Shown here: positions 1 to 64,000 of the stretch, in pieces
Numbering within the stretch: the first letter of the stretch is position 1
Layout: every line of letters starts with the position of its first letter
Source: an uncultured Gemmatimonadaceae bacterium
GTDB lineage: Bacteria; Gemmatimonadota; Gemmatimonadetes; Gemmatimonadales; Gemmatimonadaceae
Direction of reading: 5' to 3'
DNA length: 64,000 nucleotides
Assembly (NCBI GenBank): GCA_963761305.1
Contig: CAVXGK010000001.1
Span: 288,001-352,000, forward strand
Notes under the pieces: generated by a model
Told to the model about the DNA's origin: nothing
The model's input: only the letters and a program-made list of their open reading frames with translations
The model's database searches: none
Position numbers and translations under genes: made by a program

Positions 1-584
<584 letters not shown>

Positions 585-588
<4 letters not shown>

Positions 589-1853
589 GATCGAGTTGAG
601 GGTGTCGATTGCAACTGCTCTTCGATCGCCGCCAGTGCGTGCCCGACCGAGGCGAAGTCGCGCTTGGCGGTGTCGCTGGTGCGCGCGCGCTTCACGACGT
701 CGACGCGGGGCCCGAGACTCGGAATCCGCTTCACGACCGCCGCGAGGAAGTCGTCGTCGCCGGCCGACGCCGGGACGGCGACGATGCCGCGCGTTCGCCG
801 CCGAAGTCCGCCGATCAGATTCGACGTCGCCGTGCGCGTCGCGCCCACGTCTTCGTACGCCCGCCCCAGCGCCGCCGCGTGCTCGAGCGGCGAGCGACGC
901 GTGATGTGCATGTCGTCGCGCGGGACGAGCGGGCGCGGTGCGAGCGCCAGCAGCAGAAGTAGCCCCGCGGCCAATGCCTGCAACAACAGATTTCCGGAGC
1001 GCGCCCGCCACAGATACAACGCCGACGCCTTGAGACTTCCGCCGTGTACCCCAAATCCGTGGTGATACTCGTCGAAGGCCAGCACGGGCTTGGGGTCGTT
1101 CCCCGGACGCGTGTATTCGATGAGACGCATCGCCGCGACGTCGGCGCCGAAGCGGCACACTCGCACCGCCGCGTTGCTGAACACGTTCGCTCCGCCGACG
1201 ACGGCGACGCGCCCTTTGCCGATCGGAAATCCGAGACCGGCCACGATCGTGGAACTCTCTTCGCGTCCCGCGTTCACCAGCGGCTCCACGCGCCCCGGGG
1301 CGTGTCGCGTCCACGTGACCTCACGGACCTCGGGCGGCAACGTGAGCGCGTCGCTCGCGATGCGCGACGTACGAGGGCGCGGACAGGAGTCCGTGGTGAA
1401 TGCCGAACCCGTTTCGGCGACGGCGTTCAGCGACAGAAACTGCTGGCGAAGGCCGCCTCTCAGCCCGAGCGAATCCGTCAAGCCGTCGTCGCCGTCGACG
1501 GAAAGCACCAACCCTCCGCCGTGCCGAACATTCTCGAGCAAACTGTGAATCTCGTGCGCCCCGAGCGGTTCTCGCGGCGCGAGGACGACCTGCACCGTCG
1601 GCCCGGAGTCGCCTTGGGCGCGCAGCGCCGCCAACGTTTCGATGCGACGCTGGGTGCGCCAACCGAAACGCGCGGCGACTTCGTAGATCATCGCCGCGCC
1701 GCCTGGGGCCGTCGAGAAACTGCTCAGCCCACCTTCCGAGCTGCCGGGCGCTTCGGGCGTGAGCAGCGCGATGATCAACGTCAGGACGCCGAGCGCGAGC
1801 GCGATCGTCGTGGCGCTGAACCGTCCCATGCTGGCGTTCGGAGTGGGTGTCAC
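585..1853 (-). CDS. DUF4350-type membrane-anchored protein of moxR operon
   Basis: N-terminal [17 protein letters not shown] motif, GKGRVAVVG...[12 protein letters not shown]-terminal TM; position next to moxR. Confidence 0.8.
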
Positions 1854-2476
1854 GCGGCGGCGCGCCGTGGCGCGATCGACTCAGCCGCCTGCGCGAGGCG
1901 AAGATAGTCGTCGTGCGTCGGCGCACTCCAACTGTACACGCTGCGATCGAACTGGCGCGCGAACGACGCGAACTCGCCGGCGACGGCAGGGCGGCGTTGC
2001 CTGAGATCGCGCGCGTAGTCGCCGCTCGTCTTCGACGCGTGGAACTTCACCCCGCCGGAACGGGCGAGCGCGTCGAGGACGCCGATGTAGATCGCGTGAC
2101 ACGCGCCGACGTAGTTCCCCGCCGCGTCGAGTTCGGCGGCCAGCGCCCAGTAGTCGCGACGCTCCCCGTCGATCGCCCGCAGGCCCGCGCCGGCCAGCCG
2201 TCGCGCTTCCATCTGCTGCCCGATCACGATGCGGCCGGCAATGACGATCACGATGAGCGCGACGGCGGCGATCAACAGGTAGCGCGCGCCCGGCAGCCCG
2301 CCCAGCTGTTCCAGCAGATCGCGAACCCATCGGAACACGGTCTCGAAGATGCGGCCGAGGATCGACTGGCGAAGCGGCGTGGTATACGCGGCTTGTCGCG
2401 CGATGGCCGCGACGGTGTCGTGGATCTGCTTCGCCGTCCACGGACCGGCGACCGCCTGTGGCGGAGGAGCGATCAT
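1850..2476 (-). CDS. DUF4129-domain membrane protein
   Basis: TM segment then A...GNYVGACHAIY...KTSGDYARDL...F.RSVY pattern; overlaps next gene by 4 nt. Confidence 0.8.
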   Translation of the reverse strand: MIAPPPQAVAGPWTAKQIHDTVAAIARQAAYTTPLRQSILGRIFETVFRWVRDLLEQLGGLPGARYLLIAAVALIVIVIAGRIVIGQQMEARRLAGAGLRAIDGERRDYWALAAELDAAGNYVGACHAIYIGVLDALARSGGVKFHASKTSGDYARDLRQRRPAVAGEFASFARQFDRSVYSWSAPTHDDYLRLAQAAESIAPRRAAA

Positions 2477-2486
2477 TCGTGCGGGC

Positions 2487-3263
2487 CTACGCCACCGGCC
2501 CGTGCGCCGGCGTCGTGTCGGTCACCGCCGACGCGAGATACTCGACGTCGAATCCCTCGTTGCGAACGCGCGTGTCGAAGTAGAGCACCGTCTCGGTGAT
2601 CCCGAAGATCGGATAGATGACAATCGTCACCGCGGTGACGAGGACGTAGCCGATGACTTTGCTCGGCTGCAGGTTAATCAACATGGCGGCGCCGACATTC
2701 ACCACCGTCGTGAGAATCGCGACGAGGATCAGCGTGCCGAGGATGCGCCACTTGTTGTGCGCCGCCAGATCGCCGGAGCGCCCGAGCGCGGTGAACGCGC
2801 CTTTGTCCTCGAGCACCACCGCCTGGCGCACCGCGAAGAAGCGCGCGATGAAGTAAATGCCGGGTATCACGAAGAACACGAGCCCAATGCCGATCACCAC
2901 GAACGTGACCACCGTGGCGATCACCAGCGGCAGAATGCGGGATGCGGTATGCCGCAGCGCCGACGACACGTCGATCGGCTCGTCGAGGTACACGGCGCGC
3001 GCCAGCATCGACACCACGCCGCCCGCCAGACCGTAAATCACGATCCCGGCCGCGGTGAAGATCACGCTATCGCGAATGAGCGTGGGCGTGAGCTGATCCG
3101 GTGTCGTCGGAATCTGAATCTGGAAAATCAGGCGAATGGCGAGCCACGGCACGTACACGAGCGCCATCGCGACCATGAACGGCACCGGCGCACGACGATA
3201 CACCTGAAACGCCGCGTCGATCAGTTCGGTGACCGAGCGGGGACGCAGGACGAGGTCGGACAT
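2487..3263 (-). CDS. Multi-pass membrane protein (LRPRS..ELID.AF N-terminus; first gene of moxR operon)
   Basis: About 6 hydrophobic segments, ALGRSGDL motif, LYFDTRVRNEGFDVE C-terminal motif. Confidence 0.8.
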   Translation of the reverse strand: MSDLVLRPRSVTELIDAAFQVYRRAPVPFMVAMALVYVPWLAIRLIFQIQIPTTPDQLTPTLIRDSVIFTAAGIVIYGLAGGVVSMLARAVYLDEPIDVSSALRHTASRILPLVIATVVTFVVIGIGLVFFVIPGIYFIARFFAVRQAVVLEDKGAFTALGRSGDLAAHNKWRILGTLILVAILTTVVNVGAAMLINLQPSKVIGYVLVTAVTIVIYPIFGITETVLYFDTRVRNEGFDVEYLASAVTDTTPAHGPVA

Positions 3264-3297
3264 GGTGGGGACCGGTGGACAGGTGGACCGGCGGACG
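3264..3297. repeat. 8-bp tandem repeat (GTCCACCN on minus strand), about 4 degenerate units
   Basis: Plus strand ggtggggac-cggtggac-aggtggac-cggcggac, immediately upstream of the ATG at 3263. Confidence 0.7.
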
Positions 3298-3355
3298 CCT
3301 GGCGAGACTTCTAAAATGCCAGCGCCCTGAGTAGACGGCTAGTCACGGTGCGACG

Positions 3356-3384
3356 TGGACTGCCGCGCCGTCGCATGGTATCAT
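3356..3384 (+). promoter_or_regulatory. Putative sigma-70 promoter for the gene at 3456
   Basis: TGGACT-17 nt-TATCAT with extended -10 TG. Confidence 0.45.
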
Positions 3385-3455
3385 CGAGCGGCTGGTGGCG
3401 ACGCCGCCCCAACGAGACGCCTCACGCTCCGCCGTAGCAGGCATTGAGAGGCTCC

Positions 3456-4211
3456 ATGAACACGCCGCTTCAAGCCGCTGTCCCGGCGCCGCATCGCAGC
3501 CCACTGCGAACGGCCGCGCTCAAGATCCTGGTGCACGGCGCATTTCTGGTCGTCGCCGTAGGCTGCCTGGCGGCGTACGAGCACTTCAAGGCCCAGGGGC
3601 AGTCTTCCGCCTCGCTCGTGAGCGTGGCCGGAGCGGCGCTGTTCGGTTTCGCGCCGCTGCGCGACTTGATGCGCGTGTTTTTTCGCGTCGAGGGCGGCGC
3701 GCTGCACCTCGTGCACGGTCTGGGTGGATTGGCGCTGGTCTCGTTGCCCGTGACCGGCGTGGTTGCCGGGCCGCCGGTGCTCACCCACGCCGCGATGGCG
3801 CCGTTCGCGCTCATGGGCGCCGCACAGGCGGTGATGCACCAGAACCATCCGCGCAACGCGGCGCAGGCGGCCGCCCTGCAAACGTTCGCGTCGAGCTTGC
3901 CGCAAGTCGCTCAGTTCGCGGGATCGAAGGACCTTACGTCGCCGGAGAACGCGCGGCGGGCGGTGGCGGTCCTGTCCGACATCATCGGCAAGGCGCAAAA
4001 GCTCGGCGAGACGGAGCTGGCCGCCGATCCCAACTTTCAGAGCGCCCTGAGTCAGGTGACGTCACGCTTCGGCACGACCTTGGGGCTCGACGCGGTGCAA
4101 CTCGCGCTCGGCCAGTTGGCGTCGAATCCAGCCACGGCCGGAAGCGTTCCGGACCTGCGCTCCCGACTCGCCAAGGCGCGGAGCACGATCGCGCGCGGCG
4201 AAACGCGCTGA
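3456..4211 (+). CDS. Hypothetical membrane protein with soluble helical C-terminus
   Basis: ORF with GAGAGG before ATG 3456, about 4 TM segments, GC3-rich codon use. Confidence 0.75.
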   Translation: MNTPLQAAVPAPHRSPLRTAALKILVHGAFLVVAVGCLAAYEHFKAQGQSSASLVSVAGAALFGFAPLRDLMRVFFRVEGGALHLVHGLGGLALVSLPVTGVVAGPPVLTHAAMAPFALMGAAQAVMHQNHPRNAAQAAALQTFASSLPQVAQFAGSKDLTSPENARRAVAVLSDIIGKAQKLGETELAADPNFQSALSQVTSRFGTTLGLDAVQLALGQLASNPATAGSVPDLRSRLAKARSTIARGETR

Positions 4212-4315
4212 CGCCGGCGCGACCAAGGCCGTACACACGTAAGCTCAGAATTGCTTTGACCGGCAACGCGCATCGCGCCAATAGTTCGCGGTCTCCATTC
4301 GCGGACTTGGCATCG

Positions 4316-5005
4316 ATGCGCCTACCCCTTTCGCACGCTCTGATCGTCGCGTCGCTCGTGAGTCTTCCACCACTCGACGCGCGGGCGCAGACGCTCGATT
4401 CGACGACGAAGCTCGAGGCCATCAACTCACGCGTGCTGTGGGTCGACTATCGCGGCCGGCGCGCCCTCAAGCTGGCGCCGCTCGAGGGGCACGAACACGA
4501 CACCGATCAGGAAATGGCGGCCGTGCTCACCGGCTCCGATTTTCGAGACGGCGTCATCGAGTTGGACGTCTCCGGCGCGCGACGACAAGGCTACTCGACC
4601 GCCGAGGACGTGAGCGGCTACAAAGGAATCGTCGGACTCACGTTTCGACTGCGCGGCGATTCAGCGGAACGATTCTACATTCGCCCCGAGAATGCGCGGC
4701 TGAACAATCAGTTGTTTCGGAATCGATCGACGCAGTACGAGTCGAGCCCCGACTTCCCGTGGCAGCGACTGCGTGAGGAGAATCCCGGCGTCTACGAGTC
4801 GTACGCGGACATCGAGTCCGGGGGCTGGACGCACCTCAGGATCGAGGTGTCGGGCGAGTCGGCGCGGCTCTACGTGAACGGCGCAAGCCAGCCGTGTCTC
4901 GTCGTAAACGACCTCAAACACGGCGTGAGCCACGGCGCAATCGCGCTCTGGGCGAGAATCAGCAGCGACGCGTACTTCGCCAATCTGCGCGTTCGGCCGC
5001 GATAG
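4316..5005 (+). CDS. Secreted DUF1080-like (beta-jelly-roll, GH16-like) protein
   Basis: Signal peptide MRLPLSHALIV...ARA-Q; FRDGVIELDV, FYIRPEN, PWQRLREENPGVYESYAD, WTHLRIEV, AYFANLRV. Confidence 0.75.
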   Translation: MRLPLSHALIVASLVSLPPLDARAQTLDSTTKLEAINSRVLWVDYRGRRALKLAPLEGHEHDTDQEMAAVLTGSDFRDGVIELDVSGARRQGYSTAEDVSGYKGIVGLTFRLRGDSAERFYIRPENARLNNQLFRNRSTQYESSPDFPWQRLREENPGVYESYADIESGGWTHLRIEVSGESARLYVNGASQPCLVVNDLKHGVSHGAIALWARISSDAYFANLRVRPR

Positions 5006-5167
5006 CCGCGCGCGCCTCAGAGCCGCAGCCGTTTTCAAGGTGCAGCAGCTATTCTTCGGGTTGTGGCGAAGGGTGCACAAGATCCAGCATCACTGTCTGA
5101 CCTGTCGGGTCATCGTCGGCCTTTTCTTCGCGTCGATGGGCGTGGTACGCTAGGCCGCGCATTCATC

Positions 5168-6319
5168 ATGTTCTTGGTCGCGAGCGCCGGCACTGTGTCT
5201 CTCGGAGTGAGCTGCCGGTTCACCGATGGGTTGGCCGGCGGGAACTCATCGAGTGGCCTTTCGGACAAATGGTTCATGCCGGTCGACGGCTCGTTCGGGT
5301 GGCGGGGACTTCCGGAAACCGCCGACGGCGTCGTAGTCACGGGCATGGCCGGTGGGATTGCCGCCTTTGATACGGCCATGGGCGACCGGGTCTGGCGCGC
5401 GCCGGTTTTTGGTTCGGCAAGAGCACGACCGGTCGCAATGAACAACCCAGTGCGCGACCATAGGGTCTGCATCGCCGACTACGATGGTATCGGCTGTGCC
5501 GACACGCGCACGGGCGCTCTTCAATGGAACGTCACCCCGCCAACGGATTCGGCGACGGACGGGGGATCGAGCGCGATTGACGGGGCCGCGCTCTACTACG
5601 GCACGCGCGCCCATCGGCTGAACGCGAGATCGCTCGTCGACGGTCGCCTCCTCTGGTCGACCGATTTGTCGCCGACCGCGCCGTTCCTTACGCGAGTCTA
5701 CAGCGCCACCGTGCGAAACGACACGGTGTATGCCACGACCGTGCGCTGGCTAAACTGGAATGGTTTCCTATCCGCCGGCGACCTGGTCGCGGTCGATGCG
5801 AGGACGGGAAGAGTCTTCTGGAGCTTTACCTCACCTGACTCTGAAAAGAGCGGCTTTCAGTCGCCTGCCGTCCTGGCCGGCAACGTCGCCGTCGTGTCCG
5901 ACGTCTATCGCCACGCGCTCCGCGGCATCGACCTGACGACGCATTTGGAGCTGTGGCAGAGTGAGCAGAACGCGAGCGGGTACATCAACGCCGAGACGCC
6001 GCCGATCGTTTTGGGCGACACGGTGTTCGCAGGGTCGACAGACAGCCAGGTCTACGCGCTCGACCTCGCGACCGGCAAACGACTCTGGCGCTCGCCGCCA
6101 ATCGGCGGTTCGTTGGCGGGGGTCGCCATCTGTGGCCGGTGGATCGTGTCGATTCCGTTCGCGGGCGGCGATCCGTATACCGTCGATCGCGTCACACACG
6201 TCGTGACCCGATTCAGGCTTCCGGCTCCCGGCGACTACCTCTACTCACAGCCGGCCGTCAGTGGCCACACCCTGTACGCCACGGGCGAGCACGGCGTTCA
6301 TGCTCTCGTGTGCAACTAA
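5168..6319 (+). CDS. PQQ-like/BamB-type beta-propeller repeat protein, probably exported (start uncertain)
   Basis: Repeated A.D..TG...W motifs (AFDTAMGDRVW, ADTRTGALQW, AVDARTGRVFW, ALDLATGKRLW); possible lipobox GVSC. Confidence 0.8.
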   Translation: MFLVASAGTVSLGVSCRFTDGLAGGNSSSGLSDKWFMPVDGSFGWRGLPETADGVVVTGMAGGIAAFDTAMGDRVWRAPVFGSARARPVAMNNPVRDHRVCIADYDGIGCADTRTGALQWNVTPPTDSATDGGSSAIDGAALYYGTRAHRLNARSLVDGRLLWSTDLSPTAPFLTRVYSATVRNDTVYATTVRWLNWNGFLSAGDLVAVDARTGRVFWSFTSPDSEKSGFQSPAVLAGNVAVVSDVYRHALRGIDLTTHLELWQSEQNASGYINAETPPIVLGDTVFAGSTDSQVYALDLATGKRLWRSPPIGGSLAGVAICGRWIVSIPFAGGDPYTVDRVTHVVTRFRLPAPGDYLYSQPAVSGHTLYATGEHGVHALVCN

Positions 6320-6368
6320 GGCACAGGGCCTGATCGATCGGCGCCGCGCTATTCCTCACTGAAACGAG

Positions 6369-6408
6369 AAGCGCCACGAAGGAGCCGGGAGGCTTCTTCG
6401 TGGCGCTT
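6369..6408. terminator. Hairpin between convergent genes, probable bidirectional terminator
   Basis: AAGCGCCACGAAGGAGCC-ggga-GGCTTCTTCGTGGCGCTT. Confidence 0.75.
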
Positions 6409-6431
6409 GGTTCGTTCGTCGCGTGCGCGGC

Positions 6432-7304
6432 TTACGCCGCCATGCCGTCCTTCAACACGCCCGCGGTGTCGCTCTCGCGCAGGCGCTTGAGCGCGCGGTC
6501 GCGCAACTGACGCACACGCTCGCGCGTGACGCCCAACTCGCGCGCGATCTCCTGCAACGTCATTGGGCGGTTGCCCTCGAGACCGAAGTACAGGATCAGC
6601 ACGCGCCGGTCGCGCGGCGGCAGGACGTCGAGCGCGCGGGCGATCGCTTCGCGACGCGAGTCGCTCTCGATGCCACCCGGCAACACGTCTTCATCCTCGC
6701 CACGGTCGAGCACCAGCGTTTCGCCGAGGGTGCGACCCGGCTCGCCGGAGATGGCCGGCTCGTCGAGCGACCGCGTCGGCTGGAGCAGCGCGACCAATCC
6801 TCGCGTGACGTCGAGCGAGAGATCGGCAACGCTCGCGATCTCTTCCTCGTACGGCTCGCGCGACAGGCGCTGCCGGAGCAGCTCCTGCGCACGCGACACG
6901 CGCGACAGATCCGCCGCGCGGTTGAGCGGCACCTGAACGGTGCGACTCTGCCGCTGCACGGCCGAATGGAGCGCCTGACGGATCCACCAGACCGCGTAGC
7001 TGATGAAGTTCACGCCGACGTCCGGGTCGTACTTGTCGGCCGCGCGCACGAGCCCGGCGTTCGCCTCGCTGACCAGGTCGCCGAGCGGAACGCCGCGATT
7101 CTGGTACTGCTTGGCAACCGAGAAAGCGAACCGAAGATTGGCGCGGATGAGCTCGGATCGGGCCGCATCGCGCTCTTCGTCCGAGGTGGCGCGGCGCATC
7201 TGGCGGGCGAGCTCTTTCTGCTCGGGCGCCTTGAGCACCGGCTCGCCCCGGAGCTCTTCTATATAGAGATCAAGGAGGTCGCGGTCGTTCGTGGTCGGGT
7301 ACAT
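6432..7304 (-). CDS. RpoD/RpoS-like sigma-70 factor lacking region 1.1
   Basis: LIRANLRFAFSVAKQY, DLVSEANAGLVRAADKYDP, FISYAVWWIRQ, TLQEIARELGVTRERVRQL; 290 aa. Confidence 0.93.
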   Translation of the reverse strand: MYPTTNDRDLLDLYIEELRGEPVLKAPEQKELARQMRRATSDEERDAARSELIRANLRFAFSVAKQYQNRGVPLGDLVSEANAGLVRAADKYDPDVGVNFISYAVWWIRQALHSAVQRQSRTVQVPLNRAADLSRVSRAQELLRQRLSREPYEEEIASVADLSLDVTRGLVALLQPTRSLDEPAISGEPGRTLGETLVLDRGEDEDVLPGGIESDSRREAIARALDVLPPRDRRVLILYFGLEGNRPMTLQEIARELGVTRERVRQLRDRALKRLRESDTAGVLKDGMAA

Positions 7305-7445
7305 CGATCAATCACCCCCGGCGCCAAGGGGCGCCGTGCCTGAAAGTCCATGCAGTAGTACAACTTTGCGCGTCGCAGGTTCGCACGCGTGGGCCACTTT
7401 TTTCCGTCTTTTTCGCATGAATCCGGACTTCGTCGACCCCGCCGC

Positions 7446-7787
7446 TCATTCCCGCACTTGTGCAGCCACTCGCCTTCGCCCCGCCTTGGAACTCGCGGCG
7501 GGCGACGGCGGTTCCACGCCCATCCGCTTGCGCAGCTCGGCCATGTAGGACTCGAAGACCTGAGGCCGAGTCCGGTAGTAAACGAACTGCCCATCGCGCC
7601 GCGAGTCGACAAGTCCTGCGCTGGCTAACTCTTTGAGATGGTGCGAGATAGTCGCCTGTCGAACCGGAAAGCACCCGCACAGCCGCTGGCAGCCGACCTC
7701 GGCTTGCTGCGCGATGTGCTGGAGGATTTCGAACCGTCTGGGATCGGCCAACGCCTTCGCGATCCGCTGGAACTGCTGGGACTCCAC
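7446..7787 (-). CDS. ArsR/SmtB-family transcriptional regulator
   Basis: KALADPRRFEIL, QATISHHLKELASAGLV..RRDGQFVYY; Cys cluster CQRLCGC. Confidence 0.9.
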   Translation of the reverse strand: MESQQFQRIAKALADPRRFEILQHIAQQAEVGCQRLCGCFPVRQATISHHLKELASAGLVDSRRDGQFVYYRTRPQVFESYMAELRKRMGVEPPSPAASSKAGRRRVAAQVRE

Positions 7788-7815
7788 TGGCTGCTCATGC
7801 TCCGGAAACCGTACG

Positions 7816-7834
7816 ATCTATAGATAAGCATCTA
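7816..7834. promoter_or_regulatory. Overlapping palindromes, likely ArsR autoregulatory operator
   Basis: ATCTATAGAT (7816-7825) and TAGAT-aagc-ATCTA (7821-7834), about 30-45 bp upstream of the arsR start. Confidence 0.55.
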
Positions 7835-7872
7835 AGTGTCTGGCGCAAGAGGCAGGGGCTGAGTCGCTCACA

Positions 7873-8529
7873 TTACTCGTCGGATCCCCCCCAGGCGAGC
7901 TGCGCCGCAAGCGCATCGCTCAGCCCGCGCATCCGTTGTTCCCGACTTCGCGCGTGGCGGTTCCAAATGGCGCGGGCTCCGGCAAACGAGGCCCAAAAGG
8001 CCCCGACTCCAACCGCAACTCCCGGCCCATGCAGCGTGGCGACGCTGACGACCCCGGCGATCAACCCGACCGTCCCCGCGGCGATGTAGGTGCCCGCTTT
8101 GGGGCCATGCTGCCGCATGTCGATGCGCAGCGTTGCCCCGTTCGGGCTCGGGGTGATGGCGACGACCGTCTTGTTGTCCGCCGGACCGGAGTGCCACTCG
8201 ATGCCGTCCCCCACGTCGCGCTTCTCGCCGGCGAGCGGCAAGTGCTCCCGAATGGCCGCGAGAATGGCCGCATGGTCGATCGTCGACGCGTGCGACACGA
8301 TCCGCCGCGAGCTGCGGTAGGCCGACGACGCTCCGAAGAGCGTGGCCTGAGCGCGAGATACGTCGAGGGTTGCGGCGACTTCGGCTACCACGCCGGGATC
8401 GATCCCGACTTCGCGCGCGATCTCCTGGATCGACTCGAGCGAATGCGAGGCGTCGCCGTCGTCGGCCTGCCGATCGGCGGCTCGCTTGAGGATCAGCGCC
8501 ATTTGTTGATCGGTGAACTTGCGCTCCAT
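7873..8529 (-). CDS. Hypothetical membrane protein
   Basis: N-terminal F...MALILKRAADRQ...SL..IQEIAREVGIDP motif; two C-terminal TMs; GGAG RBS. Confidence 0.75.
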   Translation of the reverse strand: MERKFTDQQMALILKRAADRQADDGDASHSLESIQEIAREVGIDPGVVAEVAATLDVSRAQATLFGASSAYRSSRRIVSHASTIDHAAILAAIREHLPLAGEKRDVGDGIEWHSGPADNKTVVAITPSPNGATLRIDMRQHGPKAGTYIAAGTVGLIAGVVSVATLHGPGVAVGVGAFWASFAGARAIWNRHARSREQRMRGLSDALAAQLAWGGSDE

Positions 8530-8683
8530 GTCCGCTCCGCGCGCGCCGTTCTTGAATCTATCGCGTCCGCATCGCTGTGCCGCGCGTCACCGACCGTTGA
8601 CTCTGCGCCGCAGTTCTGCGCGCGTCTCGTCGAGAGATGCGCGGGCCTCGACGAATTGGATTCAAATCGGCGCTCCGGCCAGG

Positions 8684-8701
8684 AATTAGAGCGCTCTAAT
8701 T
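8684..8701. promoter_or_regulatory. Perfect 18-bp palindrome, LacI/GalR-type operator candidate
   Basis: AATTAGAGCGCTCTAATT, in the divergent intergenic region. Confidence 0.6.
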
Positions 8702-8749
8702 TTCTCGGCGCACTGGCGGGGCGGCGTGCGTCTCGTCAGCTTTCCGGGC

Positions 8750-9475
8750 GTGAGCGAGCGTCCCCTCCACGTCCTGCTGGTCGAAGACGAACCCGCCGTA
8801 CGGCGCGCGTTTGCCCGCGCTCTGACCGCCGACGGTTTTTCCGTCGATGAGACCGAGACGGCCGAATCCGCGCTCAGCCTCGCCAACGCGGGACGCTACG
8901 ACATCATCGTGCTGGACATGAGCCTCCCGTCGCACGACGGCGTCTGGTTCATCGAGTCGCTGCGAGCGCAGGGACTCGAGACGCCGATCATGGTGAGCTC
9001 GGGACGCGGCGCCGACTCCGACGTCGAAGGAGCGCTCGACGCCGGCGCGGACGAATACGTCATCAAGCCCGTCTCGGCCACCACGCTCTCGGCGCGTGTG
9101 CGCGCGTTGGCGCGCCGCACCGCGCGTTCGTCGCGCCGAATCGCCGTGGGCGACTTGCAGCTGCACGCTGAATCGCACACCGCGTCCGGCGCGCTCGGAT
9201 CGACGAGCCTCACGGCCAAGGAGTTCGCGCTACTGAGCCTCTTCGTCGAACAGCCGCGCCGACTGCTCTCGCGCGACGACCTGTTGCAAGCCGTGTGGGG
9301 CTATTCGTTCGACCCGGAGACGAGCGTGGTGGACGTCGCCATGCACCGGCTGCGACAGAAGCTCGCCAAGGTGACCGACCAGATCGCGATCGAGTCGCGG
9401 CGCGGTGCCGGGTTCCTGCTCGTTCCGTGTTCGCCGACTGACGCCCCCCCCCCGCCGGCCCGCCCGGTCGCCTGA
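8750..9475 (+). CDS. OmpR/PhoB-family response regulator (no adjacent kinase; start uncertain)
   Basis: VLLVEDE...IIVLDMSLP..DG...GADEYVIKP; winged helix LTAKEFALL...VWGY...VVDVAMHRLRQKL...RGAGF. Confidence 0.9.
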   Translation: MSERPLHVLLVEDEPAVRRAFARALTADGFSVDETETAESALSLANAGRYDIIVLDMSLPSHDGVWFIESLRAQGLETPIMVSSGRGADSDVEGALDAGADEYVIKPVSATTLSARVRALARRTARSSRRIAVGDLQLHAESHTASGALGSTSLTAKEFALLSLFVEQPRRLLSRDDLLQAVWGYSFDPETSVVDVAMHRLRQKLAKVTDQIAIESRRGAGFLLVPCSPTDAPPPPARPVA

Positions 9476-9502
9476 CCGTCACGCGCGGCGCCGCGCCGCG
9501 CG

Positions 9503-10630
9503 TCAGATCAGCTTCTCGGCCACGCGTCGAATCAGCTCGTCGAACGGAAGCTTGGTGAGCGCCAGGGGAAGAAACGGCGCCGCGAGCAACAGCGCGTGCG
9601 CGAGCAACACCGTCAGGCTCACCGGTATGAGCCGAATGCTCGTGACGACCTGAAAGGAATTCGACAGGTCGGCCAGCGACTGGATGTCCGACGTGCCGAG
9701 CAATCCGTTGTCGTGCGCTTTGGGGTCGAGCATCCATCGCCGCCGGAAGTCGTCGACGTATTCGCTGGCGAGTCCGCCGTAGTCCACCGAGCCCTTGAGC
9801 CGCGTGTTGATGATGGCGACGGTGAAGAACAGGAGCGGCACCACGCACACAACCGTCAACAGGACGGGCGTGACCGACATCTCCGGTACGAATTGGTCGA
9901 GGCTGGCGCCGTCGTGCAGAATGCGCCCGCCAATTCGACCCGCCAGCGCGATCGTTTGCGCGAAGAACCCCAGGCCGAACGCGGGAATGCTCAACGCGAG
10001 AAAGCCCAGTCCCCCGGCGCGGTCGGGATGGAGCGGGTTCAGGTTCAACGGAAGGCGCGACACCCGCCACAGAAAGTTGTACCAGATGGCGACGGTGTAA
10101 TACCATCGAAGGAGCGCGAACCGGAAAATGTTGAGGCTGACGAAGACGTACCACCACCCGCCGACGGTGAGCGCCGGTTCGCCCATCGCGTTGGTCGAGA
10201 GATACCACACACCGCCGCGCATCGACCACGCCTGGTGCCAGATCCAGCCGGCCAGCGCCGTCGACGCGACTGCGAGCGCGATGCGCATGAGCCACGACGA
10301 GCGCTGGCGTTCCGCGTGCTCGACGCTCTCGGCGAACCGCGCCGCGTCCGCCGGTGCGACGAGGCCCCGATCGATGAACGGCTGGACGATGTAGCGAGAC
10401 CGACAATGCAGCAGCGGCTCGGCGGCGATGAGCAGGGGCAGCGCGACGAGCAACCGGATCTGCGCGTTGAGGTCGTCGAGAAACGGCTCGCGCACGCCAC
10501 TGTACGCTCGTCCCTCGACGAGCGTGATGACGAACAACGGCACCCACGTGAGCGCGACCGCGGCGATCAGGTCTCGCGCGAGTCCTGGCCGACCCACTGC
10601 ATCACGCAGGTGGCGAAGCGACCGGTCGAT
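9503..10630 (-). CDS. Conserved multi-pass membrane protein (start at ATC 10630 or GTG 10597)
   Basis: PFLDD...RLLVALPLLIAAE, LNLNPLHPDRAGGLGFL, LLGTSDIQSLADL motifs; GAGGAGG 8 nt before an in-frame ATC. Confidence 0.8.
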   Translation of the reverse strand: MDRSLRHLRDAVGRPGLARDLIAAVALTWVPLFVITLVEGRAYSGVREPFLDDLNAQIRLLVALPLLIAAEPLLHCRSRYIVQPFIDRGLVAPADAARFAESVEHAERQRSSWLMRIALAVASTALAGWIWHQAWSMRGGVWYLSTNAMGEPALTVGGWWYVFVSLNIFRFALLRWYYTVAIWYNFLWRVSRLPLNLNPLHPDRAGGLGFLALSIPAFGLGFFAQTIALAGRIGGRILHDGASLDQFVPEMSVTPVLLTVVCVVPLLFFTVAIINTRLKGSVDYGGLASEYVDDFRRRWMLDPKAHDNGLLGTSDIQSLADLSNSFQVVTSIRLIPVSLTVLLAHALLLAAPFLPLALTKLPFDELIRRVAEKLI

Positions 10631-10694
10631 GGCTCTTCCCTCCTCACGGACTCATCGCCGCGAACGCGACGCCGCCGGCGCCCTTCGCCGACCG

Positions 10695-12143
10695 TCAATC
10701 GGGCACGATGTCGTCGGGCTTCCAGGTTTGGTCGAAGAACGGTTCGAGCGGACCATAGAATCGGAACAGCACGAACCATCCCTTGCCCGGCTTGGTCTGA
10801 ATCCAGTTCTTCTCCTTTCCCTTGGGCGCGCCGGGTCCGAAGAACACGTCGATCGAGTCGTCGTCGTTGGATTTCGGGCCGGTGTATGTGCTCACCGAAG
10901 GGAACGGCTGATCGCTCCGCAACAGCGAACGACTGTCGGCGTCGTAGGCCACGACCGACCAAAAATTCTTGACCGGGATGTCCGCCGGCAAATGAAGTCG
11001 ATACGTCTTGCCGCCGTCGAGAAATGCGCCGCTCGCGTCGCGCGGCGTGAAGAGGTACTGTGAGCCCGACCCGACGTGTTTCTCGACCATCGCGGGCGAC
11101 ATGCCGATGGCGATGTACGCGAATCCGGCGCGGCGATCGGTGTTGGTGTAGCCCTCGCTGTCGAACTTCGCGCTGCCGCCGACGAACGCCCACTCCCATT
11201 TGCGGTCGGCGTAGACGAGACGCGCATCGTCTTGCGAGGCGAAGCTGTTCGTGCGCGCGATGCCCTCGGCGAACTGCGCCGCTTCGTCGAGCAGCTTTTT
11301 GCGCTCGGCGTCGGGCTGGAACGGCTTGCCCCGTTCGATGCCGATCGCCGCAAGCTGGAATCGTTCCTGGTCGGAGAATCGGTCGTCCGGTTCTCGATCG
11401 ACGATCCAGGCCAGGTCCTCGAAGAAGCGCGAGTCGTCGCTGAACAGCGTGTCCACCGGTTGATGCGACGCGTCGACGAATGCCGTCGGCGGCGGATCGG
11501 CGGCCTTGCTGAGCGGATAGATCTTCGTCCGTTTGACCAGATCGACGGCAGGCGCCGTCTCGCCGTCGACCTGAAAGCCGCGCACGCCGAGCGTGGCGCA
11601 GTAGGTCGGCGATTTCACCGCCGTGTAGCCGCCGGGGATGTCCCCGTTGTGCTGAGGCGGCACCACGAGGAGCTTGCCGCCCTTCCCTTTTTCCACGCCG
11701 GTGGCGCCGATGTCGGCGATCGAGTTCTGCCACAAGTCGCTGACGGCGCCGAGCATCGACGGCGGCACTTCGATCACCACCGGGCCATCGCGCTTCAGGT
11801 CGAGCGACGCCAGGCCGTAGATGGTCTCGGTGTTACCCGTGAGAACGAGCGACGCCGAATCCATCAACGACTCCCAGATCACCACCTGGTTCGGCTTGGC
11901 CGCCCCGGCTTCGATCATGCCCCGCCACACGTGCAGCCAGGACACCGGCGGCATGTGCACCAGATACGCCTCCACCGCTCGAATGAACACGAGCGAGTTG
12001 CGCAGCTGGCTGGCCGCCGGGCCAGCCGGGAAACTGTTCTTGAATTCGAACGCTCCAAAGCGCGTCTTGACCGTCTCGGTGCCGAACCAGCCGTGGTCCC
12101 TGCTGGCGGCCTTGCCGGGCGGCTCTTTCAGCTGCGTCGCCAT
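10695..12143 (-). CDS. DUF1254/DUF1214-domain protein
   Basis: LTGNTETIY, DLKRDGPVVIEVPP, KGKGGKLLVVPP, YRLHLPADIPVKNFWSVVAYD, NWIQTKPGKGWF..FRFYGP. Confidence 0.9.
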   Translation of the reverse strand: MATQLKEPPGKAASRDHGWFGTETVKTRFGAFEFKNSFPAGPAASQLRNSLVFIRAVEAYLVHMPPVSWLHVWRGMIEAGAAKPNQVVIWESLMDSASLVLTGNTETIYGLASLDLKRDGPVVIEVPPSMLGAVSDLWQNSIADIGATGVEKGKGGKLLVVPPQHNGDIPGGYTAVKSPTYCATLGVRGFQVDGETAPAVDLVKRTKIYPLSKAADPPPTAFVDASHQPVDTLFSDDSRFFEDLAWIVDREPDDRFSDQERFQLAAIGIERGKPFQPDAERKKLLDEAAQFAEGIARTNSFASQDDARLVYADRKWEWAFVGGSAKFDSEGYTNTDRRAGFAYIAIGMSPAMVEKHVGSGSQYLFTPRDASGAFLDGGKTYRLHLPADIPVKNFWSVVAYDADSRSLLRSDQPFPSVSTYTGPKSNDDDSIDVFFGPGAPKGKEKNWIQTKPGKGWFVLFRFYGPLEPFFDQTWKPDDIVPD

Positions 12144-12163
12144 CGATCCTCCGCGCGTTGGTG

Positions 12164-14536
12164 TTACTGAATGGCCATCGCCAGATTCAGGCGCTCTTCC
12201 GGCGTGATGTAGTGGTCGGCGTCTTTCGCGTCGTCGCCGAACGCGAGCTCCACCCAGTTCACCGCGCCGGTGAACTCGCGCCGGCTGTAGTCGGTCGTCA
12301 CGGCCGATCCGTTCTCCGTGCCCACGTCACACGTCTCGTCGGCGGAAAAGAGCGCAGGTTCGGTCTGCTCGATCCGACCGTCCCCCACCGGCTTGCCATC
12401 GATGTAGAGGGACACATTGCCGCCCCTTGCGGGGCCGCCGCCGTCGTACTCGAACTCCAGGCGAACTTGATGACGGCCCTCGGGCAGCTTGCTCTTGCTC
12501 TCGGCGTAGTACTGCTGCAACCCGAAGAAGTTGTAGCAGTGTTTGAGCGTGCCGGCCTTCGTGTAGAGACTCCAGCCGCCGGTGAGACCGCCGAGGGCGA
12601 TGATGACGCCGTCCACGTCTCCTTTCGGCACGACGATGTCGGCGGTGACCGCGTAGGATTTGTTGTGAAGGTTGAGAATCGAGCTCTCGGTGAGGCGGCC
12701 CATCCCGCCGAAGAGCAATTGCCGGTCACCTTTCACGAGTTGTGGACGACCGGAGATCTCCGGATTCAGTCGCTCGACCATCCGGTCGTCGAGCGGCAGC
12801 ACGTTGTACTTCGCCGCTTCGATCAACCACAACCGCTGCAGATCGTGCAGTTTGTCCGGTTGTTCCTTGGCGAGGTCGCGAGCCTGCGACCAGTCCTTCG
12901 TCGTGTCATACAACTCCCACACGTCGTCGTCGAACGGAACCAACTTCGTAGTGCTGGGTTCCCACGGCGTGCGGTGCTTCGTCACCGCCGTCCACCCGTT
13001 GTGGTAGATCCCGCGGTTGCCGAACATCTCGAAGTACTGCGTCTCGTGACGCTCGGCGGCCTTCGGATCGTCGAATGAATAGACCATGCTCACGCCCTCG
13101 ATGGGCCGCTGCAGCACGCCGTTCACGATCGTCGGCTGGGGCAGGTGCGCCACCTCGAGCACCGTCGGCGCGACGTCGATCACGTGATGGAACTGCGATC
13201 GGGCCTCACCCTTCGCTCTGATCCCGTGCGGCCAGTGAACGATCGTACCGTTGCGCGTGCCCCCCCAGTGGGACGCGACCTGCTTCGTCCACTGGTACGG
13301 CGTGTCCATCGCGTGCGCCCAGCCGACGGCGTAGTGATTGTACGCCTCCGGGCCGCCGAACTTGTCGAGACGCGCCGTGAGGAACTCCGGCGTTTCCAGG
13401 GCACCGAAGCCGGTCAGCGGGATCATCTCGTTGAACGTGCCCTGCAACGAGCCTTCGGCCGATGCGCCGTTGTCGCCGATGATCACGTAGACCAGCGTGT
13501 CGTCGAGGACGTCGAGATCGGCGAGCGCGTCCAGCAATAGCCCGACGTGATGATCGGTATGCTCGAGGAACCCGGCGTAGATCTCCATCTCTCGAGCGAG
13601 CACCGGCTTCATGTCGGCCGCCACGTCGTCCCACGCCGGAATGCCCTGGCTTCGCTGCGTGAGCTGACAGTCGTTCGGGATCACGCCGAGCTTTTTCTGT
13701 CGAGCGAACGTTTCCTCGCGCAGCTTGTCCCAGCCCTGATCGAACTTGCCCTTGTACTTGTCGGCCCATTCCTTCGGCACATGGTGGGGCGCGTGCGTCG
13801 CGCCGGGTGCGAAGTAGACGAAGAATGGCTTGTCGGAAGCGAGCGATTTCTGTTGTCGAATCCACTTCACCGCTTTGTCCGTCATGTCGGCGGTGAAGTG
13901 GTAGCCTTGTTCCGGCGTCTTGGGCGGCTCGACCGGCGTCGTCCCTTCGAAAATCGCCGGATAGTACTGGTTCGTCTCCCCGCCGATGAATCCATAGAAG
14001 TACTCGAAACCGCCGCCGCCGCTCGGCCATTGATCAAACGGCCCGATCGGGCTCGTCTGCCACACTGGCACCTCGTGGCATTTGCCGAACTGCGCCGTCG
14101 AATAGCCGTTCAGCTTGAGCGTCTCGGCGAGCGGGGCGCACGTATTTGGACGAATCGAGTTTTGTCCTGGCGCCGAGGTCGCGAGCTCGGTGATCGAACC
14201 CATGCCGACCGTGTGGTGATTGCGGCCCGAGAGCAGGGCGGCGCGTGTCGGCGAACACAGCGCCGTCGTGTGAAAGCGCGTGTACCTGAGACCGTTCGCG
14301 GCGAGCTTCTCGAAGTTCGGCGTCGCACACGGTCCTCCGAACGCGCTCGATGCACCAAAGCCGACGTCGTCGATCAAGACGACGAGAACGTTTGGAGCGC
14401 GGGACGGCGGTCGGAGCGGAGTGATGGGCGGAAATTTCGTGTCCGGATCCTTCGCGTCGTACGTCGTCGTCGAGACCGGCGTGACGTCCGGGATGGGAAG
14501 AACCTCGCGCTGGAGCGTGTCGTTGGGCGTGCTCAT
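12164..14536 (-). CDS. Cys-type formylglycine arylsulfatase (AtsA-like), no signal peptide, C-terminal beta-sandwich extension
   Basis: PNVLVVLIDDVGFG, TTALCSPTRAALLSGR (CxPxR), FGKCH, IIGDNG; GGAGG RBS before ATG 14536. Confidence 0.93.
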   Translation of the reverse strand: MSTPNDTLQREVLPIPDVTPVSTTTYDAKDPDTKFPPITPLRPPSRAPNVLVVLIDDVGFGASSAFGGPCATPNFEKLAANGLRYTRFHTTALCSPTRAALLSGRNHHTVGMGSITELATSAPGQNSIRPNTCAPLAETLKLNGYSTAQFGKCHEVPVWQTSPIGPFDQWPSGGGGFEYFYGFIGGETNQYYPAIFEGTTPVEPPKTPEQGYHFTADMTDKAVKWIRQQKSLASDKPFFVYFAPGATHAPHHVPKEWADKYKGKFDQGWDKLREETFARQKKLGVIPNDCQLTQRSQGIPAWDDVAADMKPVLAREMEIYAGFLEHTDHHVGLLLDALADLDVLDDTLVYVIIGDNGASAEGSLQGTFNEMIPLTGFGALETPEFLTARLDKFGGPEAYNHYAVGWAHAMDTPYQWTKQVASHWGGTRNGTIVHWPHGIRAKGEARSQFHHVIDVAPTVLEVAHLPQPTIVNGVLQRPIEGVSMVYSFDDPKAAERHETQYFEMFGNRGIYHNGWTAVTKHRTPWEPSTTKLVPFDDDVWELYDTTKDWSQARDLAKEQPDKLHDLQRLWLIEAAKYNVLPLDDRMVERLNPEISGRPQLVKGDRQLLFGGMGRLTESSILNLHNKSYAVTADIVVPKGDVDGVIIALGGLTGGWSLYTKAGTLKHCYNFFGLQQYYAESKSKLPEGRHQVRLEFEYDGGGPARGGNVSLYIDGKPVGDGRIEQTEPALFSADETCDVGTENGSAVTTDYSRREFTGAVNWVELAFGDDAKDADHYITPEERLNLAMAIQ

Positions 14537-14606
14537 GTTGCTGCATCCTCCGCTGGTGCAGTCGGCGCGCTTCCTGTCGAACGCGCTCGCGCAGTCTCGT
14601 CGCGAA

Positions 14607-14637
14607 GGTTCCTTTGGTCCATCGGACCTTGGCCCAA
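14607..14637. promoter_or_regulatory. Tandem copies of the TTGG-N8-CCAA-like box upstream of the sulfatase
   Basis: GGTTCCTTTGGTCCAT (14607-14622) and TCGGACCTTGGCCCAA (14622-14637). Confidence 0.5.
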
Positions 14638-14690
14638 CCGATTCTCGGCGACGCGTCAAACGGCGCGTCGCCACTCGTGTCACGACCGAA

Positions 14691-16019
14691 TCAACCGACG
14701 CGTTCGATGTCGGGCAGGCGCCAGCTCTTGTCGAAGAGCGCCGGTTTCGGCCCGTACAGCCGGAAGAACGTGAACCACGGGCGGCCGGGAGTGAGCGCGA
14801 CCCAATTCGCCGCGCCCGCCGCCGGCGCACTGCGGCCCAGATACAAATCGATCGAGCCGCCGGAGTTCGTCGCGATTCCTTCGTGATACGAATTCACTTC
14901 GGTCTTCGGCGAATTGCGGATGAACGCGCACGTCTCCGCGTCGTACACGGTCAACGCCCAGAACTGCTCCGCGGGAACGTTCGGCGGAACGCGCAGTCGA
15001 TAGGATCCATCGCCGGACAGCGGCTCGCCCGCGCTGTCGACGTAGGCCGCGAGATACATCGACGCTTTGCCGATCGTCTTCGGCGGCGCACAGGCCAAGA
15101 AGAACGTCGTCGCTCGCGCGTCGATGTCCAAGCCGTCGCTGGTGACGTACGTGAAGCCGGTTTTGACGCCGACGGGACTCGCCGACTGCCACGCACCGTT
15201 CGGCCAGAACGGCTCGCCCTCGCGCGGTTCTGACGCGATGAGTTGCTGCTGCGCGTCTCGGGCCGCTGCCTCGAGCTCGGCGCGAATCGATTCATCGGGA
15301 GCGAACGGCTTGCCCTTCTCGATGCCGAGCTGCTTGAGGCTCTCCACGATGTCGGCGTCGCGCGGAAGCATGGGTTCTTCGCTCACCATCTTCGCGAGCG
15401 CGGCGAAGAACGTGTCATCGTAGTGCATGATGGCGTCGAACAGCTTGCCGGCGACGTCGATCGCGCGCGTGGCCGGCGGATTGGCGGCTTTGGCGAACGG
15501 GTAGATCCTGATCTGCTTGACGAGGCTCAGCGCGCGATCGACGGCGCCTTGCGACGCGTCCTCGGTGATCGCGCGAAACGCGGCGTAGCCATTGTACGTG
15601 TTCGACTCCACCGCGATGTATCCGGCCGGCGCCGAGCCGGCGAGGTTCGGCGGCATCACCAGGTACTTCCCGCCTTTGCCCTCGTCCGAGCCCTTGGGTC
15701 CGACGTCGGCCAGCGGCACTTGCCACGCGTCGAGAATCGACCCGAACAGTCCCGCGCCCGCGGCCGGCGGGATCTCGAGCACGATCGGCCCGTTTGTCGT
15801 ATTGAAATTCAAATAGACATAGCGCGTCGACGCGTTGGGCGTCGTGATCTGGAATCGCCAATCGGCGAACCGCGAGAGATACGCGAGGTCGCCGTACTGC
15901 GCCCCGGCGTCACGAAAGAACGCCTGGCGCATCGCGTCGAAGCTGACGATCGGTGTGCCCCACTTCGCCGCGTGGACCGCGAGGTCGTGCAGAGCCTGGG
16001 TGTCGAGCGTCGTGGCCAC
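14691..16019 (-). CDS. DUF1254/DUF1214-domain protein
   Basis: TTPNASTRY, GPIVLEIPP, DEGKGGKYLVMPP, YRLRVPPNVPAEQFWALTVYD, FFRLYGP; GGAG before GTG 16019. Confidence 0.88.
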   Translation of the reverse strand: MATTLDTQALHDLAVHAAKWGTPIVSFDAMRQAFFRDAGAQYGDLAYLSRFADWRFQITTPNASTRYVYLNFNTTNGPIVLEIPPAAGAGLFGSILDAWQVPLADVGPKGSDEGKGGKYLVMPPNLAGSAPAGYIAVESNTYNGYAAFRAITEDASQGAVDRALSLVKQIRIYPFAKAANPPATRAIDVAGKLFDAIMHYDDTFFAALAKMVSEEPMLPRDADIVESLKQLGIEKGKPFAPDESIRAELEAAARDAQQQLIASEPREGEPFWPNGAWQSASPVGVKTGFTYVTSDGLDIDARATTFFLACAPPKTIGKASMYLAAYVDSAGEPLSGDGSYRLRVPPNVPAEQFWALTVYDAETCAFIRNSPKTEVNSYHEGIATNSGGSIDLYLGRSAPAAGAANWVALTPGRPWFTFFRLYGPKPALFDKSWRLPDIERVG

Positions 16020-16035
16020 GGAGTCTCCGTTTTTC

Positions 16036-16989
16036 TCAGCCAGCGGGCTGCGCCTGCGGGAATGTCCACGTGCCGTGCAGAATTTCCGGGCGCGGCCGAT
16101 ACAGACGCACGGTGTAGTTCCACCCGGGCATGATCGGTAGACAATTGTCGAGCGCCCCATCGCACGTGCCGAAGTGCACGGTGACCGACTGGTCGGCGTT
16201 CTTCTTGGCCGTGAGGTTGTTGATCGTGTACGCCTCGAAGGGGTTCGGCTCGAAGTAACCCTGCGCGTTGTAGACGCTGATCGACCAGAAGCCGTCGACG
16301 GGCACGTCACGCACGGTGACCCGGTACGGCGTGACGCCGTCGTTCTTTTCCGGCGTGACGTTGAGATACGTCGCGTCGCGCTCGGGGTTGCCACCCCACG
16401 CCATGGCGCTCCCGATGAGATGGCGTACCGGATCGACCTCGTTCCGCGCGCCGAACATCTTTCGCGAATCGGTGACGGTCGTGCCGAGCGCGAGGAGCGC
16501 CTCGCGCACCCGTCTCTCGCTCGCCGTGTCCCACTCCGGCAACTCGAGGCTGCCGTGTCCGCTCTGCCCGACGAGGATGGCGTCCTGGAGTGCGCGCGCC
16601 TTGCGGAGATCCTCGGGGTCGGTCGGATTCACGAGGGTCCGGACGGCAATCATTATATAGCGCGTGCTCAGGCGATCCTTCGTGTAGGTGTAGCGACCCT
16701 TCCCGTACACGACGCCCGCGGCGTACTGATCTTCGTCGATCACCATCATCGACATGAACCGGTCGCCCGGGTCCGGCAGCGTGACCGTCACCGGTCCCGC
16801 GTCGAGGTCGAACACGGCGGACGAGTAGAGCGTGTCGCGGTTCGCTCGCACGACGGTCTGCTTGTCCACCGGCATCACGTGGCGGCGATGGAGGAACTTG
16901 CCGACGCCGCCGGCCTCGTTCGCCGCCGACGCGAAATAGAGATCCGTCTCGGCGCGGCTGAAGTTGTCGGCGGTCACCAGGCTGATCAT
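16036..16989 (-). CDS. Short DUF1254/DUF1214-domain protein
   Basis: VTADNFSRAETDLYF, VVRANRDTLYSSAVFDLDAGPVT, VPVDGFWSISVYN, WNYTVRLYRP. Confidence 0.88.
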   Translation of the reverse strand: MISLVTADNFSRAETDLYFASAANEAGGVGKFLHRRHVMPVDKQTVVRANRDTLYSSAVFDLDAGPVTVTLPDPGDRFMSMMVIDEDQYAAGVVYGKGRYTYTKDRLSTRYIMIAVRTLVNPTDPEDLRKARALQDAILVGQSGHGSLELPEWDTASERRVREALLALGTTVTDSRKMFGARNEVDPVRHLIGSAMAWGGNPERDATYLNVTPEKNDGVTPYRVTVRDVPVDGFWSISVYNAQGYFEPNPFEAYTINNLTAKKNADQSVTVHFGTCDGALDNCLPIMPGWNYTVRLYRPRPEILHGTWTFPQAQPAG

Positions 16990-17009
16990 CGCGAAGGCTC
17001 CTCCGATGC

Positions 17010-17213
17010 TCAGCCGGCTTTCGGCATGAAGGCCGCGGCCACCTCGTCGATCCGATCGATGTTCGGCGTGCGGTACCCCGTGATGCCCAGATTAAGGGCG
17101 CTCACGTTGAACCAGCCGATGTCGTCGGCCATGATGAACAGGACGTTGGGTTTGTTGCCGCCGGTTGATCCCGTCGTCGCCTGCGTGGCTCTCGTGGTTT
17201 GCGTGCCCATCAT
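17010..17213 (-). pseudogene. Arylsulfatase remnant (N-terminus joined to a short C-terminal-like tail)
   Basis: KPNVLFIMADDIGWFNVSALNLGITGYRTPNIDRI then IDEVAAAFMPKAG-stop; lacks CxxxR and the rest of the fold; AGGAG RBS intact. Confidence 0.8.
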
Positions 17214-17272
17214 GATTCTCCTACTCTGGGATCGCTGGAATCACCGGGATCACTCGACACCGCGCGCGCTTC

Positions 17273-17776
17273 TCAGCCGAACGGTCCGACGTGGAAGGCA
17301 AGACTCATGACAGCGAGCGCGCCGATCACGAGAAGCAGGAACGCGACAACCAAGGTGTACGACCGGGGAAACTGGGTTTCGGCGTGGATCAGCCCTTCCG
17401 CGGCCATGTTCGCGCGCAGAGAGCGGAGTCCCGACATGAACGCGATGTCGTAGCCGATCCCGACGACCAGCATCACCAGCCCGAGCGCGACCAGCGAAAG
17501 GCCGAACCGCCGCGCTTGGCCGCTGCCGGCGGCGATCGCGCTCGTCTGCGACATGCGCTCGAAGAATTGGTAGATCGTGAAACCGAAACTGATGAGCGAG
17601 AGCGACGTCCGGATCACCGACATCAACGTGCGATCGGCGCTCAGTCGCGTGCGCTGAAATGACATGCCCGTGCGGCGCGACGACAGTTCGACCGACGGAT
17701 CGTCGAACGGGCTCGGGGTCCGTGCGGGTGAGTCGCTCGGCTGAGGGCTTGGCGAAGACGCTTCTCCCTGCGCCAT
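17273..17776 (-). CDS. DUF202/YidH-family inner membrane protein
   Basis: RTRLSADRTLMSVIRTSLSLISFGFTI plus 3 TMs. Confidence 0.88.
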   Translation of the reverse strand: MAQGEASSPSPQPSDSPARTPSPFDDPSVELSSRRTGMSFQRTRLSADRTLMSVIRTSLSLISFGFTIYQFFERMSQTSAIAAGSGQARRFGLSLVALGLVMLVVGIGYDIAFMSGLRSLRANMAAEGLIHAETQFPRSYTLVVAFLLLVIGALAVMSLAFHVGPFG

Positions 17777-17921
17777 ACGGCTATTCTCGCGTCGAGAACC
17801 GGTTCGGAACGTGGCGCCCCGCGCGCGACGAGCCCAGTTGGACTTTCGGCGCACGCGGCGCACAGCAGTCGGCCCTTTGTGCCAATGGGTTCGCCGCCGC
17901 GTAGCGGATTACGCTCGAGGC

Positions 17922-18809
17922 ATGTCCTCGGCGGTCGTCATTCAGCTCGTCGTCAAGCTGAGCCTCGCGCTCGCCGTGCTCTCCATTGGCCTGCGCTCGA
18001 GCGAGGGCGATGCGCTCTGGCTGCTCCGTCGCCCCGGCTTGCTCGCGCGATCGATGCTCTCAATGAACGTGATCGTGCCGCTCGTGGCGCTCGCCGTCAC
18101 GCAAGCGCTCGATCTGAACCCGGCGGTTCGCGTCGCACTCGTCGCGCTCTCGATCTCGCCGGTACCGCCGATCCTTCCGCATCAGACGGGGAAGGCCGGA
18201 GGCGAGGCCGCCTACGCGATCGGCTTGCTGACCATCGCGTCGCTCTTCGCCGTCGTGCTCGTCCCCGTCAGTCTCGAGATCCTGGCCGCTCTGTCGGGAA
18301 GGACGATGCACCTGGCCCCGATGGCGGTGGCAGTGTTGATGGTCGAAACGGTCTTGGCACCACTGGGGCTCGGTCTGCTGATGCGCCACCTCGCACCCGG
18401 CTTCGCCGCCCGCGCGTCCAAGCCGGTGAACGTCGTCGGGATGTTGGTGCTCGTCGCCGGCTTCGTGATCATTCTCGTCAGCGCGTGGCCTTCGATGCGG
18501 ACGCTGCTCGGCAACGGGACCGTGCTCGCCGCGGTCGTCATCACCGCGCTCGCATTGTTCGTCGGCCACGAGCTCGGCGGACCGCTCGACCTCGATCGCC
18601 CCGTGCTCGCGCTCGCGTCGGCGATGCGGCATCCGGCCGTCGCGATCGCCGTGTCGAAAGCCGCGTTTCCGGAGAGCAAGCTCGTGGCGCCGGCGGTGCT
18701 TCTCCAGTTCGTGGTGGCCGCGATCGCCGTGTTGCCGTACGTCAAGCGAAGGCAGCGCACCGCCGCGCGGCGCGCTCGTCCCGCCGCAACGCTTCAGTAT
18801 CGCCGTTGA
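17922..18809 (+). CDS. Bile acid:Na+ symporter (BASS/SBF) family transporter
   Basis: LLRRPGLLARSMLSMNVIVP, SPVPPILP, GHELGGP...VLALASAMRHPAVA; about 9 TMs. Confidence 0.85.
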   Translation: MSSAVVIQLVVKLSLALAVLSIGLRSSEGDALWLLRRPGLLARSMLSMNVIVPLVALAVTQALDLNPAVRVALVALSISPVPPILPHQTGKAGGEAAYAIGLLTIASLFAVVLVPVSLEILAALSGRTMHLAPMAVAVLMVETVLAPLGLGLLMRHLAPGFAARASKPVNVVGMLVLVAGFVIILVSAWPSMRTLLGNGTVLAAVVITALALFVGHELGGPLDLDRPVLALASAMRHPAVAIAVSKAAFPESKLVAPAVLLQFVVAAIAVLPYVKRRQRTAARRARPAATLQYRR

Positions 18810-18928
18810 CCGCGACACGCCATTCGCGCGTGATCACACGGACCGGACTCGGGGCAGCAGAAGGTCCAATTTGGGCGGCCATGGCGGGCGAGCGAGCTTG
18901 CCTTCGTCACTGTTGGTAGGAGATCCTC

Positions 18929-19765
18929 ATGAAGTTTTCCAGAAACGCTCTGCGAGGGGCCGCCGGAATGGCGGCGCTCGCGGCGGCGGCGGCGACCCCG
19001 CATCGGTCCGCCGCGCAAGACACCACGAGAACCCGCGACACCACGCGAACCGAGGCGTCGGACACAAGCGCCATCGATCCCGACGCGATGGCCGCACTCG
19101 AGAAGATGGGCGCGTATCTGCGCACGCTGAAATCCTTCGGCGTGCATGCGGTCGTCACGACAGAAGACGTGGCGGACGACGGAGAGAAGGTCCAACTGTC
19201 GAGCACCGCTGACCTCGTCACCGAGCGGCCCAACCACCTGCGGGTCGAGGTCGTCGACCAGCGTCAGCCGCGTACGATGTACTACGACGGGAAGACGTTC
19301 ACGATGTGGGCGCCGCGCGTGAAGTTCTACGCGTCAGTCGCCGCACCGCCGACGATCCTCGACCTCGTCGACACGCTGAACGACAAGTACGACATCGAGC
19401 TGCCGTTCGTCGACCTCTTCCGCTGGGGCACGCCCGAATCGGACGCCGCCGACATCACGCAAGCGACCGACGTCGGCCCCGTCGCCATCAACGGCGTGAC
19501 ATGCGAACAGTACGCGTTCCGCCAGAAGGGCGTCGACTGGCAGGTGTGGATTCAAAACGGCAATTTCCCGCTCCCGCTCAAGCTCGTCCTGACGACGACG
19601 ACCGACGACGCGCGTCCGCAGCACACCTCGCTGTACACGTGGAACCTCGCCCCGTCGTTCAACGACAAGGCGTTCGTCTTCGAACCGCCGAGCGACGCGA
19701 AGAAGATTACGTTCGCCGAAGTGGCGACCGCTCGCGCGGCCGAGAAATCCGGGGGGAACAAGTGA
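18929..19765 (+). CDS. DUF2092 periplasmic (LolA-like) protein
   Basis: Signal peptide; IDPDAMAALEKMGAYLRTLKSF, RPNHLRVE, YDGKTFT, DWQVWI..G..PLPLKLV; AGGAG RBS. Confidence 0.88.
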   Translation: MKFSRNALRGAAGMAALAAAAATPHRSAAQDTTRTRDTTRTEASDTSAIDPDAMAALEKMGAYLRTLKSFGVHAVVTTEDVADDGEKVQLSSTADLVTERPNHLRVEVVDQRQPRTMYYDGKTFTMWAPRVKFYASVAAPPTILDLVDTLNDKYDIELPFVDLFRWGTPESDAADITQATDVGPVAINGVTCEQYAFRQKGVDWQVWIQNGNFPLPLKLVLTTTTDDARPQHTSLYTWNLAPSFNDKAFVFEPPSDAKKITFAEVATARAAEKSGGNK

Positions 19766-20355
19766 AGCACATCATTGGACGACTCGTGCTCGCCCTGCTC
19801 GCGCTGGTGCTGATCGTCGGCCACGCCGACGCCCAGCGTCGTGGAGGTGGCGGCCGGCGTGGCGGCGGCGGCGGATTCCGCGGCGGCGGTGGCGGCGGAT
19901 TCCGTGGATCGGCTCGGGCGAGCGTCACACGCCCGAACTTCAGCCGTCCCGCAACCCGACCGGCGTTCAACCGCGGCCCCGTCACTACTACGCGCCCGGG
20001 GAACGTGATCGCGAATCGTCCCGGGAACATCGTGAACAATCGCCCGGGCAACATCGTCAACAACCGCCCGATCTACAACCGCGACGTCGCCGTGATCGGC
20101 GGCGGCGGCTACTACGGCAACAACTGGGACGGGTGTTGCTACTACGGTTCAGGCGCTCGCTTGGGCGCAGCGGCAGTCGGCTACGCAGCCGGCGCCGTCG
20201 CCGCCTCGAACGCCGGTAGCGTCGTGTACGACCTGCCGTCGTCCTGCACGACGACCATCGTCAATGGCATCACGTACCAACAGTGCGGCAACATCTGGTA
20301 CAAACCCGAGTTCGAGGGAACGACGACCAGCTACGTGGTCGTGAATCGCCCCTGA
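19762..20355 (+). CDS. Secreted Gly/Arg-rich low-complexity protein with C-terminal Cys-containing domain (DUF6515-like)
   Basis: GTG overlaps upstream stop; signal peptide ending ADA-Q; RGGGG and RPGNIVNN repeats; LPSSCTTTIVNGITYQQCGNIWYKP. Confidence 0.8.
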   Translation: MKHIIGRLVLALLALVLIVGHADAQRRGGGGRRGGGGGFRGGGGGGFRGSARASVTRPNFSRPATRPAFNRGPVTTTRPGNVIANRPGNIVNNRPGNIVNNRPIYNRDVAVIGGGGYYGNNWDGCCYYGSGARLGAAAVGYAAGAVAASNAGSVVYDLPSSCTTTIVNGITYQQCGNIWYKPEFEGTTTSYVVVNRP

Positions 20356-20378
20356 TCGACCGCACCACCCACAACTAG

Positions 20379-20463
20379 CGAACGCACCGGTTTCACCCGA
20401 CGCGCACGAGGTCCTCCGCCCGTGCCGTCGGGGCTCGAGCGAAACCGGTGCGTTCGTCTTTTT
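20379..20463 (+). terminator. Long hairpin with T-tract; intrinsic terminator or structured RNA
   Basis: CGAACGCACCGGTTTC (20379-20394) pairs with GAAACCGGTGCGTTCG (20441-20456); inner stems CCCGACG/CGTCGGG and GCACG/CGTGC; followed by TCTTTTT. Confidence 0.7.
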
Positions 20464-20524
20464 GCGCGTATTGGAGCTCGGCTCCAAGTCGCCCATGCGC
20501 ATCGCGTGGGAACTCCCGGACAAA

Positions 20525-20657
20525 GCTCGAAGCTCTTGCTCAAGGCTCTTGCTCAAGGCTCTTGCTCAAAGCTCCGGCTCGCAGCTCTGGCTGGCAGCTC
20601 CTGCTCGAAGCCTCTTGCTCGAAGCTTCTTCCTCGAGGCTCCCCACTCGACGCTCGA
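20525..20657. repeat. Degenerate 13-14 bp tandem array, about 10 units
   Basis: gctcgaagctctt-gctcaaggctctt-gctcaaggctctt-gctcaaagctccg-gctcgcagctctg-gctggcagctcct-gctcgaagcctctt-gctcgaagcttctt-cctcgaggctcccc-actcgacgctcga. Confidence 0.85.
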
Positions 20658-20743
20658 TACTGCGAAGTGGCCGAGCCGCGGAACCAGTTGGTCCCGCGAC
20701 TCGGCCACCGCTCGCTCATCGACGGTTCGAGACTCTCAGCGAA

Positions 20744-22336
20744 TCAATGGATCGGCGGCTTCGCCGCTTGCCTAAAGTCGATGGGCGGCAGGAATGCCGG
20801 CGTCACCCGGCCGATGCACGACGTCGGCACCGGATCGCGCGGCGCGCGCAAGAACGAGTCGATGAGCAATGCCGAACAGGCCATGGCGAGCGGACGCGCG
20901 AACGCGACGTGACCGGCGGTGGCGAAATGCGCACGCTGCGCGGCCGAGAGTGTCTTCGCCGCGTCGTCGGCCAACGACGACGGCGTCTGTGCATCGTACC
21001 CCGACGAGATGAGCAATGTCGGAATGGAGCTCGTCACCGGGTCGACCGCTTCCCGACCCGAGAACGGAACGCCGAGCGCGTCGCACAGCATGCGATTGCC
21101 GGCTTTCGGTTCACCTTGCGGACGATCGCCGCAGAGCGCGATGTAATAGATGAGCGGTGCGGTCTGGCGCGACGCGGTCTGGAGCGAAGGGTCGATCGCC
21201 GCGGCGAGAAAGACGCGCAACGCGAATTCGTCGTGCAGCGTGTCTTCGGACGCGAGCTCGGTGATAATCCGCGGCACGCTGGCGCGCATGCCTTCATCGC
21301 TCGACGCGACGCCGAGCACGCTCAGAATTCCCGCGCCCGCGACCTCGATCGTACGCCACGGGTCGCTCGTCGCGAACTGCGCCGTGCGGCGAAGATGTCC
21401 GCCGGCGCTGTCGGCGAGCTTCGAGATCGACTGCGCGAGATCGCCGTACTGGGCCACGCAGAGCGAATCGGTGCGGCATTCGTTGACCACCTGCGCGACG
21501 ATCTTGCGCCCCGCGTTGGCGACGTACGTCGAATCGAGAATTTGCGTCGCCTGCGGCGGGGCGACGCCGTCGAGGATCGACGCCTCGACCATGTCCGGAT
21601 GGCGCCGCATGAAATGCAACGACTCGCGGCTGCCGTACGATGCCCCGAACAGGATGAGCTTCTGGTAGCCGAGCGCGTGAGTGACATCGGCGATGTCTTC
21701 CACGGCCGGCAGCGTCGTGAAGTTGGCCGGGTTCACGCCGCGCGCCCGAAGATCCTTGGCTCGCTGCGCCAGCGAATCCCTGAGCGGTTTGACGGCCAGG
21801 TCACGCCGTGCACGCGGTTCGAACAGAATGGTGCCGAGGTCGGGCGACGCACGCTCCGGCACCGGCGAAAAGCCGCGACGGTCGAACGCGATGATCGGAT
21901 GGTCGCGCAACAGCGACTGGCCCGTCGGCGTCTCGAGCAACACGCGCTGCGCCGCGTCGATCGACGATTCGCCGGGGCCGCCCGGCAGAAACATCACCGG
22001 ATTGCCGTGAGCGCTGGGCGACGCGTACACGACCACGGGCAGCACGACCGCCATCAACCGCGAGTCCTTCGGGTGGGCGCGATCCTGCGGAACCGTCACC
22101 GTCCCGCATTTCATCGTGGCGTCGACGCCGGCCGGCGTGGTTCCGAAGGTCGAGTTGCACGTCAGCTCGGTGAACCGAGGCATGACGTCGAATGCCTTCG
22201 ACGTCTGTCCTTGCGCGCTCAGCACGTTCGTTCCGGCGCCGGCGAGCACCACCGCGACCAGCGCCACTGCGGCGGGCACGGCACTGCGCTTCGCCTCGCC
22301 TCCAAACGTTCGGACCTGCGTCCTTCCCCGCGACAT
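20744..22336 (-). CDS. Secreted alpha/beta hydrolase (TAP-like peptidase/esterase)
   Basis: CGTVTVPQDR, LPGGPGES, FDRRG, GASYG nucleophile, GYDAQTP, AGHV; signal peptide; GAGGTGG RBS. Confidence 0.85.
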   Translation of the reverse strand: MSRGRTQVRTFGGEAKRSAVPAAVALVAVVLAGAGTNVLSAQGQTSKAFDVMPRFTELTCNSTFGTTPAGVDATMKCGTVTVPQDRAHPKDSRLMAVVLPVVVYASPSAHGNPVMFLPGGPGESSIDAAQRVLLETPTGQSLLRDHPIIAFDRRGFSPVPERASPDLGTILFEPRARRDLAVKPLRDSLAQRAKDLRARGVNPANFTTLPAVEDIADVTHALGYQKLILFGASYGSRESLHFMRRHPDMVEASILDGVAPPQATQILDSTYVANAGRKIVAQVVNECRTDSLCVAQYGDLAQSISKLADSAGGHLRRTAQFATSDPWRTIEVAGAGILSVLGVASSDEGMRASVPRIITELASEDTLHDEFALRVFLAAAIDPSLQTASRQTAPLIYYIALCGDRPQGEPKAGNRMLCDALGVPFSGREAVDPVTSSIPTLLISSGYDAQTPSSLADDAAKTLSAAQRAHFATAGHVAFARPLAMACSALLIDSFLRAPRDPVPTSCIGRVTPAFLPPIDFRQAAKPPIH

Positions 22337-22443
22337 CGTCCACCTCGGCTGCGTATTCGATTGCGCGCGCCGGTGGAGACTGGTGTGTTTCCACCTGCGC
22401 TGCGCACGATGCGCAACGTCGATTGCGACCTGCATTCCCTGCA

Positions 22444-22494
22444 TTGGCCGATGTGCCAAAGACCGGGGGCGGACCACGTGGACTGTTGGTCCAA
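22444..22494. promoter_or_regulatory. Two TTGG-N8-CCAA-like boxes in the divergent hydrolase/ompA region
   Basis: TTGGCCGATGTGCCAA (22444-22459) and TGGACTGTTGGTCCAA (22479-22494). Confidence 0.55.
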
Positions 22495-22637
22495 TGCGAA
22501 TGATCGGCGCACCGAGCCGCCGCGCCGCGGCATCGTTCGTGAGATTCAGGCGGTTACCCGGAGCGCGCCACCTCGGTGAGCCGCTCGGGGCCTGTCAGTT
22601 TACCTCACGCGGATACGTGAGATCAGGAGTGATTGCT

Positions 22638-23612
22638 ATGCCAAGAACCATGATGCTCGACATGCAGGACCTGACACGACCGGCGCGCACCACGGCCGGT
22701 CTGTTGGCCCTGCTGTGTGCGCTCGCGGCCGTCCCGCGCCTCTCGGCGCAGAACGTGTCGTCATCCAGGCCGCAGCCGACGCTGAGCTACGTGCAGGGTG
22801 CGGAAGTCAAGATCACCGGCTACATCATCAGCCGAAGCGGCGACAGCGTGCTCGTTCGTGACGAGACGACCGACGCGATCAGCCTGGTGATGTTGAACGA
22901 TGAGACCAAAATCTCGACCCCGTCGGGCACGCTGAACCTCGGTCGTGACCGCCGCGATGCGGAAACACTCATCCCCGGCCTCCGCGTTCGCTTGAAGGCG
23001 ACCGGCGGAATGAGTGGTGAAGCCGTCGCGAGCTCGATCCTCTTCCACACGAGCGCGGAGCGCGTGGCGGAAGGCGTCGCTGCCGGTACGGTGGACCTGA
23101 AGGCGTTTACTGACTCGGCCATTACGGCGACGTCGGACACCATCACGGCCATCACCAACCGCGCCAAGGATACGCTCAACGCGATCGTCGGCAGCGCACG
23201 CAGCCAGGTCGCGTCGTTGAACCGCCGCATCGCGGACGTGAACAAGTTCGACCTGTCGCAATCGCGCACGGTCTTCTTCGCCACAGGCCGCTGGGAGATT
23301 CTCCCCGACGGACAGCGAACCCTCGATGACATGATCGCCGCCAGCAAGAACCAGACGTGCGGTTGCGTCTTCGAAGTCACCGGTTTCACGGATTCCCAAG
23401 GCCACCCGGTGATGAACGACGTTCTCAGCTATCGTCGCACCATGAGCGTGATCAAGTACCTCACGCAGAACGGCGTCGACCTTCGCAGCATTGCGACTCC
23501 GCTCGGCTACGGCGAAATGAAGCCGATCGCCTCGAACGAGTCTGCCTCGGGCCGGGCGATGAATCGTCGCGCCGAGGTTCGGTTGCTCGTCAGCCGCGCG
23601 TCGCTGTACTAG
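22638..23612 (+). CDS. OmpA/MotB C-terminal peptidoglycan-binding domain protein with N-terminal beta domain and helical linker
   Basis: VFFATG, EVTGFTDSQG...NDVLSYRR..SV..YL...GV, GYGEMKPIASNESASGRAMNRRAEV; AGGAG RBS. Confidence 0.9.
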   Translation: MPRTMMLDMQDLTRPARTTAGLLALLCALAAVPRLSAQNVSSSRPQPTLSYVQGAEVKITGYIISRSGDSVLVRDETTDAISLVMLNDETKISTPSGTLNLGRDRRDAETLIPGLRVRLKATGGMSGEAVASSILFHTSAERVAEGVAAGTVDLKAFTDSAITATSDTITAITNRAKDTLNAIVGSARSQVASLNRRIADVNKFDLSQSRTVFFATGRWEILPDGQRTLDDMIAASKNQTCGCVFEVTGFTDSQGHPVMNDVLSYRRTMSVIKYLTQNGVDLRSIATPLGYGEMKPIASNESASGRAMNRRAEVRLLVSRASLY

Positions 23613-23694
23613 TGACGACTCGGCAACTCGATCGACGTCCCCACGCGAGTTCGTCTCACGGCGGGATCGTACGTCTGACGTTGGCGGGTTCGGC

Positions 23695-23724
23695 TCGCCT
23701 CCCGGCTCAACAGCCGGGAGGCGA
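23695..23724. other. Perfect 13-bp stem-loop without U-tract between co-oriented genes
   Basis: TCGCCTCCCGGCT-caac-AGCCGGGAGGCGA. Confidence 0.7.
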
Positions 23725-23792
23725 TGCCTCGTCATGGGGGCAACGCCTCGCTCCCCTTTCCGAAGGCGACACCACGTGAGGCGCTCATCGCC

Positions 23793-24425
23793 GTGAGAGT
23801 CGTCGCGGCAGTCGCGTGCATCCTCGCCGCTGCGTGCTACCACTGGGCCGAGCTCACCACGACCTACGGGGGCGAGCAGGAGCGCGGCGCTCCGCTCCGC
23901 CACGCCGTCACCATTTTCGCGTCGCGCAACGAGGCGCTCCGCCGTGCGACGGAGAACCGTCTCGCACGGCACTTCGAGAATGCCGCCCCCTCGTATCACG
24001 TGCTGGCCGCCACCGACGTCGCCGACTCGGCCGCGGTCCGTCGCGTGCTCGACGATGGCGCGTTCGATTCGGCGATCATCATGAGCGTCGTGCAAACGGA
24101 CGGGGGTCGGTCCTTCACGCCCGGCGCGGCGATTCATGCGGCACCGGCCCCGACCTTCGGACAACAGTGGACCCGAACGTGGGCCTTTCCCTTCGATCCA
24201 TCACAGGTCGGTCCCAAGCGGCCAGTTGCAATCGAAGTGTACGTCTACTCGTTGGCTGACAACCGCTTGCTCTGGGCGGGACGCGGCGACCCGGGCGACG
24301 CCCGAACGGTCACGCAGCTCGCCGACGCCGCGATGAAGCACGTGCCCGCGGAGTTGGAGCGCGAGGGTTTGCTCGCCGAGGACGGGATCGCACCGCAGGT
24401 TGGACCAAGACCCTATCGCCCCTGA
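23793..24425 (+). CDS. Putative lipoprotein (DUF4136-like fold)
   Basis: Lipobox LAAAC; RRATENRLA, IEVYVYSLADNRLLWAG. Confidence 0.7.
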   Translation: MRVVAAVACILAAACYHWAELTTTYGGEQERGAPLRHAVTIFASRNEALRRATENRLARHFENAAPSYHVLAATDVADSAAVRRVLDDGAFDSAIIMSVVQTDGGRSFTPGAAIHAAPAPTFGQQWTRTWAFPFDPSQVGPKRPVAIEVYVYSLADNRLLWAGRGDPGDARTVTQLADAAMKHVPAELEREGLLAEDGIAPQVGPRPYRP

Positions 24426-24450
24426 CGGAAAGACGGTCCACACTGCTCGG

Positions 24451-25092
24451 ATGCCCGGGCTCCGCACCTCGTCGCGCGGCGCAGCGTTCGGCGTCGTGAG
24501 CGGCGTCGTGATCGGCGTCGCCACCGCGCGGGGGCAGACGACCCAATATCGGCCTGAGCTCGACGTCTATTGGACGTCGTCACGTCACGCGCGGACGTTC
24601 TTTCAGCTCGCCGGCCAGGCCGAGAATGGGGAGATCGCTCGCGATCCGTTGATCGGGCTGTTCGAGGACTTTCTCTTCGCCCCCGATGGATACGTACGCG
24701 GCGGTTACCGCTACAGTCTCCGCAGCTACGAGTCGCGACCGCTGATCGAGGCCGCATTTCGCGTGTTCAAGGCCGGTCCGGTTCGTTTGCTCAGCCGAAG
24801 CCGCGCTGAGTGGCGATGGGTGGATGGCGCGTGCTCGTATCGCCTTCGCGAGCGGCTGCAACTCGAGCGTGTGCCGCCGTCACAAGGGCTCGGGCTCGCG
24901 CCATACGCCATGCTCGAGGCGTACTACGACTCGCGCTTCCGAACGATCGCGCGGCTGGCGCCGCGTCTTGGGACCCGGGCACGCCTGGGCGGTCCGGCGT
25001 CCTTGGATCTCTACTACATGCGACAGGACAACCTGCGCGGGAAGCCGGCCTACGCGAACATCGGCGGACTCATCATACAACTGTCATACTGA
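24451..25092 (+). CDS. DUF2490-like outer-membrane beta-barrel protein, paralog 1
   Basis: PELDVY, RSRAEWRWVDG..SYRLRERL, PYAMLEAYYDSRF, terminal aromatic residue (LSY). Confidence 0.75.
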   Translation: MPGLRTSSRGAAFGVVSGVVIGVATARGQTTQYRPELDVYWTSSRHARTFFQLAGQAENGEIARDPLIGLFEDFLFAPDGYVRGGYRYSLRSYESRPLIEAAFRVFKAGPVRLLSRSRAEWRWVDGACSYRLRERLQLERVPPSQGLGLAPYAMLEAYYDSRFRTIARLAPRLGTRARLGGPASLDLYYMRQDNLRGKPAYANIGGLIIQLSY

Positions 25093-25107
25093 CGGTTCGC
25101 TCCCCGC

Positions 25108-25893
25108 ATGGTCGATCTGAAGTTCATCCTCCTCAGCGCCGGCCTGGCTGCTTGCCTTTTCCTCTCCATGCTGTTGTTCCTCGAGCTGGGAAGACGCATT
25201 GCCGTCGAGCACATACGAACGCGAGGGGACGAGGCGCGCGCCGGTGTCGGGATCGTGGACGGTGCCGTCTACGGGCTGCTCGCGCTGCTGATCGGCTTCA
25301 CGTTCTCGGGCGCGGCCGAGCGGTTCAACAACCGGCGCGTCCTCATCGGGGACATCGACAACACGGCGAGCACCGTCTGGCGGCGCATCGACCTGTTGCC
25401 GCCCGAACAACAGCCGGCCATTCGCGCGGGATTGCGACGCTACGTGGACGAGCTCATCGCGTACTACACGAACACCGCGACCGTGCGCCAGTCGCTTCAG
25501 ACGCCGGCTGCTCTGGCCAGCGCCGAGGACGATCTTTGGTCTCGGACCGTCACGGCGTGCAAAGCGCCCGGAGGCGACGCAGCGCGCCTGCTGCTTCTCC
25601 CGGCCCTGAACCTGACGTTCGACGCCGTTCAGCGCGAGTACACCGCGCGGCGCATTCATCCGCCCATGGTGATCTACGTGATGCTGGGGATTGCCGCGTT
25701 GGCGACCGCCTTGTTCGCCGGATATGGGATGGCGAACAGAACGAGCCGGAATTGGCTGTTCACGATCGGGATCGCGGCCTGCGTTTCCGCCGCGACGTAT
25801 GTCATCGTCGAGCTCGAGTATCCACGGGTCGGGTTGTTCCGCGTGAACGACATGGATCAGGTGATCGTCGACCTCAGAGCGAGAATGCAGTGA
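25108..25893 (+). CDS. DUF4239-like membrane protein
   Basis: GAVYGLLALLIGFTFSGAAERF..RR, LLLPALN..FD, VIVELEYPRVGLFRV. Confidence 0.8.
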   Translation: MVDLKFILLSAGLAACLFLSMLLFLELGRRIAVEHIRTRGDEARAGVGIVDGAVYGLLALLIGFTFSGAAERFNNRRVLIGDIDNTASTVWRRIDLLPPEQQPAIRAGLRRYVDELIAYYTNTATVRQSLQTPAALASAEDDLWSRTVTACKAPGGDAARLLLLPALNLTFDAVQREYTARRIHPPMVIYVMLGIAALATALFAGYGMANRTSRNWLFTIGIAACVSAATYVIVELEYPRVGLFRVNDMDQVIVDLRARMQ

Positions 25894-26537
25894 CACGGAG
25901 CGGCTCCGCCACGCTGGTCGCGATCGCCACGCTGCTGGCGGCTTGCGCCACGGCAAGCGCCCAGTCGACGGAGGTGTGGCCGGAGCTGGACGTCTCCTGG
26001 CAACCTGGCGCGCATCAACGGACGCTGTTGGAGTTGGCGGGCGCGAACGACCGCGACAGTCCCAAACGTGAAGCGACGGCGGGACTCTACCAGGACTACG
26101 TCTTCCTGCCGAACGGGTACCTGCGCGGCGGCTACCGTTTCTCGTTCAGCACGCGCAACGCGAGCTACCGCGAATCGCGTCTGGTCGCGGACGCGACGCT
26201 CAGGGTCGCCTCGTGGCGCAGGCTGCGCCTCGTCGAACGCACTCGAGGGGAATGGCGCTGGGTGAATGGGGAGCCGTCATACCGCGTTCGAGAACGCTTG
26301 CATCTGCAACGCGTGGCGACGCAACCGCAGGGGATCGCACTGGCGCCGTACGGAACCTTCGAAGCGTACTACGACTCGCGCTTCCGCAGCATCGCCCGCC
26401 TGGCCGGCCGAGTGGGCTCGGAGGCGCGGCTCGGTGGACCGGCATCGATCGACGTCTACGTGGCACGGCAGGACAACGCCCGAGAGGCGCCCGCCTACGT
26501 GAATGCGCTCGGGCTTGTCCTCAAGCTGGCTTACTGA
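25890..26537 (+). CDS. DUF2490-like outer-membrane beta-barrel protein, paralog 2
   Basis: GTG overlaps upstream stop; signal peptide; EVWPELDV, RTRGEWRWVNGEPSYRVRERL, PYGTFEAYYDSRF; ends LAY. Confidence 0.78.
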   Translation: MTRSGSATLVAIATLLAACATASAQSTEVWPELDVSWQPGAHQRTLLELAGANDRDSPKREATAGLYQDYVFLPNGYLRGGYRFSFSTRNASYRESRLVADATLRVASWRRLRLVERTRGEWRWVNGEPSYRVRERLHLQRVATQPQGIALAPYGTFEAYYDSRFRSIARLAGRVGSEARLGGPASIDVYVARQDNAREAPAYVNALGLVLKLAY

Positions 26538-26559
26538 CCCAGCGCTCGCTCTCTTTCCA

Positions 26560-26925
26560 ATGGACGTTTTCGAGACGCTCGTTCACGTCGTGATGAGCTT
26601 CGCCGAGTGGACACGGCTCGTGCTCGAGGCGCTGGGCATCGTCACCATCGCGTGGGGCGCGCTCGCTGTGTTGCATCGCATCTGGCAGCGAGCGCGCGCG
26701 CACCAGCACGTGCGTTTCACCGAAACGCGGTTCATCCTCGCGCGCTACCTGGCGCTCGCCCTCGAGTTCCAGCTCGCCGCGGACGTGATCGAGACCGCCA
26801 TCCTGCCGGAGTGGACCAAGATCGGCCAGCTCGCGGCGATCGCGGCCATTCGAACAGGGCTCAACTACTTCCTGTCGAAGGAAATCACCGAGGAAAAAGC
26901 GGAACTCGCGTCGCCTGCATCGTAG
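26560..26925 (+). CDS. DUF1622 membrane protein
   Basis: RFILARYLALALEFQLAADVIETAI.PEW..IGQLAAIAAIRTGLNYFLSKEI. Confidence 0.9.
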   Translation: MDVFETLVHVVMSFAEWTRLVLEALGIVTIAWGALAVLHRIWQRARAHQHVRFTETRFILARYLALALEFQLAADVIETAILPEWTKIGQLAAIAAIRTGLNYFLSKEITEEKAELASPAS

Positions 26926-26958
26926 CGGGGACGACGCGTATCCGACCCAAACCGGCCA

Positions 26959-27990
26959 TCAGCGTGACGGCCGTACGATGCAGCGGAATCCGACGTGCGT
27001 GGTGGACGTGTCGATCGGCTCGGGGAACCGCGCCGCCGGCCGATAGCGTTGGCAGTAGTTCGGTGAACACAGGTGCGAGCCGCCCTTCAACACCTTGCGC
27101 GGAATCCACGTGCCCGGTTGCGAGCGATCCATGCTGTCGAGCATCGTGCCGCCGCGGGGGTTGTGCGGCGAGCAACACTCTTTCTTGCCCTGCTCCGCGT
27201 GCGACGGACGATACCAGTCGTTCGTCCACTCCCAGACGTTGCCGATCATGTCGTACAGCCCGTAGCCGTTCGGCGGGAACGCGCCGATCGGCGACGTGCC
27301 CTCGTAGCCGTCGATTAGAGTATTCTCATGCGGGAATCGTCCCTGCCACGTGTTCGCCATGGGGCGGCCGCGGGGCATGAGCTCGTCGCCCCAGGCGTAC
27401 GTCGCGCCCTCGAGTCCGCCGCGCGCCGCGAACTCCCACTCGGCTTCGGTCGGCAGGGCCTTCCCGTCCCACCTCGCGAAGGCCTCGGCGTCGCTGAAGG
27501 CGACTTGCACCACCGGATGGTCGTCGAGCCCGGCGTTGTCGCTGTTCGGTCCGCGCGGATGTCGCCAGTCGGCGCCGTGCACGAACTGCCACCAGTTGCT
27601 GATGTCGTGCAGGCTCACCGGCTGCAGCGGACGCACGAACACCAGCGATCCCGCCTTCAACTGCTCCGGCGATGCGCCGGGATAGTCCTTGGCATTCGGC
27701 GGCAGCTCGGCGAACGTCGTGTGGCGCGTCGCGCCCACGAACTCCGCGAACCGCGCGTTCGTGACCGGCGCGCGATCCATCCAGAACCCGTCGACGCTCA
27801 CGCGTCGAACCGGCCGTTCCTCGGGGTAGTGTCGGTCCGAACCCATGTCGAACGTGCCGCCCGGAATCCAGACCATGTCCGGCGCCGGCGCGTCGCCCGG
27901 CGGCGGCCGATACGTTCGGCCCGGTTCCTCGGTGTGCGTGCGCGGGACGGCCGAGTGCGGCGCGCCGGCGTGTACGTTCGGCATCGACAT
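26959..27990 (-). CDS. Formylglycine-generating enzyme (FGE/SUMF1, sulfatase maturase)
   Basis: MVWIPGGTFDMGS..HYPEE, LPTEAEWEFAARGG, NGYGLYDMIGNVWEW, KVLKGGSHLCSPNYCQRYRPAAR (both catalytic Cys), GFRC; AAGGAGG RBS. Confidence 0.95.
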   Translation of the reverse strand: MSMPNVHAGAPHSAVPRTHTEEPGRTYRPPPGDAPAPDMVWIPGGTFDMGSDRHYPEERPVRRVSVDGFWMDRAPVTNARFAEFVGATRHTTFAELPPNAKDYPGASPEQLKAGSLVFVRPLQPVSLHDISNWWQFVHGADWRHPRGPNSDNAGLDDHPVVQVAFSDAEAFARWDGKALPTEAEWEFAARGGLEGATYAWGDELMPRGRPMANTWQGRFPHENTLIDGYEGTSPIGAFPPNGYGLYDMIGNVWEWTNDWYRPSHAEQGKKECCSPHNPRGGTMLDSMDRSQPGTWIPRKVLKGGSHLCSPNYCQRYRPAARFPEPIDTSTTHVGFRCIVRPSR

Positions 27991-28001
27991 GGTCCGCCTC
28001 C

Positions 28002-28457
28002 TTAGTCGAGAGAGACCGCTCCTCCCGCGCCGCCTGCGCGGGCCGCGGACAGCACGGCCAGCATGGCGTCGAGCGAGAGCGGCTTGACGATGTGACGGTC
28101 GAAGCCGGCGGCACGCGCGCGCGCCACGACGTCGTCCGAGTCCCATCCGGTGAGGGCAATCAGGAACGCGCTCTTGGTCGCGGGCATGGCCCGCAGTTCT
28201 TGCGCGACGGCGTAGCCGTCGAGCACGGGGAGAGACAAATCGATGAGCGCCACGTCGGGATGAAACGCGGCCGCCGACGACACCGCTTCGGCGCCGCTCA
28301 ACGCCGCCTGCACGTGATGGCCTTGCGAGCGCAGCAGGCGGCCGACGCTAATTACGGATTCCACATGGTCGTCCGCCAGCAGGATGCGGAGGCCGCCGGC
28401 CTGGGTCTGCGCCATCACGTGGAGGCCGTGTTCGGGGGATCGGGCGTCGTCGGTCAC
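28002..28457 (-). CDS. Single-domain response regulator (receiver only)
   Basis: ILLADD, DVALIDLSLPVLDG, IALTG, GFDRHIVKP. Confidence 0.9.
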   Translation of the reverse strand: MTDDARSPEHGLHVMAQTQAGGLRILLADDHVESVISVGRLLRSQGHHVQAALSGAEAVSSAAAFHPDVALIDLSLPVLDGYAVAQELRAMPATKSAFLIALTGWDSDDVVARARAAGFDRHIVKPLSLDAMLAVLSAARAGGAGGAVSLD

Positions 28458-29485
28458 GCGACATCTCCTTCGTCAGCACGCAGGACGTCGTCGACTCCCT
28501 GAACGCGAGCCGATCGCCGCGAAGCACCCGCGGCGGGCGCGCTGCCGACGCCGGCGAGTAAGAGGCGCGTCGTCGGCGCCTCGTCGCCCCAGAGCGGCCC
28601 GCGGTCCAACCGCCAGCGCCGTCCGAGGAAATGAAAGAAGTAGCGATGCTGCGGCTCGTCCTTCAGAAACACGGTGCCGTGTCCGCTGAGAATTCTCGAC
28701 GCCAAGCGGTGCGCCCATCCTCGGAACTCCCGGGCGTCGATGGGTCCCTCGGCCACGAGACACCACGCGCAATGGCTTTCACAGGTCTTCGATTTGACGA
28801 TGCGCGAGGGCAACGGGAGGTAGTCGGCGCGCCACTCGGCGAGCACGGCGCGCGCGTCGAGCGCCGAGGGCCCGGACGGCAGCCCGAGGAGCAACGGCGG
28901 CGCGATTCGCCCGTGGTCCGCCCAGACGACGTACGTCGTGGGCGCCAGGCGCTCCAGCGTTCGCTGCAGCTCCGCCGCCTGCTCCGGGCTGACGAGATCG
29001 ACCTTGTTGAGGACGACGACGTTCGCGATCGTCGCTTGCTCCTGCAGGTGCGACTCGGCCGAGCCGTCGGAGTCGTGCGGCAACGCCTTCGCGGCGTCGA
29101 CGACGAGCACGGAGCCGTTGAACGTGTACCCCGGCATGTAGCCGTAGCCCGTCATGCGGCGGAGGTCGGCGAGCCCCGGACGATCGAGCACCACGTGATC
29201 CGGGCGATCGCGCGCCGCGGACAGCGCGGAGAGCGCCGCCGTGCCGTCGTCATCCGACCGTACGTATGCGCATCCGTTGTTGAGCACGATCTGCGGTCCA
29301 TCGAGCTGCGCGATGAGCGACGTGTCGATCTCGACGTCGTCGCTCACGATCGCGGCCGCGCGACGGCCCGCAGCGTGCTCGAGGAGATGACGGACAAGCC
29401 GAGTCTTCCCGGTGCCCGGGGCCCCGCCGATGACCGTCAATGGAATGTTCTCGCGGTAACCGAAAGACGAACGCCCGCTCTGCAC
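28454..29485 (-). CDS. Degenerate COG0523/CobW-like P-loop GTPase
   Basis: IPLTVIGGAPGTGKT, VLNNGCAYV (in place of GCxCC), DRPGLAD (in place of ExxGLAD), VLVVDA, VVLNKVDLV, CobW_C-like tail. Confidence 0.8.
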   Translation of the reverse strand: MQSGRSSFGYRENIPLTVIGGAPGTGKTRLVRHLLEHAAGRRAAAIVSDDVEIDTSLIAQLDGPQIVLNNGCAYVRSDDDGTAALSALSAARDRPDHVVLDRPGLADLRRMTGYGYMPGYTFNGSVLVVDAAKALPHDSDGSAESHLQEQATIANVVVLNKVDLVSPEQAAELQRTLERLAPTTYVVWADHGRIAPPLLLGLPSGPSALDARAVLAEWRADYLPLPSRIVKSKTCESHCAWCLVAEGPIDAREFRGWAHRLASRILSGHGTVFLKDEPQHRYFFHFLGRRWRLDRGPLWGDEAPTTRLLLAGVGSAPAAGASRRSARVQGVDDVLRADEGDVA

Positions 29486-29552
29486 CAGCGCCTCGGCGAA
29501 ATCGGTGACTTCGAGTGCGGCACATGTTGTTCCGCCGCCGATGCCGTCTCTA

Positions 29553-29568
29553 TTGGCCAAAGAGCCAA
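29553..29568. promoter_or_regulatory. TTGG-N8-CCAA box in the divergent cobW-like/kinase-like region
   Basis: A-TTGGCCAAAGAGCCAA-T. Confidence 0.55.
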
Positions 29569-29605
29569 TGCCTGTGTGATCGCGGATACAAGAAACTCGT
29601 TCGTC

Positions 29606-30313
29606 ATGACGCTCGAAGAGAATCTCCCGAGCAACACGCAAGGCGCCGGGCACGAGCGCGCGAGCCGGTTCGTCCTCTCAGGCGACCTGGTCGCGGCCGT
29701 GACACACGACCTTCGCCAACCGCTCACCGCGATCGAGATGAATGTCTCGGCGGCGATGCAACTCCTTCGCCGCCCCGACGCGGCGATCAACGACGTGCTC
29801 GACGCCCTCGGCGGCGCCCTCGATCAAGAACATCGAATGCGCGACGCCGTCCAGGTGTTGCAGGATCTCGCGACCCGGCGTGAGCCGCGACGCGAAGCCT
29901 GCGATCTCGTCGCCGCCGTGCGCGAGACGTTGGCGCTCGTATTGAGCGACGCCCTCGTGCGACACGTGGCGGTGGAGCTGGACATCGAGCCCGACTTGCC
30001 CGCGGTCGCCGGCGACGGATTGTTCATCCGCCAGGCGTTGCTCAACGTCCTCGTCGGCGCGCTCGAGACGATGCCCGCCGTCGGCACCGCTCATGGCGGC
30101 GGGACGATCCTCATCGGCGTGCGCCGCGTCGGCAACGCCGCCGAAGTGGTGATGAAGTCGCCGGCGTTGCCCGCCGCGAGCGACGACGTCGCCGATTGGG
30201 AACTCTCGCTGGCGCGGTCCGTCGTGGCGATTCACGGCGGCGCGCTCTCCGTGCAACCTCTGGCCGACGGCGGCGCAGTCGTCATCACGACGTGGCCGCT
30301 CCATGCAACGTGA
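29606..30313 (+). CDS. Sensor-less histidine-kinase-like protein with intact H-box and degenerate ATP-binding domain
   Basis: VTHDLRQPLTAI; QALLNVLVGALE (second N-box Asn absent); no DxGxG or GxGLGL (WELSLARSVVAIHGG). Confidence 0.8.
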   Translation: MTLEENLPSNTQGAGHERASRFVLSGDLVAAVTHDLRQPLTAIEMNVSAAMQLLRRPDAAINDVLDALGGALDQEHRMRDAVQVLQDLATRREPRREACDLVAAVRETLALVLSDALVRHVAVELDIEPDLPAVAGDGLFIRQALLNVLVGALETMPAVGTAHGGGTILIGVRRVGNAAEVVMKSPALPAASDDVADWELSLARSVVAIHGGALSVQPLADGGAVVITTWPLHAT

Positions 30314-31088
30314 CCCGATGCTCGTCGCCGTCATCGACGACGACGAGGCGACCTGTCAGGCGGTGGCGCGACTCCTCGTCGCGACCGGACATCGCGTGCG
30401 GACGTTTACCAACGCGCGCGAATACCTCGAGGATCTCGACGCCGCCGCGCCGGCCTGCATCCTCGTCGATATCCGCATGCCCGACGTGGACGGACTCACG
30501 CTCGTCCGCTCGCTGCGCGACGGCGGCATCGAAGCGCCGACCATCTTCATGACGGCGAGCGGGCATGTCCCGACGGCCGTCGAAGCGATGAAGGAAGGCG
30601 CGATCGATCTGCTCGCGAAACCGTTCTCGGCCGAGGAGCTCGCCGGCGCCATGACGCGCGCGGCCGCGTCGTCGGAGCGCGTGCTCGAGGACCGGCGTGC
30701 GCTGGCCTCGCGCTGGCGGCTGCTCGAGCGCGTGACGCCGCGCGAAGCCGAAGTGTGCGCGTTCGTCTCCGGCGGCCTGCCGAACAAGTCGGTGGCGGTG
30801 CGCATCGGGACGACTGAGAAGACTGTGAAGGTGCATCGCAGCCGCGTGATGCAGAAGCTGCACGCCACGTCGCTCGCGGCGCTGGTGCGATTCGTCGACG
30901 CGCTGCTCGCCGATCGCGATCGCCATATTCTGCGGCTCGACGGGCTGGAGATCGCTCGCCCTCGCGCCGCCGACATCATCATCGCCGTCACGACCCGCGA
31001 GCGAGCCAGCGCCGCAGCGGCGAACGTCCCGTTGGTCCTAGAAGCACCGGACGAGCCCGTAGACCATCGGACAATGCCTCGCGTGTAG
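30303..31088 (+). CDS. FixJ/StyR-type (LuxR HTH) response regulator with C-terminal extension (start 30303 or 30318)
   Basis: VAVIDDD, CILVDIRMPDVDG, AVEAMKEGAIDLLAKP, TPREAEV...NKSVA..IGTTEKTVKVHRSRVMQKL. Confidence 0.9.
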   Translation: MQRDPMLVAVIDDDEATCQAVARLLVATGHRVRTFTNAREYLEDLDAAAPACILVDIRMPDVDGLTLVRSLRDGGIEAPTIFMTASGHVPTAVEAMKEGAIDLLAKPFSAEELAGAMTRAAASSERVLEDRRALASRWRLLERVTPREAEVCAFVSGGLPNKSVAVRIGTTEKTVKVHRSRVMQKLHATSLAALVRFVDALLADRDRHILRLDGLEIARPRAADIIIAVTTRERASAAAANVPLVLEAPDEPVDHRTMPRV

Positions 31089-31131
31089 TAAGAAGTCGTA
31101 GGATGGCAGAGGACCCACTCGGAAGGGACGG

Positions 31132-32382
31132 ATGCAGCTCGATACGCACGCCTCATGGCCGCTTCCCGCCGCGGAGCTACGTCCCGCGCTCGAGCTGGCG
31201 TTGGCGCTCGCGCACGCGGACATGACCGTACTCCTGCTCCACGACGAATCGGTCGGAGCGCTGGTTCCCGCCGCCGCCTTCGGCCTCGACGATGAACACG
31301 CCGCGTTGATCGGCGCGCACCGGTTCGGCGCCGACGACTTCAGCGCCGCGCTCTCAGAGCATCGCCGCATCGTCGTGCGCGACGCATGGCAGAACGACGG
31401 CTCATTCGCCCCCCTCGCGCACGCCCTCGGCTTCCGCGCGATCGAGATCGTCCCGCTCTTCGGCGGCGACGGCCAGATGATCGGCGAGCTCGTGATGATG
31501 TTCCGCCGCGCGCGGAGCACGAGCAAGCGCATGGTGAAATTGGTCGAGCACTGCGCCAGCCTGGTCGTCGTCGCGGTGAGTCAAGCGCGCCGCCGAGCCG
31601 AGGCCGAACGCGCGCGCGAGACCACCGAACAGGCCGGGCGCGCCAAGATCCAGTTCTTCGCCCGCATGAGCCACGAGCTGCGCACGCCGCTGCAGTCCAT
31701 CGCCGGCTACATCGACCTGCTGCGCGTCGGCGTGGCCGATCCGCCGACGCCCGAACAGGCGCGACTGCTCGCCCGCGTCCACGACAGCGAAGAAGTCCTG
31801 GTGCACGTCATCGACGACTTGATCACGTTCTCGCGGCTCGAGGCGGGACACGTGTCGTACCAGATCGCTCCCGTGCCGGCCGGCGAGGCGATTCGCATCG
31901 CCCACTCCGTCGTCGCCCCGCTCGCCGCCAGCCACGGCGTCACACTGGAGATGACCAGCAGTCCGGGCCTCTTCGTCGCCGCCGACGGCGACAAGCTGAA
32001 ACAGATTCTCGTGAATCTCGCCGCGAACGCGGTGAAATTCTGCGGCGACGGGGGCATCGTCCGCATCTCGTGTCAGGACGACGGCGCCAACGTGCGATTC
32101 GACGTGACGGACAACGGCCCGGGCATCCCGGGCGACCGCCTGCGTGACATTTTCGAGCCGTACGTCCAGCTCTCCACGCCGCTCGAGGGATTCGGCGGAA
32201 CGGGTCTCGGCCTCGCGATCAGCCGCGAGTTCGCCGCCGGGATGCACGGGCAGCTCAGCGTGGCGAGCAACCTCGGACGCGGGTCGGTGTTCACGCTGCG
32301 CGTGCCGACGGCGGTGGTGGAGGTCGCGACAACCACGCAAACGTCGGCCAGCACCTTGGCCGACAGCGCGCCGGCCGCGTAG
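31132..32382 (+). CDS. Cytoplasmic GAF-domain sensor histidine kinase
   Basis: GAF-like N-terminus; MSHELRTPL, QILVNLAANAVKF, DNGPGI, GGTGLGLAIS. Confidence 0.92.
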   Translation: MQLDTHASWPLPAAELRPALELALALAHADMTVLLLHDESVGALVPAAAFGLDDEHAALIGAHRFGADDFSAALSEHRRIVVRDAWQNDGSFAPLAHALGFRAIEIVPLFGGDGQMIGELVMMFRRARSTSKRMVKLVEHCASLVVVAVSQARRRAEAERARETTEQAGRAKIQFFARMSHELRTPLQSIAGYIDLLRVGVADPPTPEQARLLARVHDSEEVLVHVIDDLITFSRLEAGHVSYQIAPVPAGEAIRIAHSVVAPLAASHGVTLEMTSSPGLFVAADGDKLKQILVNLAANAVKFCGDGGIVRISCQDDGANVRFDVTDNGPGIPGDRLRDIFEPYVQLSTPLEGFGGTGLGLAISREFAAGMHGQLSVASNLGRGSVFTLRVPTAVVEVATTTQTSASTLADSAPAA

Positions 32383-32388
32383 CGACTC

Positions 32389-32808
32389 GTGCACGATCTC
32401 GACCTTCCGACGCGTCGTCGTTCGCTCTGCACCGTCCTGGTGGTGGACGACGACGACGGCTGCCGCCTCGCCGAGCGCGTGGTGCTGGAGCACTATGGCT
32501 TCGTGGTGCGCGAGGCGAGCCGGGGGCTCGACGCGCTCGCGCTCGCTCAGATGAGCCGGCCACACGTCGTCCTTCTCGATATGGTATTGCCGGAGATCGA
32601 CGGGTCGCAGCTCGCCCGTATGCTTCGCTCGGATCCGGCCCTGCGACACTCGGCGCTCGTCGCCGTCTCGGCGTCCAACGGGAGCGGAGAACGCCAACGC
32701 GCGATGGATGCCGGATGCGATGAATTTCTTTACAAGCCGATCACGCCTGCGTCGCTCGCAAACGTCATCATCCGGCACGCGCGACATCCGCACCACGTAC
32801 GACTTTGA
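32389..32808 (+). CDS. Single-domain response regulator
   Basis: VLVVDDD, VVLLDMVLPEIDG, VAVSA, AGCDEFLYKP. Confidence 0.88.
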   Translation: MHDLDLPTRRRSLCTVLVVDDDDGCRLAERVVLEHYGFVVREASRGLDALALAQMSRPHVVLLDMVLPEIDGSQLARMLRSDPALRHSALVAVSASNGSGERQRAMDAGCDEFLYKPITPASLANVIIRHARHPHHVRL

Positions 32809-32870
32809 TCCTATGTCGCCGACGACCTGTGCGGGGCAACTATGCCATCCGCACGAACCCCCTCCTCAAA

Positions 32871-33320
32871 ATGTCTCTTCCTCTTCGGCAGTCCGATCTC
32901 GCGCGTCAGAGCTTCCTCAGCGCGACCAACATGCTTCCTCCCGTCGTCCTGGTAGTGGACGATCATGAGGAAAGTCGCACCATCGCTCGCCTGGTGCTCG
33001 AGCGCGCTGGGTTCCGCGTGGCCGAGGCCTCCACGGGGTCCGAGGGTCTGCGGCTCGCCGGGTCGTTGCGGCCGGCGGCGGTCCTGCTCGACCTGATCAT
33101 GCCGGGGCTCGACGGGTGGGAGCTGGCGCGCCAGCTCCATACCAACCCCGTGACGTCCCGCGCCGCGATCATCGCGCTCACCGCGCTGGCCACGCCCGAG
33201 GATCACGATCGTGCGCTGCTGGCCGGCTGCGACGCGGTGCTCACGAAGCCCGTGCGGCCGATCCGGATCGTCGAAACGGTCCAGGAATTCGTCGGCCCCA
33301 GCGCGGTCATTCGAATCTGA
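32871..33320 (+). CDS. Single-domain response regulator (DivK-like; start 32871 or 32931)
   Basis: VLVVDD, VLLDLIMPGLDGWE, IIALTA, AGCDAVLTKP. Confidence 0.88.
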   Translation: MSLPLRQSDLARQSFLSATNMLPPVVLVVDDHEESRTIARLVLERAGFRVAEASTGSEGLRLAGSLRPAAVLLDLIMPGLDGWELARQLHTNPVTSRAAIIALTALATPEDHDRALLAGCDAVLTKPVRPIRIVETVQEFVGPSAVIRI

Positions 33321-33377
33321 CCTGCGCCGGTTTTGGGGTACGGCCGGTCGGCGACGGCCGACGCCGACCCCTGACCG

Positions 33378-34058
33378 CTAGCTGAAGGCCGAGAGCTGCT
33401 CCACGCGAGGCGCCGTTTCTTCGGGCGCCTCTCCCTTGAGCAGGTCGAACATCCGGACCAGATCCGCGACGGATTCCGCCTGCATCTTCGTCATCACGCG
33501 CGCACGGTGGACCTTGATGGTCTTTTCCGTCGTGCCGAGCGCCGCGGCGATCTGCTTGTTGAGCCGGCCCGCCGCCACCCAGGAAAACACTTCGTGCTCG
33601 CGGCGGGTGAGTCTGCTGGCGCGCGATCGAAGTTCCGTAACGAGAGCTTCACGTTGCCACTGCTGCCGCGCGGCGTCCGCCGCGCGCCCGAGTGAGGCGA
33701 GGAGTACTGGCTCGTCGCACGGCTTCTCGAGAAAATCCAACGCGCCGGCGCGAATCGCACGCACCGAGGTCGACACGTCGCCGTGCCCCGAGAGAAACAC
33801 CGTCGGAATCTTGATGCCTCGCTCGGTGAGCATCGACTGCAGCGTCAGGCCGTCGGTGCCGGGCATGCGGAGATCGACCAGCAACATCTGCGGCTGCCAC
33901 CGTTCGAGCGACGAGAGGAACGCCGTGGCCGAGGGGAATGTCGTGACGTCGTAGCCGCACATCGACAGCATGCGCGACAACGACCGCAAGACCGTGGCAT
34001 CGTCGTCCACGAGCGCGATCTGCCACCGAGGATCGGGACTCTTCGGAATTGCTAGCAT
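33378..34058 (-). CDS. FixJ/StyR-type (LuxR HTH) response regulator
   Basis: IALVDDD, LLVDLRMPGTDG, FLSGHGD, GALDFLEKP, LTRREHEV...LNKQIA..LGTTEKTIKVHRARVMTKM. Confidence 0.93.
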   Translation of the reverse strand: MLAIPKSPDPRWQIALVDDDATVLRSLSRMLSMCGYDVTTFPSATAFLSSLERWQPQMLLVDLRMPGTDGLTLQSMLTERGIKIPTVFLSGHGDVSTSVRAIRAGALDFLEKPCDEPVLLASLGRAADAARQQWQREALVTELRSRASRLTRREHEVFSWVAAGRLNKQIAAALGTTEKTIKVHRARVMTKMQAESVADLVRMFDLLKGEAPEETAPRVEQLSAFS

Positions 34059-34068
34059 GACTGTTCCA

Positions 34069-35247
34069 CTAACAAGCAGGCAAAGTCACCCGGAATGCGG
34101 CACCGCGTTCCTCTGGTGTTTCGAGAAGCACCTGGCCACCATGCGCCTGGACGATCGCGCGAACGATCGCCAGGCCAAGCCCCGTGCCTTGACGCTTGGT
34201 CGTAACAAACGGCTCAAAAACCCGATCGCGCAAGGGCTCCGGAATGCCAAGTCCGGTGTCGTGGACCCGAATTTCGACTTCTGTCTCGGTTACGCGACGG
34301 GTCGTTACGACCACGTTACGCGCGTCCTGGGGTTGCTCGCTCACGGCTTCGATCGCGTTGAGCAGAAGGTTCATCAACACCTGCTCGAGCTGCGCGCGGC
34401 CCCCCACGACCGCCCCCGCCCCCGGATCGAGGTTCAGCTCGACGGACACTTGCCGAATGACGAAGTCACTCTTGAGAAGGCGTACGACCCCGGAAACGAT
34501 TTCGTTGACGCCGATCGTTTCGAGGATCGGATCGTCATGGCGCACGATGGCTCGCGTTCGCTTCATCACGTCCGCCGCGCGCGACGCCGCGTCGAGAATG
34601 TCGCGTGCGATCGGCTTAAGCTGGTCGTCGTCGGGCCTGCCGTTCAACAAACGATGAATCGTGGACGCGGCCGTCATGATCACCGTCAGCGGTTGATTCA
34701 GATCGTGGGCGATCGCCGTCGCCAACTCGCCGAGCGTCGCCAACCGCTGCATGTGCGTGAGGTCGTCGAGACGCCGGCGCGTCATGGACTCGGTCACCAC
34801 GAACTCGGTGATGTCGTCGTGCGTGATCAGCACGCCGTGTGTCGGCGGCTCGAGTCGGAGCGCGCGCAAACGGAACCACCGTTCGTCCGAATCGCGCGGC
34901 GCGGCGCAACAGTAGTCCAGCAGGAACTCGTCGGCGGTGCCGCGCAGCACACCGGCGATCCCCGAGGCGGCCTCGGCCGCCGACGCGTCGCCCCGCTCGC
35001 CCGCCCACCGCGCGACATCCAAATAGTTGGTGCCGATGAACGCGTCCTCGCGGCCGACACTCTCGGCGAGCTCGGCCCACCGCTGATTCACTTCCACGAT
35101 GACGCCGGTCCGATCGACCACCACCGCCGTCGCCGGGATCGAGTTCCACACGGCGCGGTGGATTTCGTGCGCCGAGCCGCGCGTGCGAGGCGCGATCTCC
35201 CAGATGCGGGGGCCGGCGTCGTCGGCCGCGTCTCTTCCGCCGGCCAT
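34069..35247 (-). CDS. Cytoplasmic PAS-domain histidine kinase (FixL/NtrB-type core)
   Basis: AVVVDRTGVIVEVNQRW...IGTNYLDV PAS; IAHDLNQPL, QVLMNLLLNAIEA, DTGLGI, FEPFVTTK.QGTGLGL. Confidence 0.92.
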   Translation of the reverse strand: MAGGRDAADDAGPRIWEIAPRTRGSAHEIHRAVWNSIPATAVVVDRTGVIVEVNQRWAELAESVGREDAFIGTNYLDVARWAGERGDASAAEAASGIAGVLRGTADEFLLDYCCAAPRDSDERWFRLRALRLEPPTHGVLITHDDITEFVVTESMTRRRLDDLTHMQRLATLGELATAIAHDLNQPLTVIMTAASTIHRLLNGRPDDDQLKPIARDILDAASRAADVMKRTRAIVRHDDPILETIGVNEIVSGVVRLLKSDFVIRQVSVELNLDPGAGAVVGGRAQLEQVLMNLLLNAIEAVSEQPQDARNVVVTTRRVTETEVEIRVHDTGLGIPEPLRDRVFEPFVTTKRQGTGLGLAIVRAIVQAHGGQVLLETPEERGAAFRVTLPAC

Positions 35248-35453
35248 CGTGCGCAGCCCACCCCGTACAGTCCATTGGACCGCACCAAGGGCGCCGACCG
35301 CGTTTGGATGTTCGACACCAAGTCCGCGCATTGGGCACCGAAAGGTCCCCGCTTCGCGCTTCGGCCGTCTCCGGCAGAAGCCGCGCCCGGGGTGGGGCCG
35401 CAATATTATGATACAGTTCCCCGACGGCCTAGAGTCCCCCTCTCGGCGGCATG

Positions 35454-35476
35454 TTGGACGTTGGTCCAATGGTCAA
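35454..35476. promoter_or_regulatory. Best-match palindromic box upstream of the kinase-regulator operon
   Basis: TTGGAC-GTTG-GTCCAA (35454-35469) with overlapping TTGGTCCAATGGTCAA (35461-35476); AT-rich -10-like segment at 35402-35414 on the minus strand. Confidence 0.65.
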
Positions 35477-35581
35477 TGGTTCACCATAAGCCGTATCCCG
35501 TCGGTCACGGCAGAACCACGAGCGACCCCGGGGCCGTCGCGGCAGGCTTCCGCGGTCGCTGAAGTCGCTCGAGAAAGCGGA

Positions 35582-36319
35582 TCACGGAGCGGTTGGCACC
35601 GCCGATCGTGACGGAGCCGTCAGAAACGGCGACAGCGCGAACATCTGGTCGATGGCGGTCGCGGCGCGAGCCGACGTGACGCCGCCGCTGAGCATGCCCG
35701 TCGCGACGCCCGCCCACGCCGACGTGACCGTCTTCGGCGTCGGGTCGATGCTCGACGTCGGAATAAGGTCGACGATCAGCGTACCACGAGCATATGAAGT
35801 CGTGCCGATCAGCGGAAACCAGGGATAGGCGATGCCCCACGCGGTCGTGAATCGCGGGGTGAAGAAGCTCCAACCGGAATAGAAGCCCCAGAACGTGAAC
35901 CACGAGTAGCCGACCCACGCGTTGTAATTCGACGTCGCCGTCACACCGACGAGGACGACGAAGTCGGGCCTCGCCGCGACCGGGTTGGCAACCTGCGTGT
36001 AGCCGCGGTTGAGCAGATCCTGGCGAACCTGATTCAGAATCGTTTGATCGAACATTCGCGACACGTCCTGCGGCGTTCCCGTCAACGGGAAAAGGTGCAC
36101 GATCGTATCCGGCATCGCGAACGAATGCAGCGTCGTGAAGTCGAACGTCGTATCATCGAACGTCGTCACGATCCCGTTGCCGTTCGGCACGATCAGGTTT
36201 GTGACGCCGGTGTCGTTGGTGCATGCACCGATACCGGCCAATGCGGCAATGGCGATGGCCATCGACACAACGCGCCGCGCTGTACTCGTACGCTGCCGGG
36301 TCACATGTGCCTCGATCAT
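35582..36319 (-). CDS. DUF4136-family lipoprotein
   Basis: Lipobox IGAC; DFTTLHSFAMPDT, aromatic-rich W/Y/G stretch, YARGTLIVDL, AWAGV, AIDQMFALSPFL. Confidence 0.85.
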   Translation of the reverse strand: MIEAHVTRQRTSTARRVVSMAIAIAALAGIGACTNDTGVTNLIVPNGNGIVTTFDDTTFDFTTLHSFAMPDTIVHLFPLTGTPQDVSRMFDQTILNQVRQDLLNRGYTQVANPVAARPDFVVLVGVTATSNYNAWVGYSWFTFWGFYSGWSFFTPRFTTAWGIAYPWFPLIGTTSYARGTLIVDLIPTSSIDPTPKTVTSAWAGVATGMLSGGVTSARAATAIDQMFALSPFLTAPSRSAVPTAP

Positions 36320-36414
36320 ACGTCCTCCAGAGCCCCTGCCCTATCGTTGGGTGACTCACGCGCCGCCTCGGGCACGCGTCCTCCCATGATGTGGACGAGC
36401 CTCGACGTCCCGTA

Positions 36415-36510
36415 TTGGCTGATGGCCCGTTGGCCTTTGTTCAATCAGCGGGCGCGGCTCCGCCGGCGTTCCCGAAACGCGGATGTGGTCGGTAGTGGAC
36501 TAAGGTCCAC
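36415..36510. promoter_or_regulatory. Cluster of palindromic boxes in the divergent DUF4136/MASE1-kinase region
   Basis: A-GTGGAC-TAAG-GTCCAC-T (36494-36511); weaker TTGGCTGATGGCCCGT (36415) and GTTGGCCTTTGTTCAA (36429); candidate TCGACT-18-TATACC promoter directly downstream. Confidence 0.6.
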
Positions 36511-36573
36511 TGTGTCGACTCGCGGTGCTCCCGCACGCTATACCGCGTTCGAGCAGCGTGGCCTCAAGCACGC

Positions 36574-39204
36574 ATGAACAACTCTGGAGAGGGGAGCGCT
36601 TTGTTCCGTGCGCGTCGCTGGCACCCGGCCGGGGCCGCCGTCGCGACGGCGATCGCGTATTACATCGGCGCGAATATCGGACTGGCGCTCAAACCGAGCG
36701 GCGACCCGATCTCCACGCTGTGGCCGCCGAACGCCATCCTCCTCGGCGCGTTGCTGCTCGCGCCCTCCGGCTCGTGGGCCGCGATCATTCTCGCGACGCT
36801 CCCCGCGCATCTCCTCGTCCAGCTACAAGGCGGCGTTCCGCTGCCGATGGCTTTCTCGTGGTACGTGAGCAACTGCGCCGAGGCGCTCATCGGCGCGGCG
36901 TGCATCCGCTACACCATCATGCGCCCCGTCCGCTTCGACAGCGTGCGGCGGGTCGCGATCTTCGTCGGATTCGGAGCGCTCCTCGCACCGTTCCTCTCGT
37001 CGTTCCTCGACATCGCCTTCGTCGAGTGGAACGGCTGGCAGACCGCCGGTACCGATTTCTGGTCGCTCTGGCGCACACGCTTCTTCTCGGACGTGCTCGC
37101 CATCCTCACGATCGTTCCGATCATCCTGCAGCTCGACCGGGACACGTGGAAGACGCTTCGAGCCATGCCAAGGCGTCGGTTCGTCGAAGCCGCGCTCATG
37201 GGCGCCAGCTTGTTGGTGGTGTGCGCCATCGCGCTGGGGCGCGAGCCGTCGGCCCCGCTCACAGCCCCCGTGCTGCTCTGCATTCCACTGCCGTTCTTGC
37301 TCTGGTCGGCGGTGCGTTTCGGCCCGGGCGGAGCGAGCGCGTGTCTGTTCACGTTCTCGGTTCTGTCCATCTGGGGCGCCATCAACGGCCGAGGACCCTT
37401 CGTCGCGCCGCCCGACCCGGACGACATTCTGTCGCTCCAACTGTTCCTGATCGTCACGTACATCCCCATCATGGTGCTCGCGGCGGTCTTCTGCGAACGC
37501 GAACGCGCCGAATCGTTGGCCCGCCGCAACGAAGAACGCCTCCACTTGGTGCTCGACTCCGCGCAGATGGGCACCTGGGATCTCGACATCTCGTCCGGCC
37601 GCACGACTCTCTCCGTTCGCTCACGCGAGATCTTCGGCCTGTCGCATTCGCCGTTGGAGGTCGGCTGGTCGACGTTCACCGCATCGCTCGACGACGCCGA
37701 GCGTGCGCGCGTCGAAGCGGCGACGTCTCGCGCCATCGAATTCGACGAGCCGTTCGAAGTCGAGGCGCGGGTCGAGCTGCCCTCGGCCATCACACGCTGG
37801 GTGCTGAGCAAGGGCCGCGTCGTTCGCGACGACTCCGGGCGGCCCGTGCGCATGCTCGGCATTCACGTGGACGTCACCGAGCGCAGACAAGCCGAAGCCG
37901 CGTTGCGCGAAGAGGCCACGCTCCGCGCGCTGAGCGAAGAGCTCGAGCAGCGAGTCGCCGAACGCACGGCCGAGCTCTCGCTCGTCAACCGTGTGTTGCT
38001 CGAGGAGATCGACGTGCGCGAGCGGATCGGACGCGCGCTGCGCGCTTCCGAGGAGCGTTTTGCCAAGGCATTCCGCGCCAGCCCGGACGCCATCTCCATC
38101 ATCCGGCGATCCGACGCGCGCATCATCGAGGTCAACGAGCGCTGGGTCGCGATGTTCGGCTTCGCTCGCGAGGAGGCGATCGGGCAAACGCTTCCCGCAC
38201 TCGGCATCTCGCCGCGTGATCCGCATCGCGATGGACTCGGAATGCTCTCCACGGCGCAAGGGTCGATGCGCGACGCCGAAGTCGAGCTGCGCAACCGGCG
38301 CGGCGAGATGCTGTACGCGCTCGTGACGTCCGAAACCGTCGAGGTCGCCGGCGAGCAGTGCCTGATCACGATGGTCAGAGACGTCACCGAGCGGCGCCGC
38401 GCCGAGCACGAAGTCGTCGAGCAGCGTCGACAGCTGGCGCACCTCGGGCGTGTCGCGCTGCTCGGCGAGCTCTCTGGAGCCCTCGCCCACGAGTTGAATC
38501 AGCCGCTCGCCGCGATTCTCGCCAACGCGCGCGCCGGCCAGCGCATGCTCTTCCGCGACGAGCTGGATCGCGTCGAGCTGAGCCGCATCCTCGAAGACAT
38601 CGCCGCCGACGACCGGCGCGCCGGCAGCGTCATCCACCGCGTGCGCGCGATGCTGCGACAGGGCGAGACCGAACCGCAGCGCGTCGTGGCGAACGACCTC
38701 ATTGCCGAGGTGCTCGACCTGGCGCACAGCGATCTCATTTCGCGCAGCGTGTTGGTGACCACGCGACTCGATCCGTCACTCCCGTCGGTGGCCGCCGATC
38801 GCGTGCAACTGCAGCAGGTGTTGCTCAATCTGATCGTCAATGCGTGCGACGCGATGGGAGAGAACGCAGCGACCGATCGCCGGATCTGGATCGCCACCGC
38901 GAACGAAGGCGCGGCGATCCGCGTGTCGGTCTCCGACTGCGGCGCCGGGATCAGCCGCCACCCGGTCGATTCCGTCTTCGAGCCGTTCGTCACGTCCAAG
39001 CCGCACGGGCTGGGACTCGGCCTTTCGATCTGTCGCTCGATCGTCGACGGCCACGGCGGCCGTATGTGGGCCGCGAACAACGAGGATCGCGGCGCGACGT
39101 TCACTTTCCTGCTCCCGCGCACCGAAGTCGCGCTCGAGGTGCCGCCCGTCTGGCGTTCGCCAGAGTTCTCGCACGGGCGCGCCGAGAACCCGGCGCGGAA
39201 CTGA
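36574..39204 (+). CDS. MASE1-PAS-PAS membrane sensor histidine kinase
   Basis: LWPPNAILLGALL MASE1 with about 9 TMs; two PAS domains (MGTWDLD..., FAKAFRASPDAISI); LAHELNQPL, LLNLIVNACDAM, GLGLGLSIC. Confidence 0.93.
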   Translation: MNNSGEGSALFRARRWHPAGAAVATAIAYYIGANIGLALKPSGDPISTLWPPNAILLGALLLAPSGSWAAIILATLPAHLLVQLQGGVPLPMAFSWYVSNCAEALIGAACIRYTIMRPVRFDSVRRVAIFVGFGALLAPFLSSFLDIAFVEWNGWQTAGTDFWSLWRTRFFSDVLAILTIVPIILQLDRDTWKTLRAMPRRRFVEAALMGASLLVVCAIALGREPSAPLTAPVLLCIPLPFLLWSAVRFGPGGASACLFTFSVLSIWGAINGRGPFVAPPDPDDILSLQLFLIVTYIPIMVLAAVFCERERAESLARRNEERLHLVLDSAQMGTWDLDISSGRTTLSVRSREIFGLSHSPLEVGWSTFTASLDDAERARVEAATSRAIEFDEPFEVEARVELPSAITRWVLSKGRVVRDDSGRPVRMLGIHVDVTERRQAEAALREEATLRALSEELEQRVAERTAELSLVNRVLLEEIDVRERIGRALRASEERFAKAFRASPDAISIIRRSDARIIEVNERWVAMFGFAREEAIGQTLPALGISPRDPHRDGLGMLSTAQGSMRDAEVELRNRRGEMLYALVTSETVEVAGEQCLITMVRDVTERRRAEHEVVEQRRQLAHLGRVALLGELSGALAHELNQPLAAILANARAGQRMLFRDELDRVELSRILEDIAADDRRAGSVIHRVRAMLRQGETEPQRVVANDLIAEVLDLAHSDLISRSVLVTTRLDPSLPSVAADRVQLQQVLLNLIVNACDAMGENAATDRRIWIATANEGAAIRVSVSDCGAGISRHPVDSVFEPFVTSKPHGLGLGLSICRSIVDGHGGRMWAANNEDRGATFTFLLPRTEVALEVPPVWRSPEFSHGRAENPARN

Positions 39205-39315
39205 GACGGCATCGCTGGTTCCGGTCGAGGTCGTCTGTATCATTGTATTCCACGTGCTCCCTGCGCCGCGGTCCCGGAGATAGGATCTCGCGTCTCATCG
39301 CAGCGAGCGGTTTCC

Positions 39316-39654
39316 ATGCTGGATCTGGCCAGGACGATTCGCTTCGCGATCCCCACGGTCGTCGCGCGCGCGCTTCCCGTCTGGGACTTGTCGGCGCGGG
39401 CGCGAGTGGACGGCGACCTGGGCGCGCGTCTCGAGTACTTCGAGTATCGATATCCGCGGCGTGAGGTCGTCCTCACGTGCGCCGCGCCGATGGCGCACTT
39501 CGTTCTTCGCGAGCTGCGCGCCCTCGCCGACCGCGAGTCGACGCAGGACCGAAAAGGGCTGGCCATGGCGACGACCATGGCGATCGCTGCCGCGGAGCAG
39601 GCGATCGCCGGGACGCTCGAGACGCCGGCGAGCGTTTCACCGAGCCGACTCTAG
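39316..39654 (+). CDS. Hypothetical protein
   Basis: 112-aa ORF with GC3-rich codon pattern; no motif recognised. Confidence 0.55.
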   Translation: MLDLARTIRFAIPTVVARALPVWDLSARARVDGDLGARLEYFEYRYPRREVVLTCAAPMAHFVLRELRALADRESTQDRKGLAMATTMAIAAAEQAIAGTLETPASVSPSRL

Positions 39655-39956
39655 AATCCAATCATTCTAGAACGGAAAACGCCGGCGGCGCCTCTCTTCG
39701 CCACCCTTGTCGCTGATTGCGCATAGGTTCCTGATGTGGTGTGGGTGGGTGGGGGTGCGACCTGATCCATGGCAAGCGCAGGACCGCACGTTTGCCGCGC
39801 GCCTCAACGCCCCGGTCCACAACACGTTGCATCAGTTCGTCATCTGATTCTCAGACGCTTTTCCTCGTGCGACTTGCAAACCCGTCACGCACTTCGCAGC
39901 CCGCGCGCGCGACACTCGCGATTTGCCAGTCTGTTGCGGCTCTCAATCGAGCCACT

Positions 39957-40835
39957 TCACTCGCCAAGGTGCGCCTGAAAGTCGCATTGCGCCGTTGCTC
40001 CCGGGGCTGAGCATTCGCGGGCCCTCGCCAGCGCCGCGTCGATGCTCCGGAACCCGATGTCCGGACTCGGCGCCTCGACGTGGCGCCAATCCCACGACCG
40101 ATCCGGCGTGCCGAGAATTCGAAACTCACCGTCGTTGTAGCCTGCAACCCATCGTCGGAAGGCGACCCACTGTTGCCGCGTCGCCGGCCGCTTGAGCCGC
40201 GCGTCGCCGATCACCACGTCGACCGCGCGGCCGTAGGAGTGGAGCGACGTGAGCGTATACGTGCGGTGCCCCTGCCGCATGAGGTACGCCTCGCGCACCG
40301 GCGACCGGTAGGTCGCCACGACCTGTGGCGCGAAGCCGGCCGCTCTCGCGTCGGCGAGCATCCGCTCGAAATCACCTCGCACCGCCGGGTCGAGTACCGA
40401 CAACGACGTGCTCCCCACGTGCGCCGAATCGGGAAACGCGCGCAACGACGTCGACATCACGCGCCGCTCGGCCTGCTCCCACGATTCCCCCGGGCGCCGT
40501 ACCGATTCGAATCCGACGCGGTAGGAATTCACCAGACACTGCACGCACGTCTTGAGCTTGGTGTCGTACTTGAGCACGCCCTCATCAGTGTCGTCGGAGA
40601 GGTACAGGTGCGACGGGTCCTCGATACCGTAGACCCGTCGCAGGAGCGCACGCTCGTCCGGCGTAAATTGGCGGGTCGTGTACACCGGCAGGCGTTCGCC
40701 GGAGTCGGCTTCCGCGAGTTCCCCGTGCGCAACTCGCGCTTTCGACGCCGGCGATCCTCCGCAGTAGAGCGCGGCGGCCGCCAGCCCGAAGTACACGACG
40801 ACGCGCTGCAGTACCTTCGTCAGCGCGGGTGTCAT
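39957..40835 (-). CDS. Exported M15-family (L-Ala-D-Glu or D,D-) metallopeptidase-like protein
   Basis: TYRSPVRE, SLHSYGRAVD (SxHxxGxAxD), WDWRHVE (DxxH); N-terminal hydrophobic leader. Confidence 0.78.
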   Translation of the reverse strand: MTPALTKVLQRVVVYFGLAAAALYCGGSPASKARVAHGELAEADSGERLPVYTTRQFTPDERALLRRVYGIEDPSHLYLSDDTDEGVLKYDTKLKTCVQCLVNSYRVGFESVRRPGESWEQAERRVMSTSLRAFPDSAHVGSTSLSVLDPAVRGDFERMLADARAAGFAPQVVATYRSPVREAYLMRQGHRTYTLTSLHSYGRAVDVVIGDARLKRPATRQQWVAFRRWVAGYNDGEFRILGTPDRSWDWRHVEAPSPDIGFRSIDAALARARECSAPGATAQCDFQAHLGE

Positions 40836-40917
40836 GCTGAGAGATAAGGCAAGGACGGGACCGACAGAGAGCCTCGATTGGGCCGCCGCCCGCCCCCGCT
40901 CTACTACTATAGAATCT

Positions 40918-40944
40918 GTCCACCCGTCCACCCGTCCACCCGTC
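40918..40944 (+). repeat. (GTCCACCC)x3 tandem repeat in 5' leader
   Basis: Three exact units between TAGAAT (40910-40915) and the ATG at 40948. Confidence 0.85.
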
Positions 40945-40947
40945 TTC

Positions 40948-41406
40948 ATGTACTACGCAGTCGTCGCGTGTCTCATGTTCCTCTTTCCCGCCGCGTCGAT
41001 CGCCGCGGAGGCGACGATGTACGGCGTGACGTTCGATTTTCCACTCATCGGCAGGTGGTTCGTGCTCTGGTCGGTCGGCGTGAGACTCGCGCTCGCTGGT
41101 CTTCGTCAGATCGTCCAGCCCATGTACACGGCGAGGGTGATCCTCGGCGTCCACGGCGAGGACTCCCTCATCCTCGTCCGCGAGCTCGGCTTCGCCAATC
41201 TGGCCATCGGCGCGATTGGATTGGTCAGCTTCCTTCGTCCGGAGTGGCAGCTGGCCGGTGCGCTCGCCGGCGGAATCTTTTACGTGCTCGCCGGCGTGAA
41301 TCACCTCGTGCGTCGAGGGCGCAATCGCCTCGAGAACGTCGCGATGGTCTCCGACCTCTTCGTTGGACTCATCCTTCTCGTGGTCTGCGTGTCCTCCCTG
41401 TTTTGA
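40948..41406 (+). CDS. Small multi-pass membrane protein (DUF6790-like)
   Basis: GRWFVLWSVGVRL.LAGLRQ, VRELGFANLAIG, ENVAMVSDL. Confidence 0.78.
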   Translation: MYYAVVACLMFLFPAASIAAEATMYGVTFDFPLIGRWFVLWSVGVRLALAGLRQIVQPMYTARVILGVHGEDSLILVRELGFANLAIGAIGLVSFLRPEWQLAGALAGGIFYVLAGVNHLVRRGRNRLENVAMVSDLFVGLILLVVCVSSLF

Positions 41407-41700
41407 GATTCCGATTCGCCTGAGCGGAGGCGAGCTTGTCATCGTCCGCGCAACTCGGTGGCACGTGGAACTAGCCGCGCCCGACCCATGCGCTGGCCTG
41501 GAAAGAGATCGACTGGGAATCACCGCAGTCGTCCACAACTTGCTCGATAGCCACGCGCCGTACTTCGGGGCGTTCAACGTGAATCGGCAACCCGGCGAGC
41601 TCGAGCGTTTCCCCACCTCTTTGGGGCGCGGAGCGTGCGACTCACCCTTCGACGACCACTCGGCGCATCCGAAGACGGCCGACGCTAGCAGGTGGCCGGT

Positions 41701-41755
41701 TGGGACCAAAGGCCAATGGTCTGCCGATTGCACGCCCGTAGCGTCAGAGTATCAT
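41701..41755 (+). promoter_or_regulatory. Palindromic box plus sigma-70-like promoter
   Basis: TGGGACCAAAGGCCAA (41701-41716) followed by TTGCAC-16 nt-TATCAT (41728-41755). Confidence 0.55.
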
Positions 41756-41774
41756 CTTCGGCATCGAGCAGAGC

Positions 41775-42137
41775 ATGAGCGTCAATGATCGTGAGGCGCT
41801 GCGAGCGACTGCGAGCGGCGCTCGTGAGCAGGCCGAGCGGCTCGCGGCCCGCGCACTGATTCGCGGAACGATCGTCCGCCCGCGAACCGCAACCGTCTCG
41901 GACGGGGCCGACGACGCAAGTCGTTTGCGGGTCGATCTGCACAGCCAGGTGTCGCTGTACGCACGGTCGCTCCGCCAGCTTGGTGAACCGCCCGAGCGAA
42001 TGGTCGTGCAGGTCCGGAAGCTGGCTGACGACGCGGCCATTCGCGCGCACGACGACGCGCAGTCCGACGTCGCCGATCACTTCGAGTTGCGCGACGCCGT
42101 GGTCAGCTGGGCGATTGGATCGTACTACGGCCTGTAG
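41775..42137 (+). CDS. Hypothetical protein (C-terminal PPE.M...V...VV.WAI..YY motif)
   Basis: 120-aa ORF with promoter-like signals upstream. Confidence 0.7.
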   Translation: MSVNDREALRATASGAREQAERLAARALIRGTIVRPRTATVSDGADDASRLRVDLHSQVSLYARSLRQLGEPPERMVVQVRKLADDAAIRAHDDAQSDVADHFELRDAVVSWAIGSYYGL

Positions 42138-42211
42138 CCGATAACCTCGGCGCGTCTTCGTAAGCCGGTCCAGCCTGGCAATTCCGCTCCGACTCCGCCA
42201 GGATTGCACGC

Positions 42212-42487
42212 ATGAAATACGTGCTTTTCTACGAGTCGACGCCGGATTTTCGGTCGAGGGTGCCGCAGCACATCGAGGCGCATCGCGCCCTCTGGCGCGC
42301 GTACTCGGCGGACGGACGCCTGTTGATGATCGGTCCGTTCACCGACGAGCCGGCAGGGAGCGCCCTCGGCGTGTTTACCACGCGTGCGGATGCCGAACAG
42401 TTCGTTCGCGATGATCCGTTCGTGACAAGCGGCCTTGTCGCGCGATGGACCATTCGTGAGTGGGCCGAGGCGCTTTCACCGGGCTGA
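42212..42487 (+). CDS. YciI-family protein
   Basis: H...W, GRLLMIGPF, F...DPFVTSGLV..WTIREW. Confidence 0.88.
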   Translation: MKYVLFYESTPDFRSRVPQHIEAHRALWRAYSADGRLLMIGPFTDEPAGSALGVFTTRADAEQFVRDDPFVTSGLVARWTIREWAEALSPG

Positions 42488-42585
42488 TTCGGCCTTCGTC
42501 CCGCCAAGTCAGGACAGGCGTTTCAGAATGGCAGGCGTCGGAAATGCGCGTGTGGCGCGTGTAGCGACTCACGCGTGAGGTTGCC

Positions 42586-43226
42586 ATGCGCACGTTCATG
42601 ACCGTCTCGGCTCTGACCGCCCTGGCTGCCGCCGCGCCGTGTGTCGCGGCGCAGAGTGCGGCCGGATCGATCGGGCCGCCGCTCGCCATTTCGATCAGGG
42701 GCATGACGCTCCACCAGGACATGCGCCGTCTCTGGTCGACCACGTCGTCTGGACTCGCATGTACATCGTCGGCGCCGTGAGCGAGGACGGCAGCGCACAG
42801 GTCGCGCTCGACCGCCTCATGCACAACCAGGAAGACATCGGCACCGCGATGCGTCCGTTCTACGGAGAGGCCGCCGCGGCGCAGCTCACCACGCTCCTCA
42901 AACAGCACATCAGCCTCGCCGGCCAGCTCCTCGCCGCCGCCAAAGCGGGCGACGCGGCCAAGCAAGCCGAGGCCGACCGCCGATGGCACGAGAACGCTGC
43001 GACGATCGCGAATCTTCTCGCGACAGCGAATCCCAACTGGCAGCGCCAGACCGTGCTCGACATGCTGAACAAGCACCTCGCACTGACCGCGCAGGAGGCG
43101 ACGGATCGCCTGCAGAAAAACTGGACCGACGACCAAACCACCTTCGACGCCGTCTACTCGCAGGCGATGGACATGGCTGACATGCTGTCCGACGGTTTGA
43201 TCAAACAGTTCCCGTCCAAGGCGTGA
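42586..43226 (+). pseudogene. Secreted helical-bundle protein split by a single-base deletion near 42737 (or a sequencing error)
   Basis: Frame 1: signal peptide...LHQDMRRLWS; second frame continues DHVVWTRMYI...RLMHNQEDIG...LSDGLIKQFP; restoring one base (TCG GAC) joins them. Confidence 0.8.
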
Positions 43227-43229
43227 GGC

Positions 43230-43931
43230 GTGGATTCCACTCGGACGATTCCGGAGCGACCAGTGGCCGACCAACTTCGACAGCCAGTGCACATCGACGT
43301 TCTGAGCGCGTCGCTTCGCCGTGGTTCGCTCAACGAGTGCTTGGCCAAGCTGGCGGCGACGGCGATTCAGGATAAGGGCGCGACCGTCGAACGGGCCATC
43401 CTGTGCGACTTCGATTGCCCATCGTACGACTTCGACGTCGAGCAGGAATCCGGTGTTCCCGAACCGGCGGCGCGCTTCTGCCGGTGGCTCGAATCGGCCA
43501 ACGCTTTCGTAATCGTGTCGCCCGAGTACAACGCCTCGGTGCCCGGTGGGCTCAAGAACCTCATCGACTGGGCCTCGCGCGTTCGTCCCCAGCCGTTCAA
43601 CGGCAAGCAGTGTTTGCTCATGTCCGCGTCGCCGTCGATGGGCGGCGGCAACCGCGGACTCTGGTCACTCCGCGTCCCACTCGAGCACCTCGGCACGAGA
43701 GTCTACCCGGACATGTATTCGCTGGCGCAGGCGCACGAGGCGTTCACCGTCGACGGCCTGATCGCCAACGATTTGCTCCAGAAGCGATTGAGCGACACGA
43801 TCGCCTGTTTTCTCGACCTCGTCGAGGCAGCCACGCACTATCACACGCTCAAGAAGCAGTGGGTCGAGTTCCTCGGCGAAAAACCGGACGCCGCGACCGA
43901 TCGCGTCGAGCTCCACGACACCGCGGCGTGA
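43230..43931 (+). CDS. NADPH-dependent FMN reductase family
   Basis: SASLRRGSLN, SPEYNASVPGGLKNLIDWASR, SASPSMGGGNRG. Confidence 0.9.
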   Translation: MDSTRTIPERPVADQLRQPVHIDVLSASLRRGSLNECLAKLAATAIQDKGATVERAILCDFDCPSYDFDVEQESGVPEPAARFCRWLESANAFVIVSPEYNASVPGGLKNLIDWASRVRPQPFNGKQCLLMSASPSMGGGNRGLWSLRVPLEHLGTRVYPDMYSLAQAHEAFTVDGLIANDLLQKRLSDTIACFLDLVEAATHYHTLKKQWVEFLGEKPDAATDRVELHDTAA

Positions 43932-43943
43932 CTATCGGCGGTG

Positions 43944-44255
43944 TTACGCGTGGGCGATCACGTGCAACCCGAAGGTCGGCATCGGCTCGAACCCAACCTC
44001 GTCCACGTAGCAGTATCCCCAGTCCTCACCCGGCTCGAAGCTCCGGATGACCGGATGCTTCGTGCTGCGAAAATGCTTCGTCGCGTGGCGATTTGGAGAT
44101 TCATCACAGCACCCGACGTGACCACACGTCAGGCACAGACGCAAATGTACCCAGTCGTCGCCGGATGCGAGGCACTCCTCGCAGCCTGTCGGCGTACGCG
44201 GCTCCTTGGCATGGAGTCCTTCGAGATGGTTGCAGTGCGGCGCGGCAGCGGGCAT
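43944..44255 (-). CDS. Stand-alone UBP-type zinc finger protein
   Basis: CNHL, GCEECL..GDDWVHLRLCLTCGHVGCCDESPNRHATKHF, WGYCYVD; AGGAG RBS. Confidence 0.92.
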   Translation of the reverse strand: MPAAAPHCNHLEGLHAKEPRTPTGCEECLASGDDWVHLRLCLTCGHVGCCDESPNRHATKHFRSTKHPVIRSFEPGEDWGYCYVDEVGFEPMPTFGLHVIAHA

Positions 44256-44319
44256 GGTGATCTCCTGTAGCTCTCACGCTGACGCATCGGCGCGGAACGC
44301 GCAAGCGCCGGCTCGACTG

Positions 44320-45168
44320 TCAGCACCCGTCTTGTCGAAGCCAGTTCGGCGATAGCGTCGCCGGCGTCACGCGCTCGAGGCGGCCGTGCCACGACGACCA
44401 GATCGACGCGCTCTCGGGGCCGAGCGGATCCTCGGCTGTCGCCTCGCTCGCCTCGCCGCGCCAGAGCGCGCGCACCGCGTCGACGCCCCTTCGATGTTGG
44501 AAGAAGTCGACGAGGCTCGCCGCCGAGAAATAGGCCGGGAGTTCGGGAAGCGAATCGAACGTCGCGCTCGTCAGCGCCGCCATCGACGGCGCCGTTCCGC
44601 TCTTCAGGTAACCGGCCGCGATCGCATCGATCGCGTGCCCCTGACAGATCACCGTCGCGCGCGTCGCCAGCCCTTCATCCAACCACGATCCCGCGCGCCG
44701 CCGCCCCCATCGGTGCGCGACGTACGTATGCGTCATCTCGTGGCGATAGAACGGGCGGTACCCGTCGCCGGCGACGAGCACCGCCGTCAGCTCACTCGGA
44801 TATCCGGTCCCGGTGACCGGGTCGCCGAGCAAGCGGCGCATGTCTTCGCGCGTCTCGACCAGGAACAGCTCGAGAGGGTCCTCCTCGGGCAACTCGGGTT
44901 CGTCGACAAGCGCCAGCACGACCCGACGCGCGTTCTCGACCGAATCCGCGATGACGTCGATCCGCGCCGCATTCATGGTGCTCGAAAGGTGAATCCGCAC
45001 GTGCGTCGTCTGGAACGACGTCCACGAGAAACCCTTCGCCGCCAGCAGTTGCCGCGCGATCGCGCCCGTCGTTTCCACCGGGGTCGATGGAATTCGTTCG
45101 GGTCGCTCCTGCGACGTCTTCCCGCACGCGGCGAAGACTAGAAACGCGAGCCAGATCGTCCGGCGCAC
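44320..45168 (-). CDS. Lipoprotein with gluzincin-type (peptidase MA-like) HExxH...E motif
   Basis: Lipobox FAAC; RHEMTH...WLDEGLAT. Confidence 0.75.
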   Translation of the reverse strand: MRRTIWLAFLVFAACGKTSQERPERIPSTPVETTGAIARQLLAAKGFSWTSFQTTHVRIHLSSTMNAARIDVIADSVENARRVVLALVDEPELPEEDPLELFLVETREDMRRLLGDPVTGTGYPSELTAVLVAGDGYRPFYRHEMTHTYVAHRWGRRRAGSWLDEGLATRATVICQGHAIDAIAAGYLKSGTAPSMAALTSATFDSLPELPAYFSAASLVDFFQHRRGVDAVRALWRGEASEATAEDPLGPESASIWSSWHGRLERVTPATLSPNWLRQDGC

Positions 45169-45194
45169 TCATAGGTCACGGCCTGTTCAAGGCG

Positions 45195-45794
45195 TCAGAG
45201 CCGCGCCACCACAGTTGGCGTGTCCACCAAATGCTCGGCGACGAACCACACCTGCAGCTCGTTCGTCCGCAGCACGTTCGAGATCAGAATGTCGTTCGAC
45301 GAATCGTCGCCGAGCTCGGCGGACCGCGCCGCGCTCTCGCGCGCTTCCTGAATGATCATTTCGTGCGCCTCGAGCAGGCGCGACAACATCGCCGGCACTT
45401 CCTCGGCGCCGTCCGGCGGCCGTGGAATGGTCGTCATCTCGGCGACGTGCCGTCCATCGCCGACCGCGATCGCACCCAGCGTCTGAATTCGCTCGGCCAC
45501 AGTGTCGATCAGGTGCTCCTGCTCCTCGGCGTGCTTGTCCATGAGCAGGTGCAGCTGGTAGAACGTGCGGCCGCGCATGAGCCAGTGCGTTTTCTTGTAG
45601 AGATCGTACAGGACGCGGGTGTCGGCGAGTACCTGGTTGAGACGGCGCGCCATTTCGGCGCGCACGTCGGACGAGAGACCGATCGGCATGTTCGCCAACT
45701 GGTCGAATCGCTGCACTTCGCGACTGTGCTGATGAAGTCGGGGTTGGGATTCGCCGTCCGCAGGTCGGACTCGGGCGAACGCTCGCTTGGCCAT
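45195..45794 (-). CDS. dps: Dps DNA-protecting mini-ferritin
   Basis: LNQVLAD...LYKKTHW.MRGRTFYQLHLLMD, DTVAERIQTLG, WFVAEH. Confidence 0.92.
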   Translation of the reverse strand: MAKRAFARVRPADGESQPRLHQHSREVQRFDQLANMPIGLSSDVRAEMARRLNQVLADTRVLYDLYKKTHWLMRGRTFYQLHLLMDKHAEEQEHLIDTVAERIQTLGAIAVGDGRHVAEMTTIPRPPDGAEEVPAMLSRLLEAHEMIIQEARESAARSAELGDDSSNDILISNVLRTNELQVWFVAEHLVDTPTVVARL

Positions 45795-46090
45795 GAGAGC
45801 TCACTCGGCTGAGGGTGACCGCCTACCCTACTGCAAGTCGCGGCCCCGCCCGCCCGGGCGGCCTCGTCCAGTTGTTCTCGTGGCTTTATACAATGCTCAT
45901 TACCTGCGGCGTGGCTCCGCCGCACCGGGCGATGGCGCCTGACGCGCCTTCCGGACGATGACCCCGGCCCCGCGCCGTTCGCCGCGACAGCCCGTTACTC
46001 ACTTTTCACACGGGTTTTCGCCGACACTGCACGCCCCTTGCAATTCCGGCTCCCTCACACACGGCGCACGCACGTTGGGGGGAGCCGGAC

Positions 46091-46621
46091 ATGGATCTGG
46101 ATGAACTGCGAAAGCTCTACATAGACGAACTCAACGACCTCTACAGTGCTGAAAAGCAGATCGTAAGGGAGTTGCCCGGACTTGCTAAGACGGCCCGCGA
46201 CGCCGACTTAGGCAAAACCATTGACGATCACGTCGCCGAATCGGAACTCCATATCGGACGGCTCGAGCACATCTTCAACACCCTCGGGGTGACGCCCAGC
46301 GGCGACAAGAGCCGCGGGATCGAATGGCTGATGGTCGAAGGCAGCGAGCTCTTGGAGCAAGACGCGGACGCCGAGCTCATCGACGCCGGCATCATCACGC
46401 GGGCACAGCACGTCGAACGTTATGAGATTGCCGGCTATGGGACCGTTCGCGCCTACGCGCTCATGCTCGGCGAGACCGAGCATGCCGAACGCCTCGGCGA
46501 GACGTTGGCGGAAGAGCAGCGGGCCGACGAGCGGTTCACGCAACTGGCCGAGCGCCTGCACCGATACCGTTCGCTGTCGTCCTGGGGCGAGGCCTCCACT
46601 GGCCTCAACGCCTCGCGCTGA
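46091..46621 (+). CDS. YciE/YciF (DUF892) ferritin-like protein
   Basis: LYIDELNDLYSAEKQI, H..E...HI.RLE.IF, AQHVERYEIAGYGT, TLAEE...DE; GGAG RBS. Confidence 0.9.
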   Translation: MDLDELRKLYIDELNDLYSAEKQIVRELPGLAKTARDADLGKTIDDHVAESELHIGRLEHIFNTLGVTPSGDKSRGIEWLMVEGSELLEQDADAELIDAGIITRAQHVERYEIAGYGTVRAYALMLGETEHAERLGETLAEEQRADERFTQLAERLHRYRSLSSWGEASTGLNASR

Positions 46622-46876
46622 TCGCGAGACACCGGCGCTCATGCCACTTTTAGCATGAGTGCCCCCTGCCCCACCCAGGTGTACGAGGTCTCCGCACTCC
46701 GTCGCCGCACCCCGCACCGGGCGGCCTGATAGGGATCGCTGAACGGGAGGGACTCTCGGCGTCAGCAACAGCATCAGCAACGGAATACAGCCGGGAAGTG
46801 TTTGGCGGAACTACGTGGGGGAATGCCGAAGGCGGCTACCGGGCAGTTAGCTTCGACGATTCCTCCCCGGACAGCT

Positions 46877-47227
46877 ATGAACCCAACGATCGCTCGCACC
46901 TGCCTTCTGCTCGCCGGCTCGAACGTGTTCATGACCTTCGCCTGGTACGCCCATCTCCGAAACCTCGGAACGCGTCCGCTATTGGTCGCCATTCTTGCGA
47001 GCTGGGGCCTGGCCTTCTTCGAGTACACGCTTCAGGTACCGGCCAACCGAATCGGCTTCGGCGTGATGTCCCTCGGCCAACTCAAGATCCTGCAAGAGGT
47101 GATCACGCTGACCGTCTTCGTCCCATTCGCCGTCCTCTACATGCGCCAGCCGCTGAAGCTCGATTTCCTCTGGGCGGCCCTCTGCATGCTGGGTGCTGTC
47201 TTCTTCGTTTTTCGAGGAGGCCGATAG
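46877..47227 (+). CDS. DMT-family small membrane protein (DUF486)
   Basis: SNVFMTFAWYAHL, SWGLAFFEY.LQVPANRIG, QLKILQEVITL. Confidence 0.9.
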   Translation: MNPTIARTCLLLAGSNVFMTFAWYAHLRNLGTRPLLVAILASWGLAFFEYTLQVPANRIGFGVMSLGQLKILQEVITLTVFVPFAVLYMRQPLKLDFLWAALCMLGAVFFVFRGGR

Positions 47228-47279
47228 AGGAAACGTGCGCGCGGTGACGCTTCTCGCCGGATGGCAGTTACGCGGTCAG

Positions 47280-47621
47280 ATGCGTCGCCTTCTTGTAGCC
47301 AGCTTCGCCCTCATTGGGTGTCGCGACACCATGTGCGTTCACCCGCCTTGCCCAGATCTCGTGGCGATCGAGTTGACGGTCACCTCGGCGGCGACGGGCG
47401 CGCCGGTCGTCGCGACCGTGTTGGTCTCCGGTCGGCCGGCCTTTCAATGCGACGGAGCGTGTGAGATATCAGGAACCTCGGGAGCCTACGTCCTCGACAT
47501 CACCGCCCCCGGGTTCACAGAGGTAACTCGCTCGGTTCAGGTTCAAGGAACGAACCGCGATTGTGGATGTTCGTCGGTCCAGACGCAGAACGTGACGATC
47601 GCACTCGCGTCGGCCGGCTAG
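47280..47621 (+). CDS. Small Cys-rich lipoprotein (beta-sandwich, carboxypeptidase-regulatory-like)
   Basis: Lipobox LIGC; GAYVLDITAPGF. Confidence 0.65.
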   Translation: MRRLLVASFALIGCRDTMCVHPPCPDLVAIELTVTSAATGAPVVATVLVSGRPAFQCDGACEISGTSGAYVLDITAPGFTEVTRSVQVQGTNRDCGCSSVQTQNVTIALASAG

Positions 47622-47735
47622 CCCGCCGGGATTCCGCCGGGGCTCGATTCGTCGTTCCGACGTCTAGGGAGCTTACCGCAGCGGTGAAAAACGGCCGAGT
47701 CGACGTGCGAGTAGCGGTGACAGCCCCACGAGCGT

Positions 47736-48188
47736 CTACTCCAGTCGAATCCGTGACGGGAGTACGAACCAAAACGAGCCGAAAATCGTCACCGCGACCA
47801 CCGCGAGAAGGACACTCGCGACCGTATCGTGCGTGATGATGCGCGCCACGAGGTAGATGTCGCACGACAGTCCGATGGCGAGGGGCGGCATGCTCCACAT
47901 GAGCAGCATCGACGAGATTCGGATGAATCGGCGCGAAACGCTCTGTGGTTCTCGCAGTCGATGGAGCGCGGCCGGCGTCATCACCAGCGCGATGGCGACC
48001 ACCACGCAGACGACCGCGGCCAAGTGCAGACCCTGCTCGGCGGACGAGAGTGCTGCGAACGGCGGTTGAAACACCGCGATCAGCTGAAACCCCAACAGCG
48101 TCTGAATGCCGGGAAGTACCATGCGGCATTCGTTGAGGAGCTGTGACGACGCCTCGCTCAGCGACAGCGCCGCGACGTCGTCCGTCAC
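47736..48188 (-). CDS. DUF6328-family membrane protein
   Basis: LLNECRMVLPGIQTLLGFQLIAVFQ..F, MTPAALHR, FWFVLP. Confidence 0.85.
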   Translation of the reverse strand: MTDDVAALSLSEASSQLLNECRMVLPGIQTLLGFQLIAVFQPPFAALSSAEQGLHLAAVVCVVVAIALVMTPAALHRLREPQSVSRRFIRISSMLLMWSMPPLAIGLSCDIYLVARIITHDTVASVLLAVVAVTIFGSFWFVLPSRIRLE

Positions 48189-48721
48189 CGGGCGCGCGCG
48201 AATCGCCGCCTCCCCGCCTGAACGCACGCACGCGCTCGCCGGGGCCCGTGATGATCCTTGGCGACGAATTTCTTTCCTTCGATGCGATTGTACGCCGCGA
48301 AGAACTGCTCGATTTGCTCGGTCACCGCGCCGGGCAAATCCGAGAGCCTCTTGACGTTCTCGTACAGCACGGAGGATGCGCCGACAGCGATCAACCGGTC
48401 GTTCTCCACGCGGGTTCCACGCTTGCTCGTCTGTTGCGCTTCGATCACACCGATGAGCCGCGCCGGCACGACAGTCCCAGTCGGGACCGATTCATCCAGC
48501 AGCAGGATCACGTCGAGCGGATCGCCATCGCCGCCGGTGGTCGACGGAATGAAGCCGAAATCGAACGGGAAGCTCATTCCTTCCGGCAACACCTTGCTGA
48601 CGACGAAGCAGCGTCGTTTGTCGTCGTAGTCGAGCTTCGTGCGGCTTCCCTTGGTGGTCTCGACCACCGCGGTGATAACGCCGTTCTCGCTCGAGATTTT
48701 CAACTTGCCTAGGTTCGTCAC
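48185..48721 (-). CDS. ppa: Family I inorganic pyrophosphatase
   Basis: VETTKGSRTK.DYD, FPFDFGFIPST.GGDGDPLDV, ENDRLIAV. Confidence 0.9.
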   Translation of the reverse strand: MTNLGKLKISSENGVITAVVETTKGSRTKLDYDDKRRCFVVSKVLPEGMSFPFDFGFIPSTTGGDGDPLDVILLLDESVPTGTVVPARLIGVIEAQQTSKRGTRVENDRLIAVGASSVLYENVKRLSDLPGAVTEQIEQFFAAYNRIEGKKFVAKDHHGPRRARACVQAGRRRFARAR

Positions 48722-48756
48722 AGCCGGGTCGGGTGGAAGACGATGCTATTGGGGGC

Positions 48757-49854
48757 TCAAGTTCCATGCCCCCGCGCGAACCACTCGAGCAGTCGATCTG
48801 AATCCCAGCAGTTGATCACGCGCTCCGCCGGGATTCCCGCGCGCCGCGCGTGCGCGATCGCGATCTCGGCGTTTCGCAGCTCGGGCGGTGAATGAGCGTC
48901 GCTGTCGAGCGCGAAGAGACACCCGGCGCTCAGCGCGTCGGCGGCCACCTCGAAGTCGACGTCCTGTCGCCACGGATCGCCGTCGATCTCGATCGCCACG
49001 TTGGCTTTCGCCGCCGCGGCGAACACCTCCGGCCAGTTCGCGCTCACGCCTGGGCGTTCGCCGTAGAGCCGCCCGCGCGGATGTCCAAGGATCCTCACGC
49101 GCGGCGTGTTCACCGCGGTGACCATGCGCGCCGTCTGATCGGCCGCCGAACGAAGACCCGAATGCGGCGCCACCAGCACGAACTCGAGGCGCTCCAGCTC
49201 CTCGGCCGTCATGTCCACCGAACCGTCGGCGCGAATGTTCGCCTCGATTCCCTTGAACAGACGAAACCGTCCGGCGTATCGCTCGTTCAACCCGTCGATC
49301 TCGGCGTGCTGCGTCGCCAGGTCGGCCATCGACACCCCGCGCGCGATCTTGAGGCCGTACGAGTGGTCCGTCACGCCGCAGAACGCGTATCCGCGCTCCA
49401 GGCCGCCGGCGACGATATCGTCGAGCATCTGCGATCCGTCGCTCCACGTCGAGTGCATCTGCAGATCGCCGCGATAGTCGTCGAGCGCGACAGCGCCGGG
49501 CGACTGACGCTCGAGCGTCTCGACCACTCGTGCCCGGCTCATGAAGTTCGCCCGCAACGCGCGCGCAGCCGCGACGTCCGCCGCGTGCTCGCTGTGTTCC
49601 ACGGCGTGCTCCACGAGCTCGGATCCGCCGGTGCGGAGAACCTCGAACACCACGCGCTCGGATTTGGGTCCGATCCCCGCGATCTTTCGCAGCGTGCCGT
49701 CGCCCTCGACGAACGACTCGACCGGCTGCTCGAGGTGCAGCACCGCGCTCGCCGCGCGCCGGTATCCCAACTCGGATTGTTTGGACGACTGCACAGCGGC
49801 GAGATCGCGCAGCAGCCCCGCGATCGTCGCGTTTGTATCGCCTCGCTCTTTCAT
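48757..49854 (-). CDS. PolX-related protein: N-terminal 8-kDa/HhH domain fused to a PHP domain, no polymerase palm
   Basis: N..IA.LL...YRRAA...IAGIGPKS; RGDLQMHSTWSDG, VTDHS, GIEANI, GHP.GR, DSDAH; 365 aa. Confidence 0.85.
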   Translation of the reverse strand: MKERGDTNATIAGLLRDLAAVQSSKQSELGYRRAASAVLHLEQPVESFVEGDGTLRKIAGIGPKSERVVFEVLRTGGSELVEHAVEHSEHAADVAAARALRANFMSRARVVETLERQSPGAVALDDYRGDLQMHSTWSDGSQMLDDIVAGGLERGYAFCGVTDHSYGLKIARGVSMADLATQHAEIDGLNERYAGRFRLFKGIEANIRADGSVDMTAEELERLEFVLVAPHSGLRSAADQTARMVTAVNTPRVRILGHPRGRLYGERPGVSANWPEVFAAAAKANVAIEIDGDPWRQDVDFEVAADALSAGCLFALDSDAHSPPELRNAEIAIAHARRAGIPAERVINCWDSDRLLEWFARGHGT

Positions 49855-49971
49855 CAGAAGCTCCTGCATCCCGGTTGCGACTTTCGCGCCTGAGGCCGAA
49901 ACCCGTCGCTCGGCGCGAAAACTGGAACGCGTTTTGACTCTCCTGCTCGGCATCTCGAGTGGAGGGTCACC

Positions 49972-50202
49972 ATGCCGGCACGTACAAAGTCAGCCTCCCG
50001 CCGTCGGAGCGGAGGCAAAAAATACAGCAGTGGCGCGGGCAAGCGCGTCGAGAGCGCCATGCGCCGCCGTAAACATGGAACGCTGCGTCGCGGAAAGAGT
50101 GGGCACGGCGGCAAGGTAACGAGCCGCAAGCAGGCGATCGCCATCGGACTTTCCGAAGCGCGAAAGAAGGGCGCCAAGGTCCCGCGAAAGCGCAGCCGAT
50201 AG
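49972..50202 (+). CDS. Small very basic protein (DUF6496-like)
   Basis: VESAM...K.GTLR.GKSG..GKVTSRKQAIAIGLSEARKKGAKVP; GGAGG RBS. Confidence 0.88.
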   Translation: MPARTKSASRRRSGGKKYSSGAGKRVESAMRRRKHGTLRRGKSGHGGKVTSRKQAIAIGLSEARKKGAKVPRKRSR

Positions 50203-50225
50203 TTCGCGCATTAATGGCTCGTTCG

Positions 50226-50270
50226 GAGCAGTCGGACGTTTGAAGTCAGGCGCCAGACGTCCGACTGCTC
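50226..50270. terminator. Strong hairpin after the DUF6496 gene
   Basis: GAGCAGTCGGACGT (50226-50239) pairs with ACGTCCGACTGCTC (50257-50270); no clear U-tract. Confidence 0.55.
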
Positions 50271-50647
50271 ACGCGGGAACGCCAAGCGAGAAGCCGAAGG
50301 CACGACGGTGAAACGGCGGAGGGTGCCGCATCCTGAGTGACGGCACGCCCTCGGCCACGGTCCCGCCCGACTCGTTGCCGACGCTCGCCTTCTCAGCGCC
50401 TTCTCACCGCCGGCTCATTCCAATTTTGGCATGAGCGCCCCAAAACTGGCGCTCGGCTGGTGTGGTTACGGACCCGTGTGCCAGCGCGTCTTACGTACGC
50501 CGGTTTGCGCGTCGCGGCCAACGTCGCCGGGTGACGCCGCGTTTCACAGAGGGAGCCGTCCGAACTCTGGACCGTCCGCCGGTGTCACAGGGGAGTGGCC
50601 CACCCACTCCAAATCCCCGCCCCGCCCTTTCCCACCCCGCGTTTCTA

Positions 50648-53110
50648 ATGTCCCGCATAATGTCCGCTGCAGTTCTTGCCACACTGTTCGCTTTCGAACA
50701 GGCGTCCGGCCAGGCTCCCAAGCCCGCTCATCCCGCCGCAGGGCCGGGTGAGATTCGCGGCCACCTGATCGATTCGGCCAGCGGACGCGCCCTCGGCACC
50801 GGTTCCATCGCCGTCCGCCGCGTCGGCGATTCCACGTTCGTCACCGGCGCGCTGCCCAAGGAAGACGGCTCGTTCCAGGTGACCGGACTCCAGGCCGGGC
50901 GCTACACGCTTCGCGTCCGCGCGATCGGCTTTGGGCCCGTCGTCCGCAATGACGTCGCGATCACCGCCGCGCACCCCATCGTCGACGTCGGCGCCATCGG
51001 CCTCACCGTCGTCGCCACCAAGCTCGAGGCGACCGAGACCGTGGCCGAGCGGGAGGACGTCGTGCTCTCGCCGGACCGCACGAGCTACAGCGTCAAGAAC
51101 ATGCCCGTCGCCAGCGGCGGCACGGCAGTTGACGTACTGCGCAACATTCCGCTCGTCGAGGTCGACGGATCGAACAACGTCAGCCTCCGCGGCAACGCGA
51201 ACGTCGTCATTCAAATCAACGGCCGGTCGACGCCGCTCAAGGGTGACCAGCTCGGCGCGTTCCTCGCCCAGCTTCCCGCGGGCACGGTCAAGAACGTCGA
51301 GGTGGCGACGAATCCGTCGGCCAAGGACGACCCCGAAGGCACCGCCGGCATCATCAACATCGTTCTCAATCAGGAAGCCGAGCTCGGCCTGAGCGGCGGC
51401 GTCAATGCGGGCACCGCCTCCACCGGCATGATGAGCGGCGGCGGAAACGTCGGCAAGCAGCAAGGCAAGCTCACCGTGTTCGCATCGGGGAACATCTACC
51501 ACGACGAGCGCGCGACGTCGGGCACCATCTCGCGCACGAATCTTCTCATCCCCATTCCGGCGTTCACCGAGACCCAGCTCGCCGGCAAGCAGTCGCCGGT
51601 CTCCGGCGGCGGTACGGTGCGCACCGAATATCGCTTCACCAACCGCAACGTTCTCTCGTTCGACGGATTCTTCTACGGTGGCCGCTTCGGCGGCGACCAG
51701 TCGTCGGACTACACGGATCTCGACACGACGCACGCGATCATCGGCCTCTTCGACCAGGCGTCGTCGCAGATCTCGCGCAACGTCTCGCAGGACTACGACA
51801 TCGCTTTCCGTCGGTTCGCCGACAAGAACCAGCCGCTCTTCTCGACGGAATTCGAGTACTCGAACACAAACTCCACCGCCAACATCGATCTTTCGGGCAA
51901 CGTGGTCCGTGCCGACGCGTCCACGCCGCTCGCGATTCCCACGGAGCACGACCGCACGGTCGGCCGCTATCCCTATCTCAACTGGAAGTCCGACTACACG
52001 GGCGTGTTCGGCGGCGGTACGAAGCTCGAGATGGGACTCAAGGGCACACGTCGCACGACGACCAACGACTTCGACGCGGCCTATGCCGACAGCACCGGCG
52101 AGTTCGTGTCCGATCCGTCGCGCCGCACGGCGTTCGACTACCACGAGGACATCGGCTCGGGATACGCGCTGCTGTCGAACAAATTCGACAAGGTGCAGAC
52201 GCAGGCTGGCCTTCGCCTCGAGGACGCGGCCACCTACCTCGATCTCACCACCGTCGACGAGCAATACGATCGGCGTTACGCCAGCACTTACCCGAGCGCG
52301 ATCGCCTCGTACAACTTCACGCCGCTCCGCTCGGCGCGCATCAGCTATTCACGCCGCGTGAGCCGACCGAATCCCTATCAGCTGAGCCCAATCGAGTTCC
52401 GCCAGGATTCGCGCAACGTCTTCTATGGAAATCCCGCGCTTCGCGCCGAGTATACCGATGCGATCGAGCTCGGCTACCAGGAAGCCCGCAGCTGGGGATC
52501 GATCCAGCTGAATCCGTATCTCCGCAGCACGCAGCACGCCGTGCGCAACATCCAATTCGTCGACTCGATCGGCGAGTCGGTGAGCACGTATGACAACGTC
52601 GCCAGCACGGTCAGCATCGGCACTGACTTGAACGTCAACGCGCACGCCGGCCCGTTCCAGCTGGGCGGCGGCGGAAGCATCTACCACTACAAGAGCGACG
52701 CGTCGAATCTCGCCGGCAACCTCTCGGCGCAAGCGATGGTATGGTCCGCGCGGACCAATATGACGTGGAAGGTTTCCCCCAAGACCGACGCACAATTGTT
52801 CGCCTTCTACCGAGCGCCGTACGCGACCGAAGGCGGCTCTCAGCTCGCGTCGGTGTCGATGAACCTGGCCGGCCGATACAAGATCTGGGGCGACCAGGGC
52901 AACATCTCGCTCCGCGTCTCCGATCCGTTCAAACTGCAGAAATACGGATACCGGACGGCGAACGGAACGGTCGTCGAATACAGCGAGCGGTTCTTCGGGT
53001 CGCGCGCGATCTTCCTCACGGTGACGCGCAACTTCGGGCAGGCGATCAAGCTGCAGCCGAAGCAGGCGGACCCGGATGCGCAGGCGCAAACGGGACCGCC
53101 GGGGGCCTAA
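50648..53110 (+). CDS. TonB-dependent receptor-like outer-membrane beta-barrel with N-terminal carboxypeptidase-regulatory-like domain
   Basis: Signal peptide; plug GGTAVDVLRNIP..EVD, VEVATNPSAKDDPEGTAGIINI; SYSRRVSRP, GNPALRAEYTD. Confidence 0.9.
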   Translation: MSRIMSAAVLATLFAFEQASGQAPKPAHPAAGPGEIRGHLIDSASGRALGTGSIAVRRVGDSTFVTGALPKEDGSFQVTGLQAGRYTLRVRAIGFGPVVRNDVAITAAHPIVDVGAIGLTVVATKLEATETVAEREDVVLSPDRTSYSVKNMPVASGGTAVDVLRNIPLVEVDGSNNVSLRGNANVVIQINGRSTPLKGDQLGAFLAQLPAGTVKNVEVATNPSAKDDPEGTAGIINIVLNQEAELGLSGGVNAGTASTGMMSGGGNVGKQQGKLTVFASGNIYHDERATSGTISRTNLLIPIPAFTETQLAGKQSPVSGGGTVRTEYRFTNRNVLSFDGFFYGGRFGGDQSSDYTDLDTTHAIIGLFDQASSQISRNVSQDYDIAFRRFADKNQPLFSTEFEYSNTNSTANIDLSGNVVRADASTPLAIPTEHDRTVGRYPYLNWKSDYTGVFGGGTKLEMGLKGTRRTTTNDFDAAYADSTGEFVSDPSRRTAFDYHEDIGSGYALLSNKFDKVQTQAGLRLEDAATYLDLTTVDEQYDRRYASTYPSAIASYNFTPLRSARISYSRRVSRPNPYQLSPIEFRQDSRNVFYGNPALRAEYTDAIELGYQEARSWGSIQLNPYLRSTQHAVRNIQFVDSIGESVSTYDNVASTVSIGTDLNVNAHAGPFQLGGGGSIYHYKSDASNLAGNLSAQAMVWSARTNMTWKVSPKTDAQLFAFYRAPYATEGGSQLASVSMNLAGRYKIWGDQGNISLRVSDPFKLQKYGYRTANGTVVEYSERFFGSRAIFLTVTRNFGQAIKLQPKQADPDAQAQTGPPGA

Positions 53111-53124
53111 GCGTCACTGCGGGG

Positions 53125-53424
53125 CTATGCGCCTTTGACGGCGAGAATCTCCGGCTTCTCGATCGAGGGCGGCTTCGCGAACAGTTCTTCGGCCTTGGCG
53201 AACAGCGCCTTCGCGATGTCGCCGCCCAGGTGCGCGTCCCGGCCCGCCTGATCGGCGAACGTATCGAAAATTCCGAACTTCGACGGCCCGAGCTTTAGCG
53301 CGTACCAACGGTTCGTGGCCGGTTCGGCCTGCGCCATCGGCAACGCCGATTTCAAAAAGGTCTCGACTTCTCTCTCTTTGCCGGGTTTTGCCTCGAGCAC
53401 GGCGAGGATTGCGAGCTGCTCCAT
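53125..53424 (-). CDS. Antibiotic biosynthesis monooxygenase (ABM) family protein
   Basis: LEAKPGKE.EVE.FL, EPAT..WYALKLGPSKFGIFDTF.D..GRDAHL.G; AGGAG RBS. Confidence 0.88.
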   Translation of the reverse strand: MEQLAILAVLEAKPGKEREVETFLKSALPMAQAEPATNRWYALKLGPSKFGIFDTFADQAGRDAHLGGDIAKALFAKAEELFAKPPSIEKPEILAVKGA

Positions 53425-53488
53425 GCGATCTCCTGATCGACGAGTCGGGCTCCAATCCGTGCAATGTGCAGTCCGTTCCCTGACGGAC

Positions 53489-54229
53489 TCAGCGTTGTTC
53501 GACTCCAAAGGCCGTCATAAGCCCACGTCGTCCGGCGACGGTGACTGACAGTGCACGCCCGTCACGATCGCGGGAGACCCATCGCCGATCGAGCGCCACT
53601 TCCAACAGCGCCGCGCCTAGCGCTCCGCCGAGGTGCGGCCGGCGCTCGCTCCAGTCGACGCACGCAAACGCGAATCGGCGACGCCGCGAGCGGAGTTCGG
53701 CGACGTCGACGCCGAGCGCGCCGAGAGCGCGCTCACCCTTTGGCGTCAGGTCGTATTCGTCGACGTTCTTCTTTGTAGTGGCCGTCCACCCGTCCACTCG
53801 TCCACCTGTCCGCCCGTCCGACAGCCAGCCGAGCGTCATGAGGCGGTCGTGCAGCGCCACGCCAAGTTCGCCGGCGATGTGATCGTAGCACGAACGCGCG
53901 GCTCGCAGATGATGCGGCGTGCGCGTCTCGAGCGTGTCGGTCGAGAACCCAGCGAGGACGCTCAACGATTCCATGACCTCGGCCACGTCCGTGCTGGCGA
54001 GGCTGTAGTAGCGACGCTTCCCCTGCGCGAGGACGCGGACCAGGTGCTCATCCTTCAGTCGGGCGAGGTGCGCGCTCGCCGTCGCGGGCGTGACGTCGCC
54101 GACGAGAGCCAACTCGGTCGCCGTGCGTGCGCGGCCGTCCATCAGGCAGTAGAGCATGCGGGCTCGTGCCGGCTCGCCGATCGCCGCCGCGATGCGCGAG
54201 GCGCGCTGCTCGGATCGATCCGCATTCAT
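53489..54229 (-). CDS. ArsR-family regulator with C-terminal extension; carries an in-frame 8-bp-unit repeat
   Basis: IGEPARARML..LMDGRARTATELA, ASAHLARL, ARSCYDHIAG.LGV, CVDWSERRPHLGGALG. Confidence 0.9.
   Translation of the reverse strand: MNADRSEQRASRIAAAIGEPARARMLYCLMDGRARTATELALVGDVTPATASAHLARLKDEHLVRVLAQGKRRYYSLASTDVAEVMESLSVLAGFSTDTLETRTPHHLRAARSCYDHIAGELGVALHDRLMTLGWLSDGRTGGRVDGWTATTKKNVDEYDLTPKGERALGALGVDVAELRSRRRRFAFACVDWSERRPHLGGALGAALLEVALDRRWVSRDRDGRALSVTVAGRRGLMTAFGVEQR
53784..53822. repeat. 8-bp tandem repeat, about 5 units, inside the ArsR CDS
   Basis: GTCCACCC-GTCCACTC-GTCCACCT-GTCCGCCC-GTCCGAC; encodes SDGRTGGRVDGWT. Confidence 0.85.
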
Positions 54230-54230
54230 A

Positions 54231-54248
54231 CTTCGATGGTAGACGAAG
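54231..54248. promoter_or_regulatory. Palindrome next to the arsR start, likely its operator
   Basis: CTTCG-atggtaga-CGAAG between divergent arsR and NIPSNAP genes. Confidence 0.55.
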
Positions 54249-54280
54249 CGTAGCCGTCGAGCAAGTGGCATCCTGAGAGC

Positions 54281-54757
54281 ATGCCACACGACGACCGGTC
54301 GGACGCGCCAATGGGCAGGCGGGATTCGATCCACTCCCTCGCTGCGATCGCGGCCGCCTTTGCCGCACTTCCTAAGTCAACGGTATCGCCGATGCCAGAA
54401 GCGCGATCCCTCGCAATCGCCTGTTTCATCCGCTATCAGATCGATCCATTTCAGCTCGACGCCTTCCGCCAGTATGCACAAGCCTGGGGAACAATCATCC
54501 CGCGTTGCGGCGGCCACCTCATCGGCTATTTCACACCGCACGAGGGCACGAACGACGTCGCGTGGGGGCTCATCGCGTTCGACAGCCTCGCTTCGTACGA
54601 GCGATACCGAGGTCGGATCAAGGCGGATCCCGACGCCCGCGCCAACCTCGCGATGGCGCAGGCGAAACGCCTGATTCTTCGTGAAGAGCGCAACTTCGTC
54701 GCGATGGTCGACGGAACATTCGAAAAGCCGTCGACCCTACCCGCCCCGTCGTCTTGA
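54281..54757 (+). CDS. NIPSNAP-family protein (start uncertain: 54281, 54311 or later)
   Basis: [51 protein letters not shown]. Confidence 0.88.
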
Positions 54758-54802
54758 GAAAGCAATGGATAGGGCCGGTGCGGGAGCATGGTGAGTGCCC
54801 GC

Positions 54803-57427
54803 TCAGTCGTGCCGGAGCGCCGTCGTCGGATCGATCGCCGACGCGCGACGCGATGGGATCAACGCGGCAACGAGACACACGCCGAGGACGCAGAACGCCG
54901 CGCCGATGAACGCCGCGACGTCGAACGTCGGTACGCCAGGCACGTTGGCGGCGATCACCCGCGCCAGCGCGAGCGCCAGCGCGGCCCCGATGGCCACGCC
55001 CATCGTCGCATGCTTGAACGACCGATCCATCACGAGACGTAGCACGTCGGCGGTCGTCGCCCCGAGGGCGATGCGAATTCCAATCTCCTTGGTGCGCTGG
55101 CCGACGAGATACGCCACCACGCCGTACACGCCGACTACCGTCAGTCCGAGCGCGATCAACCCGAGACCCGCGGCGACCCAGTACGCGGCGCGAAACGGGT
55201 AGACACCAGCCGCGACGAAGGTCTCGAGCCGATCGATCCGGTCGACCGCGCCGGGCGCGAGCCGTTCGAGCTCCGCGTCGAGCGCTCGCTTCGCCCCGTC
55301 GGGATCGCCGCGTACGCGCGCGAGAAGGCAGCAGCCGTTGCCCTCGACGGGCATCGGAAAGTAGAGGACCGATGCGTCCTTGCCATTCTCGAGCGACTGG
55401 ACGACGACGTCCCGAGCGACGCCGATCACGCGCGCGCCCTGATAACGGGAAATGGGATCGATGGCGGTGGCGCTGCTGCTCAGCGCGAGATGCAGCGATC
55501 GCCCCAGCGGATTCTGGTTGGGCCAGAGCCGCCGCGCCGCAACCTCGCTGACGATCACCACCGGCGCAGCGCCGTCTTCGTCGGAACGCGTGAACGCGCG
55601 TCCGGCCGCCACGCCGATCTGCAACACGTCGAAGTACGCTGCCGACACCCGGTTGTAGCTCGCGTCGATCGTCGTCGCCGCACCGTCGGGGTTGACGGCG
55701 ACGGACGGGAATTTCATGTCGAGCGGGAGCGCTGCGCTCGCCGCCAGCGTGTCCACGATGCGACTCGATGCGAGCACGCTCAACACCCGCGCGCGCGTCC
55801 TGGCCCCCGTTTCGATCGACACGACGTCGCGTGTTCGAAGGCCGGTATCGCTACGGCCGAGTCGCGCCGCCTCGCGGAGCAGCACGGCCGCCGTGATGAG
55901 GAGCAGCGACGATGCCGCCACCTGACCGATGATGAACGTTCCTCGCCGACGCGTCGACGACCCACCGTCTCCGAAATCGCCGCGCGTCGCTTGCACCACG
56001 CTGAGTCGAGTCGCCTTGAGCGAGGGGGCGAGTCCGCACAAAATGGCCGCTCCAAGCGTCGCGACCATGGCGAACGTCGCGACGCGCCAATCCGGTGCAA
56101 GCGATACAAAACGCACAAACGGGGCGAGGTCGGCCGGTAGTGTCGCGAACAAGGCTCGCACGCCAGCGGTGACGATCGCCCACGCGAGCACGAACCCCAT
56201 CGCCGCCGCCGGAAGTGTCTGGACGACGCTCTCGGTGATCAGCTGTCGAATCAGCCGCGCGCGCGCCGCGCCTAGCGCCAGTCGAATGCCGAGCTCGCGA
56301 CGCCGTTCGATGCCGCGCGCCAGCAGGATGTTGGCGACGTTCGCGCACGCCAACACGAGGATCAGACCGAAGGACACAATCAGCGGCGCAAACTCGGCGT
56401 ACGACTTGACCGATTGCGGCATCGGCGTCGACCGCGACTCGAAGAACACGCGGGCGACTCGTCCGCTGTCCGGCCGACTCACTGTCGTCGTCTGCAATAC
56501 CGAGGCAACCACCGCCCTCCCCTGCGCCGCCGACTCGCCCTGCGCGACGCGCGCGATCATCGAAACCGGCTCCCCGGCCGCCGAGGCCGTCGAGTCCAGC
56601 GCGTGAAGCATGGCCAGCGGCACCCAGAAATCGCGGGGCTTCTTGAACAGGCCAACGAAGCCCGGCTGCGCGACGCCGATCACCTGGGCGAAGACGCCCC
56701 GCAGCAGAACACGACGGCCAATGACGCTGGAATCGGTATCGAATCGCGTGCGCCATGCCCCGTCGCTCAGCACGACGACGGGCAACGACGCGTCCGCGGG
56801 AGAAAACGTTCGCCCGAGCGCCGCGCGAACGCCGAGCAGGTTGAAGAAGTTCTCACCGACCGCCTCGCCCGTGGCCGACGCGTCGCCGAGCCGCACCGCG
56901 AACGGCCGATACGCGACGACGTCGGACAGCACACCGTTCGGGCGTCGCAGCAGCTCGACGTCGCTTTGGCTGAAGTCGTGGTAATGCCCCGAGCGATCCA
57001 TCCAGTTGACCGCGTACAGCGACGACGCATCGCGGACGTTGAACGGTCGGAGGACGTAGGCGTCGAAGATGGTGAACGCGCTCGCGCTCAGCCCAACACC
57101 CAGCCCAATCGTCAGGGCGAGAGATGCCGCAAGCACTGGCGCACGGACGATCCCACGGATCGCGTAGCGAACGTCGTGGAACGCCTCCTCGAGGAGCCGA
57201 ACCCGGCGCACGTCGCGCGCGTCTTCTTTTATGGTTTCGACCCCGCCAAAAGCCAGTCGGGCCTGACGCAACGCCTCGTCGCGGGGGACTCCAGCGCGTT
57301 CGAGCTTGTCCGCCTCGCGCTCCACGTGGAACCGCAGCTCGTCGTCGAGCTCGTGCTCCATCGCCCCCCGGCTGAACAGGGCGCGCGATTGGTACCGGAG
57401 GCTGCTCCAGAATTCGTGGGGCGTCAT
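54803..57427 (-). CDS. ADOP-type duplicated orphan ABC permease (MacB/FtsX x2)
   Basis: ELDDELRFHVE...AR.AFGG, LACANVANILLARG..RRRELGIRLALGA, QRTKEIGIRIALGA, IDPTTALRHD. Confidence 0.92.
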   Translation of the reverse strand: MTPHEFWSSLRYQSRALFSRGAMEHELDDELRFHVEREADKLERAGVPRDEALRQARLAFGGVETIKEDARDVRRVRLLEEAFHDVRYAIRGIVRAPVLAASLALTIGLGVGLSASAFTIFDAYVLRPFNVRDASSLYAVNWMDRSGHYHDFSQSDVELLRRPNGVLSDVVAYRPFAVRLGDASATGEAVGENFFNLLGVRAALGRTFSPADASLPVVVLSDGAWRTRFDTDSSVIGRRVLLRGVFAQVIGVAQPGFVGLFKKPRDFWVPLAMLHALDSTASAAGEPVSMIARVAQGESAAQGRAVVASVLQTTTVSRPDSGRVARVFFESRSTPMPQSVKSYAEFAPLIVSFGLILVLACANVANILLARGIERRRELGIRLALGAARARLIRQLITESVVQTLPAAAMGFVLAWAIVTAGVRALFATLPADLAPFVRFVSLAPDWRVATFAMVATLGAAILCGLAPSLKATRLSVVQATRGDFGDGGSSTRRRGTFIIGQVAASSLLLITAAVLLREAARLGRSDTGLRTRDVVSIETGARTRARVLSVLASSRIVDTLAASAALPLDMKFPSVAVNPDGAATTIDASYNRVSAAYFDVLQIGVAAGRAFTRSDEDGAAPVVIVSEVAARRLWPNQNPLGRSLHLALSSSATAIDPISRYQGARVIGVARDVVVQSLENGKDASVLYFPMPVEGNGCCLLARVRGDPDGAKRALDAELERLAPGAVDRIDRLETFVAAGVYPFRAAYWVAAGLGLIALGLTVVGVYGVVAYLVGQRTKEIGIRIALGATTADVLRLVMDRSFKHATMGVAIGAALALALARVIAANVPGVPTFDVAAFIGAAFCVLGVCLVAALIPSRRASAIDPTTALRHD

Positions 57428-57436
57428 CGCCTGCTC

Positions 57437-57493
57437 TCCCCTTTGGCTTCTACACGACGAAGGTATCGTCCCTCTTGTAGAAGTGCAAGGGGA
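57437..57493. promoter_or_regulatory. Nested inverted repeat between the permease and padR; candidate PadR operator
   Basis: TCCCCTT/AAGGGGA, CTTCTACA/TGTAGAAG and GACGA/TCGTC arms. Confidence 0.5.
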
Positions 57494-57538
57494 ATCCCGC
57501 CGCCCAACCCTTTTGTCGTATCGGATGTCTATACGAGC

Positions 57539-57871
57539 ATGCCTCCCACTCCAACGCCCCTTCTACAAGGCACGCTCGACCTGCTGATCCTCAAGTGCCT
57601 CACCCTCACCGACATGCACGGACTCGGCGTCGCACGGCGGATCGCGCAGATCACGGGCGGCGCCTACGACGTCAAGCCCGGGTCTTTGTTCCCCGCCCTC
57701 CACCGCCTCGAGGACAACGGTTGGGTCGTCTCGACCTGGGGTGAGTCGGACAACAATCGTCGCGCCAAGTTCTATCGCCTCACCAGTGCCGGCCGAAAGC
57801 GCCTGGCGGTGGAGACCGAGGAGTGGGGACGAGTCTCGGCGGCGATGACCCTCGCCCTCGGGTCGCGCTGA
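57539..57871 (+). CDS. PadR-family regulator (acidobacterial subtype)
   Basis: LLQGTLDLLILK.L, MHGLGVARRI.Q, GSLFPALHRLE..GW, WGESDNNRRAKFYRLT. Confidence 0.93.
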   Translation: MPPTPTPLLQGTLDLLILKCLTLTDMHGLGVARRIAQITGGAYDVKPGSLFPALHRLEDNGWVVSTWGESDNNRRAKFYRLTSAGRKRLAVETEEWGRVSAAMTLALGSR

Positions 57872-57880
57872 GGCCATCCG

Positions 57881-60541
57881 ATGCCGATTCCCCGAATCGT
57901 GGCCCGCATTCGCGCCCTCACGCGCAATCTGTTTCGACGCTCGCGTGTCGAGGACGATCTCAAGGCCGAACTCGGCGCATACGAAGACGGTCTCGTGGCC
58001 GAGAAGATTCGCGGCGGGCTGTCGCCGCGCGACGCCGAGCGGGCGGCGCACATCGAACTCGGCGGTCGCGACGTCGTGATGGAGAACGTGCGCGACACGC
58101 GCTCTGGTGCGCTCGTCGACACGATCCTCCGCGATTTCCGCTTCGCCACGAGGACGCTGGCAAAGACTCCGGCGTTCACCCTCGCCGCCGTGCTCGCGCT
58201 CGCGCTGGGCATCGGCGCGACGACGTCCATTCTCAGCGTCGTGCGCTCGGTGCTTCTCCGCCCGCTCGCCTACGCCGACGCCGACCGACTCGTCGTTCTC
58301 CTGCACGACGGCCGCAATCCGGTGTCGCCGAGAAACTTCGCCGATTGGCGGGAACAGACGCGCAGCTTTGCCGACATGGCGGCCGCCGAGTACTGGTCGC
58401 CGGATCTCACCGGCGGCGCCGATCCGACCCAAGTCACGGCGCTCCACATCACCAGCCGAATGCTGCCGATGCTCGGCGTCGCTCCCGCGCTCGGCCGAAT
58501 GTTCTCTCCCACGGAAGGTCAGCCAGGCAACGAGCACGTCGTCATCCTCGGCTACGGATTCTGGCAGCGCGAGTTCGCCGGACGCACCGCCGTGTTGGGC
58601 GCATCGCTGTCGCTCGACGGAACGATCTACACGGTCATCGGCGTGATGCCGAAGTCGTTCCAGTTCGCGCCGTTTTGGGCGACGCGTGCCGAGCTTTGGG
58701 CGCCGCTCGTCCTGGCAAACCGGGTCAACGACGGAGAGAGTCTGCGCATCTTCGCGCGCTTGGCTCCGGGCGTGACGCTCGACCAGGCGCGAGCGGACGT
58801 CCGTGCCGTCACGGCGCGACTCGAAGCGGCGGATCCGGGCACCAACAGGAACGTCGTCGCCACGCCGCTCAAGGAAAAGGTCGTCGGCGACATTCGCACG
58901 CCGCTCCTCACGCTCTTCGTCGCCGTGACGTTCGTCCTTCTCATCGCGTGCGCGAACGTCGCACACATGCTGCTGGCGCGAGCCAACGCGCGACAGCGGG
59001 AGATCACGCTCCGCACCGCGCTCGGCGCCACTCGCGCCCGGATCGTCGCACAGATGCTCGTCGAGAGCGTGCTGCTCGCGTTCGGCGGCGGCGTGACGGG
59101 GTTTTTGCTCGCGGCCTGGGGAGTTCGCGCTCTCGTCGCGGCGAGCCCTGCGATCATTCCGCGCGTCGCCTCCGTGACGGTCGACGGTGGCGTGCTGCTG
59201 ATCGCCGCCGGCATCTCGGCGGCGACGGTCGTCGTGTTCGGTTTGCTGCCCGCGTTTCGCGCCGCTCGCGTCGACCTGGCCGAAGCGTTTCGAGACGGCG
59301 ACCGCGCGTCGAGCGACGGGCGCGGGCGAGCGAACGTTCGCGACGCGCTCGTCGCATCCGAGTTTGCGCTGGCGCTCTTATTGTTGGTTGGCGCGGGATT
59401 GATGATTCGCACCCTCGTCGCGCTGCAGCGGATCGATCCGGGGATGGATCCGCGGAACGTCGTCTCGATGATCGTCTCAACCGCGGGGACCCCCGCCGCG
59501 GACAGCACGCGCCACGCGGACTTCTATGTGAACTCGCTCGCGCGCGTCCGCGCCGTGCCGGGGGTCGTGTCGGCGAGCTACATCAACCATCGCCCATTCG
59601 ACGGCGACATGTGGGGTTTTGCGTTTCGCGTCGAGGGAGCGCCGCGCCCCCGTCGGGGGGACTGGCCGACGGCGACGTACCGCGTTGCCTTCCCCGGCTA
59701 TTTCGGGACGATGCGCATTCCGATTCTTCGCGGCCGCGACATCGCCGAGACCGACCGCCAAGGCGCTCCCGGCGTGATCGTGATCAACGAGTTCATGGCC
59801 AAGACGCACTGGGGCCCCGGCGTCGATCCGATCGGGCAACGCGTGACGCTCGACGATTCAAACTGGCTCACGGTGATCGGCATCGTGAAGAACCACGTAC
59901 GGGAGAGGCTATCGGCGCCGCCGGAGGAAGAAATGTTTCTGCCATTCGCGCAGAGCCGGGCCTACCTCCAGGGCACCGGCGCCTCGCGCGCGGTGACCCT
60001 CGTCGCTCGCGTGGCCTGTCCGCGACCCGAGTGCGATGCCGCCGCGTTCGCGGCGCCGATCCGGGACGCGATTCGGTCGGTGGAGCGCAACGCACCCGTC
60101 TCCGCGGTGACCACGCTGAGCGCTCTGGCACGTTCGGCGACGGCCGAGTCTCGCTTCTATCTCACGTTGCTCACCGCGTTCGCGATCATCGCTGTGCTTC
60201 TGGCCGCGGTCGGCATCTACGGTGTGATGGCCTACTCGGTGTCGCGACGCACCCACGAGATCGGCATCCGCATCGCACTCGGCGCCGAGCCCGCGTCGGT
60301 GATGCGCGCGATCGTCGCCCGTGGGATCTCCGTCGCCGGCGTGGGAGCTGCGGCGGGCCTCGCCGTCGCACTCGGGCTCACTCGCTTGATGCGCGGCATT
60401 CTATATGGTGTGAGCCCGACCGACGCGTGGACGTTCGCCGCGGTGACGGCGCTTCTCATCGGCGTCGCGCTCGTGGCAGCGTTGGCTCCGGCGATGCGAG
60501 CGACTCGTATCGACCCGTTGGTCGCGCTCCGCTCCGAGTAA
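57881..60541 (+). CDS. ADOP-type duplicated orphan ABC permease (MacB/FtsX x2)
   Basis: LALGIGATTSI.SVV..VLLRPL, LLIACANVAHMLLAR...RQREI, RRTHEIGIRIALGA, RIDPLVALRSE. Confidence 0.93.
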   Translation: MPIPRIVARIRALTRNLFRRSRVEDDLKAELGAYEDGLVAEKIRGGLSPRDAERAAHIELGGRDVVMENVRDTRSGALVDTILRDFRFATRTLAKTPAFTLAAVLALALGIGATTSILSVVRSVLLRPLAYADADRLVVLLHDGRNPVSPRNFADWREQTRSFADMAAAEYWSPDLTGGADPTQVTALHITSRMLPMLGVAPALGRMFSPTEGQPGNEHVVILGYGFWQREFAGRTAVLGASLSLDGTIYTVIGVMPKSFQFAPFWATRAELWAPLVLANRVNDGESLRIFARLAPGVTLDQARADVRAVTARLEAADPGTNRNVVATPLKEKVVGDIRTPLLTLFVAVTFVLLIACANVAHMLLARANARQREITLRTALGATRARIVAQMLVESVLLAFGGGVTGFLLAAWGVRALVAASPAIIPRVASVTVDGGVLLIAAGISAATVVVFGLLPAFRAARVDLAEAFRDGDRASSDGRGRANVRDALVASEFALALLLLVGAGLMIRTLVALQRIDPGMDPRNVVSMIVSTAGTPAADSTRHADFYVNSLARVRAVPGVVSASYINHRPFDGDMWGFAFRVEGAPRPRRGDWPTATYRVAFPGYFGTMRIPILRGRDIAETDRQGAPGVIVINEFMAKTHWGPGVDPIGQRVTLDDSNWLTVIGIVKNHVRERLSAPPEEEMFLPFAQSRAYLQGTGASRAVTLVARVACPRPECDAAAFAAPIRDAIRSVERNAPVSAVTTLSALARSATAESRFYLTLLTAFAIIAVLLAAVGIYGVMAYSVSRRTHEIGIRIALGAEPASVMRAIVARGISVAGVGAAAGLAVALGLTRLMRGILYGVSPTDAWTFAAVTALLIGVALVAALAPAMRATRIDPLVALRSE

Positions 60542-60672
60542 AGCCCGGCGGCGAGACTGGAAATTTTTGTAGCGACGCGCCGGCGTCCTGGATCACGGAG
60601 GAATCGCCGCCGCGGTGACAGGCTTGGGGCGGCCTGGAACGCCGTTTTCTTACCCCAGCCTCTCAGCATTCC

Positions 60673-61122
60673 GTGAGCGAAATCGACTGGAACGTCGAGC
60701 TCCGCAGGATCGAGCGCGAGCACCAAGGGCTGCCGCCAGAACGCACGCGGACACAGCTCCGCCTTCAGAAGATTCAGGACATCGCGGCGAAGGAGCGATT
60801 CAGCGAGCGCCTCGCGCTCGTCGGAATCTGGACCCGATTGGTCCTCGTCGCCGCCCTCACGCTGTCGCTGTTCTGGTGGCCGTACGGCCGCCAGTGCGGC
60901 ATGCCGCTCGTCGCGTTCCTGTTGTCTTACGCGACGGCGATCGTGGGGGGCGTCGCCCTGGCGATACGAACATGGCGCGATCGCATGGCGTGGGCGTTTC
61001 TCACCTCGTCACTCTGCGTCGTCTTCGCCTGGACGATCGTCGCGGCGCACACCCTGCCCCGGCTCGGATATTCGCCGGCGGGCGGCGTGAGCAGCGGATG
61101 GAGATGTTCCGCGAGCCGGTAG
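60673..61122 (+). CDS. Hypothetical membrane protein
   Basis: IDWNVELRRIERE..GLP, WPY...CG..L..FL, LPRLGY; 3 TMs. Confidence 0.75.
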   Translation: MSEIDWNVELRRIEREHQGLPPERTRTQLRLQKIQDIAAKERFSERLALVGIWTRLVLVAALTLSLFWWPYGRQCGMPLVAFLLSYATAIVGGVALAIRTWRDRMAWAFLTSSLCVVFAWTIVAAHTLPRLGYSPAGGVSSGWRCSASR

Positions 61123-61138
61123 CGGCCAGCCGAGCGGT

Positions 61139-61792
61139 TCAGCCGACGTATGTGTAGCTGAACCCTTTCTCCTGCGCCCGATTGGTGACGATCACTCCCG
61201 CCGCCACCACTCGCGCGGTGGGCGTCACCAGATTCGCCCGCAAATCCGCCTCGACGTCGGCCGCGCTCATGCCCGCCTCGCCCGCGACCGTGCGCGCGAG
61301 GCGTGACGTCGCCATGCCGCACACAGCCACGATCACGCCGCGCTTGGCGAGATCGTTTGCGGTGTTCACGTGCGCATTCTTCGTCGCCGGCACGCCGCCC
61401 TCCATCACTTTCTGCGACTCACCCAACTTGTACTTGCTCCACATCGCGTCGTTGAATCCGAACACACTCGCCAGATGGCGGACGCAGACGATCACGTTCA
61501 CGTCGGAGTCCTTGAGCTGGTAGATGGGCCCGGTGTTCGCCGTGAGAAAGTTGCGCGCGAACGCAAAGCCCATCGGCCCGTTCTCGATGCTCGTGCAATC
61601 GTAGATGTTCTTGTGCTGCCCGGTGAGATCGTCGAGCCACGCATCGGCTGGATGCGTCGGCCCGCGCCCGCGCGCCGGCTGTGCGGCTGACGTCGCCGGA
61701 AGTGCGACGATGCCCGCGAGCGCAGCACCGGCCGCGCCAAGTCGGGAAAGGAATGATCGCCGAACGACGGCGTCCTGAGCGTTGGTGTTCAT
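61139..61792 (-). CDS. Tat-exported DsrE/F-like protein
   Basis: VRRSFLSRLG twin-arginine leader; HPADAWLD, VCVRH, RGVIVAVCGMA, V.AGVI...RAQEKGFSY. Confidence 0.75.
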   Translation of the reverse strand: MNTNAQDAVVRRSFLSRLGAAGAALAGIVALPATSAAQPARGRGPTHPADAWLDDLTGQHKNIYDCTSIENGPMGFAFARNFLTANTGPIYQLKDSDVNVIVCVRHLASVFGFNDAMWSKYKLGESQKVMEGGVPATKNAHVNTANDLAKRGVIVAVCGMATSRLARTVAGEAGMSAADVEADLRANLVTPTARVVAAGVIVTNRAQEKGFSYTYVG

Positions 61793-61951
61793 GATGGCGA
61801 GCGAAAGGGGGACGTATGACGCGAGCGGGGGGGGCCCGAACCTCGACAAGTTCTGACGCAAAGCGACCTGCACCGGAATCTACGGCGACTGCCATCGGTT
61901 GGCTTTCGGGGATCGTTCCATGCGGTGAACGGCCCGTGCCCGGAGGTTGCC

Positions 61952-62824
61952 ATGAGCACGACCACGAATCAGTCGCTCACGATGATCGCCTCGCTCGTGC
62001 TTGGCGCCATCGTCCTTCTCGTTCTCCTGTTGCGTTGCATCAACATCCTGCGGCAATACGAGCGCGGCGTCGTGTTTCGCCTGGGCCGGGCGATGCAGAG
62101 CGAACGGGGCCCCGGGTTCGTGTTCATCTTCTGGCCCATCGACAAACTCGTACGAGTTTCGCTTCGCATCGTCACCTGGGACGTGCCGACACAGGACGTC
62201 ATCACGCGCGACAACGTCTCGCTCAAGGTAAATGCGGTCGTCTACTATCGCGTCACCGACGCCAAGAAGGCCATCATCGAGGTCGAGAACTTTCGGTATG
62301 CCGTCGAGCAGGCCGCGCAGACCGGACTCCGATCTGTGCTCGGTGAAGTGGAGTTGGACGATCTTCTCGCCGAGCGCGCCAAGCTGAACGCTCGACTGCA
62401 AGCGATCCTCGACGAACAGACCGAGATATGGGGCGTGAAGGTGACGCAGGTCCAGGTCAAGCAAGTCGACCTGCCGCAGGAGATGCAGCGCGCCATCGCG
62501 GCCCAGGCCGAGGCCGAGCGCACTCGCCGAGCCAAGATCATCGCCGCGCAGGGAGAGTTTCAGGCGGCGACGAAACTGGCCGAGGCCGCGGCCGTGCTGA
62601 ACCGCGAGCCGATTTCGGTGACCCTGCGCTATTTGCAAACGCTCATCGAGATCGGGTCGGAGCAGAACACGACGATCGTGTTCCCACTGCCGTTGGAGCT
62701 CCTTGGCCTGAATCGACAGCCAGGTCTCATGGAGAGAGCACGACCAGCGGCGGTCCAGCCGCCGGGCGCCGGTGGTGGCCGATTTGTGGACGGCGATGGA
62801 ACGGATGGGCGCCAGGCGCCGTGA
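61952..62824 (+). CDS. Slipin/stomatin (SPFH, band 7) protein
   Basis: [65 protein letters not shown]. Confidence 0.93.
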
Positions 62825-62917
62825 GACGAAAGGGTTGGTGATTTCCGGCTCCCTTCCCGTGATCTGTTGCCCGTTGATCCCGTCCGCGCCGCCCCTCATG
62901 TTCCCGGATGGCCATCC

Positions 62918-64000
62918 ATGAACTGCGGCCGTCGCGCGCCATCGGCACTCGCCCTTCTCGTCGGTGCTTTCTTCACCGCCGAAGAAGTCTTCATGGACCT
63001 CGCGCGCCATCGCCCCGAGCTGACCAATAAGGATCTCGTCAACAGCATCGAATTCTGGGCGGTCTGGGTCGCGCTCACACCACTCGCCCTCCTCGCCGCT
63101 CGGCGGTGGCCGTTCAGCGGACGTGTCGGCGTGCGGTTGGTCGTTTTCCACTCCATGGCGGCGCTCGGCCTCGCCACGCTGCACAACATCATCGTCATCG
63201 GGGTGCAGCTCGTCGTCGCCCAATTGAACCGTCAGACGGTCGGGCTCGCGACGGCGGACTACGCGAACCCCACAGCCTTCGTGTGGGGCGTGTTCACCGG
63301 GCTGATCTTCTATGCCCTTATCGTCATCGTCTTCAACTCTCTGCGACTTCGCGGTCTCTACGCCGCCGAGCAAACGAGCCGAGCGGCGATTGCGGCCGAG
63401 CTTTCCGAGGTGAAGCTCGAGAGCCTGCGTTCGCAGCTTCGCCCGCACTTTCTGTTCAACACGCTCAACGCCATCTCGGTGCTCGTGAACGAGGACGCGC
63501 ACGTGGCGCAGCGAATGATCCTCCGCCTGTCCACGCTCTTGCGGCGCAGCCTCGACGAGGATGCGCACCAAGTGGCGCTGCGGCAGGAGCTCGCGTTCGT
63601 GAACGACTATTTGGACATCCAGCGAGCGCGCTTCGGCGATCGCCTGAACGTCGAACTGGCGATCGCGCCGGACGCATTGCCGGCGCTCGTGCCGGTCTTC
63701 CTGCTTCAACCGTTGCTGGAGAACGCGATCGAGTACGGCAAGGCGGACGGCGCGCGCACCGCCGTCTCGCTTACCGCGACGCGCGAACACGGCGATCTGC
63801 GCATCGTGCTCGCCGATGACGGCCCCGGACTCGCGCCCGGGTCGGCGCGTGAGGGCGTTGGACTCGGCAACACGCGGGCTCGGCTTCAGCAGATGTACGG
63901 CGCGCGCGCGACAGTCGCTCTCGGGCCGGCGCGCCCGGAGGTCCCGACCGGCTCGCCGGGCCGCGGGGCCCGGGTCGACATCCGCATCCCGTACTTCGAG
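62918..64000 (+). CDS. LytS/YehU-type sensor histidine kinase (runs off window end)
   Basis: Translated by hand: N-terminal TMs, LRSQLRPHFLFNTLNAIS, LQPLLENAI, DDGPG, GVGLGNTRARL. Confidence 0.9.
   Translation, partial: MNCGRRAPSALALLVGAFFTAEEVFMDLARHRPELTNKDLVNSIEFWAVWVALTPLALLAARRWPFSGRVGVRLVVFHSMAALGLATLHNIIVIGVQLVVAQLNRQTVGLATADYANPTAFVWGVFTGLIFYALIVIVFNSLRLRGLYAAEQTSRAAIAAELSEVKLESLRSQLRPHFLFNTLNAISVLVNEDAHVAQRMILRLSTLLRRSLDEDAHQVALRQELAFVNDYLDIQRARFGDRLNVELAIAPDALPALVPVFLLQPLLENAIEYGKADGARTAVSLTATREHGDLRIVLADDGPGLAPGSAREGVGLGNTRARLQQMYGARATVALGPARPEVPTGSPGRGARVDIRIPYFE

Follow-up and report, generated by a model that had tools for sequence, protein, structure and literature searches.

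A 20-bp palindromic box as the predicted operator of a FixJ/NarL-type response regulator in an uncultured Gemmatimonadaceae bacterium and in other phyla

The window analysed in this study is a stretch of 64,000 nucleotides from the genome of an uncultured Gemmatimonadaceae bacterium. A short palindrome recurs through an accessory block of this window. Is it a genuine regulatory site, and if so, which protein reads it and with what effect? An earlier note had described it as a 16-bp motif, TTGGAC-N4-GTCCAA, with a free spacer. All ten strings listed there are present where the note had placed them, and the sole perfect TTGGAC-N4-GTCCAA in the 5.2-Mb genome is at 35454. The palindrome in the window is genuine. 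It is a 20-bp box, YRTTGGMC-YWWR-GKCCAAYR, and its middle four bases are not free but under constraint (YWWR). Changing the spacer of 4 between TTGGAC and GTCCAA to other lengths reduced the number of matches in the block (0–3 vs. 4). The register proposed for 17870 and 22479 was wrong. The half-site at 18864 is indeed the right half of a site, which scores just 3.3 bits, and the string at 24400, described as upstream, lies within the last codons of ORF 23793-24425 by our gene calls. Sites at 17836, 31057, 32796, 35459, 36413, and 36428 were missing from the note. The sites, with the offset of the -10-like hexamer after the box, are as follows:

14620..14639, minus strand: box, 18.2 bits; -10-like GAGACT at offset 21 on this strand; in front of the sulfatase (12164-14536), DUF1254/1214 (10695-12143), and 9503-10597 genes
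17836..17855, minus strand: weak box, 10.7 bits, kept in relatives; CACGTT at offset 22; faces DUF202, a sulfatase remnant, and two DUF1254/1214 genes (14691-17863)
17868..17887, plus strand: degenerate box, 2.5 bits here and up to 18.8 at the orthologous site in relatives; directed at the SBF transporter gene 17922-18809, with TACGCT at offset 22
18852..18871, plus strand: half-site, 3.3 bits, the weakest of all sites; GAGCTT at offset 22; faces DUF2092 (18968-19765) and DUF6515
22442..22461, minus strand: box, 16.9 bits; directed at the alpha/beta hydrolase gene 20744-22336, with GACGTT at offset 21
22477..22496, plus strand: box, 15.1 bits; OmpA-family gene 22650-23612 on this side; offset 21/22 without a -10-like hexamer
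24398..24417, plus strand: box, 14.5 bits, in the 3' end of ORF 23793-24425; directed at DUF2490, bestrophin-like, DUF2490, and DUF1622 genes (24451-26925), with CACACT at offset 21
29551..29570, both directions: box, 22.5 bits, common to two predicted promoters that stand back to back, one towards 29606 (GAAACT at offset 21) and one towards CobW-REC-FGE, 26959-29485 (CAACAT, likewise at offset 21)
31057..31076, plus strand: box, 10.7 bits, within the 3' end of the gene for the second regulator; directed at the GAF histidine kinase, with TAGGAT at offset 22
32796..32815, plus strand: box, 13.7 bits; directed at receiver protein 32829-33320, with AACTAT at offset 22
35452..35478, minus strand: double box; 35452-35471 has 26.1 bits, the genome's best, and a second copy shifted by 7 bp (35459-35478) has 17.3 bits, with GACTCT at offset 22; alternative -10 TATCAT at offset 38; faces the PAS kinase-regulator operon
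36413..36447, minus strand: box pair; 36413-36432 has 11.8 bits, with CATCAT at offset 21 on the DUF4136 side (35582-36262), and a second, weak copy that overlaps it at 36428 has 9.5 bits
36493..36512, plus strand: box, 19.5 bits; CACGCT at offset 21, spacing unchanged in relatives; faces the MASE1-PAS-PAS histidine kinase
41699..41718, plus strand: box, 18.2 bits, before ORF 41775-42137; geometry ambiguous (TAGCGT at offset 20 or TTGCAC-N16-TATCAT at offset 31)

The enrichment of the box was investigated in the window and across the genome. The 16-mer with up to three mismatches was found 21 times in the window vs. 16.5 expected, and 15 of 100 shuffles gave at least 21. Since this raw count was at chance level, a matrix and a position test were needed. 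With a matrix of 60 distinct sites from diverged relatives, 6/15 gene-upstream intergenic regions of the block reached 12 bits, compared with 27/2134 in the rest of the genome (6.3 when shuffled). The Fisher p for the block was 3.7e-8, in a test that is only partly independent because the 60 sites were first found with a matrix from seven window sites. With the 60-site matrix, though not as the raw 16-mer, the motif was more frequent in the block than in other intergenic DNA. None of the 17 gene-upstream intergenic regions of the window outside the block reached 12 bits, and the absence of the box from 1–9.5 kb and 42–64 kb, reported by eye, holds. The likelihood of a motif found by EM failed to separate the block (81.6) from 20 control intergenic sets (31.6–309.6), several of which were repeat-driven and one of which overlapped the block. 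Genome-wide, the box alone had 27 upstream matches outside the block vs. 11 when shuffled, and column-permuted matrices gave 4–42. This enrichment is marginal; outside the block, the box is by itself weak evidence.

The conservation of the box was investigated in relatives and in other phyla. In 39 stretches of relatives with reshuffled gene order, 153 intergenic matches of at least 10 bits were found in 105 kb vs. 29 in 588 kb of coding DNA, so the box survives gene rearrangement; the box at 29551..29570 was kept in 13 stretches. In the genus, at least three pattern matches were found in 12/14 genomes with a close orthologue of the regulator vs. 0/12 genomes without a match, and the reversed pattern gave 22 and 23 matches. 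Relatives do not count as independent cases, and the genus pattern came in part from them. In a cross-phylum set, 80 GTDB loci chosen by protein alone and three plasmid loci held 146 intergenic matches of at least 12 bits vs. 9.2 when shuffled, with 33 in coding DNA. A site of at least 16 bits was present at 52/69 non-Gemmatimonadota loci (2.1 when shuffled), with ten other phyla represented. EM without a seed returned the box from these loci as nATTGGACC-WW-GGTCCAATn, beside FixJ/NarL-type response regulators with an E[KR]T[VI]KVHR helix. Within 1.5-kb flanks, a strong box was found at 40/69 loci with this helix vs. 0/27 FixJ-like regulators with other helices, although the helix could not be parsed in four of the 27. 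A strong box was lacking at some loci. No 16-bit site was found at 17/69 cross-phylum loci, some of which are short contigs, no box within 1.5 kb at locus L155, and no intergenic site at the locus of a Cupriavidus plasmid regulator that has the helix.

The block encodes two regulators of this type and several kinases:

33378..34058, minus strand: REC + LuxR/GerE HTH response regulator P0001; helix EKTIKVHR
30318..31088, plus strand: second REC + GerE regulator, P0002; helix EKTVKVHR; 43% identical to P0001
34069..35247, minus strand: PAS histidine kinase whose gene immediately precedes that of P0001 in a shared operon; candidate cognate kinase
36574..39204, plus strand: MASE1-PAS-PAS histidine kinase; candidate input
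29606..30313, plus strand: HisKA protein; H-box kept, no Pfam HATPase match, ATP-binding boxes degenerate by eye; possibly a pseudokinase or phosphotransfer protein
31132..33320, plus strand: GAF histidine kinase and two single-domain receivers

Both regulators matched the receiver domain PF00072 (E 1.7e-24 and 2.7e-25). P0001 retains the receiver residues DDD, D62, S90, and K112. Its C-terminal part matched PF00196 (GerE/LuxR HTH), and the predicted model (pLDDT 89.4) resembles StyR and FixJ. The receiver pocket and four-helix HTH of sequence and model are those of the NarL/FixJ family. Eleven GerE domains in the genome were above the Pfam cut-off, and only two carry the helix, both in the block. 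Clustering was seen in a quick tree (3 changes vs. 26 when shuffled), with no supported clade; E[IV]T[VA]K-type regulators nested among the EKT-type with weak support. The sensors of 40 partner kinases were scanned and included PAS (25/40), MASE1 (3/40), dCache, GAF, propeller, and TPR domains. Such differences make one conserved signal unlikely.

P0001 is the likely main binder of the box. The earlier note had assigned the block to both local regulators. There is some chance, though not a large one, that P0002, alone or as a heterodimer with P0001, is the main or obligatory binder, with a kinase/receiver relay setting the dimer. P0002 has the same helix and intact receiver residues, sits under the conserved 29551 box, and was found next to the first regulator in many members of the genus; boxes that overlap with a shift of 7 or 15 bp also recur (14 cases among loci L041–L152). 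However, boxes were still present in the genomes G020, G041, and G057 and the more distant G018, where only the first regulator was found, the cross-phylum loci resemble P0001 (NKQIA motif), and no genome with the second regulator alone was seen. The second regulator is probably dispensable, and P0002 may be a co-binder or partner of P0001. The proposed regulon itself draws support from the cross-phylum co-location, the helix control, and the promoter phasing, but it is not confined to the block.

The spacing between the box and the promoter was investigated by searching for -10-like hexamers. The hexamer nAnnnT occurred at offset 21 after the box in 47/109 gene-facing flanks and at offset 22 in 22 more, with a background of 4.6%. 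Diverged Gemmatimonadota had it at offset 21 in 25/80 flanks and at offset 22 in 13 more, and the window had one at offset 21/22 in 13/24 flanks. The hexamer at offset 21 was also raised where the flank faces no called gene (8/32 and 11/107). A model of box plus -10 found 23 genome matches at the true spacer, nine of them in the block, vs. 1–7 at ten decoy spacers. The box centre is predicted at about -43.5, overlapping the -35 region, which is a class II activator position; from the -10 phasing, the 20-bp box lies near -42 to -44, as at lux-box-type sites. This fixed phasing supports the activator geometry read from 36495 and 41701, where the box had been placed just upstream of a -35; at 36495 it overlaps the -35 instead, and 41701 is ambiguous. 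In Sinorhizobium medicae WSM419, the phasing was seen for only some boxes.

The 20-bp palindrome is probably the operator of 33378-34058, which would activate from the class II position. A phosphorylated P0001 dimer would bind the box over the -35 region. There it would switch on weak promoters of sigma-70 type that serve sulfatase, envelope, and amide/amino-acid genes. The cognate kinase would be the PAS kinase 34069-35247 or the MASE1 kinase 36574-39204. P0001 may also activate the genes of its own kinases in a positive feedback, as suggested earlier, and boxes do face both the PAS kinase-regulator operon and the MASE1 kinase. Direct binding, suggested by the co-location and the helix match, and activation rather than repression are inferred; dependence on phosphorylation is expected from what is known of the family. 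It is improbable that the regulator uses the box chiefly for repression, or has both effects because some boxes block promoters. Three strong window boxes (35452, the best, 22477, and 41699) lack a -10 at offset 21/22, and EL222 represses when its site is in the promoter core, according to the available text of PMC5001607. Against this, the dominant spacing sets the box over the -35 with degenerate -10 hexamers, as in activator-dependent promoters, and hexamers showed no peak at the offsets expected of a box lying between -35 and -10.

The closest tested specificity, on sequence comparison, is that of EL222, followed by DosR. Among PDB matches to the HTH, EL222 (LOV-HTH, Erythrobacter litoralis; PDB 8a5r, 3p7n) ranked behind only the FixJ C-terminal domain, with 27/55 aligned residues identical. 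Its helix is EKTVKMHR, and the E-K-T-V-K-x-H-R recognition helix is present in the local regulators. The EL222 12-bp consensus RGNCYWWRGNCY, as quoted in PMC10521638, a paper citing the primary work, matched the central 12 bp exactly in 76/92 cross-phylum sites and with at most one mismatch in 91/92. Just 3/16 window sites matched it exactly, and the EL222 C120 operator scored 2–6 bits on our matrices. The two specificities therefore overlap and differ in the flanks. The local box has further conserved bases on either side, YRTT...AAYR. With its site in place of the lux box over the -35, EL222 activates a sigma-70 promoter, again by the available text of PMC5001607. The targets differ, and EL222 is a one-component light sensor, whereas the local proteins have a receiver domain and kinases. 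No LOV domain was found in the regulators, and a LOV motif was found in 0 of 4335 predicted proteins.

It is also improbable that an unlinked factor reads the box (e.g., a sigma factor, a Crp/Fnr-family protein, or the OmpR-type regulator 8726-9475) and that the FixJ-type genes are no more than its targets. Regulator operons are themselves preceded by boxes, so that co-location could mean targets, and sigma-factor genes lie downstream of boxes in three loci. However, the box tracks the helix type and matches the specificity measured for EL222, which has that helix, as far as PMC10521638 reports it, and it is at background in genus members without the regulator. The raw count and palindromes of equal or higher EM likelihood in random intergenic sets might suggest that the box is an RNA hairpin, a repeat, or a chance match in DNA of high GC content. 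This reading is largely refuted by conservation of sequence rather than pairing, unpaired centre included, by the fixed -10 spacing, by one box serving both strands, by zero Rfam matches in the window at gathering score, and by recurrence in genomes of 44–72% GC.

The earlier comparison with DosR was apt, second to that with EL222; the comparison with StyR/TodT was not. StyR was the best full-length PDB match, with helix EVTVK vs. EKT[IV]K here, and no box of at least 16 bits was found near StyR/TodT/NodW-type E[IV]T[VA]K regulators. The StyR/TodT/NodW site is AT-rich, ATAAAC-N4-GTTTAT. The DosR helix, which we take to be EKTVK, agrees with the local one. DosR/DevR of Mycobacterium tuberculosis is NarL-type and, in the available portion of PMC3177182, uses an 18–20-bp palindrome with half-site GGGACT at -42.5 and -63.5, with primary and weak secondary boxes. 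That half-site shares GGAC(T/C) with the local TTGGAC(C/T), which has T where DosR has G (T in 73–84% of sites), and DosR targets and kinases differ. FixJ of rhizobia shares the REC + LuxR HTH fold, and databases label the local proteins 'FixJ family'. The local kinases contain PAS domains. FixJ/FixL proper was rejected, as the regulators scored 184.6 and 168.5 against an NCBIfam equivalog cut-off of 255 and the kinases 278.5 and 166.9 against 850. The FixJ helix PRT[IV]EV differs from EKT[IV]K, no box was found beside regulators with FixJ-like helices in the helix control, and the published site TAAGTAATTTCCCTTA, as given in the available text of PMC4999443, is unrelated to the box. StyR/TodT and FixJ proper are poorer comparators than EL222. 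A description of this regulator-box pairing was not found in the literature searched.

The predicted targets in the block are as follows:

9503..29485, both strands: sulfatase, three DUF1254/1214, DUF202, SBF, DUF2092, DUF6515, and hydrolase genes; further OmpA, two DUF2490, bestrophin-like, DUF1622, FGE, REC, and CobW genes

The regulon likely reaches beyond the block to an aspartase-asparaginase, a glutaminase, porins, and another sulfatase. A close aspartase orthologue was found in 9/30 genus genomes, each with the regulator, and box and -10 were present in all nine and in the source genome. An aspartase paralogue control was weak: among 20 distant homologues, many of which seem to have coding DNA upstream, one had a box, in a genome with the regulator. 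The amidohydrolase site of the source genome had 14.5 bits with a -10, and L245 likewise had a -10; boxes in relatives were weak (at least 12 bits in 5/11). The aspartyl-protease site C2:2813854 was kept in five close relatives only and was absent from eight more distant homologues, five of them in genomes with the regulator. It was rejected as a regulon member, being probably recent or spurious.

The signal may be acid or pH/ion (or ammonia) stress. This is a guess, based on glutaminase, asparaginase, aspartase, channels, and porins among the predicted targets and on an aspartate decarboxylase-antiporter pair adjoining the regulator in one Sinorhizobium strain. The megablast matches for the cluster did not include S. 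meliloti 1021, so the available text of an acid-stress paper on the sister strain (PMC4941405) is uninformative. The available parts of a Bradyrhizobium iModulon paper (PMC10454721) and of a quorum-sensing preprint contained nothing relevant. MASE1 as an aspartate/redox modulator, in the accessible text of PMC3718329, is a lead for the source genus only.

A LuxR-type dimer acting from a class II site is in itself a familiar mechanism. Tentatively, the regulators may form an uncharacterised two-component family of at least eleven phyla with one fixed operator/promoter geometry, a phosphorylation-switched sibling and possible source of the DNA-binding domain of EL222, that runs a pH/ammonia and envelope-remodelling regulon. 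If true, about ten DUF families (DUF1254/1214, 2092, 3300, 2950, 3313, 4136, 202, 1622, 2490) and many orphan sulfatases would share a role under one switch, testable by one deletion in a cultured host. An operator and promoter architecture would be assigned to a very common, anonymous 'FixJ family' class. As five helix residues tell this class apart, its regulons would become predictable in uncultured phyla. Native regulators could act on EL222 optogenetic promoters in hosts that carry them, and the family would offer natural kinase-controlled parts with EL222-type geometry.

The earlier note had proposed that a 16-bp palindrome, TTGGAC-N4-GTCCAA, marks a regulon across the block (window 9.5–42 kb) and is read by two local regulators. 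All ten of its strings were present where it placed them. A naive count of the 16-mer was at chance level (21 found, 16.5 expected), and the only perfect copy in the whole genome was at 35454. Unseeded palindromic EM on the 15 block intergenic regions returned cnttGGcCcatgGgCCaang, with a likelihood below that of some control sets. A 7-site window matrix was then applied to 39 stretches of relatives. It gave 153 intergenic matches in 105 kb versus 29 coding matches in 588 kb, and the sites kept their position before the same genes despite changed gene order. The consensus from diverged relatives was the 20-bp palindrome YRTTGGMC-YWWR-GKCCAAYR (the box; sites are named by window start coordinate).

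Rescoring with a 60-site matrix found the box in 6/15 block regions versus 27/2134 other regions (6.3 shuffled); this comparison is partly circular because the 60 sites, from diverged relatives, were themselves located with the first matrix. With the 60-site matrix, the box was found in 0/17 regions in the rest of the window. Rescoring added 17836, 31057, 32796, 35459, 36413, and 36428. In the same rescoring, 17868 and 18852 proved degenerate. The palindrome is real, and the earlier interpretation as a whole was supported with corrections. Overlapping box copies, shifted by 7–8 or 15 bp, were observed at window 14604–14639, 35452–35486, and 36413–36447; these may permit alternative registers or oligomer binding.

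The window (C1:288001–352000) had a GC content of 66%. Genes (4335 in the genome) were called with our own hexamer model, so gene starts are approximate. The features were as follows:

9.5–42 kb: block genes (sulfatase, formylglycine-generating enzyme, three DUF1254/1214, DUF202, SBF, DUF2092)
9.5–42 kb: further block genes (OmpA, DUF2490, bestrophin-like protein, DUF1622, CobW, DUF4136)
9.5–42 kb: signalling genes (four kinase-type genes, three single receivers, two REC-GerE regulators)
6432–7304 (−): sigma-70 factor, regions 2–4, flanking the block
8726–9475 (+): OmpR-type regulator, flanking the block
17010–17213 (−): sulfatase N-terminal remnant, 67 aa
29606–30313: HisKA protein, H-box intact, no recognisable ATPase domain
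41775–42137 (+): 120-aa ORF behind the 41699 box

A box was looked for before the flanking sigma-70 and OmpR-type genes, and none was found. At the place of the remnant, relatives carry a 514-aa sulfatase; about 1.3 kb is gone in this genome. The HisKA protein, conserved upstream of the second regulator within the genus, is a possible pseudokinase. The 120-aa ORF had no match in Pfam or NCBIfam. A 13-bp unit (about eight copies) forms an intergenic tandem array at 20525–20641 between convergent genes, and short 8-bp arrays of a related unit lie at 40918–40944 and 53782–53819 (GTCCACCC / CCGTCCAC).

The genome encodes 11 GerE domains that pass the Pfam cut-off; among these, the recognition helix EKT[IV]KVHR occurred only in the two block regulators. 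GTDB genomes were scanned with the helix peptide, and the best 80 of 590 confirmed loci were chosen blind to DNA motifs. These 80 and three plasmid loci held 146 intergenic matches versus 9.2 in shuffled sequence. Of the loci collected in this way, 69 had record titles outside Gemmatimonadota. A site scoring 16 bits or more was present in 52/69 (2.1 in shuffled sequence), and EM without a seed on these loci returned nATTGGACC-WW-GGTCCAATn from about 91 sites. By record title, the box-positive phyla among these loci were Pseudomonadota, Acidobacteriota, Myxococcota, Thermodesulfobacteriota, Verrucomicrobiota, Planctomycetota, Methylomirabilota, Omnitrophota, Bacillota, and Coatesbacteria. A strong site was absent from 17 of the 69 loci, from a Cupriavidus plasmid regulator, and from one further locus (L155).

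FixJ-like regulators of 61 Pseudomonadota genomes served as the control set: 30 of the 33 matches were fetched, irrespective of the helix. Within 1.5-kb flanks, a 16-bit site was found for 0/27 control regulators without the helix and 2/3 with it, one being a locus already counted; at matched flanks, the helix set (from the best 80 of 590) gave 40/69. Within the genus, at least three pattern matches were found in 12/14 genomes with a close orthologue versus 0/12 without a regulator match, these genomes being kin and not independent. Four genus genomes with weaker regulator matches had no pattern matches.

Sites for the spacing analysis were picked by box score only, so the downstream sequence provided an independent test. 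Outside Gemmatimonadota, 47/109 gene-facing flanks had the −10-like hexamer nAnnnT starting exactly 21 nt from the box end, with 22 more at 22 nt (4.6% at other offsets); in diverged Gemmatimonadota, 25/80 had it, with 13 more at 22 nt. Flanks facing no called gene gave 11/107 and 8/32. The strict form TAnnnT at 21 nt was found in 34/118. Taken as the −10 element, the hexamer would place the box at −53 to −34, centred at −43.5. The lux box and an engineered EL222 site activate sigma-70 polymerase from this position (PMC5001607).

In the window, 13/24 gene-facing flanks had the hexamer, including those of two degenerate sites from the earlier list. The 29551 box had a hexamer on either side and would drive two divergent operons. 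Sites 35452, 22477, and 41699 fell outside the 21/22-nt spacing; they are possibly of class I or accessory type. The MASE1, PAS, and GAF kinases and both regulator operons each have a box in front of them, suggesting positive feedback on kinases and regulators.

Across the genome, the box plus −10 model gave 23 matches at the true spacer (9 in the block) versus 1–7 at ten decoy spacers; about ten promoters outside the block are therefore likely real. Those named by Pfam, on contigs C1 and C2, included:

C1:1132041: second sulfatase
C2:1355067: aspartase-asparaginase-porin-bestrophin
C2:262561: amidohydrolase-DcaP-glutaminase
C2:777889: second MASE1 kinase with receiver
C2:2813854: aspartyl protease, site poorly conserved

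The aspartase-asparaginase genes lie within the block in relatives of about 90% identity. A close aspartase orthologue was present in 9/30 genus genomes and the amidohydrolase in 11/30, each among the 14 bearing the regulator. The box and −10 preceded the aspartase gene in 9/9 genus copies and in the copy of this genome. Elsewhere in the genome, a 16.9-bit box at C1:1720561 immediately precedes the gene for a 744-aa multihaem cytochrome c, after a third sulfatase and a carbonic anhydrase; it has no −10 at 21/22 nt. Two strong boxes (18–19 bits; C2:1056252 and 1057331) precede the gene of a MetA-like outer-membrane protein and three others that match no Pfam family. A 16-bit box at C2:104323 precedes a Na+/H+ exchanger gene, where class II phasing (a box overlapping −35) is absent.

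Of the 117 non-signalling genes that follow boxes in the various phyla, 109 were scanned. Families seen repeatedly were sulfatase, FGE, DUF2092, DUF3300/2950, DUF3313, MetA-like, DcaP, CobW, MscS-type channels, sigma-70 factors, and fasciclin; glutaminase, OmpA, SBF, and ion-channel genes occurred singly, along with many unrelated or unnamed genes. In Sinorhizobium, arylsulfatase and DUF3300/2950 genes surround the regulator, and strain ABS7 has aspartate 4-decarboxylase and its antiporter next to it; boxes are present. On pSMED01 of S. medicae WSM419 (NC_009620.1), the regulator falls in the interval 243039–245715, and boxes start at 246068, 243429, 241733, and 239833. In three deltaproteobacterial loci (L098, L111, L112), boxes occur in pairs before a sigma-70-family gene, which suggests a cascade. 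Boxes also occur within the 3′ end of regulator genes (L204 17596, L205 17362, L264 18268, window 31057); in Sinorhizobium, the box codes for the C-terminal peptide IGPKSN and points towards the next receiver gene.

In the PDB, the HTH was matched best, apart from the C-terminal domain of FixJ, by EL222, a light-activated LOV-HTH factor with helix EKTVKMHR. The EL222 consensus is given as RGNCYWWRGNCY in PMC10521638, which cites the original selection work. This 12-mer matched 76/92 cross-phylum sites exactly and 91/92 within one mismatch, and just 3/16 window sites exactly. The EL222 operator C120 scored 2–6 bits on the box matrices and the bare 12-mer occurred 77 times in the genome; the box flanks therefore add specificity. 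DosR shares the GGAC core and the −42.5/−63.5 layout, as far as the excerpt of PMC3177182 goes. The site of FixJ proper, in the portion of PMC4999443 available, differs from the box. Assignment of the block proteins to FixJ/FixL proper was rejected, with scores under both cut-offs.

Ammonia-releasing and proton-consuming enzymes occur with channels and porins, so acid or ion stress is tentatively suggested as the signal. A role in scavenging sulfate esters and amide nitrogen is an only slightly less probable alternative, and low oxygen or redox is a less likely one. Among 40 of 57 adjacent partner kinases scanned, MASE1 was found in 3 and PAS in 25; since the partners vary, the input may differ by lineage. 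No description of the regulator class or operator was found in the literature searched, also with literal motif strings; figure-only motifs, most subscription journals, RegPrecise and DAP-seq supplements were outside the reach of this search, so an earlier description is possible. The mechanism is already of a known kind; the pairing of this family with its operator, its reach, and the link to EL222 appear to be new.
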